DNA from: a virus
Reading direction: 5' to 3' (one strand)
Virus record (IMG/VR): IMGVR_UViG_3300025704_002294
Span: 1-64,000 of that record
DNA: 64,000 nucleotides
Part shown: one piece after another, positions 1 through 64,000 of the stretch
How positions within the stretch are numbered: position 1 is the first letter of the stretch
How the letters are laid out: the number at the start of each line of letters is the position of its first letter
Program-made: the position numbers and the translations under genes
The notes under the pieces: model-generated
Seen by the model: only the letters and a program-made list of their open reading frames with translations
Database searches by the model: none
Told to the model about the DNA's origin: nothing

Positions 1-297
1 AATCCTGCAACAGGAAAATATTCAAACTATGTTCCGGACTTTATGATTCAATACACAGATAAAAATGGTTCGCAACACGTTGAACTTATAGAGATCAAAC
101 CTCGTAATCAAACAACAATGGAAAGTGCTAGAACACAAGGACAAGCATTTCAAACTGCCGTAAATGCCGCTAAGTGGACTGCGGCACAAGAATGGTGCAA
201 ACGTAAAGGAATACGTTTTAAAGTAATAAACGAAGACCAAATATTCCAAAATAATAAACCTCGAAAGCCAAAAAGAATTGCTAGGAAACGTAAATGA
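1..297 (+). CDS. Head completion nuclease (T4 gp4 / TnsA-N-like), 5' truncated
   Basis: Frame is open from base 1 (NPATGKYSNYVPDFMIQY). It has YVPDF...ELIEIKP PD-(D/E)xK motifs and NAAKWTAA...FKVINE typical of gp4-like proteins. Confidence 0.8.
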   Translation, partial: NPATGKYSNYVPDFMIQYTDKNGSQHVELIEIKPRNQTTMESARTQGQAFQTAVNAAKWTAAQEWCKRKGIRFKVINEDQIFQNNKPRKPKRIARKRK

Positions 298-785
298 AAA
301 TAGTTGAGATAGCAAATTCAATTGACCATAGGCACATTATAAGAAAAATAATGATAGACAAAAAATGGCCTGCAGGACTTGTAAAAGAAATAGAAGATGA
401 ATGGATTATGTTGGACCCTAATGGTGGCAAAGACGCTGTAGAATATATAAACAACTTAACATTAGTTAAGCCACAACCAGTAAAGATGCCTGTAGAAACA
501 TTATTAAAGCATAAAGATAACATACATCAAATGAAAAATTTGCCCCAAGATATTTTATATAAGATAAAGCAAAATCATCCAAATTCTCAAATACCTAAAT
601 CTGTAAATAAAAACTTTGAAAAAAATCCTAAACGATATGATCAATATTCTAAAATGGACCCTTCTACAGCAAGACCTAGTGTAATGGTAGATGGCGCAAT
701 AGATTTTGGTGTAGGTAGATTTACAGCCGCATTAGTAAGAGGCGACCAGCATCTAAATGTTTGGCAATTACAAGCAAATAAATAA
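294..785 (+). CDS. Hypothetical protein with ParB/Srx-like C-terminus and CTS-like N-terminus
   Basis: Starts MKIVEI. C-terminal PSVMVDGAIDFGVGRFTAALVRG resembles the ParB-N G..R motif. Confidence 0.45.
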   Translation: MKIVEIANSIDHRHIIRKIMIDKKWPAGLVKEIEDEWIMLDPNGGKDAVEYINNLTLVKPQPVKMPVETLLKHKDNIHQMKNLPQDILYKIKQNHPNSQIPKSVNKNFEKNPKRYDQYSKMDPSTARPSVMVDGAIDFGVGRFTAALVRGDQHLNVWQLQANK

Positions 786-789
786 ATGC

Positions 790-1599
790 ATGAAGTTATT
801 AGTAGGCGGTGATAGTTTTGCACAATTTCCAGATCATTCTTTCCAATGTATTGAAACTCGAACGTATATAGATTATCCAGAATCAAACCTGGGAAAAGGG
901 TTCAGACAAAATTTACTTTTTAAACATTGGTGCCAGCATTTAGATGAAAATGCTGTGTCTGTTGGCATTGGTGGATCGGATATAAGCACAACGTCTCTTG
1001 TAACATTACAAGAACTAATGTCCGGTAACTATACACATTGTATATTTTTTGTTACAAATTTCTATAGAGATATTGTAGAGGTTAATAAAGCAGACCCAAT
1101 GGACTCTCCACGTTTTGCTGATCATACAGAATTTGATACGTTATACAAAGATAAAGATTATATTAAGCATATTCACTGGACAAGTGAAAAAGAAGACGAT
1201 GCTGACGATATGTCAGAAAAGGTTTATAGAAAAATTAGGAGTAATGTATGGTTTGATACTGATGAAATAACAGGTAAACATAAACAAGGTTTTCTCACAT
1301 ATCTTAAATATTATGCAGACTTTAAGTATATACACGATAGGTTATCAAATCTAATGTTCTTAAAAAAATATTGCGATGACAACAGCATTAACCTATGTTT
1401 TGTATATCCGTTTTATCCTAATCCTTCTTCGAGAAATACAATAAAGTATATATCGGGAGAACACTTTCACTACCCAATGCTCCAAACTAGATTAACATCA
1501 GAATTTTTTAAATGGGCAGTAACACACCATACTGAAGAAGAGCATACATTTATAGCACACCGCTTCAAAAGACAATACTCTTATTGGTTAAATAAATAG
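790..1599 (+). CDS. SGNH/GDSL-like hydrolase-fold protein (start revised to ATG 790)
   Basis: MKLLVGGDSF block I and C-terminal HHTEEEH. TAAATA at 779-784 lies 5 nt before ATG 790. Confidence 0.55.
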   Translation: MKLLVGGDSFAQFPDHSFQCIETRTYIDYPESNLGKGFRQNLLFKHWCQHLDENAVSVGIGGSDISTTSLVTLQELMSGNYTHCIFFVTNFYRDIVEVNKADPMDSPRFADHTEFDTLYKDKDYIKHIHWTSEKEDDADDMSEKVYRKIRSNVWFDTDEITGKHKQGFLTYLKYYADFKYIHDRLSNLMFLKKYCDDNSINLCFVYPFYPNPSSRNTIKYISGEHFHYPMLQTRLTSEFFKWAVTHHTEEEHTFIAHRFKRQYSYWLNK

Positions 1600-1603
1600 T
1601 AGT

Positions 1604-2092
1604 ATGACAAAGAAATTAGAAGAAGAGTTTAATTTACCGCCTTTAGACGAGGCTCTTGCAAAAGAAAATCCGGAAGAAGTGCCTTCTATAGAAGAAACAA
1701 AACAAGAAATTGTTGCTATGGAAGATGCATTAAGTGTCAGCGAAAAAATTAATATGGCATTTAAAGATGTAAAAGGATTAGAGGAGCATGAACATGAAAT
1801 GAATGACATTGCCAAAGAAGCACTTAGCAGTTATAAACAACTTATGAGTCTAGGCATGAATGTTAGTGATATGGCGGCTGGTAAAGTATTTGCAGAGGCA
1901 AGTAATATGTTAAAGATAGCCTTAGATGCCAGTGATACTAAAACAAAGGCTAAGTTACAGCAAATAGACTTAATGATTAAAAAGGCTAGATTAGATAGTA
2001 ATACCGGAAAAGGTGGAGATATTAACGCAGACGGAAATATACTATATGACAGGAACGAACTTTTAAAAATAATTAATAAAAATGATAAATAA
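1604..2092 (+). CDS. Conserved phage protein, possible terminase small subunit
   Basis: Helical coiled-coil protein ending DRNELLKII. It has a late motif upstream and lies upstream of terL. Confidence 0.4.
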   Translation: MTKKLEEEFNLPPLDEALAKENPEEVPSIEETKQEIVAMEDALSVSEKINMAFKDVKGLEEHEHEMNDIAKEALSSYKQLMSLGMNVSDMAAGKVFAEASNMLKIALDASDTKTKAKLQQIDLMIKKARLDSNTGKGGDINADGNILYDRNELLKIINKNDK

Positions 2093-2113
2093 GTGTGTAA
2101 AGGAGTTTATACA

Positions 2114-2818
2114 ATGGAATTCAAAGATTATTTAACAGAATCATTTAACAAAGAATACGGCTACAGAGTCAAGTTGGCCTGTAACTGCACAAGCGAACAC
2201 ATGGATATTATTGAGGCTTGCCTTGCAAAATATAATGTTGTAAGTATCTCAGACTTTAAAAGAAAACCAATAGAAGAAAATCCTATGGAATTTTTAAAAG
2301 CCAAAGGTGTTCAAATGGTTTCAGAAGTAAGTAGCACAGACATAGTGTTAAAATATCCTGTTAATGATAGAATTTTAGAAGTATGGTTAGCAGTAAACTT
2401 AGGATTAGACCATGAACGTGTATTATGTTATGGTATTAAAGATCCAAGAAGAATTGAAAGTGATATGGCCGAAGAAAGACATGAGGCTGACAAAGATAGA
2501 TTTGTTACTCATGAAGATGCAGAACTTAATAACGAAGAACAAGCACATTACGAAAACGAAAATGCTGACTTAGACTTTAATGTTGCATTATTTGGTGAAG
2601 AACATAATAAAAAATTCTTAGAAGAACTCCAAAAAATCAAAGATGAAAAAGGTGCAGATTACTTCCGTAATTATCCTTCAAAAGATGAACTTATGGGAGA
2701 TGCTCTAAGACCTACATACGACAATATTGTCGGAACACCTAATATGGGTAAAGGTGCTGAAGGCACTAAAGAGGTATCTAGAGTAACACAGAGTGCAGGT
2801 GCCAGGAGAGCAGGATAA
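2114..2818 (+). CDS. Hypothetical virion/head protein (start revised to ATG 2114)
   Basis: AGGAG SD before ATG 2114. N-terminus MEFKDYLTE is CTS-like. Confidence 0.55.
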   Translation: MEFKDYLTESFNKEYGYRVKLACNCTSEHMDIIEACLAKYNVVSISDFKRKPIEENPMEFLKAKGVQMVSEVSSTDIVLKYPVNDRILEVWLAVNLGLDHERVLCYGIKDPRRIESDMAEERHEADKDRFVTHEDAELNNEEQAHYENENADLDFNVALFGEEHNKKFLEELQKIKDEKGADYFRNYPSKDELMGDALRPTYDNIVGTPNMGKGAEGTKEVSRVTQSAGARRAG

Positions 2819-3924
2819 TGTCAAATATTAAGATAAATGAAAACCCAGCAATGGGCGACTTACAGAAAGTTAAATCACAAGGTAGAGTAGCAGATGACAG
2901 CCTAGGCGGACTTAATCTTCCTATCTTAATGCAGGCATTACAAGCCGCGGCAACAGGTGAGCAACTAGCAGGTAATAAATCTCAACAGTTAGGCCTCTTT
3001 TTAAAATTGATTAATCCTATTATAGAAGCAGGAATGATCCAACAACTTATCCAACTAACAAAAAGAGCAGTAGCATCGCAAAAAGGACAATCTCAAGATA
3101 CAGGAATGTATAATCCAGTCGAGTCAGTAGATCTTACATCATTAAGAGAAGACGAAGCAATTCAAATGTTTATGACTGAGAATGCAATTAGTATGGCAAT
3201 ATTAGGCCAATACTTAGAACCAAAAGATGCAAGTTTAGTTCAACAAGCAATGCATCGTATGGATCAAGATGAAGGTATTCCTTCTAATTTAGTTCCAGCA
3301 TTAAAAAAATATATGCAAGTAGTAACTGATTTCTTAGAAATGGGCGGATCAGGCCTATCTAAATTAAAACAAACAGCAAAATCATTTTTAGGTAAAAATA
3401 TCGGCAAAGGCGAAAAGCCAGAAATGGAACCAGAAATGGAACCAGAAATGGAAAAAGAGTCAGTTGATTTAAGTGACCTCAAGAAACTAGCAGGTTTAAA
3501 AGAAGATTTAGGTTATATGGCACCAGAAGAAAAAGCAGAAGGTTCAGTTACTTTTAGACAATCAAAAAATACTGATAAAGGTTCTATAACTGTAGATGCA
3601 AGTGCAGACGATATGGAAGAACTTGCTAAGATTATGAAACTAGCAGGGTTAGAACTTCCTACTATGCAGGCATCAGCAGATGATGAAGATCCAGAGCAAG
3701 AAGAATTGTTGCTTCCACAAGAAGAAACATGTGACAGTTGCGGTTCACCAGCAGACGAATGTGAATGCTCAGGTCATGACCATGATGAAGAAGAAGTTGA
3801 CGCACCATGCGGCGATGATGAGCCACAAGGCACTCCAAAGATGATAATGATTACTCCAGACATGGATAAGAATGCAATCTTTAACAGCCTTAAAGCGAAA
3901 TTACAAGACAAACTTTCCTCGTAA
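2818..3924 (+). CDS. Acidic prohead core/scaffold-like protein
   Basis: Very acidic, with repeated ESVDL and LAGL(K)E motifs and a Cys/His cluster CDSCG...CECSGHDH. Confidence 0.45.
   Translation: MSNIKINENPAMGDLQKVKSQGRVADDSLGGLNLPILMQALQAAATGEQLAGNKSQQLGLFLKLINPIIEAGMIQQLIQLTKRAVASQKGQSQDTGMYNPVESVDLTSLREDEAIQMFMTENAISMAILGQYLEPKDASLVQQAMHRMDQDEGIPSNLVPALKKYMQVVTDFLEMGGSGLSKLKQTAKSFLGKNIGKGEKPEMEPEMEPEMEKESVDLSDLKKLAGLKEDLGYMAPEEKAEGSVTFRQSKNTDKGSITVDASADDMEELAKIMKLAGLELPTMQASADDEDPEQEELLLPQEETCDSCGSPADECECSGHDHDEEEVDAPCGDDEPQGTPKMIMITPDMDKNAIFNSLKAKLQDKLSS
3418..3453 (+). repeat. 12-bp tandem repeat x3 (CCAGAAATGGAA; PEME)
   Basis: Three exact in-frame copies read directly from the sequence. 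Confidence 0.9.
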
Positions 3925-3940
3925 CAAATAAATACTTTTT

Positions 3941-4810
3941 ATGTTAAATCATTTATACATAAATGGATGTAGTCACGCCAGTGGCTGGGGCAAAGGTCAC
4001 GAATTTTCAGTAACTAAAGAAAGCGGTATGAAGAGTTGGGTTGACCATTTTGCAGAAAAAACGTCAGCATCAGAACTTTGGAATCATTCCCTAATAGGCA
4101 AACCAATTGGAATGTCAACCATAGATACTTATGGGTTTTGTGAAGAATATTACCAACGATATAAAACATTTAAAGATCTATTTGTTTGTGTAGAATACAC
4201 ATTACCAGTATATAAATTGTTTAATCCTGTTGAAATAACAACTGGACAATTTAAAGGAGAGTATGTAATACCTGTATCATTTATGTCTGGCGAATGGTTT
4301 ACAAACGAAGATCCTAACGAAAAATATATAACTGTGTGGATTAGAAAGACTAAAGAATACCTCGCACCACAAGAACCTGAATTTATATTTGTAAGTAAAG
4401 ATAACATTGGCGAACAAAATTTAAATGCCCACAACAATAACTTATATGAATGGACAAAGGATAAAAATATTAATATTATGCCTTTTATAGAATACGCATA
4501 TACCGAGATAAAAAACACACAACAATACTTAGAACAAAGAAACATTAAATACCTAATGTATTGGGTAGGTGGCACTCGAGAAGAGTTTACTAGATTCGTA
4601 GACCAAAAGTATAGATCGCTATATAAAGATAATAAATTTATACCTATGACTACATATTCAGGAACAAAACATGGAACTGAATGGTCAGAAAAGCCATTTA
4701 ATAACCACCCAGATGCAATAGGGCATAAACGTATTGCAGACTTTATATTTGATTGGGTAGTAAAGAATAATCTACATAAAACATCTGATATTATACAGTT
4801 AGGCAACTAA
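3941..4810 (+). CDS. SGNH-like hydrolase-fold protein
   Basis: LYINGCSHA block I and NHPDAIGH block V. Confidence 0.55.
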   Translation: MLNHLYINGCSHASGWGKGHEFSVTKESGMKSWVDHFAEKTSASELWNHSLIGKPIGMSTIDTYGFCEEYYQRYKTFKDLFVCVEYTLPVYKLFNPVEITTGQFKGEYVIPVSFMSGEWFTNEDPNEKYITVWIRKTKEYLAPQEPEFIFVSKDNIGEQNLNAHNNNLYEWTKDKNINIMPFIEYAYTEIKNTQQYLEQRNIKYLMYWVGGTREEFTRFVDQKYRSLYKDNKFIPMTTYSGTKHGTEWSEKPFNNHPDAIGHKRIADFIFDWVVKNNLHKTSDIIQLGN

Positions 4811-4818
4811 ATACTAAT

Positions 4819-6405
4819 ATGGCAAGAGGAACAGCAGATACCAGTTTAATTAAGCAAGGCTTTAAAAAAGTTCCTATGTCTGCAGAACAGTTAAAGGACT
4901 TTGAAGACTGCTGTAATGAAGAAACAGGTGCTATGCATTTTATGACACAGCACATGAAAATACAGCATCCTACTAAAGGCGGTATAAAGTTTGAACCTTT
5001 TAACTATCAAAAAGGATTAGTCCAAAATTACAACCAATATAGATACAGTATAAACATGCTGGGTAGACAGATGGGTAAAACCACTGTAGCCGCAGGTTAT
5101 TTGTTGTGGTATGCAATGTTTAAACCTGACAGCACAATATTAGTTGCGGCACACAAACAAGCAGGTGCCAGTGAAATTATGCAACGTATTAGATATGCAT
5201 ACGAAAGTGTCCCTAATCATATACGAGCCGGTGTAACAGAATACAACAAAGGCTCTCTAACAATGGATAACGGTAGTAGAATAATAAGTGCTACAACAAC
5301 TGAAAATACTGGTAGGGGTATGTCACTTTCGTTGGTATACTTAGACGAGTTTGCATTTGTGCCAAATAGAATAGCCAAAGAATTTTGGACCTCACTATCA
5401 CCAACATTAGCAACAGGTGGTAAATGTATTATTACAAGCACACCAAACAGTGATGATGATACATTTGCTATGATCTGGAATCAAGCGAACAAACTGTTTG
5501 ACGAACATGGCAATGAACAAGAAGTAGGAGTCAACGGGTTTAAACCAATGATTGCTAAATGGGACGAGCATCCAGATAGAGATCCTGGTTGGGCAACAGA
5601 AGAACGCGGTAGGATAGGAGAAGAACGTTTTAGACGTGAACACGAATGCGAATTTATTATATACGATGAAACTCTTATCGATTCTTTAAAACTTTTAGAA
5701 ATAAAAGGTGTTGAACCAAGTCTTAGAATGGGACAAACACGATGGTATAAACAACCAGATCCAAACTCAATGTTTGTTGTAGCATTAGATCCTAGTTCGG
5801 GAACGGGTGGCGATAATGCGGCTATACAAGTATTAGAACTTTCAACAATGACACAGATAGCAGAGTGGTGTCATAATAAGACACCTATAGAAGGACAAAT
5901 GAAAGCAATGCTAGATATACTAATGTATCTTAAAGAATGTAAATGCGATCAATTATATTGGTCTGTAGAGAACAATAGTATCGGCGAAGCGGCTTTAGTG
6001 GTTATTAGAGATACAGGTGAGGAAACATTTCCAGGTGATTTTTTACATGAGCCTAAACGAATACAAGGTAAGAAAGGACGCAAAGGTTTTCATACCACAC
6101 ATAAAAGCAAAATGGAAGGTTGTTTATTTCTAAAAAGATTAGTAGAACAAGATAAGATAAAACTTAAAAGTAAAATGCTTGTATCAGAACTTAAAAACTT
6201 TGTATCAAGAGCAAACAGTTTTGCCGCCAAACCAGGCGAATACGATGACTTAGTAATGTCTTTAGTTATTGCTGTTAGAATGATTCAATATATAGGCACA
6301 TTTGAAGAACAAGTTTATGATCAAATAAACAGTGGTTTAGGCCCCGGATTTAGCGAAGATGATTATGATGATGCCGATGGTCCGATGCCAGTTGGGATAA
6401 TTTAG
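4819..6405 (+). CDS. terL: Terminase large subunit (T4 gp17-like)
   Basis: GRQMGKTT Walker A, VYLDEFAF Walker B, ITSTPN motif III, ALDPSSG and DDLVM nuclease motifs. Confidence 0.95.
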   Translation: MARGTADTSLIKQGFKKVPMSAEQLKDFEDCCNEETGAMHFMTQHMKIQHPTKGGIKFEPFNYQKGLVQNYNQYRYSINMLGRQMGKTTVAAGYLLWYAMFKPDSTILVAAHKQAGASEIMQRIRYAYESVPNHIRAGVTEYNKGSLTMDNGSRIISATTTENTGRGMSLSLVYLDEFAFVPNRIAKEFWTSLSPTLATGGKCIITSTPNSDDDTFAMIWNQANKLFDEHGNEQEVGVNGFKPMIAKWDEHPDRDPGWATEERGRIGEERFRREHECEFIIYDETLIDSLKLLEIKGVEPSLRMGQTRWYKQPDPNSMFVVALDPSSGTGGDNAAIQVLELSTMTQIAEWCHNKTPIEGQMKAMLDILMYLKECKCDQLYWSVENNSIGEAALVVIRDTGEETFPGDFLHEPKRIQGKKGRKGFHTTHKSKMEGCLFLKRLVEQDKIKLKSKMLVSELKNFVSRANSFAAKPGEYDDLVMSLVIAVRMIQYIGTFEEQVYDQINSGLGPGFSEDDYDDADGPMPVGII

Positions 6406-6417
6406 ATAAATAGTTGT

Positions 6418-7683
6418 ATGGCAACTAATAAAAAACAAGTTTCAGAAAAAATATTTAACCTTATGAAAGGTTTTGGCTTTGAAGTTAAAACATTTGACGT
6501 CCAAGGCAACAACGAAATCAACCCGCAAGAAAGCACAAGATTTGTTGTTGATGAACCAAATATACTAGTTAGATTGGATTTAAATAAAAATTCAGTTATT
6601 TTAAATACAAGCGAAGATCTAACAGATCATAAAATTAGACCAATGTTAAAAGAGTTAAGTAAAGATTACTTAATGAACTTTGACTATAATGTGTTTGGTA
6701 AAAGATTAAAAGCAAAAGGTGAATTACAAGATGCAGAAAAAAATTCGGAGAAAGATATGGCAGAAGTTATGGAGGCTAGTCTAGGTAAACTGTCAGGTTC
6801 AACTAAAACAAGTTATCAACCTTTAGAGAACGTAAAGATAGTATTGAAGCATAAAAAAGCAGTAGACGAAGAAGTAAGAGGCTCTCGTAGTAGGAATATA
6901 CAAAATGTATTCATACAACGTGGCGACGAAAGATTTAAACTACCTGAAAACAATTTAGCAATGGCTAGAGCAATGGCTCGCCATGTTCAACAAGGTGGCG
7001 AAGTATATGATAGCATTGGTGAATCTATAATTAACATGGCACAAGACTTAACTAAGTTGCGTGAATTTATTGTTTATGTAAGAAGATCTAATATCGTTAA
7101 CGAAGCAAATGCAGAATATGTAGATCTAGCAATAGAAAACATTAATAACATTAAAGAAACATTTAAAAAGTTACAAGGTGCAAAAACATACGCAACAGCA
7201 GTTGAAAGTATTTCATCACAAGAAAAATTTAATTTAGAAGAAGATGACTCCGAAATCCAATCTTTGTTTACTGAAACACATTTTGATAGTAAAGTTGCAA
7301 ACGTAATGGATAACTTACGAACATTAAATTTAAAAAGAAAAGCATTTGAATCACACATTATTAAAGCAATTAAAAATGAAAACTTTAATAATGCAGTTGA
7401 CATGCTTAAAGAAACAGAATTATTACAGTTTGATACACCTCATGCCAAATTAGGGCATCAGGTTAGTCAATTAGGCTTCAGTGCTAGAGACGAAAAGTTA
7501 GGTGGTTACTTACGTGACTGCGGTAAACGTCTTAGTAGTGGAGGCAGAATGAGCAACTTTGATTACACAGCAATCAAAAGTTCATTATTAAGTGCAGGCA
7601 ACGGACCTGCTGTGCAAAGCGAACCAATGACTCATATGGAATCATTTGAGAAGTATATGGACCGTTTTTCAGTAGATTTTTAA
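6418..7683 (+). CDS. Conserved hypothetical phage protein (probable virion/head component)
   Basis: Long ORF with phage-like codon usage and a TAAATA-N5-ATG start. Confidence 0.6.
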   Translation: MATNKKQVSEKIFNLMKGFGFEVKTFDVQGNNEINPQESTRFVVDEPNILVRLDLNKNSVILNTSEDLTDHKIRPMLKELSKDYLMNFDYNVFGKRLKAKGELQDAEKNSEKDMAEVMEASLGKLSGSTKTSYQPLENVKIVLKHKKAVDEEVRGSRSRNIQNVFIQRGDERFKLPENNLAMARAMARHVQQGGEVYDSIGESIINMAQDLTKLREFIVYVRRSNIVNEANAEYVDLAIENINNIKETFKKLQGAKTYATAVESISSQEKFNLEEDDSEIQSLFTETHFDSKVANVMDNLRTLNLKRKAFESHIIKAIKNENFNNAVDMLKETELLQFDTPHAKLGHQVSQLGFSARDEKLGGYLRDCGKRLSSGGRMSNFDYTAIKSSLLSAGNGPAVQSEPMTHMESFEKYMDRFSVDF

Positions 7684-7715
7684 TAGCATTTAATAAATAA
7701 AGTTGTAATTTAAAA

Positions 7716-7731
7716 ATTGTCCTAGGACAAT
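7716..7731. repeat. Perfect 16-bp palindrome ATTGTCCTAGGACAAT
   Basis: Equals its own reverse complement; intergenic, upstream of the SSB gene. Confidence 0.9.
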
Positions 7732-7779
7732 CAGAGAGTTACATTATTGTAATTTTGGTAATTTATTTACAAAAATAGG

Positions 7780-7808
7780 TTGACAAGATTACATTTTGGC
7801 ATTAATAT
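7780..7808 (+). promoter_or_regulatory. Sigma70-type promoter for the SSB/uvsX operon
   Basis: TTGACA-17-TAATAT, with AGGAGA SD before ATG 7863. Confidence 0.6.
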
Positions 7809-7862
7809 AAGAAAGTAATATAAAAATATTACGCACATGGCATACATTATAGGAGAAACATC

Positions 7863-8879
7863 ATGGCATCTTTAGCAGAAATCAGAGCAAAACTACAATC
7901 AATGGAATCAAAACCTGGTAGTTCACCCGCTCAAAGCGATAAAGCAATATACCCTTTTTGGAACATCGACGAAGGAACAAGCACCGTTCTTAGGTTCTTA
8001 CCTGACTCGGATCCAAACAACACGTTCTTTTGGGTAGAACGACAAATGATCAGACTTACATTCCCAGGAGTGGCTGGCGGAGAACAGAAACCTGTTACCG
8101 TTCAAGTTCCTTGCATGGAAATGTGGGGTGATACATGCCCTGTATTGACTGAGGTTCGTCCTTGGTTTAAAGACTCAAGTCTTGAAGATATGGGTAGAAA
8201 GTATTGGAAAAAACGTTCATACATTTTCCAAGGCTTTGTAAACGAAAATCCTCTCAGCGAAGATTCACCAGAGAATCCAATTAGACGTTTTGTTATTGGA
8301 CCTCAAATCTTTAACATTATTAAATCAGCATTGATGGATCCAGAAATGGAAAACCTTCCAACTGATTATGTAGCAGGAACAGATTTCCGTTTAGCAAAAA
8401 CAACCAAAGGTCAATACGCAGACTATTCTACAAGTAAGTGGGCAAGAAAAGAAAGTGCTCTTACTGAAGAACAACTTGCGGCAATTGATACACATGGACT
8501 ATTTAATCTGAATGAGTTCTTACCTGCTAAACCAACAGCAGAAGGCGTTCAAGCAATAGCAGAAATGTTCCAAGCATCAGTAGATGGGGAGTTATATGAT
8601 CCTGCTAAATGGGGTCAGTTTTACAAACCCTATGGACTTGACGTTCCTAAAGTATCTGGAACACAAACACAATCAACAGTTGCACCGGCTCAACCTGCTC
8701 CAGCAGTATCACAGCCTGCAACAGAGAGTGTGGCTCCTGTAGTTGAAACACCTGCTCCGGCAACACCAGTTGCTGAGACACCTGAACCTGCACCTACACC
8801 AGCACCTGCTAGTGAAGATGTTGGCAAAAAGTCGGCTGATGACATTCTGAATATGATCAGAAACAGACAGTCGTCTTAA
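7863..8879 (+). CDS. Single-stranded DNA-binding protein (T4 gp32-like)
   Basis: LRFLPD, PC...CPV, YWKKRSY, G.DF.L.K and YADYSTSKW motifs, a Pro/Ala-rich linker and a DDIL tail. Confidence 0.9.
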   Translation: MASLAEIRAKLQSMESKPGSSPAQSDKAIYPFWNIDEGTSTVLRFLPDSDPNNTFFWVERQMIRLTFPGVAGGEQKPVTVQVPCMEMWGDTCPVLTEVRPWFKDSSLEDMGRKYWKKRSYIFQGFVNENPLSEDSPENPIRRFVIGPQIFNIIKSALMDPEMENLPTDYVAGTDFRLAKTTKGQYADYSTSKWARKESALTEEQLAAIDTHGLFNLNEFLPAKPTAEGVQAIAEMFQASVDGELYDPAKWGQFYKPYGLDVPKVSGTQTQSTVAPAQPAPAVSQPATESVAPVVETPAPATPVAETPEPAPTPAPASEDVGKKSADDILNMIRNRQSS

Positions 8880-8889
8880 GGAGAAAATT

Positions 8890-9999
8890 ATGCAGAAACC
8901 TTTTGACTTAACAAAGTTTAGAACTGGAATCACTAAAAGCATATCTGGTATTAGTGCTGGTTTCCATGACCCTAGGGATTGGATCAGCACTGGTAACAAA
9001 ACACTAGACTACCTAATAAGTGGGGACTTCCAAGGAGGTATCCCACTAGGTAAAGTTAGTGTGTTTGCAGGTGAATCAGGTTCTGGTAAATCGTTTATAT
9101 GTTCTGGAAACATTGTAAAAAATGCACAAGATGCCGGTTGTCAAGTAGTATTATTTGACTCTGAAAATGCACTTGACGAGCAATGGCTTCAAGCATTAGA
9201 CGTTGATACAAGTCCAGAAAAACTATTAAAAATTAGTGTTTCAATGATCGATGATGTTGCTAAAGCAATATCAGAATTTTTAAAAGACTATAAAGCAAAC
9301 TACAGCGATCTTCCTTACGAAGATATGCCTAAATTAGTGTTTGTAGTAGATAGTTTAGGAATGTTATTAACACCAACTGACGTTGCTCAATTTGAGAAAG
9401 GTGACATGAAGGGTGATATGGGTAGAAAACCAAAGGCATTAACAGCCTTAGTTAGAAACACAGTCAACCAGATTGCTCCTTTTCCAATAGCACTTGTGGC
9501 AACTAATCACACTTATGCATCGCAAGATATGTTTGACCCTGATGATAAAATATCAGGCGGTCAAGGCTTTATCTATGCAAGTAGTATTGTGGTTGCTATG
9601 AAAAAACTTAAATTAAAAGAAGATTTAGATGGCAACAAAGTTAGCACGGTGCAAGGAATTAGAGCGGCCTGTAAAGTAATGAAATCACGTTACAGCAAAC
9701 CGTTCGAAGGCGTTCAAATTAAAATACCATACGAGACTGGCATGGACCCATATAGTGGCCTATTGGAAATGCTTGAATCTAAAGGTATTGTAGATAAAGT
9801 TGGTAATAAACTCTCTTATGTTTCCCCTGTAACAGGTGAGGAAATCAAAGAGTTCAGAAAAGGCTGGACTGGAGACAAACTTCAGGTAATTATAGATGAA
9901 TGGGGTCAAAATCCTAAAGTTCAAGAAATTGAACCAGATGAAGATGTTGACCTAAATGACTTAGAACCAACTGAAGAGGAATACGCAGATGAGTCCTGA
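8890..9999 (+). CDS. uvsX: RecA-like recombinase UvsX
   Basis: AGESGSGKS Walker A, FDSENA, VVDSLG and SGGQGFIYASS; lies next to the gp32-like gene. Confidence 0.92.
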   Translation: MQKPFDLTKFRTGITKSISGISAGFHDPRDWISTGNKTLDYLISGDFQGGIPLGKVSVFAGESGSGKSFICSGNIVKNAQDAGCQVVLFDSENALDEQWLQALDVDTSPEKLLKISVSMIDDVAKAISEFLKDYKANYSDLPYEDMPKLVFVVDSLGMLLTPTDVAQFEKGDMKGDMGRKPKALTALVRNTVNQIAPFPIALVATNHTYASQDMFDPDDKISGGQGFIYASSIVVAMKKLKLKEDLDGNKVSTVQGIRAACKVMKSRYSKPFEGVQIKIPYETGMDPYSGLLEMLESKGIVDKVGNKLSYVSPVTGEEIKEFRKGWTGDKLQVIIDEWGQNPKVQEIEPDEDVDLNDLEPTEEEYADES

Positions 10000-10222
10000 A
10001 GTAGCATTATTACTTGAAACCTGGGATAATATAAAATCATATATCCCTAAAAAAGAACGTCTTAATATTGCAGAAACATTAGTTAGAACATTTGATGATA
10101 ACGTTGATATTTCTGAAGTTGAAGACAACATCATGGAATTTGATTCAGTAATGAAGGCGGCATTAGTTAGCCACTTTGACTTACTTGAGGAAAACGATGA
10201 TGAAGATGAGGATTGGGAATAA
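9989..10222 (+). CDS. Small acidic hypothetical protein
   Basis: GAGGA SD; operonic between uvsX and uvsY. Confidence 0.6.
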   Translation: MSPEVALLLETWDNIKSYIPKKERLNIAETLVRTFDDNVDISEVEDNIMEFDSVMKAALVSHFDLLEENDDEDEDWE

Positions 10223-10684
10223 ATGGCAACTTGGTATAACGAGGTAGTATCTGATTTAAGCAAAATGGTTGATGCCATTGCTTACTATGAGAACGAACTA
10301 GAAGACGCCAAGTATGAATGCAGAATAAAGGGAAGCCTGGAAAAAGCCAGTGCTTCTCTTCCCGGTATTACAGAGTTTCGCTTCAATCAACTACAAGAGA
10401 TTGAAGCAATTCTCGAACATTTAAATATAGAATTGCGTAAAGAAAGATCAAAAACTTTTCGTAAATTTCTAGAATCTTATAATAGGCAACTCTCTAGTAG
10501 AGACGCAGAAAAGTTCGTAGATAGTGAACAAAGTGTTATAGATTTAACACATCTTACAAATCAGTTTTCTCTTTTGCGTAATAAATACCTAGGCATTATG
10601 AAAGGATTAGATACAAAGCAATGGCAAATAGGACACATAACAAGATTGAGAACAGCGGGAATGGAAGACATAATGATAGGGTAA
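10223..10684 (+). CDS. uvsY: Recombination mediator UvsY
   Basis: Helical ~150 aa protein with KGLDTKQWQIGHITRLRTAG C-terminus; follows uvsX. Confidence 0.8.
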   Translation: MATWYNEVVSDLSKMVDAIAYYENELEDAKYECRIKGSLEKASASLPGITEFRFNQLQEIEAILEHLNIELRKERSKTFRKFLESYNRQLSSRDAEKFVDSEQSVIDLTHLTNQFSLLRNKYLGIMKGLDTKQWQIGHITRLRTAGMEDIMIG

Positions 10685-11841
10685 CATTCTTTTACAGACT
10701 CAATAAGTGTGAAGAACGTAGCCGTAGGAACTTTGAAAATTTTACTGAAACCCTAACCTCAGATTTACAACAATACTGCAAAGAGAATCCTCGCAGAGAT
10801 AATATACATGTATATTTTGAATACACTCAAGAAGGGACCTTATGGGTAGTAGACAATAAATGGTTTGCTGATGCAATACATAATTTTGCAAACAAGTATA
10901 ATATACCCTTATCTAATATTACATATCATGGCGGAGCCGCAACATTAGAAAAGTCATACAACACATGGCACTCTATATACAGACCAAACGAAGATAAAAT
11001 AAAACTAAGACATACTGATTTTGGACTTTGGCTATATGAAAAAAATAATGTGTATTTTGATATTTTAAAATTTCCAAAAGAAACACATACTAATTTAAGA
11101 ACAAAAAAGTTTAATTGTCTGAATGCTAATTTAAACATACAGCACAGGATAGCATTCCTGCACTATATGTGGAAGAACAACTTATTAGATACAGAAAACA
11201 ATCTTATAAGTTTCCATTATTTTCAAGGTATGCATTATCCAATAGAAGAACAATACCCTATTCCACAAGAACTAAAAGATATCCTACCTATCCAATTTGA
11301 TCTAAAAGGAAATTGGGAACAGGTATATAAAAAAATATTTGACAGCAAACACGACCCAAGTGTATTAACAGATTGGAATAAAACAGGAGATTACAGTTAC
11401 ATATATGATGATTGTTACTTTACTGTAACTACAGAAAGTGGCGAATGTGTGCACCTTTGTAACGAATTCTGTGAAGATGGATTAGATGACTACTTTAGGC
11501 GTTTTCATAATGAAATATTTATTACTGAAAAAACAACAAGGCCCATGCTTTATTTACATCCTCAAATTTTATATTCTAGCTCAGGAACATTAGAGTATTT
11601 AAAAAGTTGGGGGTTTAAAACATTTAGTAATTATTGGAATGAAGATTACGATAATGAAACAAATGGAAACAAAAAACTTCAAATGATAATGGACGTTGTA
11701 AGAGAACTTAACAATAAACCATTAGAGGAGTTACATGAGATGTATTGGGATATGATGCCAATACTTAAACACAACCAAAAGATACTGATTAACACCGACA
11801 TAGAAAAGTATGAAAATAATGTTTTTCCGCTTGACTTATAG
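10621..11841 (+). CDS. Putative glycosyltransferase-like protein (FITEK family); start uncertain
   Basis: FNCLN, HR, VTTES, FITEKT.RP and GFKTF..YWNEDYD motifs are shared with 41796..43253. Confidence 0.5.
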   Translation: MANRTHNKIENSGNGRHNDRVTFFYRLNKCEERSRRNFENFTETLTSDLQQYCKENPRRDNIHVYFEYTQEGTLWVVDNKWFADAIHNFANKYNIPLSNITYHGGAATLEKSYNTWHSIYRPNEDKIKLRHTDFGLWLYEKNNVYFDILKFPKETHTNLRTKKFNCLNANLNIQHRIAFLHYMWKNNLLDTENNLISFHYFQGMHYPIEEQYPIPQELKDILPIQFDLKGNWEQVYKKIFDSKHDPSVLTDWNKTGDYSYIYDDCYFTVTTESGECVHLCNEFCEDGLDDYFRRFHNEIFITEKTTRPMLYLHPQILYSSSGTLEYLKSWGFKTFSNYWNEDYDNETNGNKKLQMIMDVVRELNNKPLEELHEMYWDMMPILKHNQKILINTDIEKYENNVFPLDL

Positions 11842-11858
11842 TGAAAAGAATGTATAAT
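11831..11858 (+). promoter_or_regulatory. Sigma70-type promoter of the TonB receptor gene
   Basis: TTGACT-16-TATAAT, with GGAG SD before ATG 11881. Confidence 0.55.
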
Positions 11859-11880
11859 ATTATTTTAAATTGGAGATAAA

Positions 11881-13881
11881 ATGAATTTTGAAGAATTTTT
11901 TTACAAACACATATTAAAGATTGCAATTATATTATCTTTACCGCTTTTTACTGCATGGGCATTTGCAGATGATATAGAAGAAATTGTTGTGACAGCACAA
12001 CAAGAAAAAACAATTAAAGCAAACCCAATTACAAGCAGTAGAATTATAAGTGCAATACTTCCAGGATTTACTTATAATGCAGGTGGTTATGGAGGATTTA
12101 TTGGATTTGCAGAACGTGGAGCACAAACAAACCATACATCTGTATTCGTAAATGGAATACCAGCAAATGACCCAGGAGCAGGATGGTATGACTTTGGTCA
12201 TGATATGGCTAACGGACAAACAGTAAAAGTTATTACTGGTTCTAATAGTGTGCTATATGGTTCAGGCAGTATGGCAGGAACAGTATTAATACAAGATACT
12301 ATTGAACATGGTATTACAGTTAGAACTGAAGATGCTGACCCTACATATATAAGAATTGCTCCAACAGATTTTATAGAATTTTCTACATTTGATGACAGTA
12401 TGGGTAGTGTAAGAAACGATAACGAAGAAATAGATAATTATAAAAACAGGACAGCAAGATTAAATGTTGACGTAGGCGACTTTACTATTGTAGGTAAGTT
12501 TACTGAATACGAATACGACTATGATAATTGTTATGATTATGATTTTGGGCAAAGCAATGACTGTTTACAAGACGGCGAAAGATACAACATAGCAATTAGG
12601 AATGACTTTATGACTATAGGTCGTAACTATAATAATGCAGACTATTTCACGGTTGAAGACCCAACCTATTCAAATGAGAGTTTTAGAGACTTTGCAAGAT
12701 TTGGTAGCAATTTAGATCTTAGTAATAAAATAAATGTTGCATTTGGTGTTGATATGGAGAAGATCTATTACAACACTATCAGTTGGCAAAATATTGAAGG
12801 ATCTACAGTTGTAGAAACAGAAAACACAGAACCAGGCATATGGTATGCTGAAGACGATACAAACAAAAGTAGACCAATGTGGACAGGTATCTATATAGGC
12901 ACAGGCGAATTTACTAGTGAAACAGTAGGCAACGGTGTGTATACTCTTACTGAAATAGAAGAAAAATACACAGACGAAAATGCTGGACTATACTTTTCTG
13001 CTAATGCTAAATTTATATTAGATTATAACTTTGGTATAAGAGTAGGAAACGATGATCAAAATGCTCTTAGACTTGGTATAAGTAAAGGCGAATGGTTTGT
13101 AAATATCGGCAATAGTTTTAGAAGGCCAAACTTATATGAACTTAATGGTGACGGTTATGTTGAAGGAAATGCTGAATTAATGCCAGAAGAAGCAGTTGGC
13201 ATAGAAATAGGCTATGGTGCTATTAGTGTTTATAGATACGATTTCCAAGAAGCAATAGAATATATTCCTGGATATAACACAGATATTAATACTACATCTA
13301 CTGTATTAGATAGTGACAAAACCTTAAATTTAATAGGAGCAAATCCTGAAGCACCAGATCCAACTTATGTATCTTGTGTGTTAAATCCGAATTGGAACGA
13401 TAACGACGAAGCAACATTTGATCTTCCTGGATGTATATATAAAAATGTAACTACTACAACATCAATATGGAATTCACCAACATACATCAACACAGGAGCC
13501 TATGTAACACAAGGTTTAAGGTATAGTAATAACTTTGGTCCAATGTTTGTAAGTTTAAAATACACAGACACAGAACAAACAAGAATACCTAAATATATTG
13601 GAGTATTACAATTTACTCATGCATTTAATAATGGCGTAAATGTAAGGTTAAAGTATGCAGTCCAGTTAGATAGAGCACCCGGACAATATGATGTATTAAT
13701 GGAAGGTCAAGAATTTTTAGAAGACCTGCAAAAAGTAGACTTATATATAACTAAAGTATTTGAAAATGGTATAACATTGTCATTCAAAGGAGAAAACCTC
13801 ACAGACGAAGTTGTTGAAGTTGTTCCAATGTATAATACACAAGGAACAGAATATTACTTGACACTTGGGTATAAATGGTAG
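11881..13881 (+). CDS. TonB-dependent outer membrane receptor (BtuB-like)
   Basis: Signal peptide ending AWAFA, TonB box IEEIVVTAQ, plug motifs (RG...VFVNGIP, GSNSVLYGSGSMAGTV), FRRPNLYEL, ENLTDE and C-terminal YYLTLGYKW. Confidence 0.9.
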   Translation: MNFEEFFYKHILKIAIILSLPLFTAWAFADDIEEIVVTAQQEKTIKANPITSSRIISAILPGFTYNAGGYGGFIGFAERGAQTNHTSVFVNGIPANDPGAGWYDFGHDMANGQTVKVITGSNSVLYGSGSMAGTVLIQDTIEHGITVRTEDADPTYIRIAPTDFIEFSTFDDSMGSVRNDNEEIDNYKNRTARLNVDVGDFTIVGKFTEYEYDYDNCYDYDFGQSNDCLQDGERYNIAIRNDFMTIGRNYNNADYFTVEDPTYSNESFRDFARFGSNLDLSNKINVAFGVDMEKIYYNTISWQNIEGSTVVETENTEPGIWYAEDDTNKSRPMWTGIYIGTGEFTSETVGNGVYTLTEIEEKYTDENAGLYFSANAKFILDYNFGIRVGNDDQNALRLGISKGEWFVNIGNSFRRPNLYELNGDGYVEGNAELMPEEAVGIEIGYGAISVYRYDFQEAIEYIPGYNTDINTTSTVLDSDKTLNLIGANPEAPDPTYVSCVLNPNWNDNDEATFDLPGCIYKNVTTTTSIWNSPTYINTGAYVTQGLRYSNNFGPMFVSLKYTDTEQTRIPKYIGVLQFTHAFNNGVNVRLKYAVQLDRAPGQYDVLMEGQEFLEDLQKVDLYITKVFENGITLSFKGENLTDEVVEVVPMYNTQGTEYYLTLGYKW

Positions 13882-13887
13882 TATAAT
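13858..13887 (+). promoter_or_regulatory. Sigma70-type promoter
   Basis: TTGACA-18-TATAAT overlapping the TBDR 3' end; ATGs at 13888 and 13894. Confidence 0.55.
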
Positions 13888-14076
13888 ATGAAAATGGATT
13901 GGCTACAATGTTGTTTATGTGATGAAGTTATGGAAGACTTTATGATATCACACAACCCTCAACCACTTTCAGACAACCCAGCAGATAGATGTTGTGCAAA
14001 ATGTAACATGGACAAAGTTATTCCTGCTAGACTGGCACCCGATAACAATATTCAGAGAACCCAACCGCATGAATAA
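13888..14076 (+). CDS. Small Zn-finger protein
   Basis: CCLC...HNPQP...CCAKCN...VIPAR pattern. Confidence 0.6.
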   Translation: MKMDWLQCCLCDEVMEDFMISHNPQPLSDNPADRCCAKCNMDKVIPARLAPDNNIQRTQPHE

Positions 14077-15526
14077 ATGTGTATTAGAAATTAGAGACGA
14101 AGTTAATGTTAGGTTTGTTGGACTTGATGTTAAAACTAGGCGTAAAATTTCAGATGAAGTAAAATACTTTTTGCCGTATGCATATCATATGCCTGCTTAT
14201 AAATTAGGAAGATGGGACGGTTGTATTAGATTTTGTGACATTGGCGGTAGAACATATTTTCATTTACTAGAAAGACTTTTACCTATAGTTGCAAATGATG
14301 GATATGATATAGAAGTAAAAGATTTGCGTAAATCTTGGAATTTTAATTTTAACAAAGTAGAACAGACCGATTATGAGCATATTGCTTGGCCTCCAAGACA
14401 TCCTGTTGCAGGAACTCCAATTATTTTAAGAGACTATCAAGTAGATGTTATTAATAAATTTTTAGAAAATCCTCAATGCCTACAAGAAGTGGCCACAGGT
14501 GCTGGTAAAACATTAGTAACAGCAGTTTTAAGTCATAAATGTGAACCATATGGTAGAACTATTGTAATTGTTCCTAACAAAGATTTAGTAGTGCAAACAG
14601 AAAAAGATTATAAAAACTTAGGTTTAGATGTAGGTGTATTTTTTGGAGATAGAAAAGAATATAACAAAACACACACTATTTGCACATGGCAAAGTCTAAG
14701 TATATTAGAGAAGAAAACAAAAGCACACGAAGCCGAATTTCCAATAGAAGAATTCTTAGATGGTGTAGTATGTATTATGGTCGACGAAGTGCATAAAGCA
14801 AAAGCAGATGTATTAAGAAATTTATTAGGTGGTGTGTTTGCTAGTGTTCCAATTCGTTGGGGTTTAACAGGAACTATTCCCAAAGACGATCACGAAGCAG
14901 TTAGCACATTCTGTAGTTTAGGACCTGTAGTTGGAAATCTTAGCAGTAAAGAATTACAAGATATAGGTGTATTAGCAGATTTAGATGTAAATATTTTTCA
15001 ATTGCAAGATGGCGTATTAGGATTTAATAGTTATGCACAAGAATTAAAATGGCTCCTTACTGATAATAAACGCATTGATCACATCAGTGAGATTATAAAA
15101 GGTTTAGCAACAAGTGGTAATACACTTGTATTGATAGACAGAATTAAAACAGGCGAGATGCTAATAGAAAGAAACGACGATTGGGTATTTGTAAGTGGTA
15201 AAATGAAAACCACAGATAGACAAGACGAATATGCAGAAATTAGTGAGATGGACAATAAAGTTATTGTTGCAACATATGGTGTTGCCGCTGTTGGTATTAA
15301 CATACCTAGGATATTTAACCTTGTTATGTTAGAGCCAGGAAAGAGTTTTGTTCGTGTAATACAAAGTATCGGAAGAGGTATTCGTAAAGCAGAGGACAAA
15401 GATTATGTGCAAGTGGTTGACATCACGAGCAATTTAAAGTATAGTAAAAGACACCTTACAAAAAGAAAGCAGTTCTATAAAGAACAGAACTTTAGACATA
15501 AGGTAACAAAGGTTGAATATAAATGA
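14069..15526 (+). CDS. uvsW: SF2 DNA helicase UvsW (start revised to ATG 14069)
   Basis: LRDYQ Q-motif, ATGAGKT, DEVH, GLTGT and QSIGRGIR. Confidence 0.92.
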   Translation: MNKCVLEIRDEVNVRFVGLDVKTRRKISDEVKYFLPYAYHMPAYKLGRWDGCIRFCDIGGRTYFHLLERLLPIVANDGYDIEVKDLRKSWNFNFNKVEQTDYEHIAWPPRHPVAGTPIILRDYQVDVINKFLENPQCLQEVATGAGKTLVTAVLSHKCEPYGRTIVIVPNKDLVVQTEKDYKNLGLDVGVFFGDRKEYNKTHTICTWQSLSILEKKTKAHEAEFPIEEFLDGVVCIMVDEVHKAKADVLRNLLGGVFASVPIRWGLTGTIPKDDHEAVSTFCSLGPVVGNLSSKELQDIGVLADLDVNIFQLQDGVLGFNSYAQELKWLLTDNKRIDHISEIIKGLATSGNTLVLIDRIKTGEMLIERNDDWVFVSGKMKTTDRQDEYAEISEMDNKVIVATYGVAAVGINIPRIFNLVMLEPGKSFVRVIQSIGRGIRKAEDKDYVQVVDITSNLKYSKRHLTKRKQFYKEQNFRHKVTKVEYK

Positions 15527-16020
15527 AAATATTAACATTAGAGAATTATAGTTACGATATAGATAGTGTTCCAGATGAGATAGATGATATAAGATACTGC
15601 ATTTTTGATGCAGGTGATCCAGAGTATATGGATTACTTCTTTTTACCATTAATCTTTTTGGAAAGTTTTTATGCACCAGCAATATGCTTAGACATAGGCG
15701 GATTTAAAATCCAAATGCCTATGGACTGGAGTATACTTACAAGTGATGAAGATTTTGATGGTATAGAAGTTATGCCACTATCAAGTTTAAACAATAGAGG
15801 TTTTGTAGCACCAGTTTTAAATCCATTAAAAACTTGGATGCCACGAGCGGAGGAAATACAAATTACTAACGTCTATCAAGATGTAAAATGGTATTTTCCA
15901 AAATTAAAGAATGGGCATTTACTAGTAGTTCCATTAGAAGATGGGCATGAACCTAAATGCGTCATGTTTGTAAAAGAAGCAAATAAAATTAAAGATATTG
16001 ATTTTGCTGATATGCTATAG
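15523..16020 (+). CDS. Conserved hypothetical protein, possible degenerate Hint-fold
   Basis: Overlaps the uvsW stop; beta-rich pattern (see findings). Confidence 0.55.
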   Translation: MKILTLENYSYDIDSVPDEIDDIRYCIFDAGDPEYMDYFFLPLIFLESFYAPAICLDIGGFKIQMPMDWSILTSDEDFDGIEVMPLSSLNNRGFVAPVLNPLKTWMPRAEEIQITNVYQDVKWYFPKLKNGHLLVVPLEDGHEPKCVMFVKEANKIKDIDFADML

Positions 16021-16029
16021 GAGGTTATT

Positions 16030-16809
16030 ATGGCAAAAAGAAAATTTAGAATAGAAGGCGGCAGATACGGAGGAGAACTTGTTTTAGGAGAAGTAAATCC
16101 AGCATTTGTCAGTTATTACGCAGAACTAGATGACACCAGTGCGTTAGTTGATGCTGTATTAGAATCCGATCAAGGCGGTTGGGAAGAAGAGGACGAACCT
16201 GCAGATGCATTATTAGATCCTAATACTCCTCCAGGTCCTGCTACAGATGAAGACGATTACTTCAATATGTGGGAAAATGATGGGTTTGAACACATTAATA
16301 GTGCCTACGCAGATGGAGGCTTTACAGTATATGAAGTTCCAGCAGATGGTTCAGATGATTGGTCCTATGATAAAGAAGTATATGAAGGGGAAGCCATTCA
16401 TGTATATGGTAGAGAAGGTGGATACTTTAGCACAGACGATGAGCCAGAAGTAATAAACGAAGAAGATGAAGACGGCAACAAATATGTGCCTGTTTTAATG
16501 TTTCACAGTTGTGAGAAGGGTTCTTTTGGTGCTTGGTTTGTAGACTCAGATGAAGATTTTGATGAGTTTAAACTTGGAATGGGTGTTGTGGAAACAAATT
16601 TAGGTGAATTTGTTGATGCTGTATTTTACGATAAACTAGAATTAGATTGTGATTACGATTATAATGACACAACCGGTAAAAGTTATGATGCTCAGGTTGG
16701 CTGGTTAAATACTAAGTGGCATGACAGTCAAGATCTTATGCATGAAAACTTAGATGAATATCTTGCAGAGTTTGAAGAAAATGCAGAATGGGAAAGAGAA
16801 AATAGATGA
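16030..16809 (+). CDS. Highly acidic hypothetical protein
   Basis: GGAGG SD; D/E-rich; CEKGSF motif. Confidence 0.6.
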   Translation: MAKRKFRIEGGRYGGELVLGEVNPAFVSYYAELDDTSALVDAVLESDQGGWEEEDEPADALLDPNTPPGPATDEDDYFNMWENDGFEHINSAYADGGFTVYEVPADGSDDWSYDKEVYEGEAIHVYGREGGYFSTDDEPEVINEEDEDGNKYVPVLMFHSCEKGSFGAWFVDSDEDFDEFKLGMGVVETNLGEFVDAVFYDKLELDCDYDYNDTTGKSYDAQVGWLNTKWHDSQDLMHENLDEYLAEFEENAEWERENR

Positions 16810-17609
16810 AGCGAATTTTAATTTTTGGCCTACCAGGCTCAGGTAAATCTACTTTAGCAAAAAGACTAGTTGAAATATTAGGTAATGCTGATTGGCACAA
16901 CGCAGACAAAATACGTGAAACATTTAATGATTGGGACTTTTCGCCTGAGGGTAGAGAACGCCAATCATTACGAATGAGAGATTATGTCCGCAAAAGTGTT
17001 GCTAAAGGAAATTATGGTGTAGCAGACTTTGTTTGCCCAACAAATGAACTTCGTGAAAAAAATGTCCCTGAATATGTAATTTGGATGGATACAATTGAAG
17101 AAGGTAGATTTGAAGACACTAATAAAATGTTTGAAAAACCTACAATAGATAGTGTTACAATTAATGCTGTAATTAAAGCAGAAGAGTGGTGGACAGAAGA
17201 AAAATGCGAGGAATGGGCAAGGCTACTTGCAGTTGATATTAAAGATCATGAGTTTCAGCCAAAGCAACCAACTACACAAATGTTAGGGAGATTTCAGCCT
17301 TGGCATGAAGGACATCAAAAGTTGTTTGAAAGAGCATTAGCGAAACATGGACAAGTAGCATTACTTGTTAGAGATATGCCATTAACAGATGACAATCCCT
17401 GGCAAGTAGATAAGATATGTGAAAACATTGAAATAGCATTGGCCGAACATGCTGGTAAATTTAGATGTTATCCTGTGCCTAATATTATGAATATTACTTA
17501 TGGCAGAGGTGTAGGTTATAAGATTGAAGAGGAAGTTCTTGATGAGGAAACGCAAAAAATTAGTGCAACTAAAATCAGAGAACAGATGAGAAAGGATGGA
17601 GAACTATAA
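16806..17609 (+). CDS. APS-kinase-like P-loop kinase fused to a HxGH nucleotidyltransferase
   Basis: GLPGSGKST, NADKIR and DFVCPT; C-terminal GRFQPWHEGH and ISATKIR. Confidence 0.8.
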   Translation: MKRILIFGLPGSGKSTLAKRLVEILGNADWHNADKIRETFNDWDFSPEGRERQSLRMRDYVRKSVAKGNYGVADFVCPTNELREKNVPEYVIWMDTIEEGRFEDTNKMFEKPTIDSVTINAVIKAEEWWTEEKCEEWARLLAVDIKDHEFQPKQPTTQMLGRFQPWHEGHQKLFERALAKHGQVALLVRDMPLTDDNPWQVDKICENIEIALAEHAGKFRCYPVPNIMNITYGRGVGYKIEEEVLDEETQKISATKIREQMRKDGEL

Positions 17610-17850
17610 TCATCCTGCTTATACAAGGTATCCACATTTGAAGGACAAGACAACGCCTCATTATAGCGAATGGAAAAAAATATTTGCTTGGAAGCCATGT
17701 AAGACTATAGGCGGTAAAAAAGTATGGCTTAGAAACATTTATTTAAGAACAATAACAATAGAATGGACTCCACCAATGTTTCCTGCAGGTGCATATCATA
17801 ACAAACAATATGCTACATGGGACGAAATTTTAAATATAAAAATGAGGTAA
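17596..17850 (+). CDS. Hypothetical protein
   Basis: W..IFAWKP.KT..GK.VWL motif; operonic. Confidence 0.55.
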   Translation: MENYNHPAYTRYPHLKDKTTPHYSEWKKIFAWKPCKTIGGKKVWLRNIYLRTITIEWTPPMFPAGAYHNKQYATWDEILNIKMR

Positions 17851-17854
17851 GATA

Positions 17855-18952
17855 ATGTATCAATTTACAAGCGAAAGTGTTTCGCAGGGTCACCCGGATA
17901 AAGTTGCAGATTTAATTTCCGATACTGTAGCAACGTATCTAATTAACGGAAACAAGCAACACAGAGCGGCAGTGGAAACACTAGTCACAACCAATAAAGT
18001 CGTGTTAGCCGGCGAATACAAAAGCGACAGAGGCCTTAATAAAGATAGGATTGCTAACCTTATTAGAGATACTATAAAAAAAATTGGATATGAGCAAGAA
18101 GGCTTTCATTGGGAAACAGTAGAAATACAAAATAATTTGCACGGCCAATCACCTGATATAGCATTAGGCACAGATGAGTTTGGTGCAGGTGATCAGGGCA
18201 TTATGTTTGGATATGCTTGTGAAGAAGCAGGTAATAAATTACCTTATCCACTTTATTACAGTCATGAAATATTAAAAACATTGGAGAGATTAAGAAAAAT
18301 TGATTCCAACTATGATTGGTTAGAACCAGATAGCAAAGCACAATTTACATTTAATTATGGCAGTGATGGAAAGCCAATTAATATTGCTAAAATTGTATGT
18401 AGCACACAACATAAAGAAAAAGTTGATATTGAATTTGTTAGAGACGAAGTTAAAAAAATTATAAAAGATGTTGCAGGAGAATACATAACAACAGATACAG
18501 AATTTTTAATTAATCCAACTGGTAGATTTGTAATTGGTGGTCCAGATGGTGACACAGGGTTAACTGGTCGTAAGATTATTGTAGATACATATGGTGGAGC
18601 ATCTCCACATGGTGGCGGTGCTTTTTCAGGTAAGGATTGCACTAAAGTAGATAGAAGTGCGGCATATATGGCAAGATCTATTGCAAAACAAGTATTACAA
18701 GAAAATCCATATCAAGAAGTATTAGTTCAATTAAGTTATGCAATAGGAATACATGAGCCTACATCAGTAACCATATGGACAGATAAAAAAATAAATTATG
18801 TTGTTGCAGAACATATAAAACAACATGTTGATTTAACACCATTAGGAATAATTAACAAGTTTGATTTATTTAATTTAGATTTAACAAAAACAACAAACTA
18901 TGGACACTTTGGTAAAAAAGGTTTACCATGGGAGGATCATCCATGGATTTAA
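17855..18952 (+). CDS. metK: S-adenosylmethionine synthetase
   Basis: FTSESV..GHPDK, GAGDQG, GGGAFSGKD, KVDRSAAY and YGHFG. Confidence 0.96.
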   Translation: MYQFTSESVSQGHPDKVADLISDTVATYLINGNKQHRAAVETLVTTNKVVLAGEYKSDRGLNKDRIANLIRDTIKKIGYEQEGFHWETVEIQNNLHGQSPDIALGTDEFGAGDQGIMFGYACEEAGNKLPYPLYYSHEILKTLERLRKIDSNYDWLEPDSKAQFTFNYGSDGKPINIAKIVCSTQHKEKVDIEFVRDEVKKIIKDVAGEYITTDTEFLINPTGRFVIGGPDGDTGLTGRKIIVDTYGGASPHGGGAFSGKDCTKVDRSAAYMARSIAKQVLQENPYQEVLVQLSYAIGIHEPTSVTIWTDKKINYVVAEHIKQHVDLTPLGIINKFDLFNLDLTKTTNYGHFGKKGLPWEDHPWI

Positions 18953-19476
18953 AAAAACATATTAGAACTGTTTTAGATCATCCTATTCCAGGAATAGAAT
19001 TTAGAGATATTACATCACTAGTTGAGACACCAGAAGCATTTAATCATACCCTTATACAACTTACAGCAAACTGTATGGATTTTAAAGCAGATGCTATTAT
19101 AGGTGTAGAAAGCAGAGGATTTGTATTTGGTTCTCCTATAGCAAGAGATTTAGAAATTCCTTTTGTAATGGCAAGGAAACCAGGTAAGTTGCCTAATAAA
19201 ACATACAGTAAAGAATTCAAACTAGAATATGGAGAAACAGAATTACACATACAAACAATATCACCTATAAAGGGCAAAGTAGTAGTAATAGATGATTTAA
19301 TTGCAACAGGTGGCACAGCACTTGCCTGTGCAGATTTGATACATGAAAACTTTGGCATACCTAAAGAAGATTTATTGATTTTGGCAGTAATAGACTTGCC
19401 CGATTTAGAAGGAAGTGCTATAATAGAGGATAACGGATATAATGTCCGCACACTAATTGAGTTCGAAGGAGAGTAA
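18943..19476 (+). CDS. apt: Adenine phosphoribosyltransferase (start ATG 18943)
   Basis: PGIEFRDI, ESRGF, RKPGKLP, LEYG and VIDDLIATGGT; GGAGG SD. Confidence 0.93.
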   Translation: MDLKKHIRTVLDHPIPGIEFRDITSLVETPEAFNHTLIQLTANCMDFKADAIIGVESRGFVFGSPIARDLEIPFVMARKPGKLPNKTYSKEFKLEYGETELHIQTISPIKGKVVVIDDLIATGGTALACADLIHENFGIPKEDLLILAVIDLPDLEGSAIIEDNGYNVRTLIEFEGE

Positions 19477-19946
19477 TGGCTAAAAAGGCACCAGCAATAC
19501 CATTGAAAGATATAATGGCGGCTGTCGATAAGAAAGACAGAGGTTTCTACAATCGTCTTACTGCTGAACAAAAAAAGGCATTTAGTGCCTGGATGATGAT
19601 GAGGTATTGTAGTAGTGTGCAAGGCAGAGATGCCGCAAACTACATATATCTTACAAATGAATTAGTAAACTTTCAGTTTATGGAAGTTAGCAAACATCCT
19701 GAACTACAGTGGTTGTTACTTAGTGCATGTGGGGTTGGTAAAATACAATTCCATCCTTACTTAAAACCGCCTAATGCTAAAAAGAAGAAAAATAAAATAT
19801 CAGAATTCTTATATGGTTTATATCCGCATAGCAAACCAGAAGATATAGAATTAATGATTAAGTTAAACAGTAATAATGATTTAAAGGCATTGGCATATGA
19901 CTACGGATACGATGACAAAACAATCAAAGAAATCTTTGGAAAGTAA
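19476..19946 (+). CDS. Probable clamp loader small subunit (gp62-like)
   Basis: WMMMRY.S, N...SKHPELQW.LL and basic KKKK pattern resembling gp62-like proteins. Confidence 0.5.
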   Translation: MAKKAPAIPLKDIMAAVDKKDRGFYNRLTAEQKKAFSAWMMMRYCSSVQGRDAANYIYLTNELVNFQFMEVSKHPELQWLLLSACGVGKIQFHPYLKPPNAKKKKNKISEFLYGLYPHSKPEDIELMIKLNSNNDLKALAYDYGYDDKTIKEIFGK

Positions 19947-20613
19947 TACCTGTAAATGGTGTAACAAAAACTTTATGAGTGAAAGAACTCTGAGTGCTCA
20001 TATGTGTGTAAAGAAAAGAAGATATGCAGACAAAGATTTAACACATACTAGATTGGGTTATAGAGTGTTCCAAATGTTTTATGAAATGAATACTACTGTT
20101 AGTAAACCTAAAACACAAGAAGACTTTATAAAGAGTCAATACTACGAAGGCTTTACAAAATTTGGAAGAAGTTGTATTCGAAATGAATATTTACAACCAG
20201 AGCAGTTTGCAGAATGGTTAATTAAAAATGGCAAGAAATTAGCAGACTGGAGCAAAGATAAAATGTATGACGAGTTTCTTCTATTATATGTTAAGAAAGA
20301 ACCGGGTTTGAAAGCATTAGAACGAACTATAATTTATTTGTCTGAATGGGCAAAAGATAACAATAAGGATTATAGTGAATATTTTAAAGAAGTATCTACA
20401 CCCAGAGCAGTTCACGATATAAGAAGTGCAAAAGTTTCGCCGTGGGTTATGTATTTAAGTAACTCAGGCAATGATCTACTAAGGCGTTTTACTTCTGAGC
20501 AAGTAGAAATGATAAAAGAAATAATAGATTCTAAATTTTGGATGAAAGTATTTTTGGCCAATAAAGAAGAAGTAGCAGAAATTAAAAAAACATGTCAGAT
20601 AGCAGGGATATAA
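19897..20613 (+). CDS. Hypothetical protein with N-terminal C2H2-like Zn finger
   Basis: CKWCNKNF..ERTL.AHMC. Confidence 0.6.
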   Translation: MTTDTMTKQSKKSLESNTCKWCNKNFMSERTLSAHMCVKKRRYADKDLTHTRLGYRVFQMFYEMNTTVSKPKTQEDFIKSQYYEGFTKFGRSCIRNEYLQPEQFAEWLIKNGKKLADWSKDKMYDEFLLLYVKKEPGLKALERTIIYLSEWAKDNNKDYSEYFKEVSTPRAVHDIRSAKVSPWVMYLSNSGNDLLRRFTSEQVEMIKEIIDSKFWMKVFLANKEEVAEIKKTCQIAGI

Positions 20614-20614
20614 T

Positions 20615-20866
20615 ATGAAAAAACAAGAGGAACTGTTAGTTATTACAATGGAAGAGTGTGCTGAACTTACTCAGGCATGTAGTAAACTAATCCGCTTTAA
20701 CGAATCATGTGATATAAAACAATTACAAGACGAAATTGGTGATGTTATGTGTATGATTGAAATTCTAAAAGATGGCGGTCTTGTTACTGATGAACAAATA
20801 CAAAGACGTATAGCAGTTAAAAAAGAAAAGTTAATGAAGTGGAGTTTATTGTTCCGTGAAGATTAA
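20615..20866 (+). CDS. MazG-like nucleotide pyrophosphohydrolase
   Basis: MEECAEL.QA.SK and DEIGDV. Confidence 0.75.
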   Translation: MKKQEELLVITMEECAELTQACSKLIRFNESCDIKQLQDEIGDVMCMIEILKDGGLVTDEQIQRRIAVKKEKLMKWSLLFRED

Positions 20867-21434
20867 TTTTGATGTAGACATCGATATGGCTAACCGAGAT
20901 GACTTTCTTGCATTAGTCAAGCATACACCTGCAAGTATTGAAAAGGATGGTAAGTTTACTAAACACAATACTGGTGTCTACTTTCAAAACATTCCTAAGT
21001 TTCCATTAGAAGGTTACAGCACAATAGATCACAAACAAGCAGAAGAAGAAGGTTGGTTTAAAGTTGACTTTCTCAACAATCACATATACAAAGATATTGT
21101 CGATGAAGAGCATTTAGAGAGACTTATAGAAACAGAGCCGATGTGGGAATTGTTTAGCCATAAAGAAATAGTAGAGCAACTGTTTCATATTGCAAAACAT
21201 TTTGAAATAGTAAAACAGCATCAACCTAAAAACATAGAACAATTAGCAATGATACTTGCAATGATACGACCAGGTAAAAGATATTTGGTTGGAAAGGATT
21301 GGAAGGATATTGAAAAAGAAGTTTGGGTAAAAACAGACGATTATTTTTTTAAGCAAAGCCATGCAATGGGTTATGCTTTAGCAATTATTGTTCAATTAAA
21401 TTTAATTGTAGAAAGCCTTAATCAGACTTCCTAA
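20856..21434 (+). CDS. Minimal DNA polymerase III alpha (DnaE)-like catalytic domain
   Basis: DVDID, HNTGVY, FKVDFL, AMIRPG and FKQSHAMGYA occur in DnaE order. Confidence 0.75.
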   Translation: MKINFDVDIDMANRDDFLALVKHTPASIEKDGKFTKHNTGVYFQNIPKFPLEGYSTIDHKQAEEEGWFKVDFLNNHIYKDIVDEEHLERLIETEPMWELFSHKEIVEQLFHIAKHFEIVKQHQPKNIEQLAMILAMIRPGKRYLVGKDWKDIEKEVWVKTDDYFFKQSHAMGYALAIIVQLNLIVESLNQTS

Positions 21435-21783
21435 CTAACTGTATTCCTCGTCTTTTAATTCTTTTCTTAAGAAGATTTTGTAAGGTAGTCATTGGCCCAA
21501 ACATGTGAGTAACATCTTTCATAATAAATGTTGTTAAGTAAGGGCGGAATAATTTCATTTCGTGATGCAGAAACACATCAATAGGCATCATTCTATTTGA
21601 TTCCCACCACCATGTGTCTCCTAGTTCTAATAGTATCCTGGTCTCGTCTAGGTTGCTTATTTTTTGTAAATCGTAAAATGTGATTATAGAGTTATCATAA
21701 TTTACAACAATGCCAAAATACTCTACTTCCCCATACTTCAGACCTGTTATAAAGGGAAATTTTTCTTGATACTTTTCTTGCAT
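21418..21783 (-). CDS. Conserved hypothetical protein (start revised to ATG 21783)
   Basis: MQEKYQEKFPF...WWWESNRMMPI; minus-strand TAAATA-N5-ATG. Confidence 0.7.
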   Translation of the reverse strand: MQEKYQEKFPFITGLKYGEVEYFGIVVNYDNSIITFYDLQKISNLDETRILLELGDTWWWESNRMMPIDVFLHHEMKLFRPYLTTFIMKDVTHMFGPMTTLQNLLKKRIKRRGIQLVRKSD

Positions 21784-21788
21784 AGTGA

Positions 21789-21813
21789 TATTTAGCATCT
21801 AGAAAGATAAATA
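21789..21813. promoter_or_regulatory. Back-to-back divergent late-type promoters
   Basis: TATTTA at 21789-21794 (minus) and TAAATA at 21808-21813 (plus). Confidence 0.6.
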
Positions 21814-21836
21814 CTAATACATAAAGGTTATAAAAC

Positions 21837-22637
21837 ATGAGCAACAGTAATCACAAATTATATATTTACGACGACCCAATTGATTTAGTGGTAACTGATG
21901 ACGCACTTTATTTGGACAACAGACCTATGAACAATAGAAAATTAAAAGCATATAAAGGATTTAGTAACGAACTTACTTTTAATATACGCGATAGAGATAG
22001 AAAACTACAAAACGTTTTTAGTGATACTCTGTGGGCACACATTTACAACCCGCAAACTAAAAAAAGGCTACTTTCAAGACGATGCGAAGATACAAGTAGT
22101 ATCGGAATTACTAAGTTATATTTAAATGAAGGTGACTTGACTAATATAAGCGAAGGTTTATATAAAATATATATTACTAAAGATTCTGCAGAAACTAAAA
22201 ACATGCCTATATATACAAGCCAAGATTATGATGTATCAATGGATATAGAAATACTTGCAGATGGAGTAATAGAGCCAATTGCTACACAAGAAGCCAATGT
22301 ATTTACGCAAGTCGCAAATACAATGTTAGGCGATAGTGCAAATATCTTTACAACTAGTTCTATGTATGGTAATCATGATAGAAATTTCTCAGATGCAAGA
22401 CATTCTGTAGCAATTTATCCTGCAACTTTTACAGGTAATGTATTAATACAAGGAAGCATTTTAGAAAATACACCAAGCAATGACGATGCTAGTAAAGATT
22501 GGTTTAATATTTCTAATGTTGCATTTACATCTACAAGTAACTTAAATCATCAAACATTTACAGTTAATGCTAATTGGATTAGATGCTTAACATACCCAAC
22601 TTCCGGTTCAATTACTAAGATTCTTGTAAGAAATTAA
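21837..22637 (+). CDS. Probable virion structural protein
   Basis: Late motif upstream; beta-rich, T/S/N-rich C-terminal domain. Confidence 0.55.
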   Translation: MSNSNHKLYIYDDPIDLVVTDDALYLDNRPMNNRKLKAYKGFSNELTFNIRDRDRKLQNVFSDTLWAHIYNPQTKKRLLSRRCEDTSSIGITKLYLNEGDLTNISEGLYKIYITKDSAETKNMPIYTSQDYDVSMDIEILADGVIEPIATQEANVFTQVANTMLGDSANIFTTSSMYGNHDRNFSDARHSVAIYPATFTGNVLIQGSILENTPSNDDASKDWFNISNVAFTSTSNLNHQTFTVNANWIRCLTYPTSGSITKILVRN

Positions 22638-22638
22638 C

Positions 22639-22666
22639 TTGACATATTAAATATATCCTGTATAAT
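22639..22666 (+). promoter_or_regulatory. Sigma70-type promoter of primase (near-leaderless)
   Basis: TTGACA-16-TATAAT, then 6 nt to ATG 22673 with no SD. Confidence 0.6.
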
Positions 22667-22672
22667 AAACTT

Positions 22673-23650
22673 ATGGATATAGACTCTCTAGTAGAACAAG
22701 TGCATAAACTTGTCTTCGATCATTTACCTGTTAATACAAGTAGAACTCCTAGTGGTTGGACTACATTAAACTGTCCTATGTGTAGCGACAATAGAAAAAG
22801 AGGCGGCATCATAACTAGCGGTCCTAAAATATCTTTTAACTGTTTTAACTGTGGCTATAAAACAGGTTGGGCACCGAATCCACATCTAGGTGGAAAATTT
22901 AAAGAATTAGTAACAACACTCGGAGTAGATCAATCAGAACTACATAAGTTACAGGTAGAACTTCTAAAAAATCAAGAATTATTAGAAGAACAAGATACAA
23001 CAGAATATGTTTACTCATTATCAAAATTTAAAAAAGTAGATTTACCTGAGAATGTAATAGCAGTCGAAGACTTACCAAATGATCATGCTGTAAAGAAATA
23101 CGCAATCCAAAGGGAACTATACGGTCTATATCCATTGCTGTATTTTAATGACACATTATATAAGCAAAGATTAGTAGTTCCTTTTTCGTATAATGGTGAA
23201 CTTGTTGGCTGGACTGCAAGACATGTAAACCCTCCGTCAAAGCAAACTGCAAAATACTTACACAACATGCAACCTGGTTTTGTATTTAATGTAGATAGAT
23301 TTGCTGACAGCAAAAGAGAAGTTGTAATTGTTACAGAAGGAACATTCGACGCAATACTTATAGACGGAGTATCTATACAAGGTAATAGTGTTGGCCCAGA
23401 GCAGGCACAACTAATAGAAAAGTTAGGGCAAAGAATTATATTATGCCCAGACAGAGATGATGCTGGTAAAGATCTTATAGAACAAGCATTGGCATTAGAT
23501 TGGGAAGTAAGTTTTCCTCCGTGGCATGCAGAAATAAAAGACGCCGCAGATGCCGTTTTAAAATATGGAAGGCTGGCCACAGTATCAAGTATCATTAAAC
23601 ATGCAACTAGCAACAAGATAAAGGCACGAGTAAAGGGTAAAATGCTATGA
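22673..23650 (+). CDS. DNA primase (T4 gp61/DnaG-like)
   Basis: CPMC...CFNC Zn ribbon; TOPRIM motifs VTEGTFDA and PDRDDAG. Confidence 0.9.
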   Translation: MDIDSLVEQVHKLVFDHLPVNTSRTPSGWTTLNCPMCSDNRKRGGIITSGPKISFNCFNCGYKTGWAPNPHLGGKFKELVTTLGVDQSELHKLQVELLKNQELLEEQDTTEYVYSLSKFKKVDLPENVIAVEDLPNDHAVKKYAIQRELYGLYPLLYFNDTLYKQRLVVPFSYNGELVGWTARHVNPPSKQTAKYLHNMQPGFVFNVDRFADSKREVVIVTEGTFDAILIDGVSIQGNSVGPEQAQLIEKLGQRIILCPDRDDAGKDLIEQALALDWEVSFPPWHAEIKDAADAVLKYGRLATVSSIIKHATSNKIKARVKGKML

Positions 23651-24363
23651 TCGTATATGTAAACGGATGTAGTTTCTCTCATGGACATAATGCCCTCATA
23701 GAACGTGGCGGGATTTCTTGGCCATGGCATCTGAGTAACGATGGATATCGTGTTGAAAATGAGTCTTTATCAGGAGGAAGTTCACACAGATCATTGCGTA
23801 TGTGTATGAATAGAGCAATGCGTCATGGACAGAAAAATCAAGAAGTAGATATTATAATCTGTCAGTTGTCTAATCCGCATAGAGGAGAATTTTTTCATCA
23901 AGATCTAGGCATGTATATAAACTATGTCCCTAATAGGTTTATTTTAGGTGAAGAAGAAATAAAAGTTTTCAAACAGCAAGGGTTTACAACAAGAAAAGAC
24001 CAAACATTTTTTAATGATAAGGGAGAATCTATAGAAGATGTATATTTTCATAAAAATATTGTATGGCATAATACAGTAATTGTGCCTGAGTGGCAAAGAC
24101 AAATTGAAATATTAGCATTATGTAATAACTTAGAAAAGTTATGCAAAATAAAAGGTATAAAACTTTTGTTTACAGCAATGAGTTCAATTTGTGTTCCGTC
24201 TCATCATGGTGATATGACGTTAATGCCCTACATTACAAAACCTATGAGCCATATTGTAGGTAGAACAGGGCCACTAGTTGAAAGTGCAGAAGACAACCAT
24301 CCAAACGAAGATGGGCATTATGAAATTTATAGATATATATTAAGTGAGTTGAAGAAATTATGA
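23647..24363 (+). CDS. SGNH-like hydrolase-fold protein
   Basis: YVNGCSFS, N.S.SGGS and NHPNEDGH. Confidence 0.55.
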   Translation: MIVYVNGCSFSHGHNALIERGGISWPWHLSNDGYRVENESLSGGSSHRSLRMCMNRAMRHGQKNQEVDIIICQLSNPHRGEFFHQDLGMYINYVPNRFILGEEEIKVFKQQGFTTRKDQTFFNDKGESIEDVYFHKNIVWHNTVIVPEWQRQIEILALCNNLEKLCKIKGIKLLFTAMSSICVPSHHGDMTLMPYITKPMSHIVGRTGPLVESAEDNHPNEDGHYEIYRYILSELKKL

Positions 24364-25742
24364 GCGATATAAAAAATTACAACGAAGAAACACAAGAACT
24401 GTTTTTAAGATTCTTATTAAGTGATGCAGACTTGTTTGCAAGGTGCCAAAGCATCGTGCAACCTGAGTATTTTAATTTAAAATACAGGTCAGCAGTAGAT
24501 CTTTTTAAGAGCCATAGCGAAAAACATAATTCAATTCCAACTCCAGAACAAGTAAGTGCTGTAGCAGGCATACAACTAGAGCCTATTCCCAATGTTACGG
24601 TCGATCATCACAATTGGTTTATGAATGAATTTGAAACTTTTTGTAGACATAAAGCATTAGAAAAAGCAATTATTGAAAGCACAGATTTATTAGAGAATCA
24701 AGACTATGGAACTGTAGAAAATAAAATTAAAGAAGCAAGCCAAGTAGGCCTAGTTAAAGATTTAGGATTAGAGTATTTTGAAGATCCAAAGGCAAGACTA
24801 CAATGGATCAAGGAACAAGCAGGTGCAATAAGCACAGGCTGGAAAGGAATAGATCACAAACTGTATGGCGGACTTAATCGAGGAGAGATCACTATCTTTG
24901 CAGGTGGTTCAGGTGCAGGTAAAAGTTTATTCTTACAGAATTTTGCAGTAAATTGGGCACTTGCAGGAATGAATGTTGCTTATATTAGTTTAGAACTTAG
25001 TGAACAGTTAATAAGTATGCGTCTAGATGCAATGGTCAGTGGATATAGCACAAAAGATGTTATGCGTAATATGGATGATGTGGACTTAAAAGTGCGTATG
25101 AAAGCCAAAGGTGCTGGTAGGCTTAGAGTAAAACAAATGTCCAATGGTGTTAATTGTAATGATCTAAGAGTATTTTTACGAGAATATGAAATTGCTAGTG
25201 GAGAAAAGATCGATTGCTTACTTGTTGACTATTTAGATCTTATGATGCCTATTAGTAATAAAGTAAGTGGCAGTGATTTGTTTATTAAAGACAAATATGT
25301 ATCTGAAGAGTTGCGTAACTTAGCAATGGAAAGAGATTTGCTAATGGTAACAGCATCGCAGTTAAACAGAGGTGCAGTAGAAGAAATAGAATTTGATCAC
25401 CATCATATTGCAGGTGGTATTAGTAAAATACAAACAGCAGATAATGTTGTAGGTATTTTCACAAGTAATGCTATGAGAGAACGTGGTAGATATCAAATAC
25501 AGTTTATGAAAACAAGAAGTAGTAGTGGTGTAGGCAGTAAAGTAGACTTAAAGTTTTGTCCAGATACATTGCGTATTGAAGATCTAGAAGAAGGCGATGA
25601 AGATGCAATGACAATGACTACAACAGGATTGGTAGATCAATTAAAACGCAGTAACTCTATTAAAGCAGATGAAGAAGAACCTAAGAGCACAATTGACCAA
25701 GCACTTAACATGCACGAATTCTTAAAAAAGAACGACTTCTAA
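24360..25742 (+). CDS. Replicative DnaB-like helicase (T4 gp41-like)
   Basis: GGSGAGKS, SLEL, VDYLDLM, TASQLNR and MKTRSS. Confidence 0.93.
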   Translation: MSDIKNYNEETQELFLRFLLSDADLFARCQSIVQPEYFNLKYRSAVDLFKSHSEKHNSIPTPEQVSAVAGIQLEPIPNVTVDHHNWFMNEFETFCRHKALEKAIIESTDLLENQDYGTVENKIKEASQVGLVKDLGLEYFEDPKARLQWIKEQAGAISTGWKGIDHKLYGGLNRGEITIFAGGSGAGKSLFLQNFAVNWALAGMNVAYISLELSEQLISMRLDAMVSGYSTKDVMRNMDDVDLKVRMKAKGAGRLRVKQMSNGVNCNDLRVFLREYEIASGEKIDCLLVDYLDLMMPISNKVSGSDLFIKDKYVSEELRNLAMERDLLMVTASQLNRGAVEEIEFDHHHIAGGISKIQTADNVVGIFTSNAMRERGRYQIQFMKTRSSSGVGSKVDLKFCPDTLRIEDLEEGDEDAMTMTTTGLVDQLKRSNSIKADEEEPKSTIDQALNMHEFLKKNDF

Positions 25743-25781
25743 TGATAAATAGTAGTAAAGTATAACACCACTGGAGATATT

Positions 25782-26051
25782 GTGGCCAAGCATAGAAGCA
25801 TATTAGAAGAATTGAATAAAATTTCAGTCGACAAAAGCAAAGATTACGTTGTTGAAAACCGTGCAGAGCATGTTATAGCAAGTGCTATCAACTTGTTAGA
25901 GCAAATCGACAGAAACTATACATTAGAAGAATCAAAGAACTTAACTAATAGGCTTATAAACAGCATAAAGCACCGTGACCCTTCAAAGTTTTCCAGAGGT
26001 ATTAAAAAGATTATCAAGGAAAATTTGAAGGAGCAATCGAGTGAAGATTGA
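25782..26051 (+). CDS. Conserved hypothetical protein
   Basis: TAAATA at 25746 and GGAG SD before a GTG start. Confidence 0.65.
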   Translation: MAKHRSILEELNKISVDKSKDYVVENRAEHVIASAINLLEQIDRNYTLEESKNLTNRLINSIKHRDPSKFSRGIKKIIKENLKEQSSED

Positions 26052-27801
26052 TCACTTAGTATTAAAAGAAGACAAAAGAGGCCAACAGTATAAAGTTGAG
26101 TTTAAAACCAATCCTACCACTGGTAAAAAGGGTTATAGGTATTTTTATATAGATCAAGAGACTCAAGATTGGACTCCAATACCTGATAATCATCCTTTTT
26201 ATCAAATAAAAAGAGGAACAAGAGAACAACTTATAAAGCGGAAGCCTAACGAAAAAAATAATCCATGGATTGGAAATGCAGAGATCCGAAATATAAATGG
26301 AACAAATAAAAGTGACGGGACTGCAGAATACGATTTAAAAACTAATGGTTGGAACATTAAGGATTATCCTGCAGGACAAGGAGATATGGAAGGGAAGCCA
26401 CTTACAGGATTAACACTACAAAGTGTTTGGAATCAACTAGGTGTGGGCATTGGTGGAACTACTAAAACTTTAGATATCAAAAAAAACAAACTTACCGGAA
26501 AGCATGGCAAAATTAATAGTTATTTTACTGGAGCGTCAGGTGGTTATGCACAGACAACTAGAAAAGATGCATCTAAATCAGCATTAAATAAATTATTTGT
26601 TGCAGGAGGAGTTGCGGCAATGGATAAATTAGGTATGTATGGTAACCCTAATATTCAAAGACAAATAGCACTTGAACCTGAACTTAAAAACATATTAGAT
26701 AAACAAGTTAAACTTGGCTTAGGCCCATTATTGCTACAATACTTAAAGAAAGTAGATGTAATTTTACGAAACTCAAAGGTAAAAATGCAACAAGTTGCTC
26801 AAGAATCTATTTCTGAAGCACCTAAACAAGATTTCTTACCATCAGATGAAGAGTATGACGATGATTTTATACCTATGCCGGATGAAGAGACTGAAGAACC
26901 AGAGCAATCACAAATAGAAAAAGAACAAAACGAAATTGCGGCTCAGGCTCTAAAACAAATAAATGATGAACTAGATGCTATTGCTAGAAGCGGATGGAAA
27001 GATGCGACTGGAACCCCAATTGGTGTTAATAGTCAAGACACAATTGTGCTGTGGAAATCAATAGTTGATAAAGGACAATATGTGCCTGCAGTTAGATATC
27101 TTTCTAAAGTAGTTCCACAGTATAACCAAAAAGCAATGGATTTAGCGGCACTTAGTAAAGCAGACTATTTTGCAGATAAAGAAATTAGAGACGAATTTCT
27201 ACAAAAACTTAGTCCGGAAGAATTTGACGATTATAAAAAATTAACAAAATCACAAGCAGATAAAAAATATGGCGAAAAGTTAGGTGATATTAAAAGTTTC
27301 CAGAAATGGAAAGCAGAAAAAATTGGCGACAATACATTACCAAGAGATCGACAATATAAGTTTTATAATCCAAAATATGATGATAAGGAGCCTGGTGATA
27401 GAGCATTCCGACCAAATAAAGATCAAAAACAACAACAGCAACAAACTGATGATGCCTTTAAGGCGAACTTTCAAAATAAACTAGATTATGCTAAAGCAAA
27501 AAAATTCGACCAAGAACAATTTCTCCCAAGCGATGGAGATCAAATGGATCAAGCACCTTTTCCATCATTTAATGATTGGATAAAGTTAGCATCAGTTAAT
27601 TTGAATCCAGGTTCAACAGTTAATTTTATATCTAAGCATGAAACATCAAAAGGTAAAAGAATTACAGCAATAGTTCAGCCTAAACCAACAAACTGGAATT
27701 ATGGTATTGGTTTTGAATATGTAAAATCTATAAAAACTAAAGACAATCCTAATCCTGGCCCTAATCCTTATCCTATTGCAAAACATAGGTTTATCAAATG
27801 A
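26041..27801 (+). CDS. Modular hypothetical protein with CTS-like N-terminus
   Basis: Starts MKIDHLVLKE; GGAG SD; internal ISE boundary followed by an acidic linker. Confidence 0.55.
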   Translation: MKIDHLVLKEDKRGQQYKVEFKTNPTTGKKGYRYFYIDQETQDWTPIPDNHPFYQIKRGTREQLIKRKPNEKNNPWIGNAEIRNINGTNKSDGTAEYDLKTNGWNIKDYPAGQGDMEGKPLTGLTLQSVWNQLGVGIGGTTKTLDIKKNKLTGKHGKINSYFTGASGGYAQTTRKDASKSALNKLFVAGGVAAMDKLGMYGNPNIQRQIALEPELKNILDKQVKLGLGPLLLQYLKKVDVILRNSKVKMQQVAQESISEAPKQDFLPSDEEYDDDFIPMPDEETEEPEQSQIEKEQNEIAAQALKQINDELDAIARSGWKDATGTPIGVNSQDTIVLWKSIVDKGQYVPAVRYLSKVVPQYNQKAMDLAALSKADYFADKEIRDEFLQKLSPEEFDDYKKLTKSQADKKYGEKLGDIKSFQKWKAEKIGDNTLPRDRQYKFYNPKYDDKEPGDRAFRPNKDQKQQQQQTDDAFKANFQNKLDYAKAKKFDQEQFLPSDGDQMDQAPFPSFNDWIKLASVNLNPGSTVNFISKHETSKGKRITAIVQPKPTNWNYGIGFEYVKSIKTKDNPNPGPNPYPIAKHRFIK

Positions 27802-29054
27802 GAATCAATGAAGTATTAAAATTTTCAATACAGAAAATTATCTGCGAAGCAGATGGTAAAAATACTCATTTAGAACATCTAGAAGATCATATTTTTAATC
27901 AGGGATACAAAGGAGCCAAAGAAGCAGTAAATTATCTATACAGTTTATATGAAATGCTGGAAGGAAATGCAGATGCACCAGTATCAATGACAACTAAATG
28001 GGATGGTGCTCCGGCAATTATTGCAGGTAGAGATCCAGCAACTGGTAAATTTTTTGTGGGCACCAAAGGTGTGTTTGCAAAAAATCCTAAAATGAATTTT
28101 ACAGATCAAGATATAGAAGAAAATCATCCTGCAGAAGGATTACAACAAAAACTTAAAGTTGCACTAAAATACTTAAAAGGACTTAATTGGAATACAGTTG
28201 CACAAGGCGACATGTTGTTTACTAAAGAAGATATACAGGAAACAACTATAGACGGCGAGCAAGTTTTAGTATTTAAGCCTAACACTATTGTATATGCAAC
28301 ACCAACAGATTCAGAACTGGCAAGTAAGATTAAAAGTGCTGAAATAGGAATTGTGTGGCATACCGAGTATATAGGTGGTCCAACACTTGCAGATGTTAGA
28401 GCAAAATTTGGTTTTGATAGTAGTGTTTTAGGAAATACTTCCAAGGTCTGGCACAGAGATGCAATTATACAAGATCTAAGTGGCACAGTTACATTTACAA
28501 AAGAAGAAAGTAACAATGTAATGAGTGCTATTAGTGATGCAGATTCTTATCTAAAGAAGATAGATGCTAATACATTTAAGTGGTTAGATCAAGGCAATGA
28601 TTTAATAGGCAAAGACTTCTTACAACAATTAAAAGCACATGTAAACAATAACATCAGAGCAGGTGCATTTGATGAACCTACAAAATTTGCACAAAATTTT
28701 GTGCAAAAATACACAGACTTTATGCAAAAGAAAATAGATGGTTACAAAACAGCAAAGAAACAAGACGAAGCAACAGAACTTTTAGTAAAAGGTGTTAGAT
28801 TTATTAAAGAAAATGCAATTCAAGTTGTTGCTGTATATGATTTATATTTGAAACTAATAGAAGCAAAAGTAAGAATTATTAAAAAGTTGGAACAAATTAG
28901 CCAAATTCCAACATTCAAAGAAACAGAAAGTGGATACGAAGTAACCGGGGAAGAAGGTTTTGTTGCTGTAGATAGAAACGGTAACGCAGTTAAATTAGTA
29001 GACAGGCTGGAGTTTAGTAGACTAAACTTTGGCACAGGAGCACCTGGGGCATGA
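27798..29054 (+). CDS. RNA/DNA-ligase-type nucleotidyltransferase-like protein (DUF6267-like)
   Basis: TKWDG (motif I KxDG), QGDML, EGFV (motif IV) and VKLVDR (motif V); CTS-like MRINEV...IICE. Confidence 0.6.
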   Translation: MRINEVLKFSIQKIICEADGKNTHLEHLEDHIFNQGYKGAKEAVNYLYSLYEMLEGNADAPVSMTTKWDGAPAIIAGRDPATGKFFVGTKGVFAKNPKMNFTDQDIEENHPAEGLQQKLKVALKYLKGLNWNTVAQGDMLFTKEDIQETTIDGEQVLVFKPNTIVYATPTDSELASKIKSAEIGIVWHTEYIGGPTLADVRAKFGFDSSVLGNTSKVWHRDAIIQDLSGTVTFTKEESNNVMSAISDADSYLKKIDANTFKWLDQGNDLIGKDFLQQLKAHVNNNIRAGAFDEPTKFAQNFVQKYTDFMQKKIDGYKTAKKQDEATELLVKGVRFIKENAIQVVAVYDLYLKLIEAKVRIIKKLEQISQIPTFKETESGYEVTGEEGFVAVDRNGNAVKLVDRLEFSRLNFGTGAPGA

Positions 29055-30187
29055 TGAATACTATGACATTAGATCAGATGATATCAAAGTTAAAAAAAGA
29101 TATGGATAAAACTGGAACTGGTAATAATTTTCATCCAGATTGGCTTGGCTGGGTAAGTCAAAATAAAGTTTTTAAATTAAAAAATATTAATATAGACTCT
29201 GTATCTCCTGCAGATGGTTGGCAAGGAAATAAAGATAACATAGATAACATGTTTACGAGTAATTTAAGTGATGCTCCTATCATTGTAGTTCATAAAAATG
29301 GCGGCATTATTGATGGCAATCATAGACATCAAGCATTAAAGAAACAAGGTGCTAAAACAATACAAGCCTATGTGGGCGAAGGTAAAATGGATTTAACATT
29401 AGTAAATCAAGAAATATCAGAAGCAAGGTTGTATAGAACAACCAATGGCTTTAAAAATCTAACAGGTCGCGACATAGCAAACCTTTTATATCTACATACA
29501 TTATCTTTATACATGATGTTACAAGACGACAGCAGTGAAAAATATGCAGTTGCATACGCAAAGCAAACATCACAGTATGGGTATTTTTCTTTGATGCGAA
29601 CACATGGCACTGACATTTACATGTTAGCATACGCAACTAAGAATCCAGATAACAGATATATTTCGTTTAAGAATAATAGACAAAGCAGAGAGTTCTTAGA
29701 CAAATTAAGATTTAACGAAAGACAGTTTCATGCCTTTATATCAAAAATGGGCAGACGTGCAGATAAAAGAAATGAAGCACTATCTTTCTTTATGCGATTA
29801 GAAAATCAATTGAAAATTACAGATTCTAGATATAAAAGTTATAGACGAATGGTGCTAAGTTGGGGCAAATTAAGATATAGTTCAAAACAACTAGTATTAA
29901 CAAAACTTACCCAAGAAATTAGACGTTTAGGAAGAGGAAGCGAACTAATGACTCCTATGAGTAATATGGTTAAAGATCGTGGATTAAAAGTTTCTTCAGA
30001 CTATAAAGAACCTAGAACTAGTTTAACTAGAAGAGTTGCAACAGCGGCCGCAGGTGCAGTAGCAGGAAGATATCTAGGAAAGAAAATTGCACAGAAGACA
30101 GGAGCCAATGTTGATAAATATAAGAAAGCAGGAACAGGAATCGGTGCAATAGCAGGTTACTGGGCAGGTGGACGTAATAAGCAATGA
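29051..30187 (+). CDS. ParB/Srx-like domain fused to a conserved phage protein
   Basis: PIIVV...IIDGNHRHQA; second module MDLTLVNQEISEARLYR starts at ATG 29387; glycine-zipper C-terminus. Confidence 0.6.
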   Translation: MMNTMTLDQMISKLKKDMDKTGTGNNFHPDWLGWVSQNKVFKLKNINIDSVSPADGWQGNKDNIDNMFTSNLSDAPIIVVHKNGGIIDGNHRHQALKKQGAKTIQAYVGEGKMDLTLVNQEISEARLYRTTNGFKNLTGRDIANLLYLHTLSLYMMLQDDSSEKYAVAYAKQTSQYGYFSLMRTHGTDIYMLAYATKNPDNRYISFKNNRQSREFLDKLRFNERQFHAFISKMGRRADKRNEALSFFMRLENQLKITDSRYKSYRRMVLSWGKLRYSSKQLVLTKLTQEIRRLGRGSELMTPMSNMVKDRGLKVSSDYKEPRTSLTRRVATAAAGAVAGRYLGKKIAQKTGANVDKYKKAGTGIGAIAGYWAGGRNKQ

Positions 30188-30819
30188 AAATAAAAGATTT
30201 TATAACAGAAAATACACCAGACTCAGTAAAGTCTGACTCAAATAAAGTTGCAGACTTAGTTAGATCTGGGCAAGATATCAATTTGGCCGTAGATACATAT
30301 AGAAATATTCATAGTGGACAATTAGATTATGACGCGGCTTTTTCTAAAGCATCTCAATCTAGATCAGGCTCTAACGAGCCTACTTCAGTAGGCAATACCG
30401 CCGCTATGAATAAGAAAGAAATAGATGCCCTAGTTAGTAAGCAAGTTCAAGATAAATTAAATAAAAACGCCACTGCTAAAAAAGGATTAGGCGGTGAAAT
30501 ACAAAAAGTAAAAGTTGAACCTTCGAGAAGTGAAGAGATGCCAGGTCAATATGTTACAGATCCAAAAACAGGTGCTTTAGTTCCTTCTAAACGTGCTTTT
30601 AGAGGCAATCAATACACAGGAGGAATACCAGGTCCTACTAAAGCAATTCAGAAAGCAAAAGACATTATAGATGATCCTTTATCTTTTATTACTAATCCTT
30701 TAGGTGCAACTGATACAGACGATGCTATAACTAAAGGCTCAGACCTTGGCAGAAGACTATTTACACCCAGAACGGGAATTAAGAAGAGCTCTAAATTATC
30801 TATCCGGTCTCCGCAGTAA
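30184..30819 (+). CDS. Hypothetical internal-head-type protein
   Basis: MKIKDFITE is a close match to the T4 CTS pattern. Confidence 0.55.
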   Translation: MKIKDFITENTPDSVKSDSNKVADLVRSGQDINLAVDTYRNIHSGQLDYDAAFSKASQSRSGSNEPTSVGNTAAMNKKEIDALVSKQVQDKLNKNATAKKGLGGEIQKVKVEPSRSEEMPGQYVTDPKTGALVPSKRAFRGNQYTGGIPGPTKAIQKAKDIIDDPLSFITNPLGATDTDDAITKGSDLGRRLFTPRTGIKKSSKLSIRSPQ

Positions 30820-30905
30820 ACTCCAAAATTTAAGACTATTATTTTATTATTTTTGATAAATAAATGTAATAGAGTGTTTTAACGAACACAAAAAAGGAGA
30901 TTAAA

Positions 30906-31250
30906 ATGGCACAATCAAAAGGAAATGGAGCCGGTGTTGCCCAGTTTGTAACTGGAACATTAGTTTCAAATCATAATTTACAATCAGTCCTAATTGACAC
31001 AGGTGCAAACCTGCAAACAGAAGATGATGCAACAAGAGAAGCAGTAGAAAGAGCATTAGGTTTTATACAACCACTTATGTATGTTATACCATCAGCAAGT
31101 AATGGTGAAATACATGCTATAGTTGATGCAAGTCAATTTGACGCGGCGTCTTTACAGAAACAAATCAGAGCAATTGGCACTGACGATGTAAACAGTTATA
31201 ACTTTGCAACTGCAACTGTAACAGCAGGAACAGGAATGGTTATTAGTTAA
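30906..31250 (+). CDS. Small virion structural protein
   Basis: Own TAAATA (30857), strong SD and terminator; A/G/T-rich. Confidence 0.65.
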   Translation: MAQSKGNGAGVAQFVTGTLVSNHNLQSVLIDTGANLQTEDDATREAVERALGFIQPLMYVIPSASNGEIHAIVDASQFDAASLQKQIRAIGTDDVNSYNFATATVTAGTGMVIS

Positions 31251-31267
31251 TTTTAAATTAATTTAAG

Positions 31268-31299
31268 AAAAAATGGCGGTTTTAACTGCCATTTTTTTT
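31268..31299 (+). terminator. Rho-independent terminator
   Basis: ATGGCGGTT/AACTGCCAT stem followed by a T run; flanking A run. Confidence 0.8.
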
Positions 31300-31379
31300 G
31301 GGTTTTTTGATAAATATTATTAACAACGCATCATTAGACACTTCGGTGAAGAATTTAATGATCAAAAAGGAGATTAAAA

Positions 31380-31649
31380 ATGGCACAAACGGATAGAAGA
31401 GCGGCGGCAAGCGGCGAGTTTATTGGTAAGGACGTATTCCTTAAAAGTTTCCAACAACAATCAGGAAACATTTCAGCAACTCAACTTACTTCATTAGTAA
31501 GCACAGTTCAAAGTTTAAACCTTTCAATTTTAAAAATAGGTAGTTTTACAGCAGGAACTTCAGACACAGTTAAAATGATTGTTGAAGGTGCAGACAACTT
31601 AGCAAACGGTGACATAGCGGCACACGTTATTGCTGACGTATCGTTCTAA
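31380..31649 (+). CDS. Small virion structural protein
   Basis: Own TAAATA (31311), SD context near-identical to the 30906 gene, and a terminator. Confidence 0.65.
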   Translation: MAQTDRRAAASGEFIGKDVFLKSFQQQSGNISATQLTSLVSTVQSLNLSILKIGSFTAGTSDTVKMIVEGADNLANGDIAAHVIADVSF

Positions 31650-31667
31650 GTTTTTATAACTTAATTT

Positions 31668-31695
31668 AAAAGCACTCTTCGGAGTGCTTTTTTTT
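31668..31695 (+). terminator. Rho-independent terminator with C(UUCG)G tetraloop
   Basis: GCACTC-TTCG-GAGTGC followed by T8. Confidence 0.9.
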
Positions 31696-31747
31696 GGCCC
31701 CATGGTCGACAACTTCTGATAAATAGTGTAATATACAGGAGACACAC

Positions 31748-32152
31748 ATGAGTTTAACAAGAAGTGGCGCAATGGGTAGTTCTGAAGTTGTTTCAGGCAA
31801 CATAGAATTTTTTACATTGTTTACAATGTTAGACATTACACAAACAGGCGATTACAATGACAACAGCCAAAAAGATTTCGAAAGTGTTGTCCAAGTAATA
31901 GGATTAAGAGCAATGCCTGTAGTGATGAATGAACCCGTAGAACTTAGCGGTTCTGGGGCATTTGTTTTAGAAAATTATGGAGCACCAACATTAACAGGAG
32001 CAGGTTGGATATTTAAATTTGCTTTTGAAAGAGAAGGAGTGCATACTATAACTACTTTGACAGATGAATTAAACGGAATAGTATTGAATAGTGGAACAAT
32101 TGATACTAAAATTTCAGTAAATATGGAATTTACTAAACAAGATTTATTATAA
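31748..32152 (+). CDS. Probable virion protein
   Basis: TAAATA at 31720 and AGGAG SD. Confidence 0.6.
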   Translation: MSLTRSGAMGSSEVVSGNIEFFTLFTMLDITQTGDYNDNSQKDFESVVQVIGLRAMPVVMNEPVELSGSGAFVLENYGAPTLTGAGWIFKFAFEREGVHTITTLTDELNGIVLNSGTIDTKISVNMEFTKQDLL

Positions 32153-32162
32153 GAGATAAACG

Positions 32163-32402
32163 ATGCCAAGAAAATCAGAACCAGATAAAAACATAAAACC
32201 TTATGTTGAGTCAGGTAATATAGAAGCACATATTATTGCTGACATGCTAAGAATAGAAAGCATTACAGCAGAGTTACGAGAGTTTAAAGAAACAACAAAA
32301 AGCAGATTAGACAAATTAGAAAGTTGGATAATTGCTATCGTTGGATTAACATTTACTTCGTTGGTTAGTATTATAATAGGAATAGTAATTAATTTAATAT
32401 GA
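32163..32402 (+). CDS. Coiled-coil protein with a C-terminal TM helix
   Basis: Heptad segment followed by WIIAIVGLTFTSLVSIIIGIVI. Confidence 0.6.
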   Translation: MPRKSEPDKNIKPYVESGNIEAHIIADMLRIESITAELREFKETTKSRLDKLESWIIAIVGLTFTSLVSIIIGIVINLI

Positions 32403-32680
32403 TTTTAGAAGAAATAACAAAAGATATAATAGTCGAAAACAGAATGGTCTGGCGTAAGATGGGCAACAAAGTTGTCCGTGCTGTTCGATGCACATCTGGC
32501 AGACGTAAAGGTCGTGTTGTTTCTAAATCGCAACAATGTAGTGCGCCTATTAATATGAAAAAGCGAATGACTATTAAAAAGACAAGAGCAAAAATGGGCG
32601 GAAGAATTGCCAGAAAAGCACAAAGAACTAAACGTATGAATCCTGCTAGTCGAAGAGTAAGATCATTGAATAAGAGATGA
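32399..32680 (+). CDS. Highly basic protein with an acidic CTS-like propeptide
   Basis: MILEEITKDIIVE followed by an R/K-rich body with RCTSG.RKGRVV. Confidence 0.65.
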   Translation: MILEEITKDIIVENRMVWRKMGNKVVRAVRCTSGRRKGRVVSKSQQCSAPINMKKRMTIKKTRAKMGGRIARKAQRTKRMNPASRRVRSLNKR

Positions 32681-32683
32681 TAA

Positions 32684-35600
32684 ATGAAGTTTACTGAAGT
32701 AAAAACATTAGAACATTTATTGAAAGAATACGGAATGTCTAGTTCTGGTTCGCCAACACCTTCCGGGCAACAGCAGTCTGGTAATTTTATAAAAAAAGTT
32801 GCAGGAGATATAGCCAAAAAAGTTGGAGCAAAAGCAAGTTCGGTTGGGCAATCAATGACACAGGCAATAAAAGGAACAGACAGCAAAACAACTCAAAGGA
32901 TAAAAAGTATAGTTCCTCAAAGAGGAGGCAAGATATCTGCAAGTCCTACAATAGGAGGTCAGAAAAACACTCCAGATTCTGTGATTAAAACAAAAGCAGG
33001 AGAAGTAGAAGCAGGTGCAGACATATATGATCAGTATGGTAATTATACAGGCAAAATTGATTCTCCATTAGGAGATAATAAAGCCGGTGGCCCTGAAAAA
33101 ATAGCAATATTAAACAAACAAAACGATTATGAAATCATAGATCCTAATGATGACTTATTTGTATCAAATCCACAAGCAAACGAAGGGAAACTATCTAAAT
33201 TAGCCAAACGCAAAAGCAAACATTCAAGAATAAAAACACTTAGAGGTAAAATTAAAAAATTATCTAAAAAAAGATTAAAAGAAGCAGATCCTAAGTTATT
33301 TGAAATAAATTTTAACAGACAAAATTTAGCAAGACAAAGTTTAGACGCACCTGTGAAATGCGGCTTTGAAGCAGAAACATTTTTCTATAATGTAGATAGT
33401 AGAGGTTCTTCTGACCATATAGACAACATGAGCATCAGTGAAATTGAATACCAATATGGTGATATGCCAGACCAAGTATGGGAAGACTTTGAAGATTGGT
33501 TGTATACTAAAGGACAAGACGAATACCTAGATGACATTATATCTGATAAAGTAGAAGAAGTCAGAGAAGATGAAGACTATCTAAATGACTTTATAGATAG
33601 TGGGGCAGGACCAAGTTCAGAAGCAATCGAAATATACAAAAAAGATTTTGAAGAAAACGATCCAAAAGAATACGAAAACCGTGAGGAAGATGGTTGGGAC
33701 TATATGAACTGGGTCAGAGAATATGTAGAAGAAGAATACGAAGATGAGTATTTGGCTTGGTTAAAAAAAGACGTTGCAGACGGTGATCTAGACGATGAGG
33801 CCAGAGAAGCCGCAAGAGATGATTATAGTGTAGAAGATTGGATATACGACAACTACAGTTACATGAGCAGTTTCCTTGATGATTATGGTTATGAGTATAA
33901 TAGTAGCAGTGAAGGCAATGTTGAAGGTGTTGCAGATGAGTTATACAACTGGATAAAAGATAATAGTAAATTTACAGACTATCCGGAAATAGGTGAGTAT
34001 GACTCCACTAATACCACAACTGCTTGGTCAGTAGAAACTGATAGCAGTATAGAAGCCGATGAAGGAGCAGGTGCAGAATTAATTTCGCCAGTATTTGATT
34101 CACCTAGAAAAATGCTTACAGAAATGAAAAGTTTATTTGACTGGAGTGAAAAAAACTTTGGCACAAACAACTCTACAGGACTACATGTTACTATGAGTTG
34201 GCAAGGTGAAAAAAGAGATTTAGTAAAAACAGACGATGATGAATTTTGGGGAGATGAGGCATCAGAACCAAACAAATTAAAGATGGCATTGCTATTAGGT
34301 GATGAATACTTACTTGCAGAGTTTGGTAGATTGCGTAACAGTTACACAAAAAGTCAATATCAAAATGTATTAAAATATGCAGAAGGCATGAAACGTGGTG
34401 ATGCAAAAAGTTTTGAAGCATTTGAGAAAGAACTTGCTAAAGGCATAGACCCTGGTAAGTTTAACAGTATAAATTTTAAAGGCGAGACTGATAAAGACTC
34501 AGGAAATAACCTTATAGAGTTTAGAATTGCCGGCGGTGTAGACTATAACACAATGTATGATAAAGTTGTTAAAGCATGTGTGAGATATGCTACTGTAATG
34601 AAAGCAGGATATAGTAAAGATGCTTTTAGACCAGAATATGTTAAAGCAGTATTTAGATTATTGCGTAAGTCACAGGAAATAGATCCTAAAAAATTAAAAA
34701 ATTTAGAAGTAGTTAATCACGAAGTAATAGATGCCGCCAAGAGCATTGTAGGCAAAAAAGATTACTTTGATGTAATTAAATTTCTAAGTGCCAGTGTTGA
34801 GTATTTACAAAACTATGAAAAATTAAGTAGTCCAGATGCAGATAAAATATGGAAGCAGGAAATAAAAGATTTCGAAAAAGGTACTGGTACTAAAGTAGAA
34901 ATAGAAGAAGAAACAATCAAAGGATATGTACAGCCTAACAGTATGTCACCAAGCAAGAGAGCGGCAGGCGAATTAGACAAAGCACAAGATAGATTTGGAT
35001 CAGCAGTAACATTATTAGCAAAAGACATAGCAGACGGTAATAACAGAGCACCTGTTACTGCTAAAAACATTGCGTCGTTTAGAAAGTTTGCCAAAGAATT
35101 ACAACTAAACAGTGATAGCATGGAAACACTGGTTTTTTCAAGTATGGAGAATCATAACATTGAAGGTTCTGACAAAGACAAAGTATTAATATTACAAAAA
35201 GGAATAAACACTTTATTCAAGCAAGACATAATTAAAAACCCAGAATATTTATCTCCGCAAGATGTAGACCGCATTGCCAGTAAAATGTGGCAGTTCTATC
35301 AATCAGACGATAGCAAAGATAATGTCAAATTAGATAAACTTGCAGACTTACTGGTTGTTTTAACCCCTGCAAACAAAAAAATAGATGTCGAAAACACATT
35401 AAGAGAATTATCTCATGAAAGACAAGAAAATAGTTTTGTTGCTAAACTGAAAGGCCGTGGATGGAATGTAAGAAACGAGTTATTAAAAAGCAATAGAATT
35501 ACCACAAAAGATTCAGCACAAGAATTATTAAAATTCTTAGAACCATATCAAGGTTACAAACATCCAACAAGCAGAGATCATCATGTTAATATTAAAAGTG

Positions 35601-38600
35601 ATGACAAATATTCAGACGTATTCCAGATGAGGCTCACACAGAGATTAAGAGACAGGTTAGATCATTTGAAAGATCTAGAAAGGGAAGACAAAGAAAAATT
35701 TGTAACTATTGCTAAACAAGTAAGCAAATTAGGATTAGAATTATTGGAAGGCTTAAAACCTAGACCAGATCTTTGGGCCGAAGATGAAAATGGATACACA
35801 CAAATCAACCGTGGCTCCGATGGAGAATCAAACTTGGCTTCGCATAGTAGTTTAGAACGTTGGAACGATGTAATGGACAGGCTTGTAAAAGCAGACAGTG
35901 AAATAGAGGCAGATGAACAAACATTTAATTTGCCTGCTCTTATAGATGATTATGTAGTAGGATCTATGCATATGGATAGATATTTTGCTTGGAAAGAAAA
36001 CAACGGGCCTGAGCAAGGTGCTGTTCTAAGACAATTACATAAAGAAAGATTTGCGGCAATAAAAAAATTCTTATCAGGATTTGATAAAATATTCCAGAAA
36101 GAAGGATTTGTAAATCTTAAACAAGAAATACAAGCAAAAAATACATTAGATAGAAGAAATAGAGACTTTGAAAAGAATGTCAGAGACAACGCAAAAGCAA
36201 AACTTAATATACCAAGTCACAGTTGGGTGTATATAGACCGAGACTTTTTTGATACTATCACAGATGAAGACTATGACGACAGAGAAGCATATTTAGATAG
36301 CAATTTAGATCATTTTAACGACAAAGTAAACCAGAGTAAAGTTTATGTTATACCTTCCAGTCACTGGAGTGATGCCGAAGATGCCACAAACGGTTTAGAA
36401 CTTATAGACACTTTTGAAAAAAATAAAAACTATTATCACACTTGGCGTAAAAAGGGTTATAAAAAAATAGTAAATAGATTCAACAACAAATATGGTTATA
36501 GTTGGAAGGACTTAAATGTCAAAGAAGCATTCATTCAAGGCGATGGTGATGTATACCACAAATTAAAAAATATCGGTATTGAAGTCACTCACAAAGGCGA
36601 CAGCAGAAAAGGTGCACCTGGACAAGACGATTTATTCCCAGATGAAGAAACACAAAATCCCAAAAGCGGTGAACCACTAAACAGAAGCAGTGGTATAAGT
36701 TGGGAAAATATGGATGATGAGGCAGAGCAAAAACGTTTTGATGCATTTGATTGGGAACAGTACCCAGCAAAAATGAAAGATGTAGTTGCTAAAGAAATGG
36801 CCAACAAACAAAGCAGTGGTGGTAGTTTTAAGGTAGCATTAGATAATATACTTAAAAAAGTACTTGACGGCGATGTAGGTATAGACAAAGACGATCTAGG
36901 CAAACCCTTAGACAAGATGGCTATAGCGGCTGGTATTGAACCCGACAATGGTGGTTCCTCAAATGGCATAGCAGGTGAAACAGATTGGGGCAATTTAGCA
37001 GACCATTTAGGAATAGAACGTGGCGTAAATGACCAGGGTGTAAACTTATTGAGAAAAGTATATCAACAGTTTGATGGCGACCACAACTGGAGACCTGCTG
37101 AAACCGACGAGAACGGCAAAAATGTAATTGGATTAGCAAGATGGGGTGCCGCAGTAAGAGATGCAGAAAAATATATCAGAGACAACTACAATGTGAGTGG
37201 TGGTAACTATTTTAGAAAAGATGCAGACGGTAATGATGACGATGATGTAAGCGGAGTATACGGAAGTTCAGATTGGACAAATACAGATTACGATAAAGCC
37301 AGGAAACACAGATTGTTTAATATTATGATGCAACAGGGAATGCAGAATTACTTACCAAAAGGCGAAGTAAATAAATTGGTAGCATTTTTAAACAATCCTC
37401 AGCAAGACACCAACTTTAAGAAAGAGGTTTTAGCAATACTTAGACTTAATGGACCTTTTGATACGTTTATGGGTGCCGTAAATGCGGCAAAAGAAATTTC
37501 ACAAGAAAGTATCTTTACCAAGTTTGATAAACTGCCTTTACAAGAACAGTTGCGTATATTACACGAATCAAATGTATTAGAAAAATTTACAAGAAATGAA
37601 AATACAATAAATACTAATATGAAAAAGTTTAACGAAGGCGAAGAAAGAAGTATTATTGCTAACAGTTGTGTTGAAAAATTAGTAGATGAGTTTAGTGGAA
37701 GAGAAAATCAATTTGCAAACAAAGATGATTTAGAATATGCAATATACCAAGCACTAGAAGACCTAGATGTAGAAGATTGTGTAGACCCAGAGATGGAAGT
37801 AGGCGGACAACCAATTGGGCACTTTGCTAGTGGCAGAGTAATTGATTGTTGCAGTAGCAGTGACATTATATATGATGTTATGGCTCATATGGACGAAACA
37901 CAAATAGGTGAAGCAAAAAAACCAAAAATGCCAAAGCAGAATAATCCAGTAGCAAAGAACAGCAAAAACATGCCAGGTGCTGGCGCACACAAATCACCAA
38001 AAGATTACGATAGAAAAAAAATTAAAGCAGATATCCGCAAAGAATTAGATGACAGTACCTATGTAAATAATATTATGCCTAGTGTTTTTGAAAGATTTGA
38101 AAAATTACCAATACAAAAACAATTAGAATTATTGAACACACCTATTGTTGAGGGTTATTTTAAAAATTTAGATACTATAGACAAAGAACAGAAAAGACTA
38201 GGAGTAGGAAAATATAATAAAGTAAGTAAAAGTGTTAAAAAGCCTGCCGGATCATATAATAAAGAACAGCATATAAAAAATACTTACAACAAGTTTAAAA
38301 CACAACATGGCGAAGTAAAGGCACAGGCTATGTTAAATAAAATGATCGACCGTGGATACTTTGACAAATCAAAAACAGAAAGTTTGTTAGGCATAGATGT
38401 ATTATTAAGAACTAAAAGACTAACAGAAAACATGCCTAACAATAACAAACTTGCTATACTAAAAAAATTATTATCAAAACATTTTCCAGTTGGTAATTTA
38501 GATATGCAATTCCAGGCATATTTAGCATTACCAATACCAAGGATGATGACAGCATTTAGCCAATTAAAAAGCATAGAAGGGCCAGAAGCATGTGGTAGAG

Positions 38601-39748
38601 ACATCCTAATGCATTTTGCAAAAAATAGATTACCAGATGCAGAAGTAAAACAACTTAATCTCAATGAAAGTTATATCAAAGAGGATGCAACAGAAGACAG
38701 ATTAAACAGCATAATGACTGCATTAGAAAAAAATCCAAATTTTGCTAGACGAGTTTACAAAATGTTAAAACTTGATAAAGAGTCTGCAGACCATTTGGAT
38801 ATTGAAGATAGACTTAAAAATAATGACACTGGTAAGGAAAACGATCATAGAATTAATAAGAATATTATGAGACAATTAGTTTTATCACTTGAACAACTAG
38901 ATCATGATTTTGACGAAATAGATGCATTTGTTGAAACTTACGGACATGCAGATTATGTAAACACAGAATTATTAAACAAGTCTGGTGTATTTAAAATTTC
39001 AGACATGTTTGTCGGAACTGATGCAGTATCTAAAGAATTTATAGATGATCTTTATGAAAAATTATTTGACTTTAGAATTAATATATCTGGATCAAACAGA
39101 GGGCCAGGTGAACTTGGATTGTGTTTACTGTCACCTAATGTAGAACTTGCTTCGGTAGGTGATATCAAAGTTAATGGCGAAGAAATAGAAGTTAAAGGTG
39201 AGGTATCGTCAGGTGGCGGTAGAATGGTTAACGGTATTGACGACTTTAAGTTTAGTGGATTAGCACAGGTCAAATCACAACTAGTACCATTTTATGAAAA
39301 GCATGATATTCCAGAAGAATTAAGAATTTACAATTTAAAAGGTGCAGTTGGCGGAGGCCGTAATCAGGGTCAGGCTCATATACTAGATCAAGCACAACAA
39401 TTAGAACAAGTAAAACAAGGTGTAGGTGCTGAATTTTTAAAATTAATTGTTAGCACATATCAATTTGTTATTGACTCAGAAGAAGAAGCAGAATTAACAA
39501 GTTCATTTATGAATATGGATAAGACAAGGTTCTTAACACTTGTAGGATTAATGTCATTTAAAAATTATGCATACATGTTAAACAAAAAAGGATTCAATAG
39601 ATTAATATTTTTAAATTGGAGATATGATAAAGTAGTAAATTGTACAACAGAAGAATTTCCAAAATACAGTGAGCATTTAGCATTTACAAGTTTAGATATG
39701 GCAGACAGTCAAAATGGTCCAGCAGTACAGGTATCAGTGTTAAAATGA
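32684..39748 (+). CDS. 2354-aa polyprotein: amidoligase (COOH-NH2 ligase) domain, multiple modules, C-terminal PD-(D/E)xK-like domain
   Basis: CGFEAE, DSSI, GAELISP, TNNSTGLHVTMS, KFNSIN and IEFRIAGG (approx 33350-34620); GPGE...GDIKVNGEEIEVKG near 39100-39200. Confidence 0.75.
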   Translation: MKFTEVKTLEHLLKEYGMSSSGSPTPSGQQQSGNFIKKVAGDIAKKVGAKASSVGQSMTQAIKGTDSKTTQRIKSIVPQRGGKISASPTIGGQKNTPDSVIKTKAGEVEAGADIYDQYGNYTGKIDSPLGDNKAGGPEKIAILNKQNDYEIIDPNDDLFVSNPQANEGKLSKLAKRKSKHSRIKTLRGKIKKLSKKRLKEADPKLFEINFNRQNLARQSLDAPVKCGFEAETFFYNVDSRGSSDHIDNMSISEIEYQYGDMPDQVWEDFEDWLYTKGQDEYLDDIISDKVEEVREDEDYLNDFIDSGAGPSSEAIEIYKKDFEENDPKEYENREEDGWDYMNWVREYVEEEYEDEYLAWLKKDVADGDLDDEAREAARDDYSVEDWIYDNYSYMSSFLDDYGYEYNSSSEGNVEGVADELYNWIKDNSKFTDYPEIGEYDSTNTTTAWSVETDSSIEADEGAGAELISPVFDSPRKMLTEMKSLFDWSEKNFGTNNSTGLHVTMSWQGEKRDLVKTDDDEFWGDEASEPNKLKMALLLGDEYLLAEFGRLRNSYTKSQYQNVLKYAEGMKRGDAKSFEAFEKELAKGIDPGKFNSINFKGETDKDSGNNLIEFRIAGGVDYNTMYDKVVKACVRYATVMKAGYSKDAFRPEYVKAVFRLLRKSQEIDPKKLKNLEVVNHEVIDAAKSIVGKKDYFDVIKFLSASVEYLQNYEKLSSPDADKIWKQEIKDFEKGTGTKVEIEEETIKGYVQPNSMSPSKRAAGELDKAQDRFGSAVTLLAKDIADGNNRAPVTAKNIASFRKFAKELQLNSDSMETLVFSSMENHNIEGSDKDKVLILQKGINTLFKQDIIKNPEYLSPQDVDRIASKMWQFYQSDDSKDNVKLDKLADLLVVLTPANKKIDVENTLRELSHERQENSFVAKLKGRGWNVRNELLKSNRITTKDSAQELLKFLEPYQGYKHPTSRDHHVNIKSDDKYSDVFQMRLTQRLRDRLDHLKDLEREDKEKFVTIAKQVSKLGLELLEGLKPRPDLWAEDENGYTQINRGSDGESNLASHSSLERWNDVMDRLVKADSEIEADEQTFNLPALIDDYVVGSMHMDRYFAWKENNGPEQGAVLRQLHKERFAAIKKFLSGFDKIFQKEGFVNLKQEIQAKNTLDRRNRDFEKNVRDNAKAKLNIPSHSWVYIDRDFFDTITDEDYDDREAYLDSNLDHFNDKVNQSKVYVIPSSHWSDAEDATNGLELIDTFEKNKNYYHTWRKKGYKKIVNRFNNKYGYSWKDLNVKEAFIQGDGDVYHKLKNIGIEVTHKGDSRKGAPGQDDLFPDEETQNPKSGEPLNRSSGISWENMDDEAEQKRFDAFDWEQYPAKMKDVVAKEMANKQSSGGSFKVALDNILKKVLDGDVGIDKDDLGKPLDKMAIAAGIEPDNGGSSNGIAGETDWGNLADHLGIERGVNDQGVNLLRKVYQQFDGDHNWRPAETDENGKNVIGLARWGAAVRDAEKYIRDNYNVSGGNYFRKDADGNDDDDVSGVYGSSDWTNTDYDKARKHRLFNIMMQQGMQNYLPKGEVNKLVAFLNNPQQDTNFKKEVLAILRLNGPFDTFMGAVNAAKEISQESIFTKFDKLPLQEQLRILHESNVLEKFTRNENTINTNMKKFNEGEERSIIANSCVEKLVDEFSGRENQFANKDDLEYAIYQALEDLDVEDCVDPEMEVGGQPIGHFASGRVIDCCSSSDIIYDVMAHMDETQIGEAKKPKMPKQNNPVAKNSKNMPGAGAHKSPKDYDRKKIKADIRKELDDSTYVNNIMPSVFERFEKLPIQKQLELLNTPIVEGYFKNLDTIDKEQKRLGVGKYNKVSKSVKKPAGSYNKEQHIKNTYNKFKTQHGEVKAQAMLNKMIDRGYFDKSKTESLLGIDVLLRTKRLTENMPNNNKLAILKKLLSKHFPVGNLDMQFQAYLALPIPRMMTAFSQLKSIEGPEACGRDILMHFAKNRLPDAEVKQLNLNESYIKEDATEDRLNSIMTALEKNPNFARRVYKMLKLDKESADHLDIEDRLKNNDTGKENDHRINKNIMRQLVLSLEQLDHDFDEIDAFVETYGHADYVNTELLNKSGVFKISDMFVGTDAVSKEFIDDLYEKLFDFRINISGSNRGPGELGLCLLSPNVELASVGDIKVNGEEIEVKGEVSSGGGRMVNGIDDFKFSGLAQVKSQLVPFYEKHDIPEELRIYNLKGAVGGGRNQGQAHILDQAQQLEQVKQGVGAEFLKLIVSTYQFVIDSEEEAELTSSFMNMDKTRFLTLVGLMSFKNYAYMLNKKGFNRLIFLNWRYDKVVNCTTEEFPKYSEHLAFTSLDMADSQNGPAVQVSVLK
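37608..37621 (+). promoter_or_regulatory. Internal late-type promoter plus in-frame ATG inside the giant ORF
   Basis: TAAATACTAATATG is identical to the terL start context; ATG 37619 is codon 1646. Confidence 0.5.
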
Positions 39749-41775
39749 GATTATACGAAGTAACTAAACCTGGACAATGCCCAAGAACAAAAGCAACCGA
39801 ATGCAGTTGCGAAAGGCTAAGGCAATTATCAGAAGCAGAAAAGCCTATAAAAGCAGTTGCAGTACTAGAACACGGCGATGCTAAAGGCATAATTAATTTT
39901 GTACAAAAGCCAGGTAAAGCAACAATTATAAGCGGTACTATAAGCGGCTTAACAGAAGGCTTACATGGATTTCACATACACGAATTTGGCGATCTCAGTG
40001 ATGGATGCGATAGTGCAGGCGGTCATTATAATCCGCATGGTGTCGATCATGGCGATGTAGATAATGGTCATATCGGCGACTTAGGAAATATAGAAGCCAA
40101 CAGCAAAGGTGTAGCAGAATTTAAAATAAAATCCAAAACAATTCAATTACAAGGTGCCACAAGCATAGTTGGTAGAGCAGTTGTTGTACACCAAGACGAA
40201 GACGACTTAGGCAAAGGCGGCGATGAGGAAAGTTTAAAAACAGGCAACGCAGGTGATAGAGCAGGATGCGGTGTAATAAAATTATCTGAATTAACACAAT
40301 CAGCAATAGCAGATTTAGATAAAAACATTAGCGACAAGCATTTTAGTAGAAATGAAATGCCGCAAGTCAAAGAACCAGATTTAATAGATAATGATATACC
40401 TTATAAAAAAGGCAAAATAAGTGTAACAAATATTAAACCAGTTCAAACAGATAGAGTACCAGGATTAGCACAAAAAGTTGCAGAAGACTTTCACGGTAAA
40501 GACAAGCCTTTTATACTAGATAAAAACAATTACTTGGTTAATGGTCATCATAGATATGATGCGGCTAGATTATTAGGCATAGAAAAAGTAGATGCAATAA
40601 AAGTAAATGTGCCTATTGAATTATTAATGAAACAATTTAGCCATACCACTAGTGATACAATGGTCGAACATCTAAGCGACGAGGCATCAACGCCAGAAAT
40701 ACACAACAAAGCATTGCAAATGGCCAAGGATGCATATAGAAAGTCTAATAAACAAGTGTCATTTACTGCATTATATGATAAGGCACTAAATAAATTACAA
40801 CCCGGAAACCCACCAACAAAACTAAGTCCTGGTTTCAAGTTAGGTAAACTTCCACATGAAGAAGTAGAGTCAGTTATTCATCAATGGGTCAATCAAGAAG
40901 ATCACATAGAATTAAGTAATGGCATGCATGTACTCAGTGGTGAGAATCACGGTTATGATGATAATGTAGCACTAATAGTTGATGCTGATTATAAAATATT
41001 GGACCATGATGATGACATTGTTGAACTAATGCAACAATTCACAGCACAAGAAATAAACCCAAGCATTGTAGAAAACTTTGACGATGGTAAAAAGAAAGGC
41101 AAAAGCAGACCAGGTAGAGTAAAACGTAGTGGAGCAAGTTGCAATGGTAGTGTTACAGCATTACGCAAACGTGCAAAAAACAGCAGTGGTGAAAAAGCAA
41201 AAATGTATCATTGGTGTGCTAATATGAAGTCTGGCAAAAAGAAAACAAATGAAGATATGGAGAATTTATCTCCTAGTGCAAAACTGGCAGGCGAATATAT
41301 TGACAGTGACGTTAAGAGTGGCAAAATTAAAAACCTAGATGACCTCAAAAGATATATAGTAGAATTACGACTTTCAAGGATAATAGATCATGCCGAAGAT
41401 GCCAGAGCACTTTGGATACATCACTTGACCGTCAATCCACACAATTTACCAGATGCAGTCAACGAATCAGCATTTGAAAATTTAAAATTACCAACTTGGA
41501 TGTCACATACCAGTTTAGAAAAATTATTTGCACAAGAGTACGGTCCTAGATACGGTGACTATGTTGCACATATGGACCTAGACAGTGACGACGATTTGGC
41601 AATGAATGCCAGTGGCATGGGTGATATGGCTTTTGAAATGGTTAAAGCAAATGATATCAAAGTTATGCAAAAATTCTTAGCACAAATGCCTGTGCAGTTT
41701 ACAGTAGATGACCTTAGATTAGACGACGGTATTCAAGTTTGGCATCTAGTTCAACAAAACAAAACTGTACACTAA
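39745..41775 (+). CDS. sodC: Polyprotein: Cu/Zn superoxide dismutase + ParB-like domain + further modules
   Basis: HGFHIHEFGD, GGHYNP, HIGDLGN, GRAVVVH and GNAGDRAGCGVI; ParB-like LVNGHHRYDAA; basic NFDDGKKKG module. Confidence 0.85.
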   Translation: MRLYEVTKPGQCPRTKATECSCERLRQLSEAEKPIKAVAVLEHGDAKGIINFVQKPGKATIISGTISGLTEGLHGFHIHEFGDLSDGCDSAGGHYNPHGVDHGDVDNGHIGDLGNIEANSKGVAEFKIKSKTIQLQGATSIVGRAVVVHQDEDDLGKGGDEESLKTGNAGDRAGCGVIKLSELTQSAIADLDKNISDKHFSRNEMPQVKEPDLIDNDIPYKKGKISVTNIKPVQTDRVPGLAQKVAEDFHGKDKPFILDKNNYLVNGHHRYDAARLLGIEKVDAIKVNVPIELLMKQFSHTTSDTMVEHLSDEASTPEIHNKALQMAKDAYRKSNKQVSFTALYDKALNKLQPGNPPTKLSPGFKLGKLPHEEVESVIHQWVNQEDHIELSNGMHVLSGENHGYDDNVALIVDADYKILDHDDDIVELMQQFTAQEINPSIVENFDDGKKKGKSRPGRVKRSGASCNGSVTALRKRAKNSSGEKAKMYHWCANMKSGKKKTNEDMENLSPSAKLAGEYIDSDVKSGKIKNLDDLKRYIVELRLSRIIDHAEDARALWIHHLTVNPHNLPDAVNESAFENLKLPTWMSHTSLEKLFAQEYGPRYGDYVAHMDLDSDDDLAMNASGMGDMAFEMVKANDIKVMQKFLAQMPVQFTVDDLRLDDGIQVWHLVQQNKTVH

Positions 41776-41795
41776 ACATTCAATAAATATGTACT

Positions 41796-43253
41796 ATGCA
41801 AATAGTACATCATCCTAATTGGTATAGAGATTTTTTAGAAGACATGGCCCGCAGAGGCCCAACACATCTTAGAGATGCCAGTCGACATTGTCCTATTGAC
41901 AATACCATTAATAGTTTTACACACTTCCTGGGAGATAAAAGTTTTATCAAACCTAGAGATCAGATTGATGAATCAAAAAGTTTCTTTTACATGATTAGTA
42001 TTGATTGCTGTGACGATGACAGTATTGCAGAACTAATTTACTATGGCAGAGAACTTGTAAATCAAAAATTAGTAAGACCTTACATTACACAAGAAGCAAT
42101 AGATGATTTAAATAACTTTCACAACTGCGGATTAATAATAGAAAATGCGGCTGAAGGGCATGCCAGTGATAAACTGTTTGACGCATTGCATATATTAGTT
42201 AGCCAAGTAGGTATACCATTTGAAAAAACTTATTACACAAATAGCACTCAAAATTTAAGAGAAATGTATGACAAATATTTACTTAATAAACCTTATGCTA
42301 CAATAGACAAAATTAAAATGTTTAATTGCGGCGGGTGGAATGAATTGGTATGTCAACAAATGCTCGATGACAATTATCAGATTGAAAAAGAGGAAGACAT
42401 GTGCGAGTTTAGAGCAGAAAATCTTATTGATTCTGATGAAATGTGGAGTTTATCTGTGGAATGCTCTAAGCCATTAGAACATATTAGAGAGGATGTTAAT
42501 AAACCGCATTTATTCTTGTATAAACATATGAATGCAAAACGTGGGTTTAGAACATTGTTTTTAGCATTACTTCACAAAGAACATTTACTTGACAATAATT
42601 TATACAGCACACCTGAAGAATGGAGAGGTACGCAAAGTAGTGCTGTAAAATATATTAATTCTATAACATGGGACAGAAATTGGGCAGAAGGTTTCGAAGA
42701 ATTGTACCCTACATTATTAAATGTTAGAGGCAAAATACCAACATACATTGATAGAGAACACAACCATTTAGACTTTGATCCTAACACAAATTTTAGTAGC
42801 GATAATTATATGTACTACAATGCTAGAAGAAACTGTGATATTGAAATTGTAGGCGAAAGTGAATTTGAAGGTTCTATATTTTTAACAGAAAAGTTTCTCA
42901 AAGCAATTATATTTAAACAACCTTTTATAATACTAGGCTCTACTGGCAGTTGGGAAAAGATTAAACAAATGGGTTATATATCATACGAGCCATATATTAA
43001 AGAATCTTATGATAAAAACGATGACGAACTACACCGTATGAATGAAATAATTCAAGAAATCAAACGATTAACAGACTTAAAACGCGATAAACAAGCATGG
43101 AAGGATTGGCTACAAGGTGTGAATAGAATTGCTGTACAAAATTATAATATCTATTTGAACAACCTAATACGTCGTGTAAGAATGAAAACACTAGATGATT
43201 ATGTAGCAGGCACAGGTGAATTAGGAATTCCTATACAAGAGTTAGGCGATTAA
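41796..43253 (+). CDS. Putative glycosyltransferase-like protein (FLTEK family)
   Basis: IVGES, FLTEKFLKAI..KQPFI and E.YD motifs; paralog of 10621..11841. Confidence 0.5.
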   Translation: MQIVHHPNWYRDFLEDMARRGPTHLRDASRHCPIDNTINSFTHFLGDKSFIKPRDQIDESKSFFYMISIDCCDDDSIAELIYYGRELVNQKLVRPYITQEAIDDLNNFHNCGLIIENAAEGHASDKLFDALHILVSQVGIPFEKTYYTNSTQNLREMYDKYLLNKPYATIDKIKMFNCGGWNELVCQQMLDDNYQIEKEEDMCEFRAENLIDSDEMWSLSVECSKPLEHIREDVNKPHLFLYKHMNAKRGFRTLFLALLHKEHLLDNNLYSTPEEWRGTQSSAVKYINSITWDRNWAEGFEELYPTLLNVRGKIPTYIDREHNHLDFDPNTNFSSDNYMYYNARRNCDIEIVGESEFEGSIFLTEKFLKAIIFKQPFIILGSTGSWEKIKQMGYISYEPYIKESYDKNDDELHRMNEIIQEIKRLTDLKRDKQAWKDWLQGVNRIAVQNYNIYLNNLIRRVRMKTLDDYVAGTGELGIPIQELGD

Positions 43254-43267
43254 AGATAAATACATAT

Positions 43268-43423
43268 ATGCGTATAAAAGAGGTTGACATAAACATAGAT
43301 TCGTTCTATAATAGTATCAATGAAACAGTAGCAGGTGCTATTGGTGGCGTGGCAATGCCTCTATTCAAAGAACCAATAAAACGCAAGCCTACTAAGAAAA
43401 AGAAGAAAAAGAAAAATGCGTAG
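43268..43423 (+). CDS. 51-aa basic peptide with CTS-like leader (not in ORF track)
   Basis: MRIKEVDINIDSFYNSINETVAGAIGGVAMPLFKEPIKRKPTKKKKKKKNA; TAAATA-N5-ATG. Confidence 0.7.
   Translation: MRIKEVDINIDSFYNSINETVAGAIGGVAMPLFKEPIKRKPTKKKKKKKNA
43284..43312 (+). promoter_or_regulatory. Perfect sigma70 consensus promoter embedded in a CDS
   Basis: TTGACA-17-TATAAT. Confidence 0.6.
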
Positions 43424-43637
43424 CATAGACAGTAAATACGGATTAACATACATAATGGGCGAAGAAATCTCATTTTGTGAAACATTAAAAGAGTTTGGAA
43501 CATATTACAAAGGCAAAATGAGCGAAAGGCAAATTCAGATTGCTGAAGATTTAAGAAAAAGAGAGATAATTAAACTAGTAAAACTCAAAGATGGACAAGA
43601 CGGATATAGACTATATGCAACAAGTAAACGAATCTGA
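43416..43637 (+). CDS. Hypothetical protein
   Basis: Operonic ORF with overlapping starts and stops. Confidence 0.55.
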   Translation: MRSIDSKYGLTYIMGEEISFCETLKEFGTYYKGKMSERQIQIAEDLRKREIIKLVKLKDGQDGYRLYATSKRI

Positions 43638-44034
43638 TTTAAAATCACAACTTCAAGAAGTACTAAGTGGTATTATTGCTACTTTAGATATATATGAAGT
43701 CGTTGACAATGGCGATACTTACGATATAGTAAATCTTAAAAACAATGAAATAGTATGCGAAGAAATACATTTAAACATTGTTGCAAATATTGTTGCCGCG
43801 GCAATGAATACTGGCGAAGATCTAAATACGTCTACTATAGATAAGATATTAAAAACAGAAAAATATGCTGTATCTAAAATGGTAGAAGTCAAAATATACG
43901 AAGAGTTGACGGAAAATTCTACAAATTTTGACAGAATGGCAATTTATGAAACCAAACTTACAGAGGCAGAACACAAATCTAGTAATGCAATTAACAATTT
44001 GCTGTCACAATGTCAACTGTTAATCTCCTTATAA
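43591..44034 (+). CDS. Hypothetical protein
   Basis: Operonic ORF; exact start uncertain. Confidence 0.55.
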   Translation: MDKTDIDYMQQVNESDLKSQLQEVLSGIIATLDIYEVVDNGDTYDIVNLKNNEIVCEEIHLNIVANIVAAAMNTGEDLNTSTIDKILKTEKYAVSKMVEVKIYEELTENSTNFDRMAIYETKLTEAEHKSSNAINNLLSQCQLLISL

Positions 44035-44075
44035 AAGTACTTCTTTGATAAATATAACTATTAGAAGGGACTACT

Positions 44076-45275
44076 ATGGAAGTAAAACATTTAAATTCAG
44101 ATAACTTAACTAGATTAGGTAAACTTCAGAATTACCTAACAGAAAATTATGACATCAACGTCAACAAAGTTTTACCTAAGCAGAAGTTAGAACAAGCATA
44201 TCAAAATGTTGAAAAAAGACTTGTAAATTTAAGAAATAAAAGTAACAAGTTTCAACAAGATCCTAACTATGGTATGAATATTATGGTTAGAGATGCATTA
44301 GGCATCATGATAAACGAAGGTCTATACTACGAAGGTGAAACATATCGCAGACTAATGGACGAACTGCATGAATACAGTTGCTCATTAGCAGAAAGTGGCG
44401 ACGACTACGATACTATAATGGACAGTTGCAGTAAAAAATATGAGGCCATGCCTGCTAGATATCCAAAAGATATGATACTAGCCGCTATTGCAGAAAAAAT
44501 AATGCCTATGTTCGATGGCAGTATGCAAGAAGACATAGAAGACGAAATAATGGACGTTATTGACGAACCAGAAGTAAAAATTAATGTAGATAATTCAGAA
44601 GATATCCCTTCAAACTTCGAAAATGCTACGGAAGAAATGTTAGCAGAACTAATTGGTGATTATCTAGGAAAAGATAATTGGAAAGAATTTGCATTAGGCG
44701 AACTATTTTCAGAATTAGAAAGTGTTGATATAGAAAAAGCAAATAAGGTAGATAATATGGCAAAAAAATATGGAATAACAGACTTAAAAGAAATGAAGCA
44801 ATTTGAAACATTCTTAGATGATCTAGTAAGCGAGATGGTTGGAGATGACACAATTACTGAAGAAATTTCAGGTACTAGTGTTGAAGAAGCAGAAGTTGTT
44901 ATGGCGGCAAGAGCCTTAAGTAACGACATTCAAGACCACATTGAAAGAATCGGTAGAATGGCAAACGAAGATATACCTTCAATTGCTGATTCAATGGCAC
45001 ATGAATTTGGTGCACAAAAAGCCGCAGAATTCAAAAATCAAATGGAAGGATTACTAAGTTCTTTACTTGATGCTAACAAAAGTTCAAAAGAAGGTGTCGA
45101 CGCTCTTATTGGTACAATGACTGGAGAAGAATCAGCCGCACCAATGCCATCAGAAGATCCACTAGGTGGTGACATGATGGAACCAGCACTAGATGAACCA
45201 GTAGATGATTTTGCTGGTGCAGACGCAGAAGCAGGACCTGAAGAAGAACCTCTAGGTAGAGCAGAAAAGATTTAA
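44076..45275 (+). CDS. Acidic prohead core/scaffold-like protein
   Basis: TAAATA at 44049; acidic and helical; several [LI]xE sites; ends EEPLGRAEK. Confidence 0.5.
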   Translation: MEVKHLNSDNLTRLGKLQNYLTENYDINVNKVLPKQKLEQAYQNVEKRLVNLRNKSNKFQQDPNYGMNIMVRDALGIMINEGLYYEGETYRRLMDELHEYSCSLAESGDDYDTIMDSCSKKYEAMPARYPKDMILAAIAEKIMPMFDGSMQEDIEDEIMDVIDEPEVKINVDNSEDIPSNFENATEEMLAELIGDYLGKDNWKEFALGELFSELESVDIEKANKVDNMAKKYGITDLKEMKQFETFLDDLVSEMVGDDTITEEISGTSVEEAEVVMAARALSNDIQDHIERIGRMANEDIPSIADSMAHEFGAQKAAEFKNQMEGLLSSLLDANKSSKEGVDALIGTMTGEESAAPMPSEDPLGGDMMEPALDEPVDDFAGADAEAGPEEEPLGRAEKI

Positions 45276-45277
45276 TC

Positions 45278-45634
45278 ATGAGGTTTACGGACTTTGCACT
45301 CACAGAATCTGACATGAATGATGTTACATCAGACGTTAAGGAACTTGTTATTAACAAAATAGACGGTGGTGTGCAGTCTGCAAGTCTTGATGCATTTGTA
45401 GAAGAAGTAAACAATTTAGGTATTCCAATTTCAAAAGCAATGCTTAGATTAATTTTAGAGTCACCAGAGTTTGAAAACTTAATTGCAAACGTAGACAATT
45501 CAGAAATAGAATTTAATACACCTGGAAATGTGCCAGACGAAATGGTACCAGAACCAGAAGACATGGAAAATAATGTTTCTAACTTGGCAACATCGGCCGC
45601 TAACCAAGGCATAGGAGATGAACTAAATGTCTGA
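45278..45634 (+). CDS. Hypothetical head protein with CTS-like leader
   Basis: Starts MRFTDFALTE. Confidence 0.55.
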   Translation: MRFTDFALTESDMNDVTSDVKELVINKIDGGVQSASLDAFVEEVNNLGIPISKAMLRLILESPEFENLIANVDNSEIEFNTPGNVPDEMVPEPEDMENNVSNLATSAANQGIGDELNV

Positions 45635-45950
45635 TAGTATTTTTATAAACGCAACAGAGGCTCGTAGAAGAAGCCGAGATAGTGTTGTAATTCTTAATGA
45701 AGTCAGAGCACTCGAAGCCAATGTCTTATCAAACATAAGTGCAGGTTCATTGCAACTAATACAATCAACAGGAACAACAATGACTGGTAATACTTCTTAT
45801 TACCAAGCCTACAATGGCATAACAACTAACACTACTATAACTGATCAAATCAGTACAGTCAAAAAACATTTCACTGACAAAGGGTATTCGGTAAATATTA
45901 CTACAAATTCATCAACCGGAAATACAATTCAGTGGACAATCAAGTGGTAG
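45627..45950 (+). CDS. Probable virion structural protein
   Basis: GGAG SD; T/N-rich; ends F..KGYSV...WTIKW. Confidence 0.55.
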   Translation: MSDSIFINATEARRRSRDSVVILNEVRALEANVLSNISAGSLQLIQSTGTTMTGNTSYYQAYNGITTNTTITDQISTVKKHFTDKGYSVNITTNSSTGNTIQWTIKW

Positions 45951-46648
45951 CAGAAAGCCTTTTAGAAAACAAATACAATTACCCCCAATTAAAAAGAGTT
46001 ACAGCAAAGTCAGGACAACGCCAATACACTGGTGATGACAACAAGCCTGTACCTAGTGTCACAACCATCCTATCAGATACAGGAGACAAGTCGGCATTGA
46101 TTGCCTGGCGTAAACGTGTAGGAGATGCAGAAGCAACTCGCATAAGCACAGAAGCCGCAGGCCTTGGTACCAAAGTCCATAATGCATTAGAAAAGTATAT
46201 ACTTGGCGAGGAATGGAACACTTTTGGTAATAATCATGTTAGTGTGTTAGCAGAATCAATGACGTCAGAAATGATCGACAATGGATTAACTAAAATAGAT
46301 GAACTATGGGGTGTTGAAGTAGCCTTAATTGCCAAAGGATTATATGCAGGTACGTCAGATGCTATCGGTATATACGAAGGCGAACATGCTATTATCGATT
46401 TTAAAACTGCTAAAAAAATTAAAAAACGCGAATGGATCGAAGACTACTTTATGCAAGGATGTGCATACGCATTAGCACATAATGAAATGTTCGAAACAAA
46501 GATACGAAAAGTAGTCATACTCATGGTAGACAGAGAATCCAAATTTAAAGAATTCATTATTGAAGGTGAAGAATTTGACAAGTACTGTGGTAAGTGGGCC
46601 GAAAGATTGGCTGATTACTATGGAAAAGTTGATGCACAAAAAGTCTAG
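45932..46648 (+). CDS. PD-(D/E)xK exonuclease
   Basis: PSVTTIL, GTKVH, YAGTSD, IIDFKTA and Q..AYA. Confidence 0.85.
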   Translation: MDNQVVAESLLENKYNYPQLKRVTAKSGQRQYTGDDNKPVPSVTTILSDTGDKSALIAWRKRVGDAEATRISTEAAGLGTKVHNALEKYILGEEWNTFGNNHVSVLAESMTSEMIDNGLTKIDELWGVEVALIAKGLYAGTSDAIGIYEGEHAIIDFKTAKKIKKREWIEDYFMQGCAYALAHNEMFETKIRKVVILMVDRESKFKEFIIEGEEFDKYCGKWAERLADYYGKVDAQKV

Positions 46649-46691
46649 CATACGTTTATCTGCAAAGTAAACAAAAAAGATAAATAGTTGT

Positions 46692-48440
46692 ATGGCAGAA
46701 AAAGAAATAATTATATCACGAATGCAACAACGCAGAGGTAATCGTATAGATTTACCTCAACCCTTACGAGCGGGGGAGATAGCATTAGCATCAGACAGCA
46801 AAGAAGTATTCATAGGCTTAGATCCTGAGATAGGAGTCACGGCTCAAAATGCAAATGTTGTTTCAGTTAATAATATAGCAGAAGGCTTTAATTATGCTAA
46901 TTCATATCTAAATAATAATTTTGTAAGACTTATCATGCCTAGTAAAAGATTCCCTACAGGAACTTTTAACGGTACTACAAATAACACAACTTTTATAGTC
47001 AGTAGCAGTAGCGGTCAAGCACACGGACAACCTGTATTTAATGCAAGTATAACAACAGGAAATATTAAAAACGTGTTTGATTCCAGTGCATTTGAATCAA
47101 CAGATTTTACAGGTGCTAAAAATGGAGTTGCATTAAGTACAAATGCCACAAGAACTGCGGCTAACTTGCTTAATAACGAATTTTTTGTATCTTCGCCAAC
47201 AAGTACAGGTCAAAACACTACCATAACATTCGGCAATAATCCAACTGGTACAGATGATATCACAATAAACTACTATAGTAATGTCGATATTATTAATGCT
47301 ATGTTTGACACAGGTGTTATAGGAACTACATCAACAACAGGATTTTATGAAGCAAAAAGTGTTGCTAGTTATAGACAATTTAATAATGCGTATATTAGAG
47401 CAGATTACGAAGTAGGCACAGCATTTATTGGTTTAGAAAATAAACACACAGAAGTTTTTGCAGAGTCAACAGTAGTTACTGCTAGTTTAAGCACTCTTAC
47501 AGATATAAAAATTACACCTGCAGGCCTTACTGAAAGAACAGTTTCTTTTCCATCAAATATTTCTAGTATTGCTAATGTTATTAATACGATCAACACAACT
47601 GCAAACGTAAATGCGTATGTTAAGGCTTACGATGTATCTGTTGGTGATAATGTATATTGGTATATATCATCAGATGACGAATTTGCAATTGATCATACAG
47701 TAGGGAGCGATGGAACTGCATTAGGTATAGCAAATATTTCATATACCAAAGCAAACAATTCTATTAAAGGCCAATTAGAAAACTGGATTCATGGCTCATT
47801 AAATGACCCTGCGTTTAACATGTTTGTAGCGGCGCAGGTTGGCAATAAATTTAATTCAGGTGCAACTAGAATTAGTAAGTATACACCATCGACTAGCAGT
47901 GAAAATTTGACATTAACTTTTACAGGTAATCAAGAAGCAGAAAACTTTTCAACAATAACAAATAAAATTTTTGGTGCCAGTGCAAATTCTGATATTACTG
48001 GACTAACAAATGTAAAAACAAACCAAAGACTATTAACACAAGACGACTATGCTGTTCTATTAACAGGTTCCGCTAATTCATTATTCGAAGCAATACCAAA
48101 AACATGTCTAAAAGGTGCAACAACCGATATTGCATCGTTCCAAATTTCAGATGTCGATAGTGCCATTATAGAATATTCAGTAAGAGCATCCGGTGGTTCT
48201 GGTAATGCGTATACTAGAACTGGAACAGTACACATGACAGGCAGTAGTGTACTTGCAGACGCAACACTTAATGACACTGGTGCTGTGATGCAAAACGGTT
48301 TTGGCTCAACTACATTTGATTTAAGTGCAGTATGGGACGGCTTATCAAATACAATGATATTAAGAGCAACAAATAATTTATCAGATGGAACAACAAGACC
48401 AGCCACATTTAAATATCTAGTTAGAAAATGGTTGGGATAA
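46692..48440 (+). CDS. Virion fibre/baseplate-type protein with Mtd-N-like N-terminus
   Basis: RMQQRRG...L.AGEIA.A.D...VFIG N-terminal motif; T/N/S-rich body. Confidence 0.7.
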   Translation: MAEKEIIISRMQQRRGNRIDLPQPLRAGEIALASDSKEVFIGLDPEIGVTAQNANVVSVNNIAEGFNYANSYLNNNFVRLIMPSKRFPTGTFNGTTNNTTFIVSSSSGQAHGQPVFNASITTGNIKNVFDSSAFESTDFTGAKNGVALSTNATRTAANLLNNEFFVSSPTSTGQNTTITFGNNPTGTDDITINYYSNVDIINAMFDTGVIGTTSTTGFYEAKSVASYRQFNNAYIRADYEVGTAFIGLENKHTEVFAESTVVTASLSTLTDIKITPAGLTERTVSFPSNISSIANVINTINTTANVNAYVKAYDVSVGDNVYWYISSDDEFAIDHTVGSDGTALGIANISYTKANNSIKGQLENWIHGSLNDPAFNMFVAAQVGNKFNSGATRISKYTPSTSSENLTLTFTGNQEAENFSTITNKIFGASANSDITGLTNVKTNQRLLTQDDYAVLLTGSANSLFEAIPKTCLKGATTDIASFQISDVDSAIIEYSVRASGGSGNAYTRTGTVHMTGSSVLADATLNDTGAVMQNGFGSTTFDLSAVWDGLSNTMILRATNNLSDGTTRPATFKYLVRKWLG

Positions 48441-48893
48441 TTGCTTGACCAAATAACAAATCCCCAGCAACGATTATCTATATGGCGAGACTATAAAAAC
48501 GGTCGCCCAACACTGGAAAATGTGTTACAATACATCAATTGTATAAAACCAATAAGTAGAACTTTTGATTACTATACTCCTAGTCATTGGCCCACACCAT
48601 GGGAAATATTAGACCAAGGCTTGTTTTGTGTAAGTGGTAAAGCAATTTTATTATACCATACACTAGCACAATTAGAATATATAGATACAAAAAATGTTAG
48701 GTGGATTGTAGCAGAAAATAAAGAAATTTTTGAAGAAGGACTTGTGTTTTTTGACGGAGTATGTTATTATAACGTTTTACCGGATACAAGTGTAAATATT
48801 GAAAATTTTGATAATTACATAACAGTTAGAGAAATTATTAGACAGGAAAAACTCACAAAGATTTATGAAAGTTACAAAGAGAGACGGCACTAA
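48441..48893 (+). CDS. Conserved hypothetical protein
   Basis: WPTPWEIL...FC motif; TTG start. Confidence 0.55.
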   Translation: MLDQITNPQQRLSIWRDYKNGRPTLENVLQYINCIKPISRTFDYYTPSHWPTPWEILDQGLFCVSGKAILLYHTLAQLEYIDTKNVRWIVAENKEIFEEGLVFFDGVCYYNVLPDTSVNIENFDNYITVREIIRQEKLTKIYESYKERRH

Positions 48894-51153
48894 AGAAGAC
48901 CTAAACATTGACAAATTACACAAGGTTGTGATGTATGCAGTAGAAAACCTCACTGGAGTAAGTGCATCACAAGTAGAAATCAACAGCCGGATACAATTCT
49001 ATGACGGCATTAATTCAACTGATATACAAGAAACTTTGATTAAAAGTACAGCAGATCTTATATCAGAAGAAACACCAAACTATCAATATGTTGCTGGTAG
49101 ATTAATCAATTACCATTTGCGTAAGCAAGTATACAACACATTTGAACCACCATGTCTTTGTGATATTGTACAAAAAAATATTGATGCTGGTTTTTATGAT
49201 CCAGAATTTGTAGAACTATACACAAAAGAAGAAATCAATGTATTGCAATCTTATATTAAGCATGACAGAGATGAAGATTTAACCTATGCGGCTATGGAAC
49301 AATTTCGTGGCAAGTACCTAGTACAAAATAGAAGTACAGGTGAGATATACGAAACACCACAAGTAGCATATATGATGATTGCGGCAACATTGTTTAGCAA
49401 GTACCCTGCTAAGAAAAGAATGGCGTATGTGAAAGCATACTACGATGCTATTAGTACATTTAGAATTAGTTTACCTACACCAGTAATGGCAGGTGTGCGT
49501 ACACCACAAAGACAATTTAGCAGTTGCGTACTCATTGAAACTGATGATAGTTTGGATAGCATTAACGCAACGTCTAGTGCTGTAGTTAAGTATGTAAGTC
49601 AAAAGGCAGGCATTGGTATAGGTGCAGGTAGTATTAGAGCAATTGGTTCTAAGATTAGGAGTGGAGACGCAACTCACACAGGAGTTATTCCCTTCTACAA
49701 ACTATTCCAATCAGCAGTTAAGTCTTGCTCACAAGGTGGAGTAAGAGGTGGAGCGGCTACACTATACTATCCTATTTGGCATTTAGAAGTTGAAGACTTG
49801 CTAGTATTAAAGAACAACAAAGGTACAGAAGATAATCGTGTACGTCATATGGACTATGGTGTACAGTTTAACAAATTAATGTACGAAAGACTTATTAGTG
49901 GAGGCAATATCACATTGTTCTCGCCTAAAGATGTTCCTGGTTTATATGATTCATTCTTTACCAACCAAGATAAATTTAAAGAATTATATGAAGCGGCAGA
50001 ACGTAAAACAAGTATTAGGAAAAAGTCTATTCCTGCCATTGAATTGTTTAGTTCGTTTGTTCAAGAACGTAAAGATACAGGAAGAATTTATTTAATGAAT
50101 GTTGACCATGCTAATACCCATGGAGCATTTATAGAAGACTTAGCACCAATTAGACAAAGTAATTTATGTTGTGAAATTAATTTACCGACTAAACCGCTTT
50201 CACATATTAATGATAAGGAAGGTGAAATCAGTTTGTGTACATTAAGTGCAGTAAATTGGGGTGTTATCAAAGACTTTGAGGAAATGAACAAAGTATGTAA
50301 GTTAGCAGTTAGAGGGTTAGATGAGTTATTAGACTATCAACAGTATCCTGTGTTAGCGGCTGAACTCAGCACAATGAATAGACGTCCATTAGGTATTGGT
50401 ATTATTAACTTTGCTTATTGGATGGTTAAACACGACATGACATATCAAGAGCCTAACTTAGAATTAATTGATGAGTGGGCAGAAGCATGGAGTTACAGTT
50501 TAATCAAAGCCAGTAATAAACTAGCAATGGAAAAAGGTGCTTGTCCTAAGTCAATGGAAACAAAATACGGACACGGTATTACTCCTAACCAAACATACAA
50601 AAAAGATTTAGATGAACTAGTTAAACACAAAGAAAGACAGAATTGGAAAGAACTAAGAAAGAATCTAGTAGAACATGGTATAAGAAACAGTACGTTAATG
50701 GCACTTATGCCTGCTGAAACATCCGCACAGATTAGTAATAGCACAAATGGTATTGAACCACCACGTGGATATATCAGTATTAAGCAAAGTAAACACGGCG
50801 TATTAAAACAAGTAGTACCAGGCTTTCCTTACTACAAAAACAAATACGACTTGTTATGGGACCAAAAGTCTCCGCAAGGCTATTTAAAAATAATGGCGGT
50901 GTTACAAAAGTACATAGACCAAGGTATTTCGGTAAATACATCGTATAATCCAGAACACTATGAAGACGAAAAAGTACCAATGAGCGTACTGATTCAGGAC
51001 CTCCTAATGTTTTATAAGTATGGCGGCAAACAGTTATACTACAATAACACATACGATGGCCAAGGTGAAATTGATATTAACAAAGATGACAAATTAGAAG
51101 ATTTGCCAATGGGGGAAATCGATGACGAAGACTGCGAATCGTGTAAAATTTAA
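48865..51153 (+). CDS. nrdA: Ribonucleotide reductase class Ia alpha subunit
   Basis: ATP cone VTKRDG, PTP, SSCVL, SQGG.R.G, SNLCCEI, MPAETS, KQLYY and C-terminal CESC. Confidence 0.97.
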   Translation: MKVTKRDGTKEDLNIDKLHKVVMYAVENLTGVSASQVEINSRIQFYDGINSTDIQETLIKSTADLISEETPNYQYVAGRLINYHLRKQVYNTFEPPCLCDIVQKNIDAGFYDPEFVELYTKEEINVLQSYIKHDRDEDLTYAAMEQFRGKYLVQNRSTGEIYETPQVAYMMIAATLFSKYPAKKRMAYVKAYYDAISTFRISLPTPVMAGVRTPQRQFSSCVLIETDDSLDSINATSSAVVKYVSQKAGIGIGAGSIRAIGSKIRSGDATHTGVIPFYKLFQSAVKSCSQGGVRGGAATLYYPIWHLEVEDLLVLKNNKGTEDNRVRHMDYGVQFNKLMYERLISGGNITLFSPKDVPGLYDSFFTNQDKFKELYEAAERKTSIRKKSIPAIELFSSFVQERKDTGRIYLMNVDHANTHGAFIEDLAPIRQSNLCCEINLPTKPLSHINDKEGEISLCTLSAVNWGVIKDFEEMNKVCKLAVRGLDELLDYQQYPVLAAELSTMNRRPLGIGIINFAYWMVKHDMTYQEPNLELIDEWAEAWSYSLIKASNKLAMEKGACPKSMETKYGHGITPNQTYKKDLDELVKHKERQNWKELRKNLVEHGIRNSTLMALMPAETSAQISNSTNGIEPPRGYISIKQSKHGVLKQVVPGFPYYKNKYDLLWDQKSPQGYLKIMAVLQKYIDQGISVNTSYNPEHYEDEKVPMSVLIQDLLMFYKYGGKQLYYNNTYDGQGEIDINKDDKLEDLPMGEIDDEDCESCKI

Positions 51154-52241
51154 TGAGCGTACTTAATACTAAATCAAAATATACTGACAAAAGTAAAATG
51201 TTTTTATCAGAAGACATGGGCATTCAGCGATTTGATGTTTTAAAATATAGACAGTTTGATAAACTCACAGAAAAACAGTTAGGGTTCTTTTGGCGTCCAG
51301 AAGAAGTTGACATTACCAAAGACAGCAAGGATTTTAAAGACTTAACAGACTTTGAACAACACATCTTTACTAGTAATTTAAAAAGACAAATACTGTTAGA
51401 TAGTGTACAAGGACGATCACCTAACTTGGCGTTACTGCCAATTGTCAGTCTACCAGAATTAGAAACTTGGATTGAAACTTGGGCATTCAGTGAAACAATC
51501 CACAGTAAAAGTTATACACATATTATTAGAAATGTGTACCCAGATCCTAGTAAAGTGTTTGATGAGATGATGAGCATTAAAGAAATCATTGATTGTTCAG
51601 ACAGTATAACACAATACTACGATTCATTAATTGAGTATAACAGACTTAGAGAAAACGGCAGTTCTAAATACAGCGAGTATGAACACAAGAGACGTATTTG
51701 GATGTGTTTAATGAGTGTAAACATTTTAGAAGGTGTACGTTTTTATGTATCTTTTGCTTGTAGTTGGGCATTTGCTGAACTTAAGAAAATGGAAGGTAAT
51801 GCTAAGATTATAAAACTTATTGCTAGAGATGAAAATGTTCACCTGGCAAGTACACAACAAATGCTAAAACTTTTACCGCGTGAAGATAAGGACTTTGAAA
51901 AAATATCCAAAGAAACCTATGATGACTGTACACAATTATTTTTAGATGCAGTTGAGCAAGAAAAGAAATGGGCGGACTATTTGTTTAAAGATGGTAGTAT
52001 TATTGGATTAAATGCAGAACTATTAAAACAATATGTAGAATACATTGCAGGTAAAAGAATGCATGCCGTAGGGCAAGAAAAAATTTTTAACACTGGAACT
52101 AATCCGTTACCTTGGACACAAGCATGGATTACAGGTGGCGAAGTTCAAGTAGCACCACAAGAAACTGAAATAAGTAGTTATGTAATTGGTGGTACAAAAC
52201 AAGATGTCGACAAAGAATCCTTTAGCGGCTTTTCATTATAA
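51153..52241 (+). CDS. nrdB: Ribonucleotide reductase class Ia beta subunit
   Basis: FFWRPEE, DSVQGR, ETIHSKSY, LEGVRFY and RDENVH. Confidence 0.97.
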   Translation: MSVLNTKSKYTDKSKMFLSEDMGIQRFDVLKYRQFDKLTEKQLGFFWRPEEVDITKDSKDFKDLTDFEQHIFTSNLKRQILLDSVQGRSPNLALLPIVSLPELETWIETWAFSETIHSKSYTHIIRNVYPDPSKVFDEMMSIKEIIDCSDSITQYYDSLIEYNRLRENGSSKYSEYEHKRRIWMCLMSVNILEGVRFYVSFACSWAFAELKKMEGNAKIIKLIARDENVHLASTQQMLKLLPREDKDFEKISKETYDDCTQLFLDAVEQEKKWADYLFKDGSIIGLNAELLKQYVEYIAGKRMHAVGQEKIFNTGTNPLPWTQAWITGGEVQVAPQETEISSYVIGGTKQDVDKESFSGFSL

Positions 52242-52268
52242 TATAAATATTCACACACAGAGGAACAC

Positions 52269-52565
52269 ATGTTAGTAAATAAATCTCATACAAAAGGTGA
52301 CGTTGTCACAATCAAATTAACCAGCGATACAGAAATCATTACACGTTTTATCAGGCAAGATGAAAATGGTATCACAATAGAAAAGCCTATGGCAGTACAA
52401 ATTACTCAACAAGGATTAGGATTAATGCCGTGGTTGTTTAGTGCTGATGCTTCTAAAGAAATTACTATTTCAAATGAAAAAGTGTTTTGCACTATGGATA
52501 CACTAAAGGATCTTGCTGATCAGTATCTTGAAGGCACTACTGGAATAAGTTTAGCAAAGGCTTAA
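52269..52565 (+). CDS. Conserved small beta-rich hypothetical protein
   Basis: TATAAATA at 52242 and GAGGA SD. Confidence 0.6.
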   Translation: MLVNKSHTKGDVVTIKLTSDTEIITRFIRQDENGITIEKPMAVQITQQGLGLMPWLFSADASKEITISNEKVFCTMDTLKDLADQYLEGTTGISLAKA

Positions 52566-53143
52566 ATAGTAGACAAATCCAAACGGTGTTCAGCAATCAA
52601 AGATTGTTTTTCATCTTCACTTAGTTCTGTTCTACCGGGATTGTTTGGAAATACACAACAAGGTTGCACATTGTAAAAACTGTTATTTTCTTCGCACCAT
52701 TCTCTTCTATAGAACTTGTCAGTACCGTATTTGTCCCATTCGATATGAAGTTTTTTAGCAGGGTCTTGTATTACTGTTATCATATCTTTACCAACTTGCA
52801 CATTAGTATCTCTCTGTAAGCGATCTAAATATCTACCTTCAAATAAACCATAGGCAGGAAATGCCTCAGTATATTCAGGGTGGTCATTATGCCATTGTTC
52901 CATTTCCTGTGGACCAGCCGTTAAAGGCTGATATACACTGAATCTATCTGAATAATTATCACTAATCCATTTCTTTTCATTTTCCCATGGGTCTCCTACA
53001 TCATATTTGCCCATATTAGCAACTTCGTTGCCGTCGGTAATCTTAAGTATGTTGTCGCCGCCGTTATATGACTTGTACATAATATTGTCTATTTTGCAAT
53101 AAACAAAACCTTCTGCTTGATTGTGGGTCCATTCTAGTTTCAT
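52562..53143 (-). CDS. Hypothetical protein (start revised to ATG 53143, MKLEWTHNQ)
   Basis: Minus-strand TAAATA-N5-ATG; the longer start overlaps the PAAR gene antisense. Confidence 0.65.
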   Translation of the reverse strand: MKLEWTHNQAEGFVYCKIDNIMYKSYNGGDNILKITDGNEVANMGKYDVGDPWENEKKWISDNYSDRFSVYQPLTAGPQEMEQWHNDHPEYTEAFPAYGLFEGRYLDRLQRDTNVQVGKDMITVIQDPAKKLHIEWDKYGTDKFYRREWCEENNSFYNVQPCCVFPNNPGRTELSEDEKQSLIAEHRLDLSTI

Positions 53144-53174
53144 ACATGTATTTATTATGATAAATAATATTACT

Positions 53175-53438
53175 ATGTCAAAAGCCGCACTTAATGGAAT
53201 ATCAGTTGCAGGAGGTCCTGCAGTTGCATCAGCAACAAAAACAACTATTGAATCTTTACAGCCTGTAAGAATAGACGATTCAGTTACAGGGCACGGTGAT
53301 TCACCGCATGGCAATCCCACAGTTGCAGAAGCCTCATCTAAAGTTAGAATTGAAGGTAAATTTGCTTCAAGAGTAGGAGATGCCGCTTCATGTGGCCATG
53401 CATTAGAAAGTGGTGCTAGTAGAACAAACATTGGATAA
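53175..53438 (+). CDS. PAAR-repeat spike tip protein (T4 gp5.4-like)
   Basis: PVRIDD.V.GHG..PH, ASRVGD..SCGH; start ATG 53175 after TAAATA 53161. Confidence 0.85.
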   Translation: MSKAALNGISVAGGPAVASATKTTIESLQPVRIDDSVTGHGDSPHGNPTVAEASSKVRIEGKFASRVGDAASCGHALESGASRTNIG

Positions 53439-54471
53439 ACTATTTAATAACAAATGTGAACTAGACGAACGCAAATATTTCAAAGTTTTGCGTGACGACA
53501 TAGATAAGACCGAACTTAGAGAATACAAAAAAGACATTCTATATCTTGGTGGCGAAATTGAGCGACAAAAAGCATTAACTACTCGTGCAAATACAAACAA
53601 AACTTTATCGGAGTTTGACGACAGTTACGAGTACATTGTCTCCACTGTAAAAAAAGATCTTAATTATAAAAACTTTGATGACCTATTCGAAAAGGTATAT
53701 AGAGAAAAGTTAGAGTCAATACCTCATAATGTTTTCATAAGTGGTGGTATTGATAGCACCACATTATATAACGTGCTTAAACGCAAGGACATTGCGTTTA
53801 AACCGTATTGTATACGATACAAATCGCAGGGCACAGTATTCAACGATTATGAAATAAAAAATATTGCTGACGATGTTGTAACAATAGATTTTGATATTTT
53901 AAAGTTTTTTGATAGTGGCGATTTTTTAGAAACAGCACAAAAATATCATTGCGTTACTCCACAGTTTTTACCATTATTAAAAGCATTTGAATCAATAGAC
54001 GGGCCTATAATAGAAACATCAAGTGCACCAAATGGCAGTATAAATAACAATGTATCAGTTGATAGATTAAGTACAAAGTACTTGTCTTATAGATATGCTC
54101 TAGATTTAAGAAACGACAATAGTATATTTAATTTTTATAGAAGTCATCATTTTATAGATCAATTATCTACAAATGTGTATAAAAAGTTAAATAGCAAATA
54201 TAAAAGAGATGTATCGCGAGGAGCAGGCGTAGATGCATGGGATCAGGAATACAACATCAAAATACAATTATATAAAAATATTTTTGATACAGTTGGCCAT
54301 AAGGCTGTCAAATTCACTGGTTTTGAGGCACTGAAAACTTGGTATGCAGATAAATATATAGGTAACGATCCTTATCTGCAAGTGTTCGATAAACATTTTA
54401 GACAACCATTGCTAAAACGCAACATTGACAAGTTTAAGGATTTATTAATTATAAACATATTAAAGGGATAA
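53410..54471 (+). CDS. PP-loop (asparagine-synthetase-like) ATP pyrophosphatase
   Basis: VFISGGIDSTT PP-loop; KFTGFE C-terminal motif; no glutaminase domain seen. Confidence 0.55.
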   Translation: MVLVEQTLDKLFNNKCELDERKYFKVLRDDIDKTELREYKKDILYLGGEIERQKALTTRANTNKTLSEFDDSYEYIVSTVKKDLNYKNFDDLFEKVYREKLESIPHNVFISGGIDSTTLYNVLKRKDIAFKPYCIRYKSQGTVFNDYEIKNIADDVVTIDFDILKFFDSGDFLETAQKYHCVTPQFLPLLKAFESIDGPIIETSSAPNGSINNNVSVDRLSTKYLSYRYALDLRNDNSIFNFYRSHHFIDQLSTNVYKKLNSKYKRDVSRGAGVDAWDQEYNIKIQLYKNIFDTVGHKAVKFTGFEALKTWYADKYIGNDPYLQVFDKHFRQPLLKRNIDKFKDLLIINILKG

Positions 54472-54475
54472 TAAA

Positions 54476-56179
54476 ATGGCTGTTAAATCATATATCGTAT
54501 CGTTTGAACACGAACACATAGATGGTGATTCTGTTACTTTTAACCAGTCTGGGACAGAATCTGCACTAACGGGTGCAGGTGCAACAATAGATAGTAGTTT
54601 TGATCATGCTAAGTCTGGTATGTACAAGATAGATATTGACGAGACTAACATAAGTAGCATTTCATCACTTTCAGGTTACGTTGCATCAGAAAATGTAACA
54701 GACCAAGCAGATGCCACACTATTAATAAGTGAAGCAACAAGCGAATGGCACAAACAAAGAATAGTAACTAGAAACTTACCACTAAGGACAACATTTGATC
54801 CTGTATATACAGGCTCTGGCTCAATGGTGTATTTAATGGACAGTGGTGTTGACCAAGGTCACCCAGAGTTCTCAGGAAAAAGTTTTGAACCTATATATTC
54901 AGTATTAGAATCACCCGGTGGATTTGCTGAATTTATAGAAGACGGCAACGCCGGTACAGATTTTGATACATCAGACAAACACGGTCATGGAACAGCAATG
55001 GCTAGTTTAATCAATGGTGCTACATACGGTGTAGCCGGAGATGCCACAATAGGAATTGTAAAAATTTCCGATCCCTCAGTAGATGGCGGTGCTATCAAAT
55101 TAGAAAATGTACTAAATGCATTCAAGGCAATGAGATTAGCAGACATTAATTTCCTTGATTCCAGTCTTGAATCCTCTTATACTAATACACCAACTGTATG
55201 CATGGCTTGGAGTTTTCCAAAATCACAAGTACTAGACAGATATGTTTCCTTAATGCAAAATCGCGAAGGCTTCTTAATGGTTGCCGCGGCAGGTAATAAT
55301 GGTGCTGATGTTGATAATTATTCACCAAGCGGTATCAATGAAATTTTAACAGTAGGCGCAAGTGACAGTTCAGATAACGTACCTTCATTCTCAAATGATG
55401 CAGGTGCTATCGTAGAACAAGGTACTGGACTACAAACAAACGGTGGTGAAGAAGTTGATGTATTTGCTCCAGGTGTTGCAGTAAACTATGCAGACATCAG
55501 CAATAGATTAAATGACAGCAATTATACAGGCGTTACAGGCGATGACTTAAAAACTACAGGTAGTGGAACAAGTATATCTTGTGCCATAGTTGCAGGTATG
55601 GGTGCTATGTCTTCACAAAGATTTGGAAGTGCTAGGGCAACAGCAAATGCACTCAAAGAACTAATTATCGAGCAATCATTAACTGGACTACTTTTCCAAG
55701 ATCCAGCATTATACAGTAGTACACCAAATAACATCGTGTTTGCAGAAAACGAATATTATGCAACTGTTTGGAATACAGCCGCTGGTAATTTAGGTGACTT
55801 CCTATTAACAGGAGCAGGCGATATTAATATTAGTTTAGATGTAGCAAATACTGTAACAGATATTTCTGGTTCAGAGTTTGCCGCTATGCCTCCAGCATTA
55901 ACTTTAAGTGGTAATGCATCAGCAGGTTGGAATATTACAGCAGATACTAGTGTAACAGGTACTATGAGCAACACAACCATTTATAACTTTATCCTTACAG
56001 CAACCAAAAACGATAATACCAAATACAACAGACATTTTTCAGTAAGTTTGTTTGGTGGTAGTGAAATTACAGAAGATGAAAGAACTGCAGGTAATGAAAC
56101 ATACTTTGTAAACGATGGCGGCACATTAAGTGAAGTTGTTTATGGTTCAGGTCAATATGCAGGTAGACAGTTAAAATAA
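54476..56179 (+). CDS. Subtilisin-like S8 serine protease with N-terminal prodomain and C-terminal extension
   Basis: YLMDSGV (Asp), HGHGTAMA (His), AAAGN (oxyanion Asn) and SGTSISCA (Ser). Confidence 0.9.
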   Translation: MAVKSYIVSFEHEHIDGDSVTFNQSGTESALTGAGATIDSSFDHAKSGMYKIDIDETNISSISSLSGYVASENVTDQADATLLISEATSEWHKQRIVTRNLPLRTTFDPVYTGSGSMVYLMDSGVDQGHPEFSGKSFEPIYSVLESPGGFAEFIEDGNAGTDFDTSDKHGHGTAMASLINGATYGVAGDATIGIVKISDPSVDGGAIKLENVLNAFKAMRLADINFLDSSLESSYTNTPTVCMAWSFPKSQVLDRYVSLMQNREGFLMVAAAGNNGADVDNYSPSGINEILTVGASDSSDNVPSFSNDAGAIVEQGTGLQTNGGEEVDVFAPGVAVNYADISNRLNDSNYTGVTGDDLKTTGSGTSISCAIVAGMGAMSSQRFGSARATANALKELIIEQSLTGLLFQDPALYSSTPNNIVFAENEYYATVWNTAAGNLGDFLLTGAGDINISLDVANTVTDISGSEFAAMPPALTLSGNASAGWNITADTSVTGTMSNTTIYNFILTATKNDNTKYNRHFSVSLFGGSEITEDERTAGNETYFVNDGGTLSEVVYGSGQYAGRQLK

Positions 56180-56193
56180 AATTAATTTATAAT

Positions 56194-56224
56194 AAAAAGT
56201 AGGCTGGGAACAGCCTATTTTTTT
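56194..56224 (+). terminator. Rho-independent terminator
   Basis: TAGGCTG-GGAA-CAGCCTA followed by T7. Confidence 0.88.
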
Positions 56225-56247
56225 GACTGTACAAAATAAATACTACT

Positions 56248-56724
56248 GTGGAAACAACCAATATATCATTTGAAACTATTTGTCACGTATGGCAGAAACA
56301 TTTATGGCAAAATAGAGTAAGTCCAATTGAAACCCATAGTGCTATGACTTGGCCATATGATGGAAATCCACTAGAATTTGACATGGATATTTTTGACTAT
56401 GAGCCTTCATTTTTTGGTGTAATTACAAATGGTAGAGTTGTTGGTGTAAACAGCGGCCACAGAACAAAAGACAATATTTATAGAAGCAGGGGAATTTGGG
56501 TTGACCATGATGTTAGAAAAAAAGGTGTTGCTCAATTACTATTTAATGCTACAGAAAAACAAGCAATCAAAGAAGGTTGTAATATGATATGGAGCATACC
56601 TCGTAAAAGTGCCTTACCGGCATATACTAAATTTGGCTTTGAAACTATAGGTAACTTTTTTGATGAAGGCATGGAGTTTGGGCCTAACATTTATGTGACT
56701 AAGGTGTTAAATGTATCCAACTAA
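56248..56724 (+). CDS. GNAT acetyltransferase
   Basis: RGIWV...RKKGVA..L acetyl-CoA motif and Y.KFGF. Confidence 0.8.
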   Translation: METTNISFETICHVWQKHLWQNRVSPIETHSAMTWPYDGNPLEFDMDIFDYEPSFFGVITNGRVVGVNSGHRTKDNIYRSRGIWVDHDVRKKGVAQLLFNATEKQAIKEGCNMIWSIPRKSALPAYTKFGFETIGNFFDEGMEFGPNIYVTKVLNVSN

Positions 56725-57730
56725 AGTACACGGACCACGTCCGGAGCACCTGCCTAAAGACATTACTATACAATGGAGCATGGGAAACAGTTGTAACTTT
56801 GAATGTGAATACTGCCCTACCCAATTACACGATGGCAGTTTAGGTTGGCACGACACAAACAAGTATATTGATATAATAGAAAAAATATGTAAACACTATC
56901 AAGAACAAGACAAAGTAGTAAACTTTGAATTTATTGGCGGTGAAGTCACAGTTATACCTGGCTTTATTGATATACTAGAAAAAGTAAAAGAGTACAACGG
57001 ACACAATATAATTTTTACAAATGGTAGCAGAACAGTTAATTGGTGGAGCAAAGCAAAGCATTTAATTGATGACTTAGTTATCAGTTACCACCCACAATCA
57101 ATGGATGAAGACTCGCTTATAGAAATTGCAGAAGAAATAAAAGACTCAGTATATACAAGTTATCAATTAGCAGGTGTAAAAGATTACTTACCTAGATTAG
57201 AACTGTTAGCAGAGAGGCTTAGAACAGTATATAAGCATAGTACAGTACAAGACTACTGGGGTGTTAATATTGCAATAAAAACCATGTACAAAAAACTATT
57301 AGGTCCAGGTGCTAAACAAGATACATTTTATGACTATAGTGGCAATGATTGGCGTATTTTAAATTTACCTACATGGAAAGAAAATCCAGACACGCCCCCA
57401 CCACCACCAGATCCAAATGCACCGCCTCCACCAGAGCCGCACCCAGGTAGATTTTTATTTACATACCAGACACCTGAAGAAACAAACTACTACAATGCAG
57501 ATCAAATTATGGATCAAGGACTAAACAAATTTCAGGGAATGATGTGCCACATAGGTGAGCGAGGTTTTAATATCGACATGCGTGGCAACATTGTTAGCAG
57601 TTGGTGTGGTGCAAAAACTTACGGAAATGTATTTGAAAAAGATTTTGAATTACCTACACCTGATGGTGTAGTGTGTCCACATGAACATTGTAATAATCCA
57701 AAAGATATCCAGATTCTCAAAACTGCCTAA
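56711..57730 (+). CDS. Radical SAM enzyme with C-terminal twitch-like Cys cluster
   Basis: CNFECEYC (CxxxCxxC), GGEVT, TNGS and C-terminal C...WC...C...C. Confidence 0.85.
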   Translation: MYPTKVHGPRPEHLPKDITIQWSMGNSCNFECEYCPTQLHDGSLGWHDTNKYIDIIEKICKHYQEQDKVVNFEFIGGEVTVIPGFIDILEKVKEYNGHNIIFTNGSRTVNWWSKAKHLIDDLVISYHPQSMDEDSLIEIAEEIKDSVYTSYQLAGVKDYLPRLELLAERLRTVYKHSTVQDYWGVNIAIKTMYKKLLGPGAKQDTFYDYSGNDWRILNLPTWKENPDTPPPPPDPNAPPPPEPHPGRFLFTYQTPEETNYYNADQIMDQGLNKFQGMMCHIGERGFNIDMRGNIVSSWCGAKTYGNVFEKDFELPTPDGVVCPHEHCNNPKDIQILKTA

Positions 57731-57886
57731 AACCCCTATAAAATCAATAACATAATATAAATAGACTGTATAAAAGGATATAACTTACTTTTATATTATT
57801 TTTGCCCACATTCAAGATAAAAATTAATAACATGCTAGGTTGTGTGTTGTGTTATTCTATTTTTGGGCATATACAACAGACAACAA

Positions 57887-57973
57887 ATGGAAAAACTTAG
57901 AGACAAAGCAGAGTTATTTACACTAATATCAATATTTTTATTCAGTGTTATCGCACTAACACCTGTAACATGA
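57887..57973 (+). CDS. 28-aa membrane peptide (not in ORF track)
   Basis: MEKLRDKAELFTLISIFLFSVIALTPVT; ATGA overlap with the next ORF. Confidence 0.5.
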   Translation: MEKLRDKAELFTLISIFLFSVIALTPVT

Positions 57974-58098
57974 AATATGCTTTATGTTACATGATGCTAC
58001 TATTTGCCGCACAGACTGATAACATAGCAGGCATTTTACGTGGCTTACGAGATGTAAATCATACACCTTATTATTTGGAACCTAAAAATGAACATTAA
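57970..58098 (+). CDS. 42-aa peptide (not in ORF track)
   Basis: MKYALCYMMLLFAAQTDNIAGILRGLRDVNHTPYYLEPKNEH; translationally coupled. Confidence 0.5.
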   Translation: MKYALCYMMLLFAAQTDNIAGILRGLRDVNHTPYYLEPKNEH

Positions 58099-58156
58099 TC
58101 GACTTTTAAAAACAATTTACAAATACTGGATAGCACCATGGCACCCGATCAAGTAA
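58088..58156 (+). CDS. Possible 22-aa peptide
   Basis: MNINRLLKTIYKYWIAPWHPIK bridges the gap, overlapping both neighbours. Confidence 0.35.
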   Translation: MNINRLLKTIYKYWIAPWHPIK

Positions 58157-58320
58157 GAGACGCAACACCTGAAGAACAAGCAGAGTGGTTTGAAACAGAC
58201 TTCTTTATGAAAGGTGACTTTGATGTACTACAAATGTTTGTGGTTATACCAGCAGTAATCCAAGTAGTAGTATTTGGCTTAATGTTAGCAGTAATGTATT
58301 TAAATACATTCTTCTTTTGA
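58138..58320 (+). CDS. Small membrane protein
   Basis: C-terminal hydrophobic helix. Confidence 0.6.
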   Translation: MAPDQVRDATPEEQAEWFETDFFMKGDFDVLQMFVVIPAVIQVVVFGLMLAVMYLNTFFF

Positions 58321-58478
58321 TCAAAGAAGCAATACAGGCCGTTGTTGGTGTAGGCAAAGACAACAGCCAAATAAAAATCACACCCTTGCGAGTTCTTCTA
58401 TTTGCATTTTTAGTAGCAGGAATATTTTTAGGCACAATTACATTGTTGCTTTTGTTTGCTTCTTTTGTAACAAATTAA
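58317..58478 (+). CDS. Small membrane protein (DUF2970-like; not in ORF track)
   Basis: TTG start overlaps the previous stop; IKEAIQAVVGVG...PLRVLLFAFLVAGIFLGTITLLLLF. Confidence 0.5.
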   Translation: MIKEAIQAVVGVGKDNSQIKITPLRVLLFAFLVAGIFLGTITLLLLFASFVTN

Positions 58479-58546
58479 GGATTTAATAAACCAATTTATC
58501 TGGCAAATAAGGTAAATACATGTAACAATTTATTAAAGTAAAAAAT

Positions 58547-58708
58547 ATGTCAAATAAAACACCATATGAAATCCGTCTAGAACTTATCCAAGAGGCTAGG
58601 CTTATTCTTCAAGCAAAAGCAAACAAGCCTGAGTACATGCCAACGGCAGAAGAAGTTATTGAAGAAGCAGAAAAACTTAATAAGTTTGTATCCAAAAGAC
58701 CCGAATAA
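58547..58708 (+). CDS. Conserved small phage protein (not in ORF track)
   Basis: MSNKTPYEIRLELIQEAR...PTAEEVIEEAEKLNKFVS, a pattern common in T4-like phages. Confidence 0.7.
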   Translation: MSNKTPYEIRLELIQEARLILQAKANKPEYMPTAEEVIEEAEKLNKFVSKRPE

Positions 58709-58742
58709 TCACTCTCCTATCAAGTAAATAATATCTAGTAAC

Positions 58743-58818
58743 GCCACCGTAACTCAGTTGGTAGAGTAACTGATTTGTAATCAGTAGGTCGTCAGTTCGA
58801 GTCTGACCGGTGGCTCCA
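58743..58818 (+). tRNA. tRNA-Thr (anticodon UGU)
   Basis: Acceptor stem GCCACCG/CGGTGGC, anticodon arm ACTGA-TTTGTAA-TCAGT, GTTCGA T-loop and encoded CCA; 76 nt. Confidence 0.95.
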
Positions 58819-58859
58819 TTTATATAAATAAATGCGACTCACAAATAACAGGAACACAA

Positions 58860-59939
58860 ATGGCACGGAATAAAAAGTCCAGAAATAAAAAATACGATCC
58901 AGAAAAATCACAGAATACAATTAAAGGTTCTCAAGACGTTAAATCAGGTATATCTGAGGATCTTACACCTCAACAAATAGCAGAGCAAGAAACACTTTTT
59001 AATCTATTAGAAAGAAAGATTGAAATTCCTGTACAAAGTTTTGAAAATAAACATCTGTTTATTGCAACACCGTGTTACGGTGGTCAAGTAACAGAACCGT
59101 ATCTTAGAAGTATGGTTAGACTTATTTTGCTTATGAATAGATTCAATGTTAAATTTACAATGAGCACACTAGCAAATGAAAGTTTAATTACAAGAGGTAG
59201 AAATACCCTTGTTAGTTTCTTTATGGAAAATAAAGATGCAACACATCTAATGTTTATTGATGCTGATATTGAATTTAATCCTGAAGATGCACTTAGAATG
59301 TTAGCATACGATAAACCAATTATTGTTGGTGCATATCCTAAGAAAGCATTAAACTGGGATAGTATCTTACAAGCGGCTAGAACACCTGGATTAAATGAGA
59401 CCCCACAGACTATTGAAGGACATAGTTCTAATTATGTTACAAATTTTGCATTTGCAGAGGATGAAAACGGCAATAAAATACCTTCAGTACAAATTAAAGA
59501 TAACTTAATTAAACTCTTAGATGGCGGTACAGGATTTATGACAATTAAGAAAGAAGTTATACAAACTATGTTTGACAAGTATCCTGAAACAAAGTATAAC
59601 AATGATTTAAACATTGATCAAAAGTTTGAGCCATTTATGTATGCATTGTTTGATTGTATTATTGATCCAGAAAGCAGACGTTACTTGTCAGAAGATTATA
59701 CATTCTGCAGACGTTGGCAACAAATCGACGGAGATATTTGGCTAGATCCTAGAGTAAGCCTTAATCATGTTGGTCACTATACATTTAATGGTAATGTTAG
59801 AAAAATGCTTACAGGTGAAGCAAGAGTGCAACAACAATATGTATCACCTGACGATAGACCATTTGTTATTGGTGCATCAGATAAAGTTACAGAACAACCA
59901 CAACCACAAAAATCCATACAAATAAGTAAAAAGAAATGA
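58860..59939 (+). CDS. GT-A fold glycosyltransferase-like protein
   Basis: IATPCYGG, ESLITRGRN, FIDADI (DxD), GTGFM, LSEDY.FC and L.HVG. Confidence 0.75.
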   Translation: MARNKKSRNKKYDPEKSQNTIKGSQDVKSGISEDLTPQQIAEQETLFNLLERKIEIPVQSFENKHLFIATPCYGGQVTEPYLRSMVRLILLMNRFNVKFTMSTLANESLITRGRNTLVSFFMENKDATHLMFIDADIEFNPEDALRMLAYDKPIIVGAYPKKALNWDSILQAARTPGLNETPQTIEGHSSNYVTNFAFAEDENGNKIPSVQIKDNLIKLLDGGTGFMTIKKEVIQTMFDKYPETKYNNDLNIDQKFEPFMYALFDCIIDPESRRYLSEDYTFCRRWQQIDGDIWLDPRVSLNHVGHYTFNGNVRKMLTGEARVQQQYVSPDDRPFVIGASDKVTEQPQPQKSIQISKKK

Positions 59940-60754
59940 AAAAAATAAGTGTACTATTAGCAACAAGACAAAGAACAGAAATGCTTGATAAAAGCATTGA
60001 CAGTTTATTAAAAAATGTAAGCAATACAGATAATGTTGAAATTATGTTAGGTATTGACAATGATGATCACGAAACATTAGATTTTGTACAGTCAGATGAC
60101 TTTCAAAATAAAATGCAAGATGAATATAACGTTGATGTACAAGCAGTAGTATTTGATAGACTAGGTTATAAAAATTTACATCAATATATGAATCAACTTT
60201 GGGGTAAAGCAAATGGCGAATGGCTAATGCTGTGGAACGATGATGCTATTATGGAAAGCAAAGATTGGGATTTAGAAATAGGCAAATTTGATGAAGAATT
60301 TGCATTACTTAAATTTAATCAAACAAATCATGACCACCCATACGCATTGTTTCCTGTAATACCCACAGACTGGTGCAGACTTATTGGTACCTTTAGTATG
60401 AATTCACAAAACGATGCTTGGCTTAATTTAATTGCTAAACCATTAGGTATTATTAAAGATATTCCTGTAGATGTATTACATGATAGATTTGATCTTACTG
60501 GTAATAATGACGATGAAATATTTAGAAGCAGAGAATATGCTGAAGGAAATCCGCAAGATCCAAATGATTTAATGAGCGAAAATAATATCAGAATGAGAGA
60601 TGCAATTATACACAAGATTGCATGGTATTGTAACCGTATAGGGCAAACAGAAACTAGCGATTACTTCGATAAAGTAAAAGCAGGGGATTTAGATCCTTTT
60701 GAAGATTGGAAAAAAGTTAGGGAAAGTGCAGTAGGATTAGGCTCTGGTTTATAA
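59936..60754 (+). CDS. GT2-family glycosyltransferase
   Basis: ISVLLATRQR, IDNDD and WNDD. Confidence 0.75.
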   Translation: MKKISVLLATRQRTEMLDKSIDSLLKNVSNTDNVEIMLGIDNDDHETLDFVQSDDFQNKMQDEYNVDVQAVVFDRLGYKNLHQYMNQLWGKANGEWLMLWNDDAIMESKDWDLEIGKFDEEFALLKFNQTNHDHPYALFPVIPTDWCRLIGTFSMNSQNDAWLNLIAKPLGIIKDIPVDVLHDRFDLTGNNDDEIFRSREYAEGNPQDPNDLMSENNIRMRDAIIHKIAWYCNRIGQTETSDYFDKVKAGDLDPFEDWKKVRESAVGLGSGL

Positions 60755-60762
60755 ATAGTAGC

Positions 60763-60966
60763 ATGGCAAAGAAAGATAAAAGACGAACAATAGTATACCT
60801 AATACCGGAAGGCGAAACAAGGGATCACCACACATATCATTATACCGCAGTGAAAACAAAAGCACTGGTAATTGAAAATAGAAAATTAAAACTTAAAAAA
60901 TTTAATCCTGTTAAGCAAAAACACGAGTATTTTGTAGAAGCAAAACTACCACCACATAGCAAATAA
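60763..60966 (+). CDS. rpmG: 50S ribosomal protein bL33 homolog
   Basis: R..V.L...HYTA.K...KLKLKKFNPVKQKH..FVEAK matches the Zn-free bL33 pattern. Confidence 0.8.
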   Translation: MAKKDKRRTIVYLIPEGETRDHHTYHYTAVKTKALVIENRKLKLKKFNPVKQKHEYFVEAKLPPHSK

Positions 60967-60970
60967 ATAG

Positions 60971-60999
60971 TTGACATATACTATAAATAGTAGTATAAT
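60971..60999 (+). promoter_or_regulatory. Sigma70 promoter with nested TATAAATA
   Basis: TTGACA-17-TATAAT, with TATAAATA at 60982-60989 in the spacer. Confidence 0.65.
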
Positions 61000-61008
61000 A
61001 AGGGCACT

Positions 61009-61431
61009 ATGGAAGAAACAATAAAAATATTTGTATACGGCACACTGAAATCAGGCAATTCTACACGAGGATTAGATAGTCCTCAATTTGCAGACATTGA
61101 TAAAACAAAGTTAGGTATTGCTAAAACTACTGGAAGTAAATTCAACATGGTTGACTTAGGTGCATTCCCAGGAGTAATTGTAAACGGCGAGCATGATATA
61201 GTTGGCGAAGTTTGGGAAGGTGGCAAAGACTTCTTAGAACTATGCGATAGCATTGAAGGACACGAGGGCGATAAACTAAACAATTTCTATCACAGAGATT
61301 TAGTTGGTACCACAGAAGGCCCAGCATACATATATCATTTAGACCCTTGGTATTGGAGTGATTACGGAGACGATTACGAAAATGTTCCTAGTATCACATT
61401 GTCTAATAACACACTAACTTGGAACAGATAA
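61009..61431 (+). CDS. Gamma-glutamylcyclotransferase (AIG2-like)
   Basis: IFVYGTLK.G, FPG, GEVW, D.IEG and Y.R. Confidence 0.85.
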   Translation: MEETIKIFVYGTLKSGNSTRGLDSPQFADIDKTKLGIAKTTGSKFNMVDLGAFPGVIVNGEHDIVGEVWEGGKDFLELCDSIEGHEGDKLNNFYHRDLVGTTEGPAYIYHLDPWYWSDYGDDYENVPSITLSNNTLTWNR

Positions 61432-61976
61432 TGGAATACGCATCACAATGGAATACTACTCTAGTAGATCCTAAACACCCAGTATTAAGAAATGAATGCA
61501 CAATAGACCCGTTGACTACTGACATAGTGTGGCAAACAGTTGAGCAAGAAATGTTTAAACTCATGCATGAAAGACTAGGCCTAGGCCTTGCCGCACCGCA
61601 ACTTGGTAATCCTGTAAAAATGTTTGTAATGAGACACAGCACAGAAGGTGACATTGCTGTTTACAATCCTAAAATTATAAATGTGTCTGAAGAAAAAGTT
61701 ACATTAGAAGAAGGATGCTTAACATTTCCAGGATTGTTTTTTCATATAACTAGACCCGAAGGCGTACAAGTTACTTTTCAAAACAGAAAAGGCGAAGAGC
61801 AAAGCATGGAACTAATTGGAATGGATTCACGTTGCTTTCAGCATGAAACCGATCATTTACATGGTATACTTAATCTAACGTATGTGAGTGATCTCAAATT
61901 ACAACGTGCAATAAACAAAAGAGATAAACTCATTAAAAAATATTCCAAGATGAAAAGATCAGTTAGTCGTGTATGA
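61431..61976 (+). CDS. def: Peptide deformylase (start ATG 61431)
   Basis: GLGLAAPQ, EGCLT and QHETDHLHG; basic C-terminal helix. Confidence 0.93.
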   Translation: MEYASQWNTTLVDPKHPVLRNECTIDPLTTDIVWQTVEQEMFKLMHERLGLGLAAPQLGNPVKMFVMRHSTEGDIAVYNPKIINVSEEKVTLEEGCLTFPGLFFHITRPEGVQVTFQNRKGEEQSMELIGMDSRCFQHETDHLHGILNLTYVSDLKLQRAINKRDKLIKKYSKMKRSVSRV

Positions 61977-62554
61977 TTCCGAAATACATATATGACATTC
62001 CTAGTTTTATGTCTAAATCAGACTTAGAATCTATTTACGACTTAGCATATACATTACCAAGCAATAGCAATATATTAGAAATTGGCTGTTTTTTAGGCAG
62101 TACTACTTGTACATTAAAAGAAGCAAGACAAGATTCTAATTTATATTGCGTAGACAAATGGACAAATGAAGAACATAATGATTATTTAATAGGATATGAT
62201 AGGAAGACAATATATGAAAACATAGAGTCTGATAAAAATACATGGAGGCAAAATACAAAGCATTTAAAAAATGTTTTTATGTATCATGAAAAGTCGCTAG
62301 ATGTTGAATTTGATAAAGACTTAAAATTTGATTTGATATTTTTAGACGGTGACCACACATATGGTAATGTAATGGGGGAATTGATAAAATTTTCTAGTCT
62401 ATTAAAACCAAACGGTATATTAGCAGGTCATGATTACGGATGTGCACCATGCACAAACGCAATTACAAAATTTGCCACAGATAATAATTTAGCAGTATGG
62501 ACATTATTAGATAGTGTATGGTACTATAAACCTTATAGGACTAGGCAGAAATGA
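61973..62554 (+). CDS. Class I SAM-dependent methyltransferase (Methyltransf_24-like)
   Basis: LEIGCFLGS, VDKW, DLIFLDGDH.Y and LKPNG...GHDY. Confidence 0.85.
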   Translation: MIPKYIYDIPSFMSKSDLESIYDLAYTLPSNSNILEIGCFLGSTTCTLKEARQDSNLYCVDKWTNEEHNDYLIGYDRKTIYENIESDKNTWRQNTKHLKNVFMYHEKSLDVEFDKDLKFDLIFLDGDHTYGNVMGELIKFSSLLKPNGILAGHDYGCAPCTNAITKFATDNNLAVWTLLDSVWYYKPYRTRQK

Positions 62555-63396
62555 ATTATCCTTTTTGGGTCTTTGATTGGAATCGTGTAAGAGACTATCA
62601 AGAACAATACCCACTTTCAAAAGAAATATTTAAACACCCATTAAGTTTATGGTATGGTAATCGTAGTGCAAAACCTATTAAAGGTTTAGATAAAAGTTTA
62701 CGCAGATTATTTAAACGTAGTGGTGATAAAATGCCTATACTTGTAGTGTACAACATGCCTAACAGAGACATTGGGCAATACAGTAAAGGTGGTGCCCAAA
62801 CCCATGCTGAGTATCTAGAATTTATACAAGACTTTTCTAATGGCATAGGCAACAACAAACCAATTGTTGTATTTGAACCAGATGCTATTCCACATTTAAC
62901 ACACTTAGATAAAAGCGAAGCAGATAGTAGAATACAATTGATTAAAGAAGCATTAGAAATCTTAACACAAACAGGTGCATTTGTTTATATAGATGTTGGG
63001 CACAGTAACTGGTTAAGTCCCGAAGAAGTAAATCTTTATTTAAATAAAGTTTCCAATACTAAAGTAAGAGGCTTTAGTGTTAATGTAAGTAACTATAGAA
63101 CAACATTAGAGTCGGCAAAGTGGGCAAACAAAATATGCGAACTAAGACCGCATGATTATTATGTTATAGATACTAGCCGTAACGGCAATGGTCCACATGG
63201 TAACGATTGGTGTAATCCACCAGGTAGAGCATTAGGAGAGTCGCCTACATGCGATACAGGATTAGAAAAATGCGATGCTTATCTGTGGATTAAAATACCC
63301 GGTGAAAGCGACGGTAAATGCAATGGCGGACCAAGAGCAGGAAGAATGTGGGGCGAAATGGCCGAGGAACTAGTAAGGAATACAACATGGATTTAA
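62551..63396 (+). CDS. Glycoside hydrolase family 6 (cellulase/endoglucanase-like)
   Basis: VVYN.PNRD, EPDA, YID.GHSNW, NVSNY, IDTSRNG, WCNPPGRALG and WIKIPGESDG. Confidence 0.9.
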   Translation: MNYPFWVFDWNRVRDYQEQYPLSKEIFKHPLSLWYGNRSAKPIKGLDKSLRRLFKRSGDKMPILVVYNMPNRDIGQYSKGGAQTHAEYLEFIQDFSNGIGNNKPIVVFEPDAIPHLTHLDKSEADSRIQLIKEALEILTQTGAFVYIDVGHSNWLSPEEVNLYLNKVSNTKVRGFSVNVSNYRTTLESAKWANKICELRPHDYYVIDTSRNGNGPHGNDWCNPPGRALGESPTCDTGLEKCDAYLWIKIPGESDGKCNGGPRAGRMWGEMAEELVRNTTWI

Positions 63397-63965
63397 ACTT
63401 TTTTATAATGGATAACTTTTATACTAACCCTGACCAAGTTCGAGAATTTGCACTTAGTAGAGAATTTATTACAGAAGGCAATTACCCTGGATACAGGACT
63501 GGCCCAGAAGAAACACAACAACATAACTATTTAAAAACATTTTTTGAAGAAAGTATAATTAAAAAACCAATTTCGTATTGGCCGGAAGAATATAATACTG
63601 CATATCAAATTACCACACAAGAATCTAAAACATGGATTCACCACGACGAAACTACATGGGCGGCAGTATTATACTTAACACCAGACGCACCTGCAGAATC
63701 AGGTACTGGTATTTATAGACACAAACCAACAGGCATATACGAATGGGACGGTGTTAAAGATTCTGCATCTGATTTTAATAATTCTGATTTTCTAGGTGAG
63801 GAACATATGGACCAATGGGAACAGATTGCATTTGTTGGTAATGTGTATAATAGGCTAGTATGTTACAAAGGAAGCCTATACCATAGAAGTGTATTACCTG
63901 GATTTGGAACAGATAAATATTCAGGTAGATTGTTTCAAACATTCTTTTTTAGTACACAGGAATAG
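63387..63965 (+). CDS. 2OG-Fe(II) oxygenase-like protein (DUF6445-like; start ATG 63387)
   Basis: DNFY.NPD.VR, WIHHD, AAVLYLTP, YNRL..Y....H and RLFQTFF. Confidence 0.75.
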   Translation: MDLNFFIMDNFYTNPDQVREFALSREFITEGNYPGYRTGPEETQQHNYLKTFFEESIIKKPISYWPEEYNTAYQITTQESKTWIHHDETTWAAVLYLTPDAPAESGTGIYRHKPTGIYEWDGVKDSASDFNNSDFLGEEHMDQWEQIAFVGNVYNRLVCYKGSLYHRSVLPGFGTDKYSGRLFQTFFFSTQE

Positions 63966-63966
63966 T

Positions 63967-64000
63967 ATGGATAGTTATTGGCAATGGAATAAAGAAAACT
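63967..64000 (+). CDS. Start of next ORF (3' truncated)
   Basis: ATG 1 nt after the previous stop; open to the window end (MDSYWQWNKEN). Confidence 0.4.
   Translation, partial: MDSYWQWNKEN

Follow-up and report, generated by a model that had tools for sequence, protein, structure and literature searches.

Gene content of the cluster

The window analyzed here, i.e., positions 1 to 64,000 of record IMGVR_UViG_3300025704_002294, is a piece of the genome of a marine jumbo myophage that has not been cultured. In their core genes the window and Pseudomonas phage PA5oct are collinear, record G002 is collinear with the window as well, and some of the window genes are common to Kyanoviridae. The parent contig comprises 94 kb (~26% complete) with 117 gene starts. 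The gp41-type helicase gene and nrdAB flank a hypervariable cluster of ~20 kb, in which at least 10 mutually unrelated proteins have one feature in common, the N-terminal start (referred to here as the leader). With one further protein encoded near TerL, there are about a dozen leader-bearing proteins altogether; these, like all features given below with start and end positions, are located on the + strand. The sequence-only reading of this DNA had described such a pattern, and all eleven N-termini that it listed were found at the coordinates given. A T4-type late-promoter-like box, ATAAATA, is present at 25745..25751, 30 nt upstream of the first cluster gene, and similar boxes precede the genes at 30184, 30906, 31380, 31748, 41796, 43268, 44076 and 46692. 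Judging from their position, they may serve as late promoters of the cluster operons.

The entire 26-46 kb region had been proposed to encode tagged cargo. A cluster of leader proteins is indeed present, but eight or nine of its genes lack the leader, and some of these encode ordinary virion proteins, so the 20 kb are not all tagged cargo. The first gene past the gp41-type helicase gene (25782..26051; 89 aa, no leader) matches phrog_11854, a virion structural protein (E 1.6e-20), and is an orthologue of PA5oct gp259. Four small leaderless proteins of 114, 89, 134 and 79 aa are encoded at 30906..32402, the first three behind strong Shine-Dalgarno sites; the one at 31748-32152 is an orthologue of PA5oct gp250, which was detected by MS, and all four are probably ordinary virion proteins rather than tagged cargo. 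A leaderless 378-aa protein (29051..30187) contains a weak ParB-like region (phrog_8071, E 1.5e-4), with a Pfam ddrB-ParB score below the cut-off of that model.

Leader-bearing proteins

The leader-bearing protein encoded outside the cluster (2114..2818; 234 aa), two genes upstream of TerL, begins with MEFKDYLTE/S (a slash marks the predicted end of a leader). A GTG at 2093 was considered as its start and rejected, since the AAGGAG Shine-Dalgarno site precedes the ATG at 2114. The protein matches phrog_14802 (virion structural protein) and is an orthologue of PA5oct gp282 (E 2.6e-12), which carries an ESI-MS/MS virion flag.

Within the cluster, the leader of the 586-aa protein (26041..27801), MKIDHLVLKE/D, was assigned from orthologue N-termini: its score with the profile described below is low, and the orthologues retain M-K-I-x-x-h-h-x-E (h, hydrophobic residue) immediately before a conserved RGQxY block. 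This gene is missing from five related records, including a 92%-identical relative. Basic peptides had been claimed, and three members are basic. The 211-aa protein at 30184..30819 (MKIKDFITE/N, 8.1 bits; MKINDFITE in its L023 orthologue) has a predicted mature part of pI 9.6. The other two are small, very basic candidate cargo proteins (pI 11-12 for the predicted mature parts). One is a 51-aa peptide with a poly-Lys tail (43268..43423; MRIKEV...INE/T, 9.7 bits, pI 10.9), whose L013 relative begins with MKINDIITE/T. The second (32399..32680; 93 aa, pI 12.0) has an acidic 13-aa leader, MILEEI...IIVE/N, that does not fit the pattern originally given, but orthologues do (MRFNEV, MRINEV, MRIVEV). 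The orthologues, some of which start with MRYEDI, place h-x-E directly before a conserved MVWRK basic core. A homologue is encoded by the Salicola jumbo phage SCTP-2, and the protein resembles a T4 internal protein.

The 118-aa acidic protein at 45278..45634 (MRFTDFALTE/S, 10.2 bits) is the positional equivalent of PA5oct gp246, an MS-detected protein starting with (V)KIKDILVE/S. Most of the original list of members was retained. It had omitted the 399-aa protein at 44076..45275 (MEVKHL...YLTE/N), which was added on the basis of 18 distinct orthologues beginning with M-x-h-[KR]-[DE]-F-N, with LKE or LTE conserved near residue 22; this protein matches phrog_14154 (virion structural protein) and is an orthologue of the MS-detected PA5oct gp247 (E 1.4e-15). 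Two listed entries proved weak, namely an internal site at 37619 (see below) and the 163-aa protein at 294..785. The latter starts with MKIVEI and is a possible member only: its 5.3 bits are inside the false-positive range, no h-x-E occurs nearby, and orthologues were found only at identities of at least 86%.

The protein previously called ligase-like (27798..29054) was identified as DUF6267 (PF19782, E 1e-102), a nucleotidyltransferase of ligase-like type that has a 17-aa leader, MRINEV...IICE/A. Its best structural matches are RNA ligases (Z 8.2-7.6), and K67/D69/G70, E386/G387 and K399 are invariant. In the AF2 model (mean pLDDT 90.9) residues 1-16 have pLDDT <50, i.e., the leader is predicted to be unstructured. 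Among 103 diverse DUF6267 representatives, 13 have no N-terminal extension. In 85 of the 90 extended proteins, 3-11 residues separate the end of the last h-x-E from the conserved His that follows. Of the 103, 28 fit M..F..[FY][LI].E, compared to a background of 9/1,733. The DUF6267 proteins of cyanophages P-HM2 and S-SZBM1 lack the extension.

The largest product of the cluster is a 2354-aa multi-module polyvalent-type protein (32684..39748; MKFTEV...LLKE/Y, 9.5 bits), most modules of which match no recognized domain. Its orthologues have two unrelated N-terminal segments, each beginning with M-K-h-x-[DE]-h. As to the amidoligase assigned earlier, residues 200-700 resemble one by language-model features only (ESM Atlas, high score), with no Pfam match, and the nuclease was reduced to one weak lead, a restriction-enzyme resemblance of only fairly good score in the C-terminal 305 aa, which also resemble stand-alone viral proteins. 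Polyprotein processing finds no support in the sequence, since [LIVM]-x-E is not enriched within the protein (30 in 2354 aa). The internal in-frame MKKFNE (37619..37636; residue 1646) is preceded by ATAAATA-N5 and coincides with the end of the orthologue alignments (about residue 1626-1651); it may be a nested start, or what is left of a gene with a leader that became fused here. The next gene (39745..41775; 676 aa) combines the expected Cu/Zn SOD (PF00080, E 1.2e-43, residues 47-178) with a ParB-like region (phrog_620, E 3.6e-7) and unknown modules. ParB domains had been proposed for the cluster; ParB-like regions were found here and, weakly, at 29051. The N-terminus consists of MRLYEV followed by CPRTKAxxCxC and QLSE/A, and ~40 distinct homologues have this leader and Cys motif in common, as well as an [ILM]-x-E ahead of SOD.

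Statistics and distribution of the leader

The leader has the core M-[KR]-h-x-[ED]-h-h-x-E (consensus ~MKINEIITE), i.e., a tandem pair of h-x-E units, and a length of 9-30 residues. The original pattern, scored as ^M[KRE]h.[EDH]h, was found at 11 of the 117 gene starts of the 94-kb contig versus 2/728 internal Met (column permutation: expected 1.18, maximum 7 in 20,000 permutations). Since this loose pattern had been fitted to the window itself, an independent profile of five residues was built, trained on 28 SOD-homologue leaders, all from other contigs. The profile identified 7 non-SOD N-termini of at least 5 bits, versus 0/723 internal Met (shuffles: mean 0.9, maximum 5). Five N-termini reached at least 7.5 bits (27798, 30184, 32684, 43268 and 45278); together with the SOD, all are located within 27.8-45.6 kb. 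In a T4 control, 3/94 ORFs scored at least 5 bits and single calls near this value are therefore unsafe, which affects 294 and 11881; these two and 91040 are probably chance hits. The 11881 product resembles a membrane protein.

In 79 related marine contigs, the leader is present in 60-100% of the members of ~20 unrelated families and in no member of >150 other families. A second [LIVMF]-x-E ending at residues 7-13 occurs in 52% of 150 leader N-termini, compared to 12% of 1,583 others (Fisher 5e-28), with I or L as the P3 residue in 79% of these sites. It is extremely improbable that all this is chance resemblance, inflated by a pattern defined after viewing the data: the looseness of the window-fitted pattern and the three probable chance hits would agree with it, but a profile from one family on other contigs recovers other families, leaders are conserved at the family level in dozens of contigs, and the DUF6267 boundary statistics are independent of the window.

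The leader is confined to the extreme N-terminus and ends just ahead of the conserved domain; where SOD or DUF6267 lies behind other modules, the leader is found at the new N-terminus. On these sequence comparisons, the leader is a dispensable add-on. As claimed earlier, replication and metabolic enzymes do not have it: it is absent from TerL, SSB, UvsX, the helicases, primase, MetK and NrdAB. The likeness between genes exists at the amino-acid level, with differing codons and upstream DNA. We consider it very unlikely that the shared start is a translation or protein-stability feature, such as a favorable AT-rich late-operon initiation context or an N-terminal stability rule, with no role in the virion. 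Many gene starts here have Lys/Arg as the second residue and AT-rich early codons, and the five-residue core by itself has a chance background of 1-3% among ORFs; however, residues are kept while codons vary, and the leader is lacking from the genes that look most strongly expressed, from the structural genes and from most ATAAATA-N5-ATG genes. Initiation also leaves unexplained the conserved acidic and hydrophobic positions and a second h-x-E located precisely at the domain boundary. Furthermore, in the available part of the S-SZBM1 report, presence or absence of the leader tracks detection in virions.

Protease and virion proteins of relatives

A gp21-like protease had been expected elsewhere in the genome. 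No protease or capsid gene is present in the 94-kb contig (~26% complete), but G002 encodes a gp21-type protease (PF03420, Peptidase_S77, E 4e-27) that adjoins portal, scaffold-like and capsid genes, and PA5oct encodes a head maturation protease.

According to published virion proteomes, leader-bearing orthologues or family members are present in virions of PA5oct, S-SM1 and S-SZBM1. The PA5oct helicase-to-NrdA cluster accounts for 12 ESI-MS/MS virion hits, including the 44076 orthologue and the 45278 equivalent, and 4/5 strict-motif proteins in 150 kb scanned are MS-positive, versus a base rate of 93/461; this virion list is not clean, since it also contains NrdAB, UvsX and thymidylate synthase, and one author group has warned of carry-over in CsCl preparations. 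The gene of the MS-detected PA5oct gp333 (73 aa; MKINDIITE/G) has the portal gene on one side and the protease gene on the other, the place occupied by prohead-core gene 67 in T4. Several MS-detected proteins of the PA5oct cluster have no leader, which is therefore not required for virion association. In S-SM1, cytidylyltransferase GC190, represented by 25 peptides in the published proteome, starts with MKKFSAFLNE. The S-SZBM1 enzyme starts with MRFRQFIIE/A and is reported from virions in the available text, which does not name its leaderless DUF6267 neighbor among the detected proteins.

The leader could instead be an assembly or propeptide signal for the neck, tail lumen, baseplate or capsid exterior, or an enzyme-inactivating propeptide without targeting. 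Proteomes show virion association, not location, leaderless virion proteins are encoded in the same cluster, and the 2114 gene lies beside packaging and structural genes outside it. We nevertheless regard this as unlikely, because the leader build matches T4 head propeptides specifically, gp333 carries the consensus leader between portal and prohead protease genes, and the small, very basic cargo resembles DNA-associated internal proteins.

Proposed function and comparison with known systems

Given the leader statistics, the family distribution, the resemblance to T4, and the protease and virion proteomes of relatives, capsid targeting is the best explanation, in agreement with the sequence-only reading: the leader, with its two h-x-E units and strictly N-terminal position, is likely a tag similar to the T4 capsid targeting sequence (CTS), marking proteins for head loading, clipping after Glu by a gp21-type protease, and injection. 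We infer that late in infection, while the prohead assembles, the leader would bind its scaffolding core, that the prohead protease would then cut after the Glu of [I/L]-x-E, and that the freed mature proteins would remain with the DNA inside the head and enter the host at infection. The predicted cargo includes the two small basic proteins, the DUF6267 enzyme, the SOD-ParB-like fusion, the 2354-aa protein and several proteins of unknown function. New cargo may have evolved by placement of genes or modules behind the constant leader. Sequence alone thereby allows prediction of the proteins that this phage group probably injects.

In T4, the CTS of IPI-III and the propeptides of Alt and gp24 are removed by gp21 (Mullaney and Black 1996; reviewed in PMC9026906, PMC3012670); the sequences (NC_000866) are MKTYQEFIAE for ipII/ipIII, MELITELFDE for alt and MAKINELLRE for gp24. 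Both systems place N-terminal tags of ~10 residues on otherwise unrelated proteins, small basic ones as well as large enzymes. Shared features also include hydrophobic residues spaced as T4 positions 4 and 7, a terminal [I/L]-x-E, two h-x-E units, and an S77 protease in the lineage. The T4 register is exact in many DUF6267 relatives (consensus MK[SN]FKQ[FY]L[TS]E), whereas that in the window is one residue shorter, and some leaders here reach 17-30 residues with extra conserved elements, e.g., the Cys motif before SOD. The tagged genes are concentrated in one hypervariable helicase-nrdA cluster, and the predicted cargo set, with its 2354-aa protein, SOD and ligase-like enzyme, is far larger. 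The earlier statement that this cargo is far richer than that of T4 is true but not unprecedented, since rich head cargo is known from phiKZ-like phages. In phiKZ and SPN3US, dozens of head-internal proteins, of the ejection and inner-body kinds, are cut after Glu (small-x-E) by a homologous gp21-related protease; however, the sites are A/S/G-x-E, the propeptides mostly exceed 100 residues, and no short tag is shared at the N-terminus.

The polyvalent proteins known from phages and conjugative elements are, like the 2354-aa protein, very large and multi-module, typically contain ParB-like domains and are encoded amid virion genes; their packaging, deduced from gene context and MuF or portal fusions, and their injection along with the DNA are predictions (Iyer et al. 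2017, PMC5512222). A leader, CTS or SOD is not mentioned there, whereas the tag described here supplies a concrete putative loading mechanism.

The NMNAT-like cytidylyltransferase (T4-GC190) was repeatedly found in purified virions of S-SM1, S-SZBM1, S-SCSM1 and S-CREM2, and its gene is located within the syntenic helicase-to-nrdA cluster. The window has no leader-tagged copy of this family, and the published papers offer no loading mechanism and query carry-over; the leader on the S-SM1 and S-SZBM1 enzymes offers an explanation for their detection in virions.

Origin and gene content of the contig

The 94.2-kb IMG/VR contig of which the window forms the first 64 kb has a G+C content of 34% and a completeness of 26% according to CheckV. 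Nearly all genes of the window are carried on the + strand. PHROG and Pfam scans identified genes (named here by start coordinate) for TerL (4819), SSB (7863), UvsX (8890), a UvsW-type helicase (13994), MetK (17855), primase (22673) and a gp41/DnaB-type helicase (24360), as well as NrdA and NrdB (48865-52241). The closest isolate in the TerL comparison was the Pseudomonas jumbo phage PA5oct (57% identity), whose 126-164 kb region is collinear with positions 1.6-52 kb of the window. The DUF6267 protein (27798-29054) is shared with Kyanoviridae (Melnitz, HTVC008M, cyanophages) at 40-42% identity, and contigs carrying its homologues reach 323 kb. The window therefore stems from a marine jumbo myophage that is abundant and uncultured and falls in the T4 superfamily. 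Megablast of the DNA between the helicase gene and nrdAB (the cluster) against isolate phages gave no match.

The contig is labelled a provirus in IMG/VR; its gene content and synteny with PA5oct look more like those of a lytic jumbo phage of which only part is present. A 192-aa protein (20856-21434), retained in PA5oct and in the related record G002, matched phrog_11778, annotated as DNA polymerase, with E 2e-65; it is far too small for a polymerase.

A leader shared by otherwise unrelated proteins

A sequence-only reading of the window had proposed that unrelated proteins begin with a common leader, M-[KR/E]-h-x-[ED/H]-h, mostly followed by [LIV]xE (h, hydrophobic), and every N-terminus that it quoted was found in place. 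Its pattern occurred at 11 of the 117 gene starts of the contig, where column permutation expects 1.18 (maximum 7 in 20,000 permutations), and at 2 of 728 internal methionines. Because this pattern had been fitted to the window, an independent five-residue profile was trained on SOD homologues encoded elsewhere, on contigs other than this one (28 distinct leaders). Seven non-SOD N-termini of the contig scored at least 5 bits, versus 0 of 723 internal methionines (shuffle control: mean 0.9, maximum 5), which bears out the claim of a shared leader. The five N-termini scoring above 7.5 bits all lie within 27.8-45.6 kb. With T4 DNA as a control, 3 of 94 ORFs reached at least 5 bits, and therefore scores close to this value (genes 294 and 11881) are untrustworthy alone.

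The leader takes the form of a short tag (~10-20 aa) right at the N-terminus of proteins that have nothing else in common. The genes bearing it differ in codons and upstream DNA, and the likeness is therefore at the peptide level; the same differences rule out a DNA repeat or a promoter cassette as the origin of the shared start.

To follow the leader by family, 79 related loci with the SOD-ParB protein (676 aa, 39745-41775) were fetched and all their ORFs were clustered. The leader was present in 60-100% of the members of ~20 unrelated families. In over 150 families no member had it, and every recognisable replication or structural gene falls in this group. The leader family is real and extends well beyond the window.

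The 93-aa basic protein 32399 is itself off-pattern; its orthologues begin with MRFNEV, MRINEV or MRYEDI, and all have h-x-E just ahead of the conserved basic core. In the orthologues of 26041, M-K-I-x-x-h-h-x-E is kept directly ahead of the conserved block. Gene 44076, which had not been listed before, is one of a family whose start is conserved, as is an LKE or LTE at approximately residue 22. The orthologues found for 294 were too close in sequence to inform on the leader. No orthologue of 26041 (26041-27801, 586 aa) was detected in five related records, including a relative 92% identical in the SOD gene; the cluster is therefore hypervariable, and these absences suggest a fast turnover of putative cargo genes.

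Likeness to T4 propeptides

The T4 propeptides (NC_000866) are MKTYQEFIAE (ipII/ipIII), MELITELFDE (alt) and MAKINELLRE (gp24), each with two h-x-E units. In the T4 capsid targeting sequence (CTS), positions 4 and 7 are the main determinants of targeting, and positions 8 and 10 those of processing, and the use of such sequences for loading varied proteins in related phages has already been suggested (PMC9026906). The marine leader (consensus ~MKINEIITE) has the same build, with hydrophobic residues for targeting (at T4 positions 4 and 7) and then the processing site [I/L]-x-E (positions 8-10), in a register one residue shorter. In 52% of 150 distinct leader N-termini versus 12% of 1,583 others (Fisher 5e-28, odds ratio 7.8), a second [LIVMF]-x-E has its end at residues 7-13, and Ile or Leu occupies P3 in 79% of these sites. 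The exact T4 register is found in DUF6267 representatives and in proteins of Melnitz and S-SM1, in contrast to the shorter one of the window. An N-terminal ALTE/GL site (slash at the boundary), common to the capsid protein of G002 and that of PA5oct, recalls FLTE/A of T4 gp23.

In the literature search, a single review sentence was the only one to link the CTS with cyanophages or marine phages, and no paper was found in which the leader is recognised, whether for marine phages, for PA5oct or for polyvalent proteins. The principle is already known from T4.

The leader of DUF6267 proteins

A full-library search for DUF6267 gave 150 representatives at 50% identity, in 103 of which the domain is near the N-terminus. 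Thirteen of these 103 begin right at the conserved KNTHLEH block; the other 90 are extended, and in 85 of the 90 the last h-x-E ends 3-11 residues ahead of the conserved His. The exact T4 register, M..F..[FY][LI].E, was found in 28 representatives (background 9/1,733) and the shorter register in 10 (background 37/1,733). The DUF6267 proteins of cyanophages P-HM2 and S-SZBM1 have no extension. In the AF2 model of the window protein (ma8ab72d7d099; mean pLDDT 90.9), residues 1-16 score below 50 and the fold begins at approximately residue 20. Taken together, the boundary counts, the leaderless cyanophage copies and the modelled disorder indicate that the leader is a dispensable add-on whose end is a Glu just ahead of the domain. 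The boundary counts and the modelled disorder also bear on the predicted removal of the tag in the prohead by cleavage after this Glu. When DUF6267 is located behind other modules, the tag is found solely at the new N-terminus of the fusion protein.

The description of this protein as ligase-like was retained as a candidate assignment. Residues K67, D69, G70, E386, G387 and K399, which belong to the motifs KxDG, EG and K, do not vary among 81 sequences (alignment A1), and RNA ligases were the top structural matches in a fold search, at Z values of only 8.2-7.6. Foldseek with the model gave no match at E 1e-3 or better, and PDB sequence searches with DUF6267 and 26041 gave no useful match. Several relatives are fused to a cytidylyltransferase/NMNAT-like domain. 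For DUF6267 (cyanophage core family T4-GC71), an assignment to the RNA/DNA-ligase-type nucleotidyltransferases is reasonable but not proven. No paper naming DUF6267 was found in the literature search.

Members of the leader families in published virion proteomes

In PA5oct, 12 proteins of the helicase-to-NrdA cluster (helicase of the DnaB type) are flagged as detected by ESI-MS/MS. Flagged proteins include gp247 (orthologue of 44076), gp282 (orthologue of 2114) and gp246, which occupies the same position as 45278 and begins with (V)KIKDILVE/S. The MS-detected gp333 (73 aa) begins with the consensus leader, MKINDIITE/G, and its gene lies between the portal and prohead-core/protease genes, which is the position of T4 gene 67. 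Four of the five strict-motif proteins in 150 kb of PA5oct were MS-positive, versus a base rate of 93/461 (binomial ~0.007). The PA5oct virion list also holds NrdAB, UvsX and thymidylate synthase.

The syntenic gp41-to-gp61 cluster of cyanophage S-SM1 encodes six virion-detected proteins. Its cytidylyltransferase GC190, represented by 25 peptides in virions, begins with MKKFSAFLNE, and GC1455 with MLSFKELQE. The cytidylyltransferase of S-SZBM1, also virion-detected, begins with MRFRQFIIE/A; the detected proteins listed in the passages covered do not include its leaderless neighbour, DUF6267. According to the authors of the S-CREM2 study, cytidylyltransferases recur in cyanophage virions, and their true packaging has been doubted.

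Head maturation genes and the proposed function of the leader

The proteomes of PA5oct, S-SM1 and S-SZBM1 place orthologues or family members of the leader proteins in the virion as a whole. In the main rival reading, the leader targets another part of the virion. The correspondence with the T4 propeptides and the gene 67 position of gp333 are consistent with the head as destination, and so is the presence of candidate head proteases in relatives. Profiles PF03420 (gp21-type prohead protease) and PF07068 (capsid) found no match in the contig (94 kb, 26% complete), and PF03420 none in nine further related records; as these are fragments, the negative result is uninformative. The 196.6-kb record G002, the core genes of which are collinear with the window, contains a Peptidase_S77 match (E 4e-27) adjoining portal, scaffold-like and capsid-like genes, and its leader genes form a single cluster at 157-168 kb. 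In PA5oct, an annotated head maturation protease is encoded between the portal and capsid genes. Capsid targeting, as proposed in the sequence-only reading, therefore stands as the best explanation, and we regard the leader as probably a capsid-targeting or propeptide tag.

With rather less assurance, at somewhat better than even chances, the leader would be a sequence-readable 'zip code' for the whole injected proteome of an abundant uncultured marine jumbo-phage clade, pelagiphages, methylophages and many cyanophages. Such a tag would act as a plug-in cassette system, in which a gene or module put behind it becomes head cargo. If true, this would explain the hypervariable helicase-to-nrdA cluster and the puzzling enzymes in cyanophage virions, and would provide a delivery route at infection for polyvalent giants, for a Cu/Zn SOD carried in the virion and for the RNA-ligase-like enzyme.

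Proteins entering with the phage DNA are the first weapons against host defences and are hard to learn for uncultured phages. If the tag acts as in T4, sequence alone would suffice to list the injected set of a clade that is common in ocean data, including Tara, and the recurrent, doubted finds of cytidylyltransferases in cyanophage virions would gain a mechanism. As PA5oct is cultivable and its gp333 carries the consensus tag, the idea is open to direct test.

Predicted cargo proteins

The leader marks several unexpected candidates. The 39745 protein matched PF00080 over profile positions 2-133 of 133 (E 1.2e-43; 149 bits, curated cut-off 28.9), so that the assignment of this domain to the Cu/Zn SODs is certain; a ParB-like region follows it. 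Approximately 40 distinct SOD homologues share one order: leader, CPRTKAxxCxC, [ILM]-x-E and SOD domain. Where the SOD lies behind other modules (in ~690-aa proteins and one of 2404 aa), the Cys segment and h-x-E remain with the SOD, while the leader occurs only at the new N-terminus. The Cys segment could serve in metal handling or form a knuckle structure. None of the phage Cu/Zn SODs with this segment (39745-39840 in the window; related loci L003-L081) has a signal peptide. The literature search returned nothing relevant on virion SOD in phages.

The predicted mature forms of the 93-aa and 51-aa proteins are basic (pI 12.0 and 10.9), like T4 internal proteins. The 51-aa peptide (43268-43423) ends in a C-terminal poly-Lys run, and in three related loci (L013, L015, L023) the SOD module is fused to a similar poly-Lys module that immediately precedes it.

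An amidoligase and a nuclease, both named as cargo in the sequence-only reading, have candidate regions in the giant protein (2354 aa, 32684-39748). The amidoligase assignment found no profile support, as Amidoligase_2 (PF12224) gave no Pfam match for residues 200-700 even at E 5; an ESM Atlas similarity of 0.95 to viral amidoligase clusters, from the language model only, keeps it as a lead. The nuclease is reduced to a lead of 0.82 in the C-terminal part. Pfam at E 5 returned nothing usable for pieces of the giant protein or for 26041, 30184, 2114 and 294. Orthologues of the giant protein carry two unrelated N-terminal segments, each beginning with M-K-h-x-[DE]-h. Those of L008, L004, L007 and L071 are 95% identical from residue 60, with the first 40-60 residues wholly different; both versions (window 32684-32860 and that of the relatives) retain the leader core.

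Polyvalent proteins combine two to fifteen conflict-related domains in a single chain and are encoded amid the virion genes of phages (Iyer 2017). Size, module swapping among orthologues and virion-gene context are in keeping with this description; the domains recognised here are only the SOD and the ParB-like region of the 676-aa protein, plus the amidoligase-like lead. The leader would offer a testable loading signal for the polyvalent-protein hypothesis.

Processing of the giant protein as a polyprotein at internal h-x-E sites found no sequence support, as such sites are not enriched. Its gene contains an internal ATAAATA-N5-ATG (37607-37636) with an in-frame MKKFNE at residue 1646, where orthologue alignments stop; this could mark a nested start or be left over from the fusion of two genes. 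Past the window, a minus-strand gene (contig 69936-72317) encodes a 793-aa protein beginning with MNLQSLLEA, a segment of which shares 84% identity with a protein of 126 aa that bears the leader in G002 (163975-164355), another case of module shuffling.

Late-promoter-like sequences

ATAAATA, resembling a T4-type late promoter, occurs just upstream of the cluster operons and of 2114, which fits a late expression of the cluster. Boxes of this sequence at 1592, 3928, 6406, 41783, 43256, 46680, 56236 and 60751 lie exactly 5-6 nt before a start codon, with no room for a Shine-Dalgarno sequence, a spacing that suggests leaderless late mRNAs. The genes with this arrangement are mostly without the cargo leader.

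Follow-up and report, generated by a model that had tools for sequence, protein, structure and literature searches.

The window analysed here is a stretch of 64,000 nucleotides from the virus record IMGVR_UViG_3300025704_002294. It lies in a 94-kb fragment (26% complete) from an uncultured marine jumbo phage that we place in the PA5oct/Rak2-like, T4-related clade. Its plus strand carries an open reading frame (ORF), designated P0001, whose frame is open and without stops over 676 codons. A leader, a Cu/Zn superoxide dismutase (SOD), a ParB-like domain, two unknown modules, a basic module and two tail modules follow one another in its product. The ORF, its parts and its surroundings are as follows.

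25782..45634, + strand: gene block between the genes for DnaB helicase and an exonuclease, syntenic with the PA5oct run gp259-gp245
32684..39748, + strand: upstream ORF, 2354 amino acids, leader MKFTEV..LLKE
39745..41775, + strand: the 676-residue ORF (P0001)
39745..39834, + strand: leader, residues 1-30; starts MRLYEV, holds C-P-R-T-x4-C-x-C, and L-S-E precedes Ala31
39835..40290, + strand: Cu/Zn SOD module of the SOD1 type, residues 31-182; ends K-L-S-E
40291..40668, + strand: linker and domain of the ParB/Srx fold, residues 183-308; NGHHR motif, ends T-M-V-E
40669..41073, + strand: two unknown modules, residues 309-443; helical hairpin (317-351) and alpha/beta unit (371-442), ending S-I-V-E
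41074..41244, + strand: basic module, residues 444-500; NFDDGKKKGKSRPGRVK ... YHWCANMK, net charge +15
41245..41466, + strand: helical tail module, residues 501-574; ends A-V-N-E
41467..41772, + strand: alpha/beta tail module, residues 575-676

The ATG of the SOD ORF overlaps the stop codon of the 2354-residue ORF as ATGA, an arrangement that would allow coupled translation. For this giant neighbour, nothing better was found than a weak partial match of 12-13%. At one locus (L019), the two form a single reading frame with the junction N-V-Q-E, such that the SOD is fused in frame behind the giant protein. The gene block carries seven of the nine leader-bearing ORFs of the genome, and the terminase gene is 35 kb distant from the SOD ORF. 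A megablast search for cultured relatives of the locus returned no match.

Modules of the polypeptide

The initial annotation described a complete Cu/Zn SOD that lacks a signal peptide, and both observations are borne out. The Pfam model Sod_Cu (PF00080) matches residues 47-178 with 149.2 bits (cut-off 28.9; E 1.2e-43), covering positions 2-133 of its 133. Human SOD1 aligns end to end (its residues 3-153 with residues 35-181; E 5e-46), and the modelled Greek-key beta-barrel superimposes on the human enzyme with a Z value of 18.1 and an rmsd of 2.4 over 144/153 residues at 53% identity. By alignment, the copper ligands correspond to H77, H79, H94 and H149 (human H46, H48, H63 and H120) and the zinc ligands to H94, H102, H109 and D112 (human H63, H71, H80 and D83), whereas Arg172 is equivalent to human Arg143 and Cys88/Cys175 to the disulfide pair Cys57-Cys146. 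In sets of 14 and 54 homologs, the ligands, the arginine and the cysteine pair do not vary or reach at least 90% conservation. Unlike the signal or lipoprotein signal of periplasmic SodC, the first 30 residues of the ORF include no hydrophobic stretch, and every 11-residue hydropathy window over the first 27 positions is negative.

The module had been viewed against the secreted SodC of bacteria, a premise that the comparisons do not favour. Its nearest named cellular relatives are the SOD1 proteins of coral, plants and insects (50-54% identity), and identity to human SOD1 is 53%, compared with 23-36% for the bacterial Cu/Zn SOD-type structures listed. A bacterial SodC origin was rejected on these grounds; judged by sequence, the module is a eukaryote-type SOD1 and not a bacterial SodC that has lost its signal peptide. 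The SOD of Megavirus also matches the model (Z 16.1, 37% identity). Among 50,697 cultured phage records searched by tblastn, the sole match is sodC of Acinetobacter phages, at 33% identity, and no cultured phage with an SOD fusion was found.

The ParB-like domain proposed for the region that follows is supported by PHROG ParB-like families (3.6e-7) and by fold. For residues 214-307, the matches all belong to one superfamily, with Z values near the caution line of the tool: pNOB8 ParB-N (5k5d, Z 8.6), sulfiredoxin (6ky4, 8.5), PadC (6ryk, 7.8) and KorB (8qa8, 7.2). A sequence search of the PDB with this region returned no match, such that these structures were found by fold search alone. Because no Pfam family, ParBc (PF02195) included, matches residues 183-308 when E values as high as 5 are admitted, and PHROG alone matches, we file the domain at the superfamily level only. 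Its N-G-H-H-R sequence (residues 266-270), a nucleotide-pocket motif of the Gly-x-x-Arg type, is invariant in 14 homologs.

Searches with Pfam returned no match for any of the non-SOD modules at E up to 5. Residues 309-443, in which the alpha/beta unit bears a WVNQ motif, are likewise without a match in the PDB or the Atlas, and ESM Atlas look-ups for residues 309-500 and 501-676 gave nothing usable. The helical tail module has weak helical fold matches (Z at most 6), and the alpha/beta tail module has no significant match among solved structures. An AlphaFold model of residues 309-676 (pLDDT 64) found no PDB entry with Foldseek at E up to 0.001. Among viral models, the same prediction matched two proteins of uncultured phages, one containing a GNAT domain and the other a deaminase, which share part of this region at 42% and 30% identity, respectively. 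These are shuffled relatives of the ORF and have no known fold in the shared part.

The basic, cysteine-containing module is present as first described. Its net charge is +15, and Cys466, His489 and Cys491 are conserved, being nearly invariant in 54 homologs. Many leader-bearing proteins that are otherwise unrelated end in this module, and searched alone it has no match in cultured phages.

Module shuffling and glutamate joints

The module ends noted in the initial annotation are all in place: QLSE (ending at residue 30), KLSE (182), MVE (308), IVE (443), TNE (500) and VNE (574). The survey of module order that it had called for reveals at least 30 orders among 189 homologs, and across more than 2000 metagenomic homologs the modules are shuffled with joints that bear [LIVM]-x-E. 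The commonest single form is a stand-alone leader plus SOD of about 182-192 residues, and many homologs stop at the end of the SOD module (residue 182) or a few residues later. In every multi-module homolog, [LIVM]xE appears no more than about 12 residues beyond the SOD fold. BLAST breakpoints fall within three residues of this motif in 30% of cases, compared with 13% for random positions, whereas the control motifs [LIVM]xK, xD, xQ and [AGS]xE are not enriched at joints.

Structure prediction points to the same boundaries. In the AF2 model, pLDDT falls below 50 at residues 1-31 (the whole leader), 308-311 (the end of the ParB-like module), 443-464, 497-503 and 569-580. Of the six proposed cut sites, five lie in these stretches; K-L-S-E182, at the start of a helix, is outside these low-confidence linkers. 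The ORF strings together modules that are shuffled independently, and their ends bear [LIVM]-x-E and lie where flexible linkers are predicted. Both this modular build and the glutamate joints are real, and their conservation exceeds chance. To this extent the initial description of a virion-targeted polyprotein stands; its packaging, cleavage and injection we infer.

Two meanings of the joints have to be weighed. They may be sites at which a prohead protease cuts, or they may mark recombination joints within a protein that is packaged as one multi-domain chain, perhaps minus its leader. The latter has precedents: for phage polyvalent proteins, delivery in the form of multi-domain chains has been proposed, and one of them, the virion RNA polymerase of N4, is packaged unprocessed (PMC5512222), and most T4 cargo sheds only short end propeptides (PMC9026906, PMC5694885). 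The joint ahead of the basic module is also a conserved six-residue word, as a recombination point could be. However, in 38 distinct contexts of this joint, the residue before the candidate cut (P1) is always glutamate and P3 is hydrophobic in 32, even though P3 sits in the variable, non-homologous part upstream. A pure recombination joint fails to explain this P3 preference. In addition, 40 of 92 stand-alone SODs terminate in glutamate, and the L-S-E on both sides of the SOD module is the tripeptide that the capsid protein of a related record (G001) aligns with the T4 gp23 cut site L-T-E65 (PA5oct has L-V-E there). We therefore regard an uncut chain as unlikely, and cleavage at the joints as the better account of them. 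The joint at residue 500, T-N-E, has no hydrophobic P3.

Leader, lineage and virion context

The leader, from MRLYEV to L-S-E30, resembles a capsid targeting sequence (CTS) of T4 in its start and in its [LIVM]-x-E end, and it is conserved across homologs. T4 examples are MKTYQEFIAE (IPII and IPIII) and MKTFKEF..ITE (IPI). Among 115 short homologs, a CTS-like start occurs in 91, and in 113 [LIVM]xE comes after the Cys motif. The eukaryotic SOD1 matches do not extend over the leader. A CTS in T4 is a propeptide of 10-20 residues that is able to load foreign proteins (PMC9026906, PMC5694885), and the 30 residues of this leader exceed most of them in length.

The same type of leader, M-K/R-h-x-E/D-h, recurs on unrelated neighbouring proteins. 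The pattern is short and degenerate and was defined after inspection of the window genome and then fixed; it has nine matches in that genome (0.8 expected), seven of them in a single 18-ORF block, four in G001 (0.5 expected), all beside its SOD gene, and six in PA5oct (0.9 expected). Five of the six leader-bearing PA5oct proteins carry an ESI-MS/MS note of detection in virions, compared with a base rate of 93/461 proteins (PMC7318152). The binomial probability of this outcome is about 0.002, for a list that includes non-structural carry-over, as its entry for ribonucleotide reductase reveals. The neighbours of the SOD gene on its two sides are orthologs of gp250 and gp247, two proteins detected in PA5oct virions, and the surrounding block is syntenic with a run of genes for virion proteins in PA5oct.

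A protease of the required type occurs in this lineage. The core genes of G001 are 53-70% identical to those of the window phage and syntenic, and G001 encodes a Peptidase_S77 (4e-27) next to scaffold-like and gp23-type capsid genes; PA5oct also has a Peptidase_S77 (7e-25). By analogy with G001, the window phage probably carries prohead protease and capsid genes as well. Models PF03420 and PF07068 for these proteins have no match in the 94-kb fragment, an absence that is uninformative because the fragment is only 26% complete. Protease lineage, leader, PA5oct mass spectrometry and synteny thus combine as indirect evidence that points to virion targeting.

Late expression was also considered. 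The T4 late box TATAAATA has 8 matches where 12 are expected and none near the SOD gene, and it was dropped as evidence. Upstream of the operon, at about 31719 and 25745, there are only boxes resembling GATAAATA.

The absence of a canonical late promoter would suit a protein that is not packaged but acts in the cytoplasm as a multi-domain auxiliary enzyme, removing superoxide near replicating phage DNA, with the leader as a metal-handling or folding extension and the glutamate joints as acidic linkers. Auxiliary genes against redox stress are common in phages, and the block is flanked by replication genes on one side and nucleotide-metabolism genes on the other. Moreover, when the M-K/R start is lost, as in L019, C-x-R-T-x4-C-x-C still accompanies the SOD, which suggests that some of the leader is integral to the enzyme. 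This alternative does not accommodate the other observations as readily. The leader type is common to unrelated neighbours and marks PA5oct virion proteins, the adjacent genes are orthologs of virion proteins, and the control motifs are not enriched at the joints. Many unrelated enzymes with the leader also end in the basic module, a pattern that fits a shared destination better than a shared chemistry. We judge a purely cytoplasmic role to be somewhat less probable still than an uncut chain. The weakest alternative, an assembly or gene-calling artefact that fused unrelated genes, gains a little from the separate occurrence of the modules elsewhere, but on the sequence data we reject such a chimera as next to impossible: the reading frame is open, 11 contigs encode the identical 676-residue protein and 6 encode one that is near-identical, and full-length homologs of 70-91% identity from several sources occur on dozens more, mostly with the module order unchanged and in some with one internal module swapped.

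A putative head-cargo precursor and its known counterparts

We consider it probable, by analogy and from the sequence evidence above, that the ORF encodes a precursor of head-packaged cargo from which a prohead protease excises the SOD, ParB-like and basic pieces. The MRLYEV leader would act like the CTS of T4 and take the chain into the prohead core. A T4-type prohead protease would then cut after the glutamates of L-S-E30, L-S-E182, M-V-E308, I-V-E443 and V-N-E574, and perhaps of T-N-E500 too. Cleavage would free a 152-residue SOD with ends that match those of cellular SOD1, together with the ParB-like protein, a basic peptide similar to protamines and the remaining pieces. These products may stay associated with the packaged DNA and pass into the host with it, as do the internal proteins and Alt of T4. 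The SOD could then clear superoxide around the DNA or inside the newly infected cell, and DNA binding would fall to the ParB-like piece and the basic peptide. The purposes proposed at the outset, namely shielding of DNA from reactive oxygen species in sunlit water or buffering of stress after injection, are guesses. Our literature search found no paper that combines 'superoxide dismutase' with 'capsid targeting sequence', and nothing about propeptide processing in PA5oct-like phages.

The conserved Cys motif suggests that the leader has a role other than targeting. A more speculative proposal, which we hold doubtful, is that the SOD propeptide has a built-in C-x-C helper for copper and disulfide formation, like domain 3 of the eukaryotic copper chaperone CCS, which would permit maturation of a eukaryote-type SOD1 in a bacterial cell ahead of propeptide removal, and that the cargo system is general and programmable. 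Similarly tentative is its extension to marine T4-related jumbo phages at large, in which the tag, the protease-cut glutamate joints and the basic module would load swappable enzymes into the head for injection alongside an SOD with a copper-helper propeptide. The cargo enzymes named for such general loading are the SOD, ParB-like, acetyltransferase, deaminase and flavodoxin-like proteins, and others.

If the head-cargo reading is correct, the genomes of abundant ocean phages arrive together with an antioxidant enzyme that is ready to act and with proteins that bind DNA, and superoxide would be implicated as a danger, or as a weapon of the host, when the DNA enters. Leader, glutamate joint and basic module would then serve as natural tags with which foreign proteins could be loaded into large phage heads. 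That thousands of phage contigs carry an SOD1 of the eukaryotic type also amounts to notable gene flow between domains.

The arrangement is a variant of the T4 internal-protein and capsid-targeting system and of the 'polyvalent proteins'. With T4 IPI, IPII, IPIII and Alt and the gp21 protease it shares a short M-K/R-x-x-acidic-hydrophobic leader that ends in [LI]-x-E, the use of one leader on unrelated proteins of one phage, a gp21-family protease in the lineage, L-x-E at the capsid cut position and a basic, presumably DNA-binding component. However, T4 cargo consists of single small proteins, whereas here a seven-module chain with internal candidate cut sites is known from sequence alone. Its leader has 30 residues and a conserved three-Cys motif, and its cargo includes a Cu/Zn SOD, a ParB-like domain and a common C-terminal basic module. 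On the head-cargo reading, the T4 principle would reach beyond single small proteins to precursors that combine several enzymes in shuffled order.

Multiple cleavage has a precedent in phiKZ, 201phi2-1 and SPN3US, where many head proteins are cut after glutamate at short motifs, some of them more than once, and are then ejected (PMC5694885, PMC9026906). Those phages differ in clade from the PA5oct/Rak2-like phages, and they use A/S/G-x-E and long propeptides. An SOD is not known among their processed ejection and inner-body proteins.

Polyvalent proteins also place unrelated effector-type domains in one phage polypeptide, here the SOD, the ParB-like domain and five further modules. A ParB-family domain is common to both (compare DdrB of P1), and delivery with the DNA is predicted (PMC5512222). 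The ParB-like domain alone is shared with the polyvalent set, whose hallmarks include MuF, portal fusions, zincin peptidases and DNA methylases. Pfam searches of the ORF detected no family besides the SOD, and neither a MuF nor a portal or zincin-peptidase domain turned up; the terms 'superoxide dismutase' and 'amidoligase' do not occur in Iyer et al. 2017 (PMC5512222). Processing here would use the prohead protease at glutamate joints and not a built-in peptidase.

A further counterpart is found in giant eukaryotic viruses, whose active Cu/Zn SODs have been linked to detoxification of reactive oxygen species early in infection (PMC10583209) and whose packaged virion proteins have been listed as including SOD (PMC9405923). 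As in chlorovirus PBCV-1 and Megavirus chilensis, the virus encodes an intact SOD1-type enzyme, and a packaged phage SOD would be the first bacterial-virus counterpart of their virion SODs. The setting differs in its bacterial host, tailed phage and T4-type head; the SOD is a module of a longer chain, and its packaging would run via a propeptide and protease system.

The superoxide dismutase ORF and its modules

The superoxide dismutase (SOD) is encoded within a single open reading frame whose start codon overlaps, in the sequence ATGA, the stop codon of a giant ORF directly upstream.

32684-39748: giant ORF, 2354 residues, leader MKFTEV..LLKE
39745-41775, + strand: SOD ORF, 676 residues

Residues 47-178 constitute a full-length Cu/Zn SOD (Pfam, 149 bits, E 1.2e-43), and in a search of solved structures residues 3-153 of human SOD1 aligned over their whole length with residues 35-181. 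The initial annotation had described a complete enzyme lacking a signal peptide, and both parts of this description are borne out: the four copper ligands, the zinc ligands, the catalytic Arg and both disulfide cysteines are present and are conserved in homologs, and no signal peptide was found at the N-terminus of the ORF. The full-length AlphaFold model matches human SOD1 (Z 18.1, 53% identity) and Megavirus SOD (Z 16.1, 37% identity), whereas bacterial Cu/Zn SOD-type structures among the matches listed share only 23-36% identity with it. Among named cellular proteins, the closest are SOD1 of corals, plants and insects (50-54%, covering the SOD part without the first 30 residues). Because it is closer to these proteins and to human SOD1 than to the bacterial structures listed, the module is, judging from its sequence, a eukaryote-type SOD1, and a bacterial SodC that has merely lost its signal peptide is ruled out.

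Directly behind the SOD is a ParB/sulfiredoxin-fold domain with an invariant N-G-H-H-R motif. The ParB-like call of the initial annotation is supported, although no Pfam model scores above threshold: PHROG ParB-like families match at 3.6e-7, and fold matches reach Z 8.6 for a ParB-N domain, with sulfiredoxin, PadC and KorB at 7-8.5. A helical hairpin, a small alpha/beta unit, a basic module, a helical module and an alpha/beta module follow in that order, and these last five have no match in Pfam, PDB or Atlas. Every tripeptide previously named as bounding the modules is found in the sequence (L-S-E30, L-S-E182, M-V-E308, I-V-E443, T-N-E500 and V-N-E574).

No other piece is as well conserved as the basic module (57 residues, net charge +15, conserved Cys, His and Cys), which is 81% identical between the window's record and G001, a related 197-kb record, compared with 61% for the SOD. 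Many unrelated proteins end in this module, and nearly all of them begin with the same type of leader as the SOD ORF. Public viral models matching residues 309-676 comprise two phage proteins, one with an acetyltransferase domain and one with a deaminase domain. The module resembles a shared element for DNA binding or anchoring. G001 encodes a stand-alone SOD and has the basic module as the last 58 residues of a flavodoxin-like protein of 252 residues (163031-163789, - strand, locus L040; 81% identity to the window copy).

Module shuffling and conserved glutamate joints

Homologs number more than 2000 longer and 5500 shorter proteins, nearly all of marine or aquatic metagenomic origin, and a relative is encoded on at least 594 IMG/VR stretches. 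The identical 676-residue protein occurs on 11 contigs and full-length homologs (70-91% identity, module order unchanged in most) on dozens more; an assembly chimera, named in the initial annotation as what could overturn its reading, is therefore ruled out. The survey of module order that it proposed yields at least 30 distinct orders among 189 proteins, and the modules behave as independent units. The most frequent single form, a stand-alone leader plus SOD of about 182-192 residues, ends at or a few residues past the equivalent of K-L-S-E182, and 40 of 92 stand-alone SODs have a C-terminal Glu. At locus L019, the SOD is fused in frame behind the giant protein that precedes it in the window, with N-V-Q-E at the junction. 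Runs of 9-12 lysines (poly-A tracts) precede the SOD at loci L011, L013, L018, L021, L062, L065 and L067, and may represent slippery or phase-variable starts.

Every multi-module homolog carries [LIVM]-x-E within about 12 residues past the SOD fold, and the joint behind the ParB domain reads M-V-E, V-V-E, V-D-E or M-x-E. Ahead of the basic module, all 38 distinct contexts have Glu at P1, and 32 of the 38 have Leu, Ile, Val or Met at P3, despite unrelated upstream modules. In an unsupervised comparison, 30% of the breakpoints from all-against-all BLAST fell within 3 residues of [LIVM]xE, versus 13% (sd 2%) of random positions, and the control motifs [LIVM]xK, xD, xQ and [AGS]xE gave no excess. 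AlphaFold confidence drops at residues 1-31, 308-311, 443-464, 497-503 and 569-580, corresponding to five of the six proposed sites. Two sites fit cleavage more poorly: T-N-E500 lacks a hydrophobic residue at P3, and K-L-S-E182 is located at a helix start. In the main alternative, which we judge unlikely, the chain would be packaged without internal cuts and the joints would serve recombination.

Head protease, leader and gene neighbourhood

The window comes from a 94.2-kb IMG/VR record with an estimated completeness of 26%, which puts the genome at roughly 360 kb. The record encodes a terminase (57% identical to that of the cultured Pseudomonas jumbo phage PA5oct), a gp32-like SSB, UvsX, helicases, primase and ribonucleotide reductase. 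IMG/VR classes it as 'provirus', but its genes are those of a fragment of a lytic-type jumbo phage related to T4. Past the window end, motif-based calls only give ferredoxin-like (64641-64970), glutaredoxin-like (CPYC, 68017-68244) and ClpX-like (zinc-finger N-terminus, 88513-89751) ORFs. A 365-residue ORF at 17855-18952 has an N-terminus, TSESVSQGHPDKVADLISD, resembling S-adenosylmethionine synthetase, and matches phrog_1569 (2.6e-110), a family labelled unknown function.

G001, whose core genes are syntenic with and 53-70% identical to those of the window's record and which has a SOD homolog, carries a T4-type head module: a Peptidase_S77 protease (4e-27), a scaffold-like gene and a gp23-type capsid gene, the product of which is 68% identical to the PA5oct capsid protein. 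In an alignment with the gp23 sequence of the T4 record, the G001 capsid protein has an L-S-E exactly at the position of L-T-E65, the site at which gp21 cuts T4 gp23 (Glu65/Ala66); PA5oct carries L-V-E at this position. The lineage thus has a T4-type protease, presumably with the expected specificity, and L-S-E likewise flanks the SOD module. A separate 94-residue ORF in G001 (160775-161059, - strand, loci L091/L092) begins MKINEIIIRRINNE, then QATAGATAAGN, copying the capsid cut-site region (L-S-E, then QATAGATSAGN).

The SOD ORF starts with MRLYEV and stand-alone homologs with MKFKEF, MRALEF, MKITEL and similar; T4 IPII and IPIII start with MKTYQEFIAE, and IPI with MKTFKEF...ITE. The leader motif C-x-R-T-x(3-5)-C-x-C is almost invariant (113 of 115 short homologs), and at L019 it is kept with the SOD though the M-K/R start is lost. 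Its C-x-C is reminiscent of the copper chaperone for SOD1, and by this analogy the motif is possibly a cleavable built-in helper. A purely cytoplasmic enzyme whose leader handles metal would accommodate these cysteines, but we consider it improbable alongside the virion data for leader proteins that follow.

A leader pattern (M; K, R or E; hydrophobic; any; E, D or H; hydrophobic) was fixed after viewing the window's genome and for that reason was applied unchanged to G001 and PA5oct. Nine ORFs match in the window's genome versus 0.8 expected, all nine with [LIVM]xE within 32 residues and seven in one 18-ORF block at 26-45.7 kb. G001 has four matches versus 0.5 expected, all adjoining the SOD gene, and PA5oct has six versus 0.9. 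Five of these six, including gp333 between portal and protease, are annotated as virion-found by ESI-MS/MS, compared with 93 of 461 PA5oct proteins overall (PMC7318152); p is about 0.002 (binomial), with carry-over present since the list includes ribonucleotide reductase.

The window and PA5oct share the gene order primase, DnaB, small virion protein, leader-rich block, exonuclease, two genes, ribonucleotide reductase.

Window ORFs and their PA5oct matches
25782: gp259
31748: gp250
44076: gp247
45627: gp245
45932: gp244
46692: gp243
48441: gp242

In the PA5oct block, 12 of 15 genes carry a virion mass-spectrometry note, and the slot between the gp250 and gp247 orthologs holds the giant and SOD ORFs. 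ORFs 25782, 44076 and 2093 match PHROG 'virion structural protein' families. The giant ORF as a whole has no Pfam or PHROG match; in the jumbo phages of Ralstonia and Agrobacterium it is matched only in part, at 12-13%.

Further features of the window
27798-29054: DUF6267 protein (Pfam 1e-102), leader MRINEV..IICE
29051-30187: second ParB-like protein, within the block; weak matches (ddrB-ParB Pfam E 0.0066, PHROG ParB-like 1.5e-4)
6405-6417, 46679-46691, 41783-41795: GATAAATA or AATAAATA boxes, 12-13 nt ahead of starts 6418, 46692, 41796
31719-31726: box of the same type, about 29 nt ahead of start 31748

DUF6267 homologs occur in hundreds of T4-like cyanophages, Pelagibacter phage HTVC008M and Methylophilales phages, and most align from about residue 20 on, past the leader. 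The strict TATAAATA box shows no enrichment (8 matches versus 12 expected).

A candidate packaged cargo chain

The reading that we favour, and hold to be rather probable, is a late, packaged, cut and injected cargo chain. The SOD chain would be made late in infection, carried by its leader into the prohead core and cut after Glu at the joints; the pieces would be kept with the DNA and then injected, with the SOD removing superoxide and the ParB-like and basic pieces binding DNA. We found no literature joining SOD with capsid targeting, a survey of polyvalent proteins does not mention SOD (PMC5512222), and none of the cultured phages among the phage records searched has the SOD fusion.

Known systems offer precedents for the individual elements. 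P1 DdrB ties ParB to head cargo (PMC5512222), and SOD is listed among the virion-packaged proteins of giant eukaryotic viruses (PMC9405923). The propeptides of the T4 internal proteins are capsid targeting sequences that suffice to load foreign proteins and are cut off by gp21 after Glu (PMC9026906, PMC5694885). The T4 internal proteins would also be comparable in charge to the basic module of the SOD ORF.
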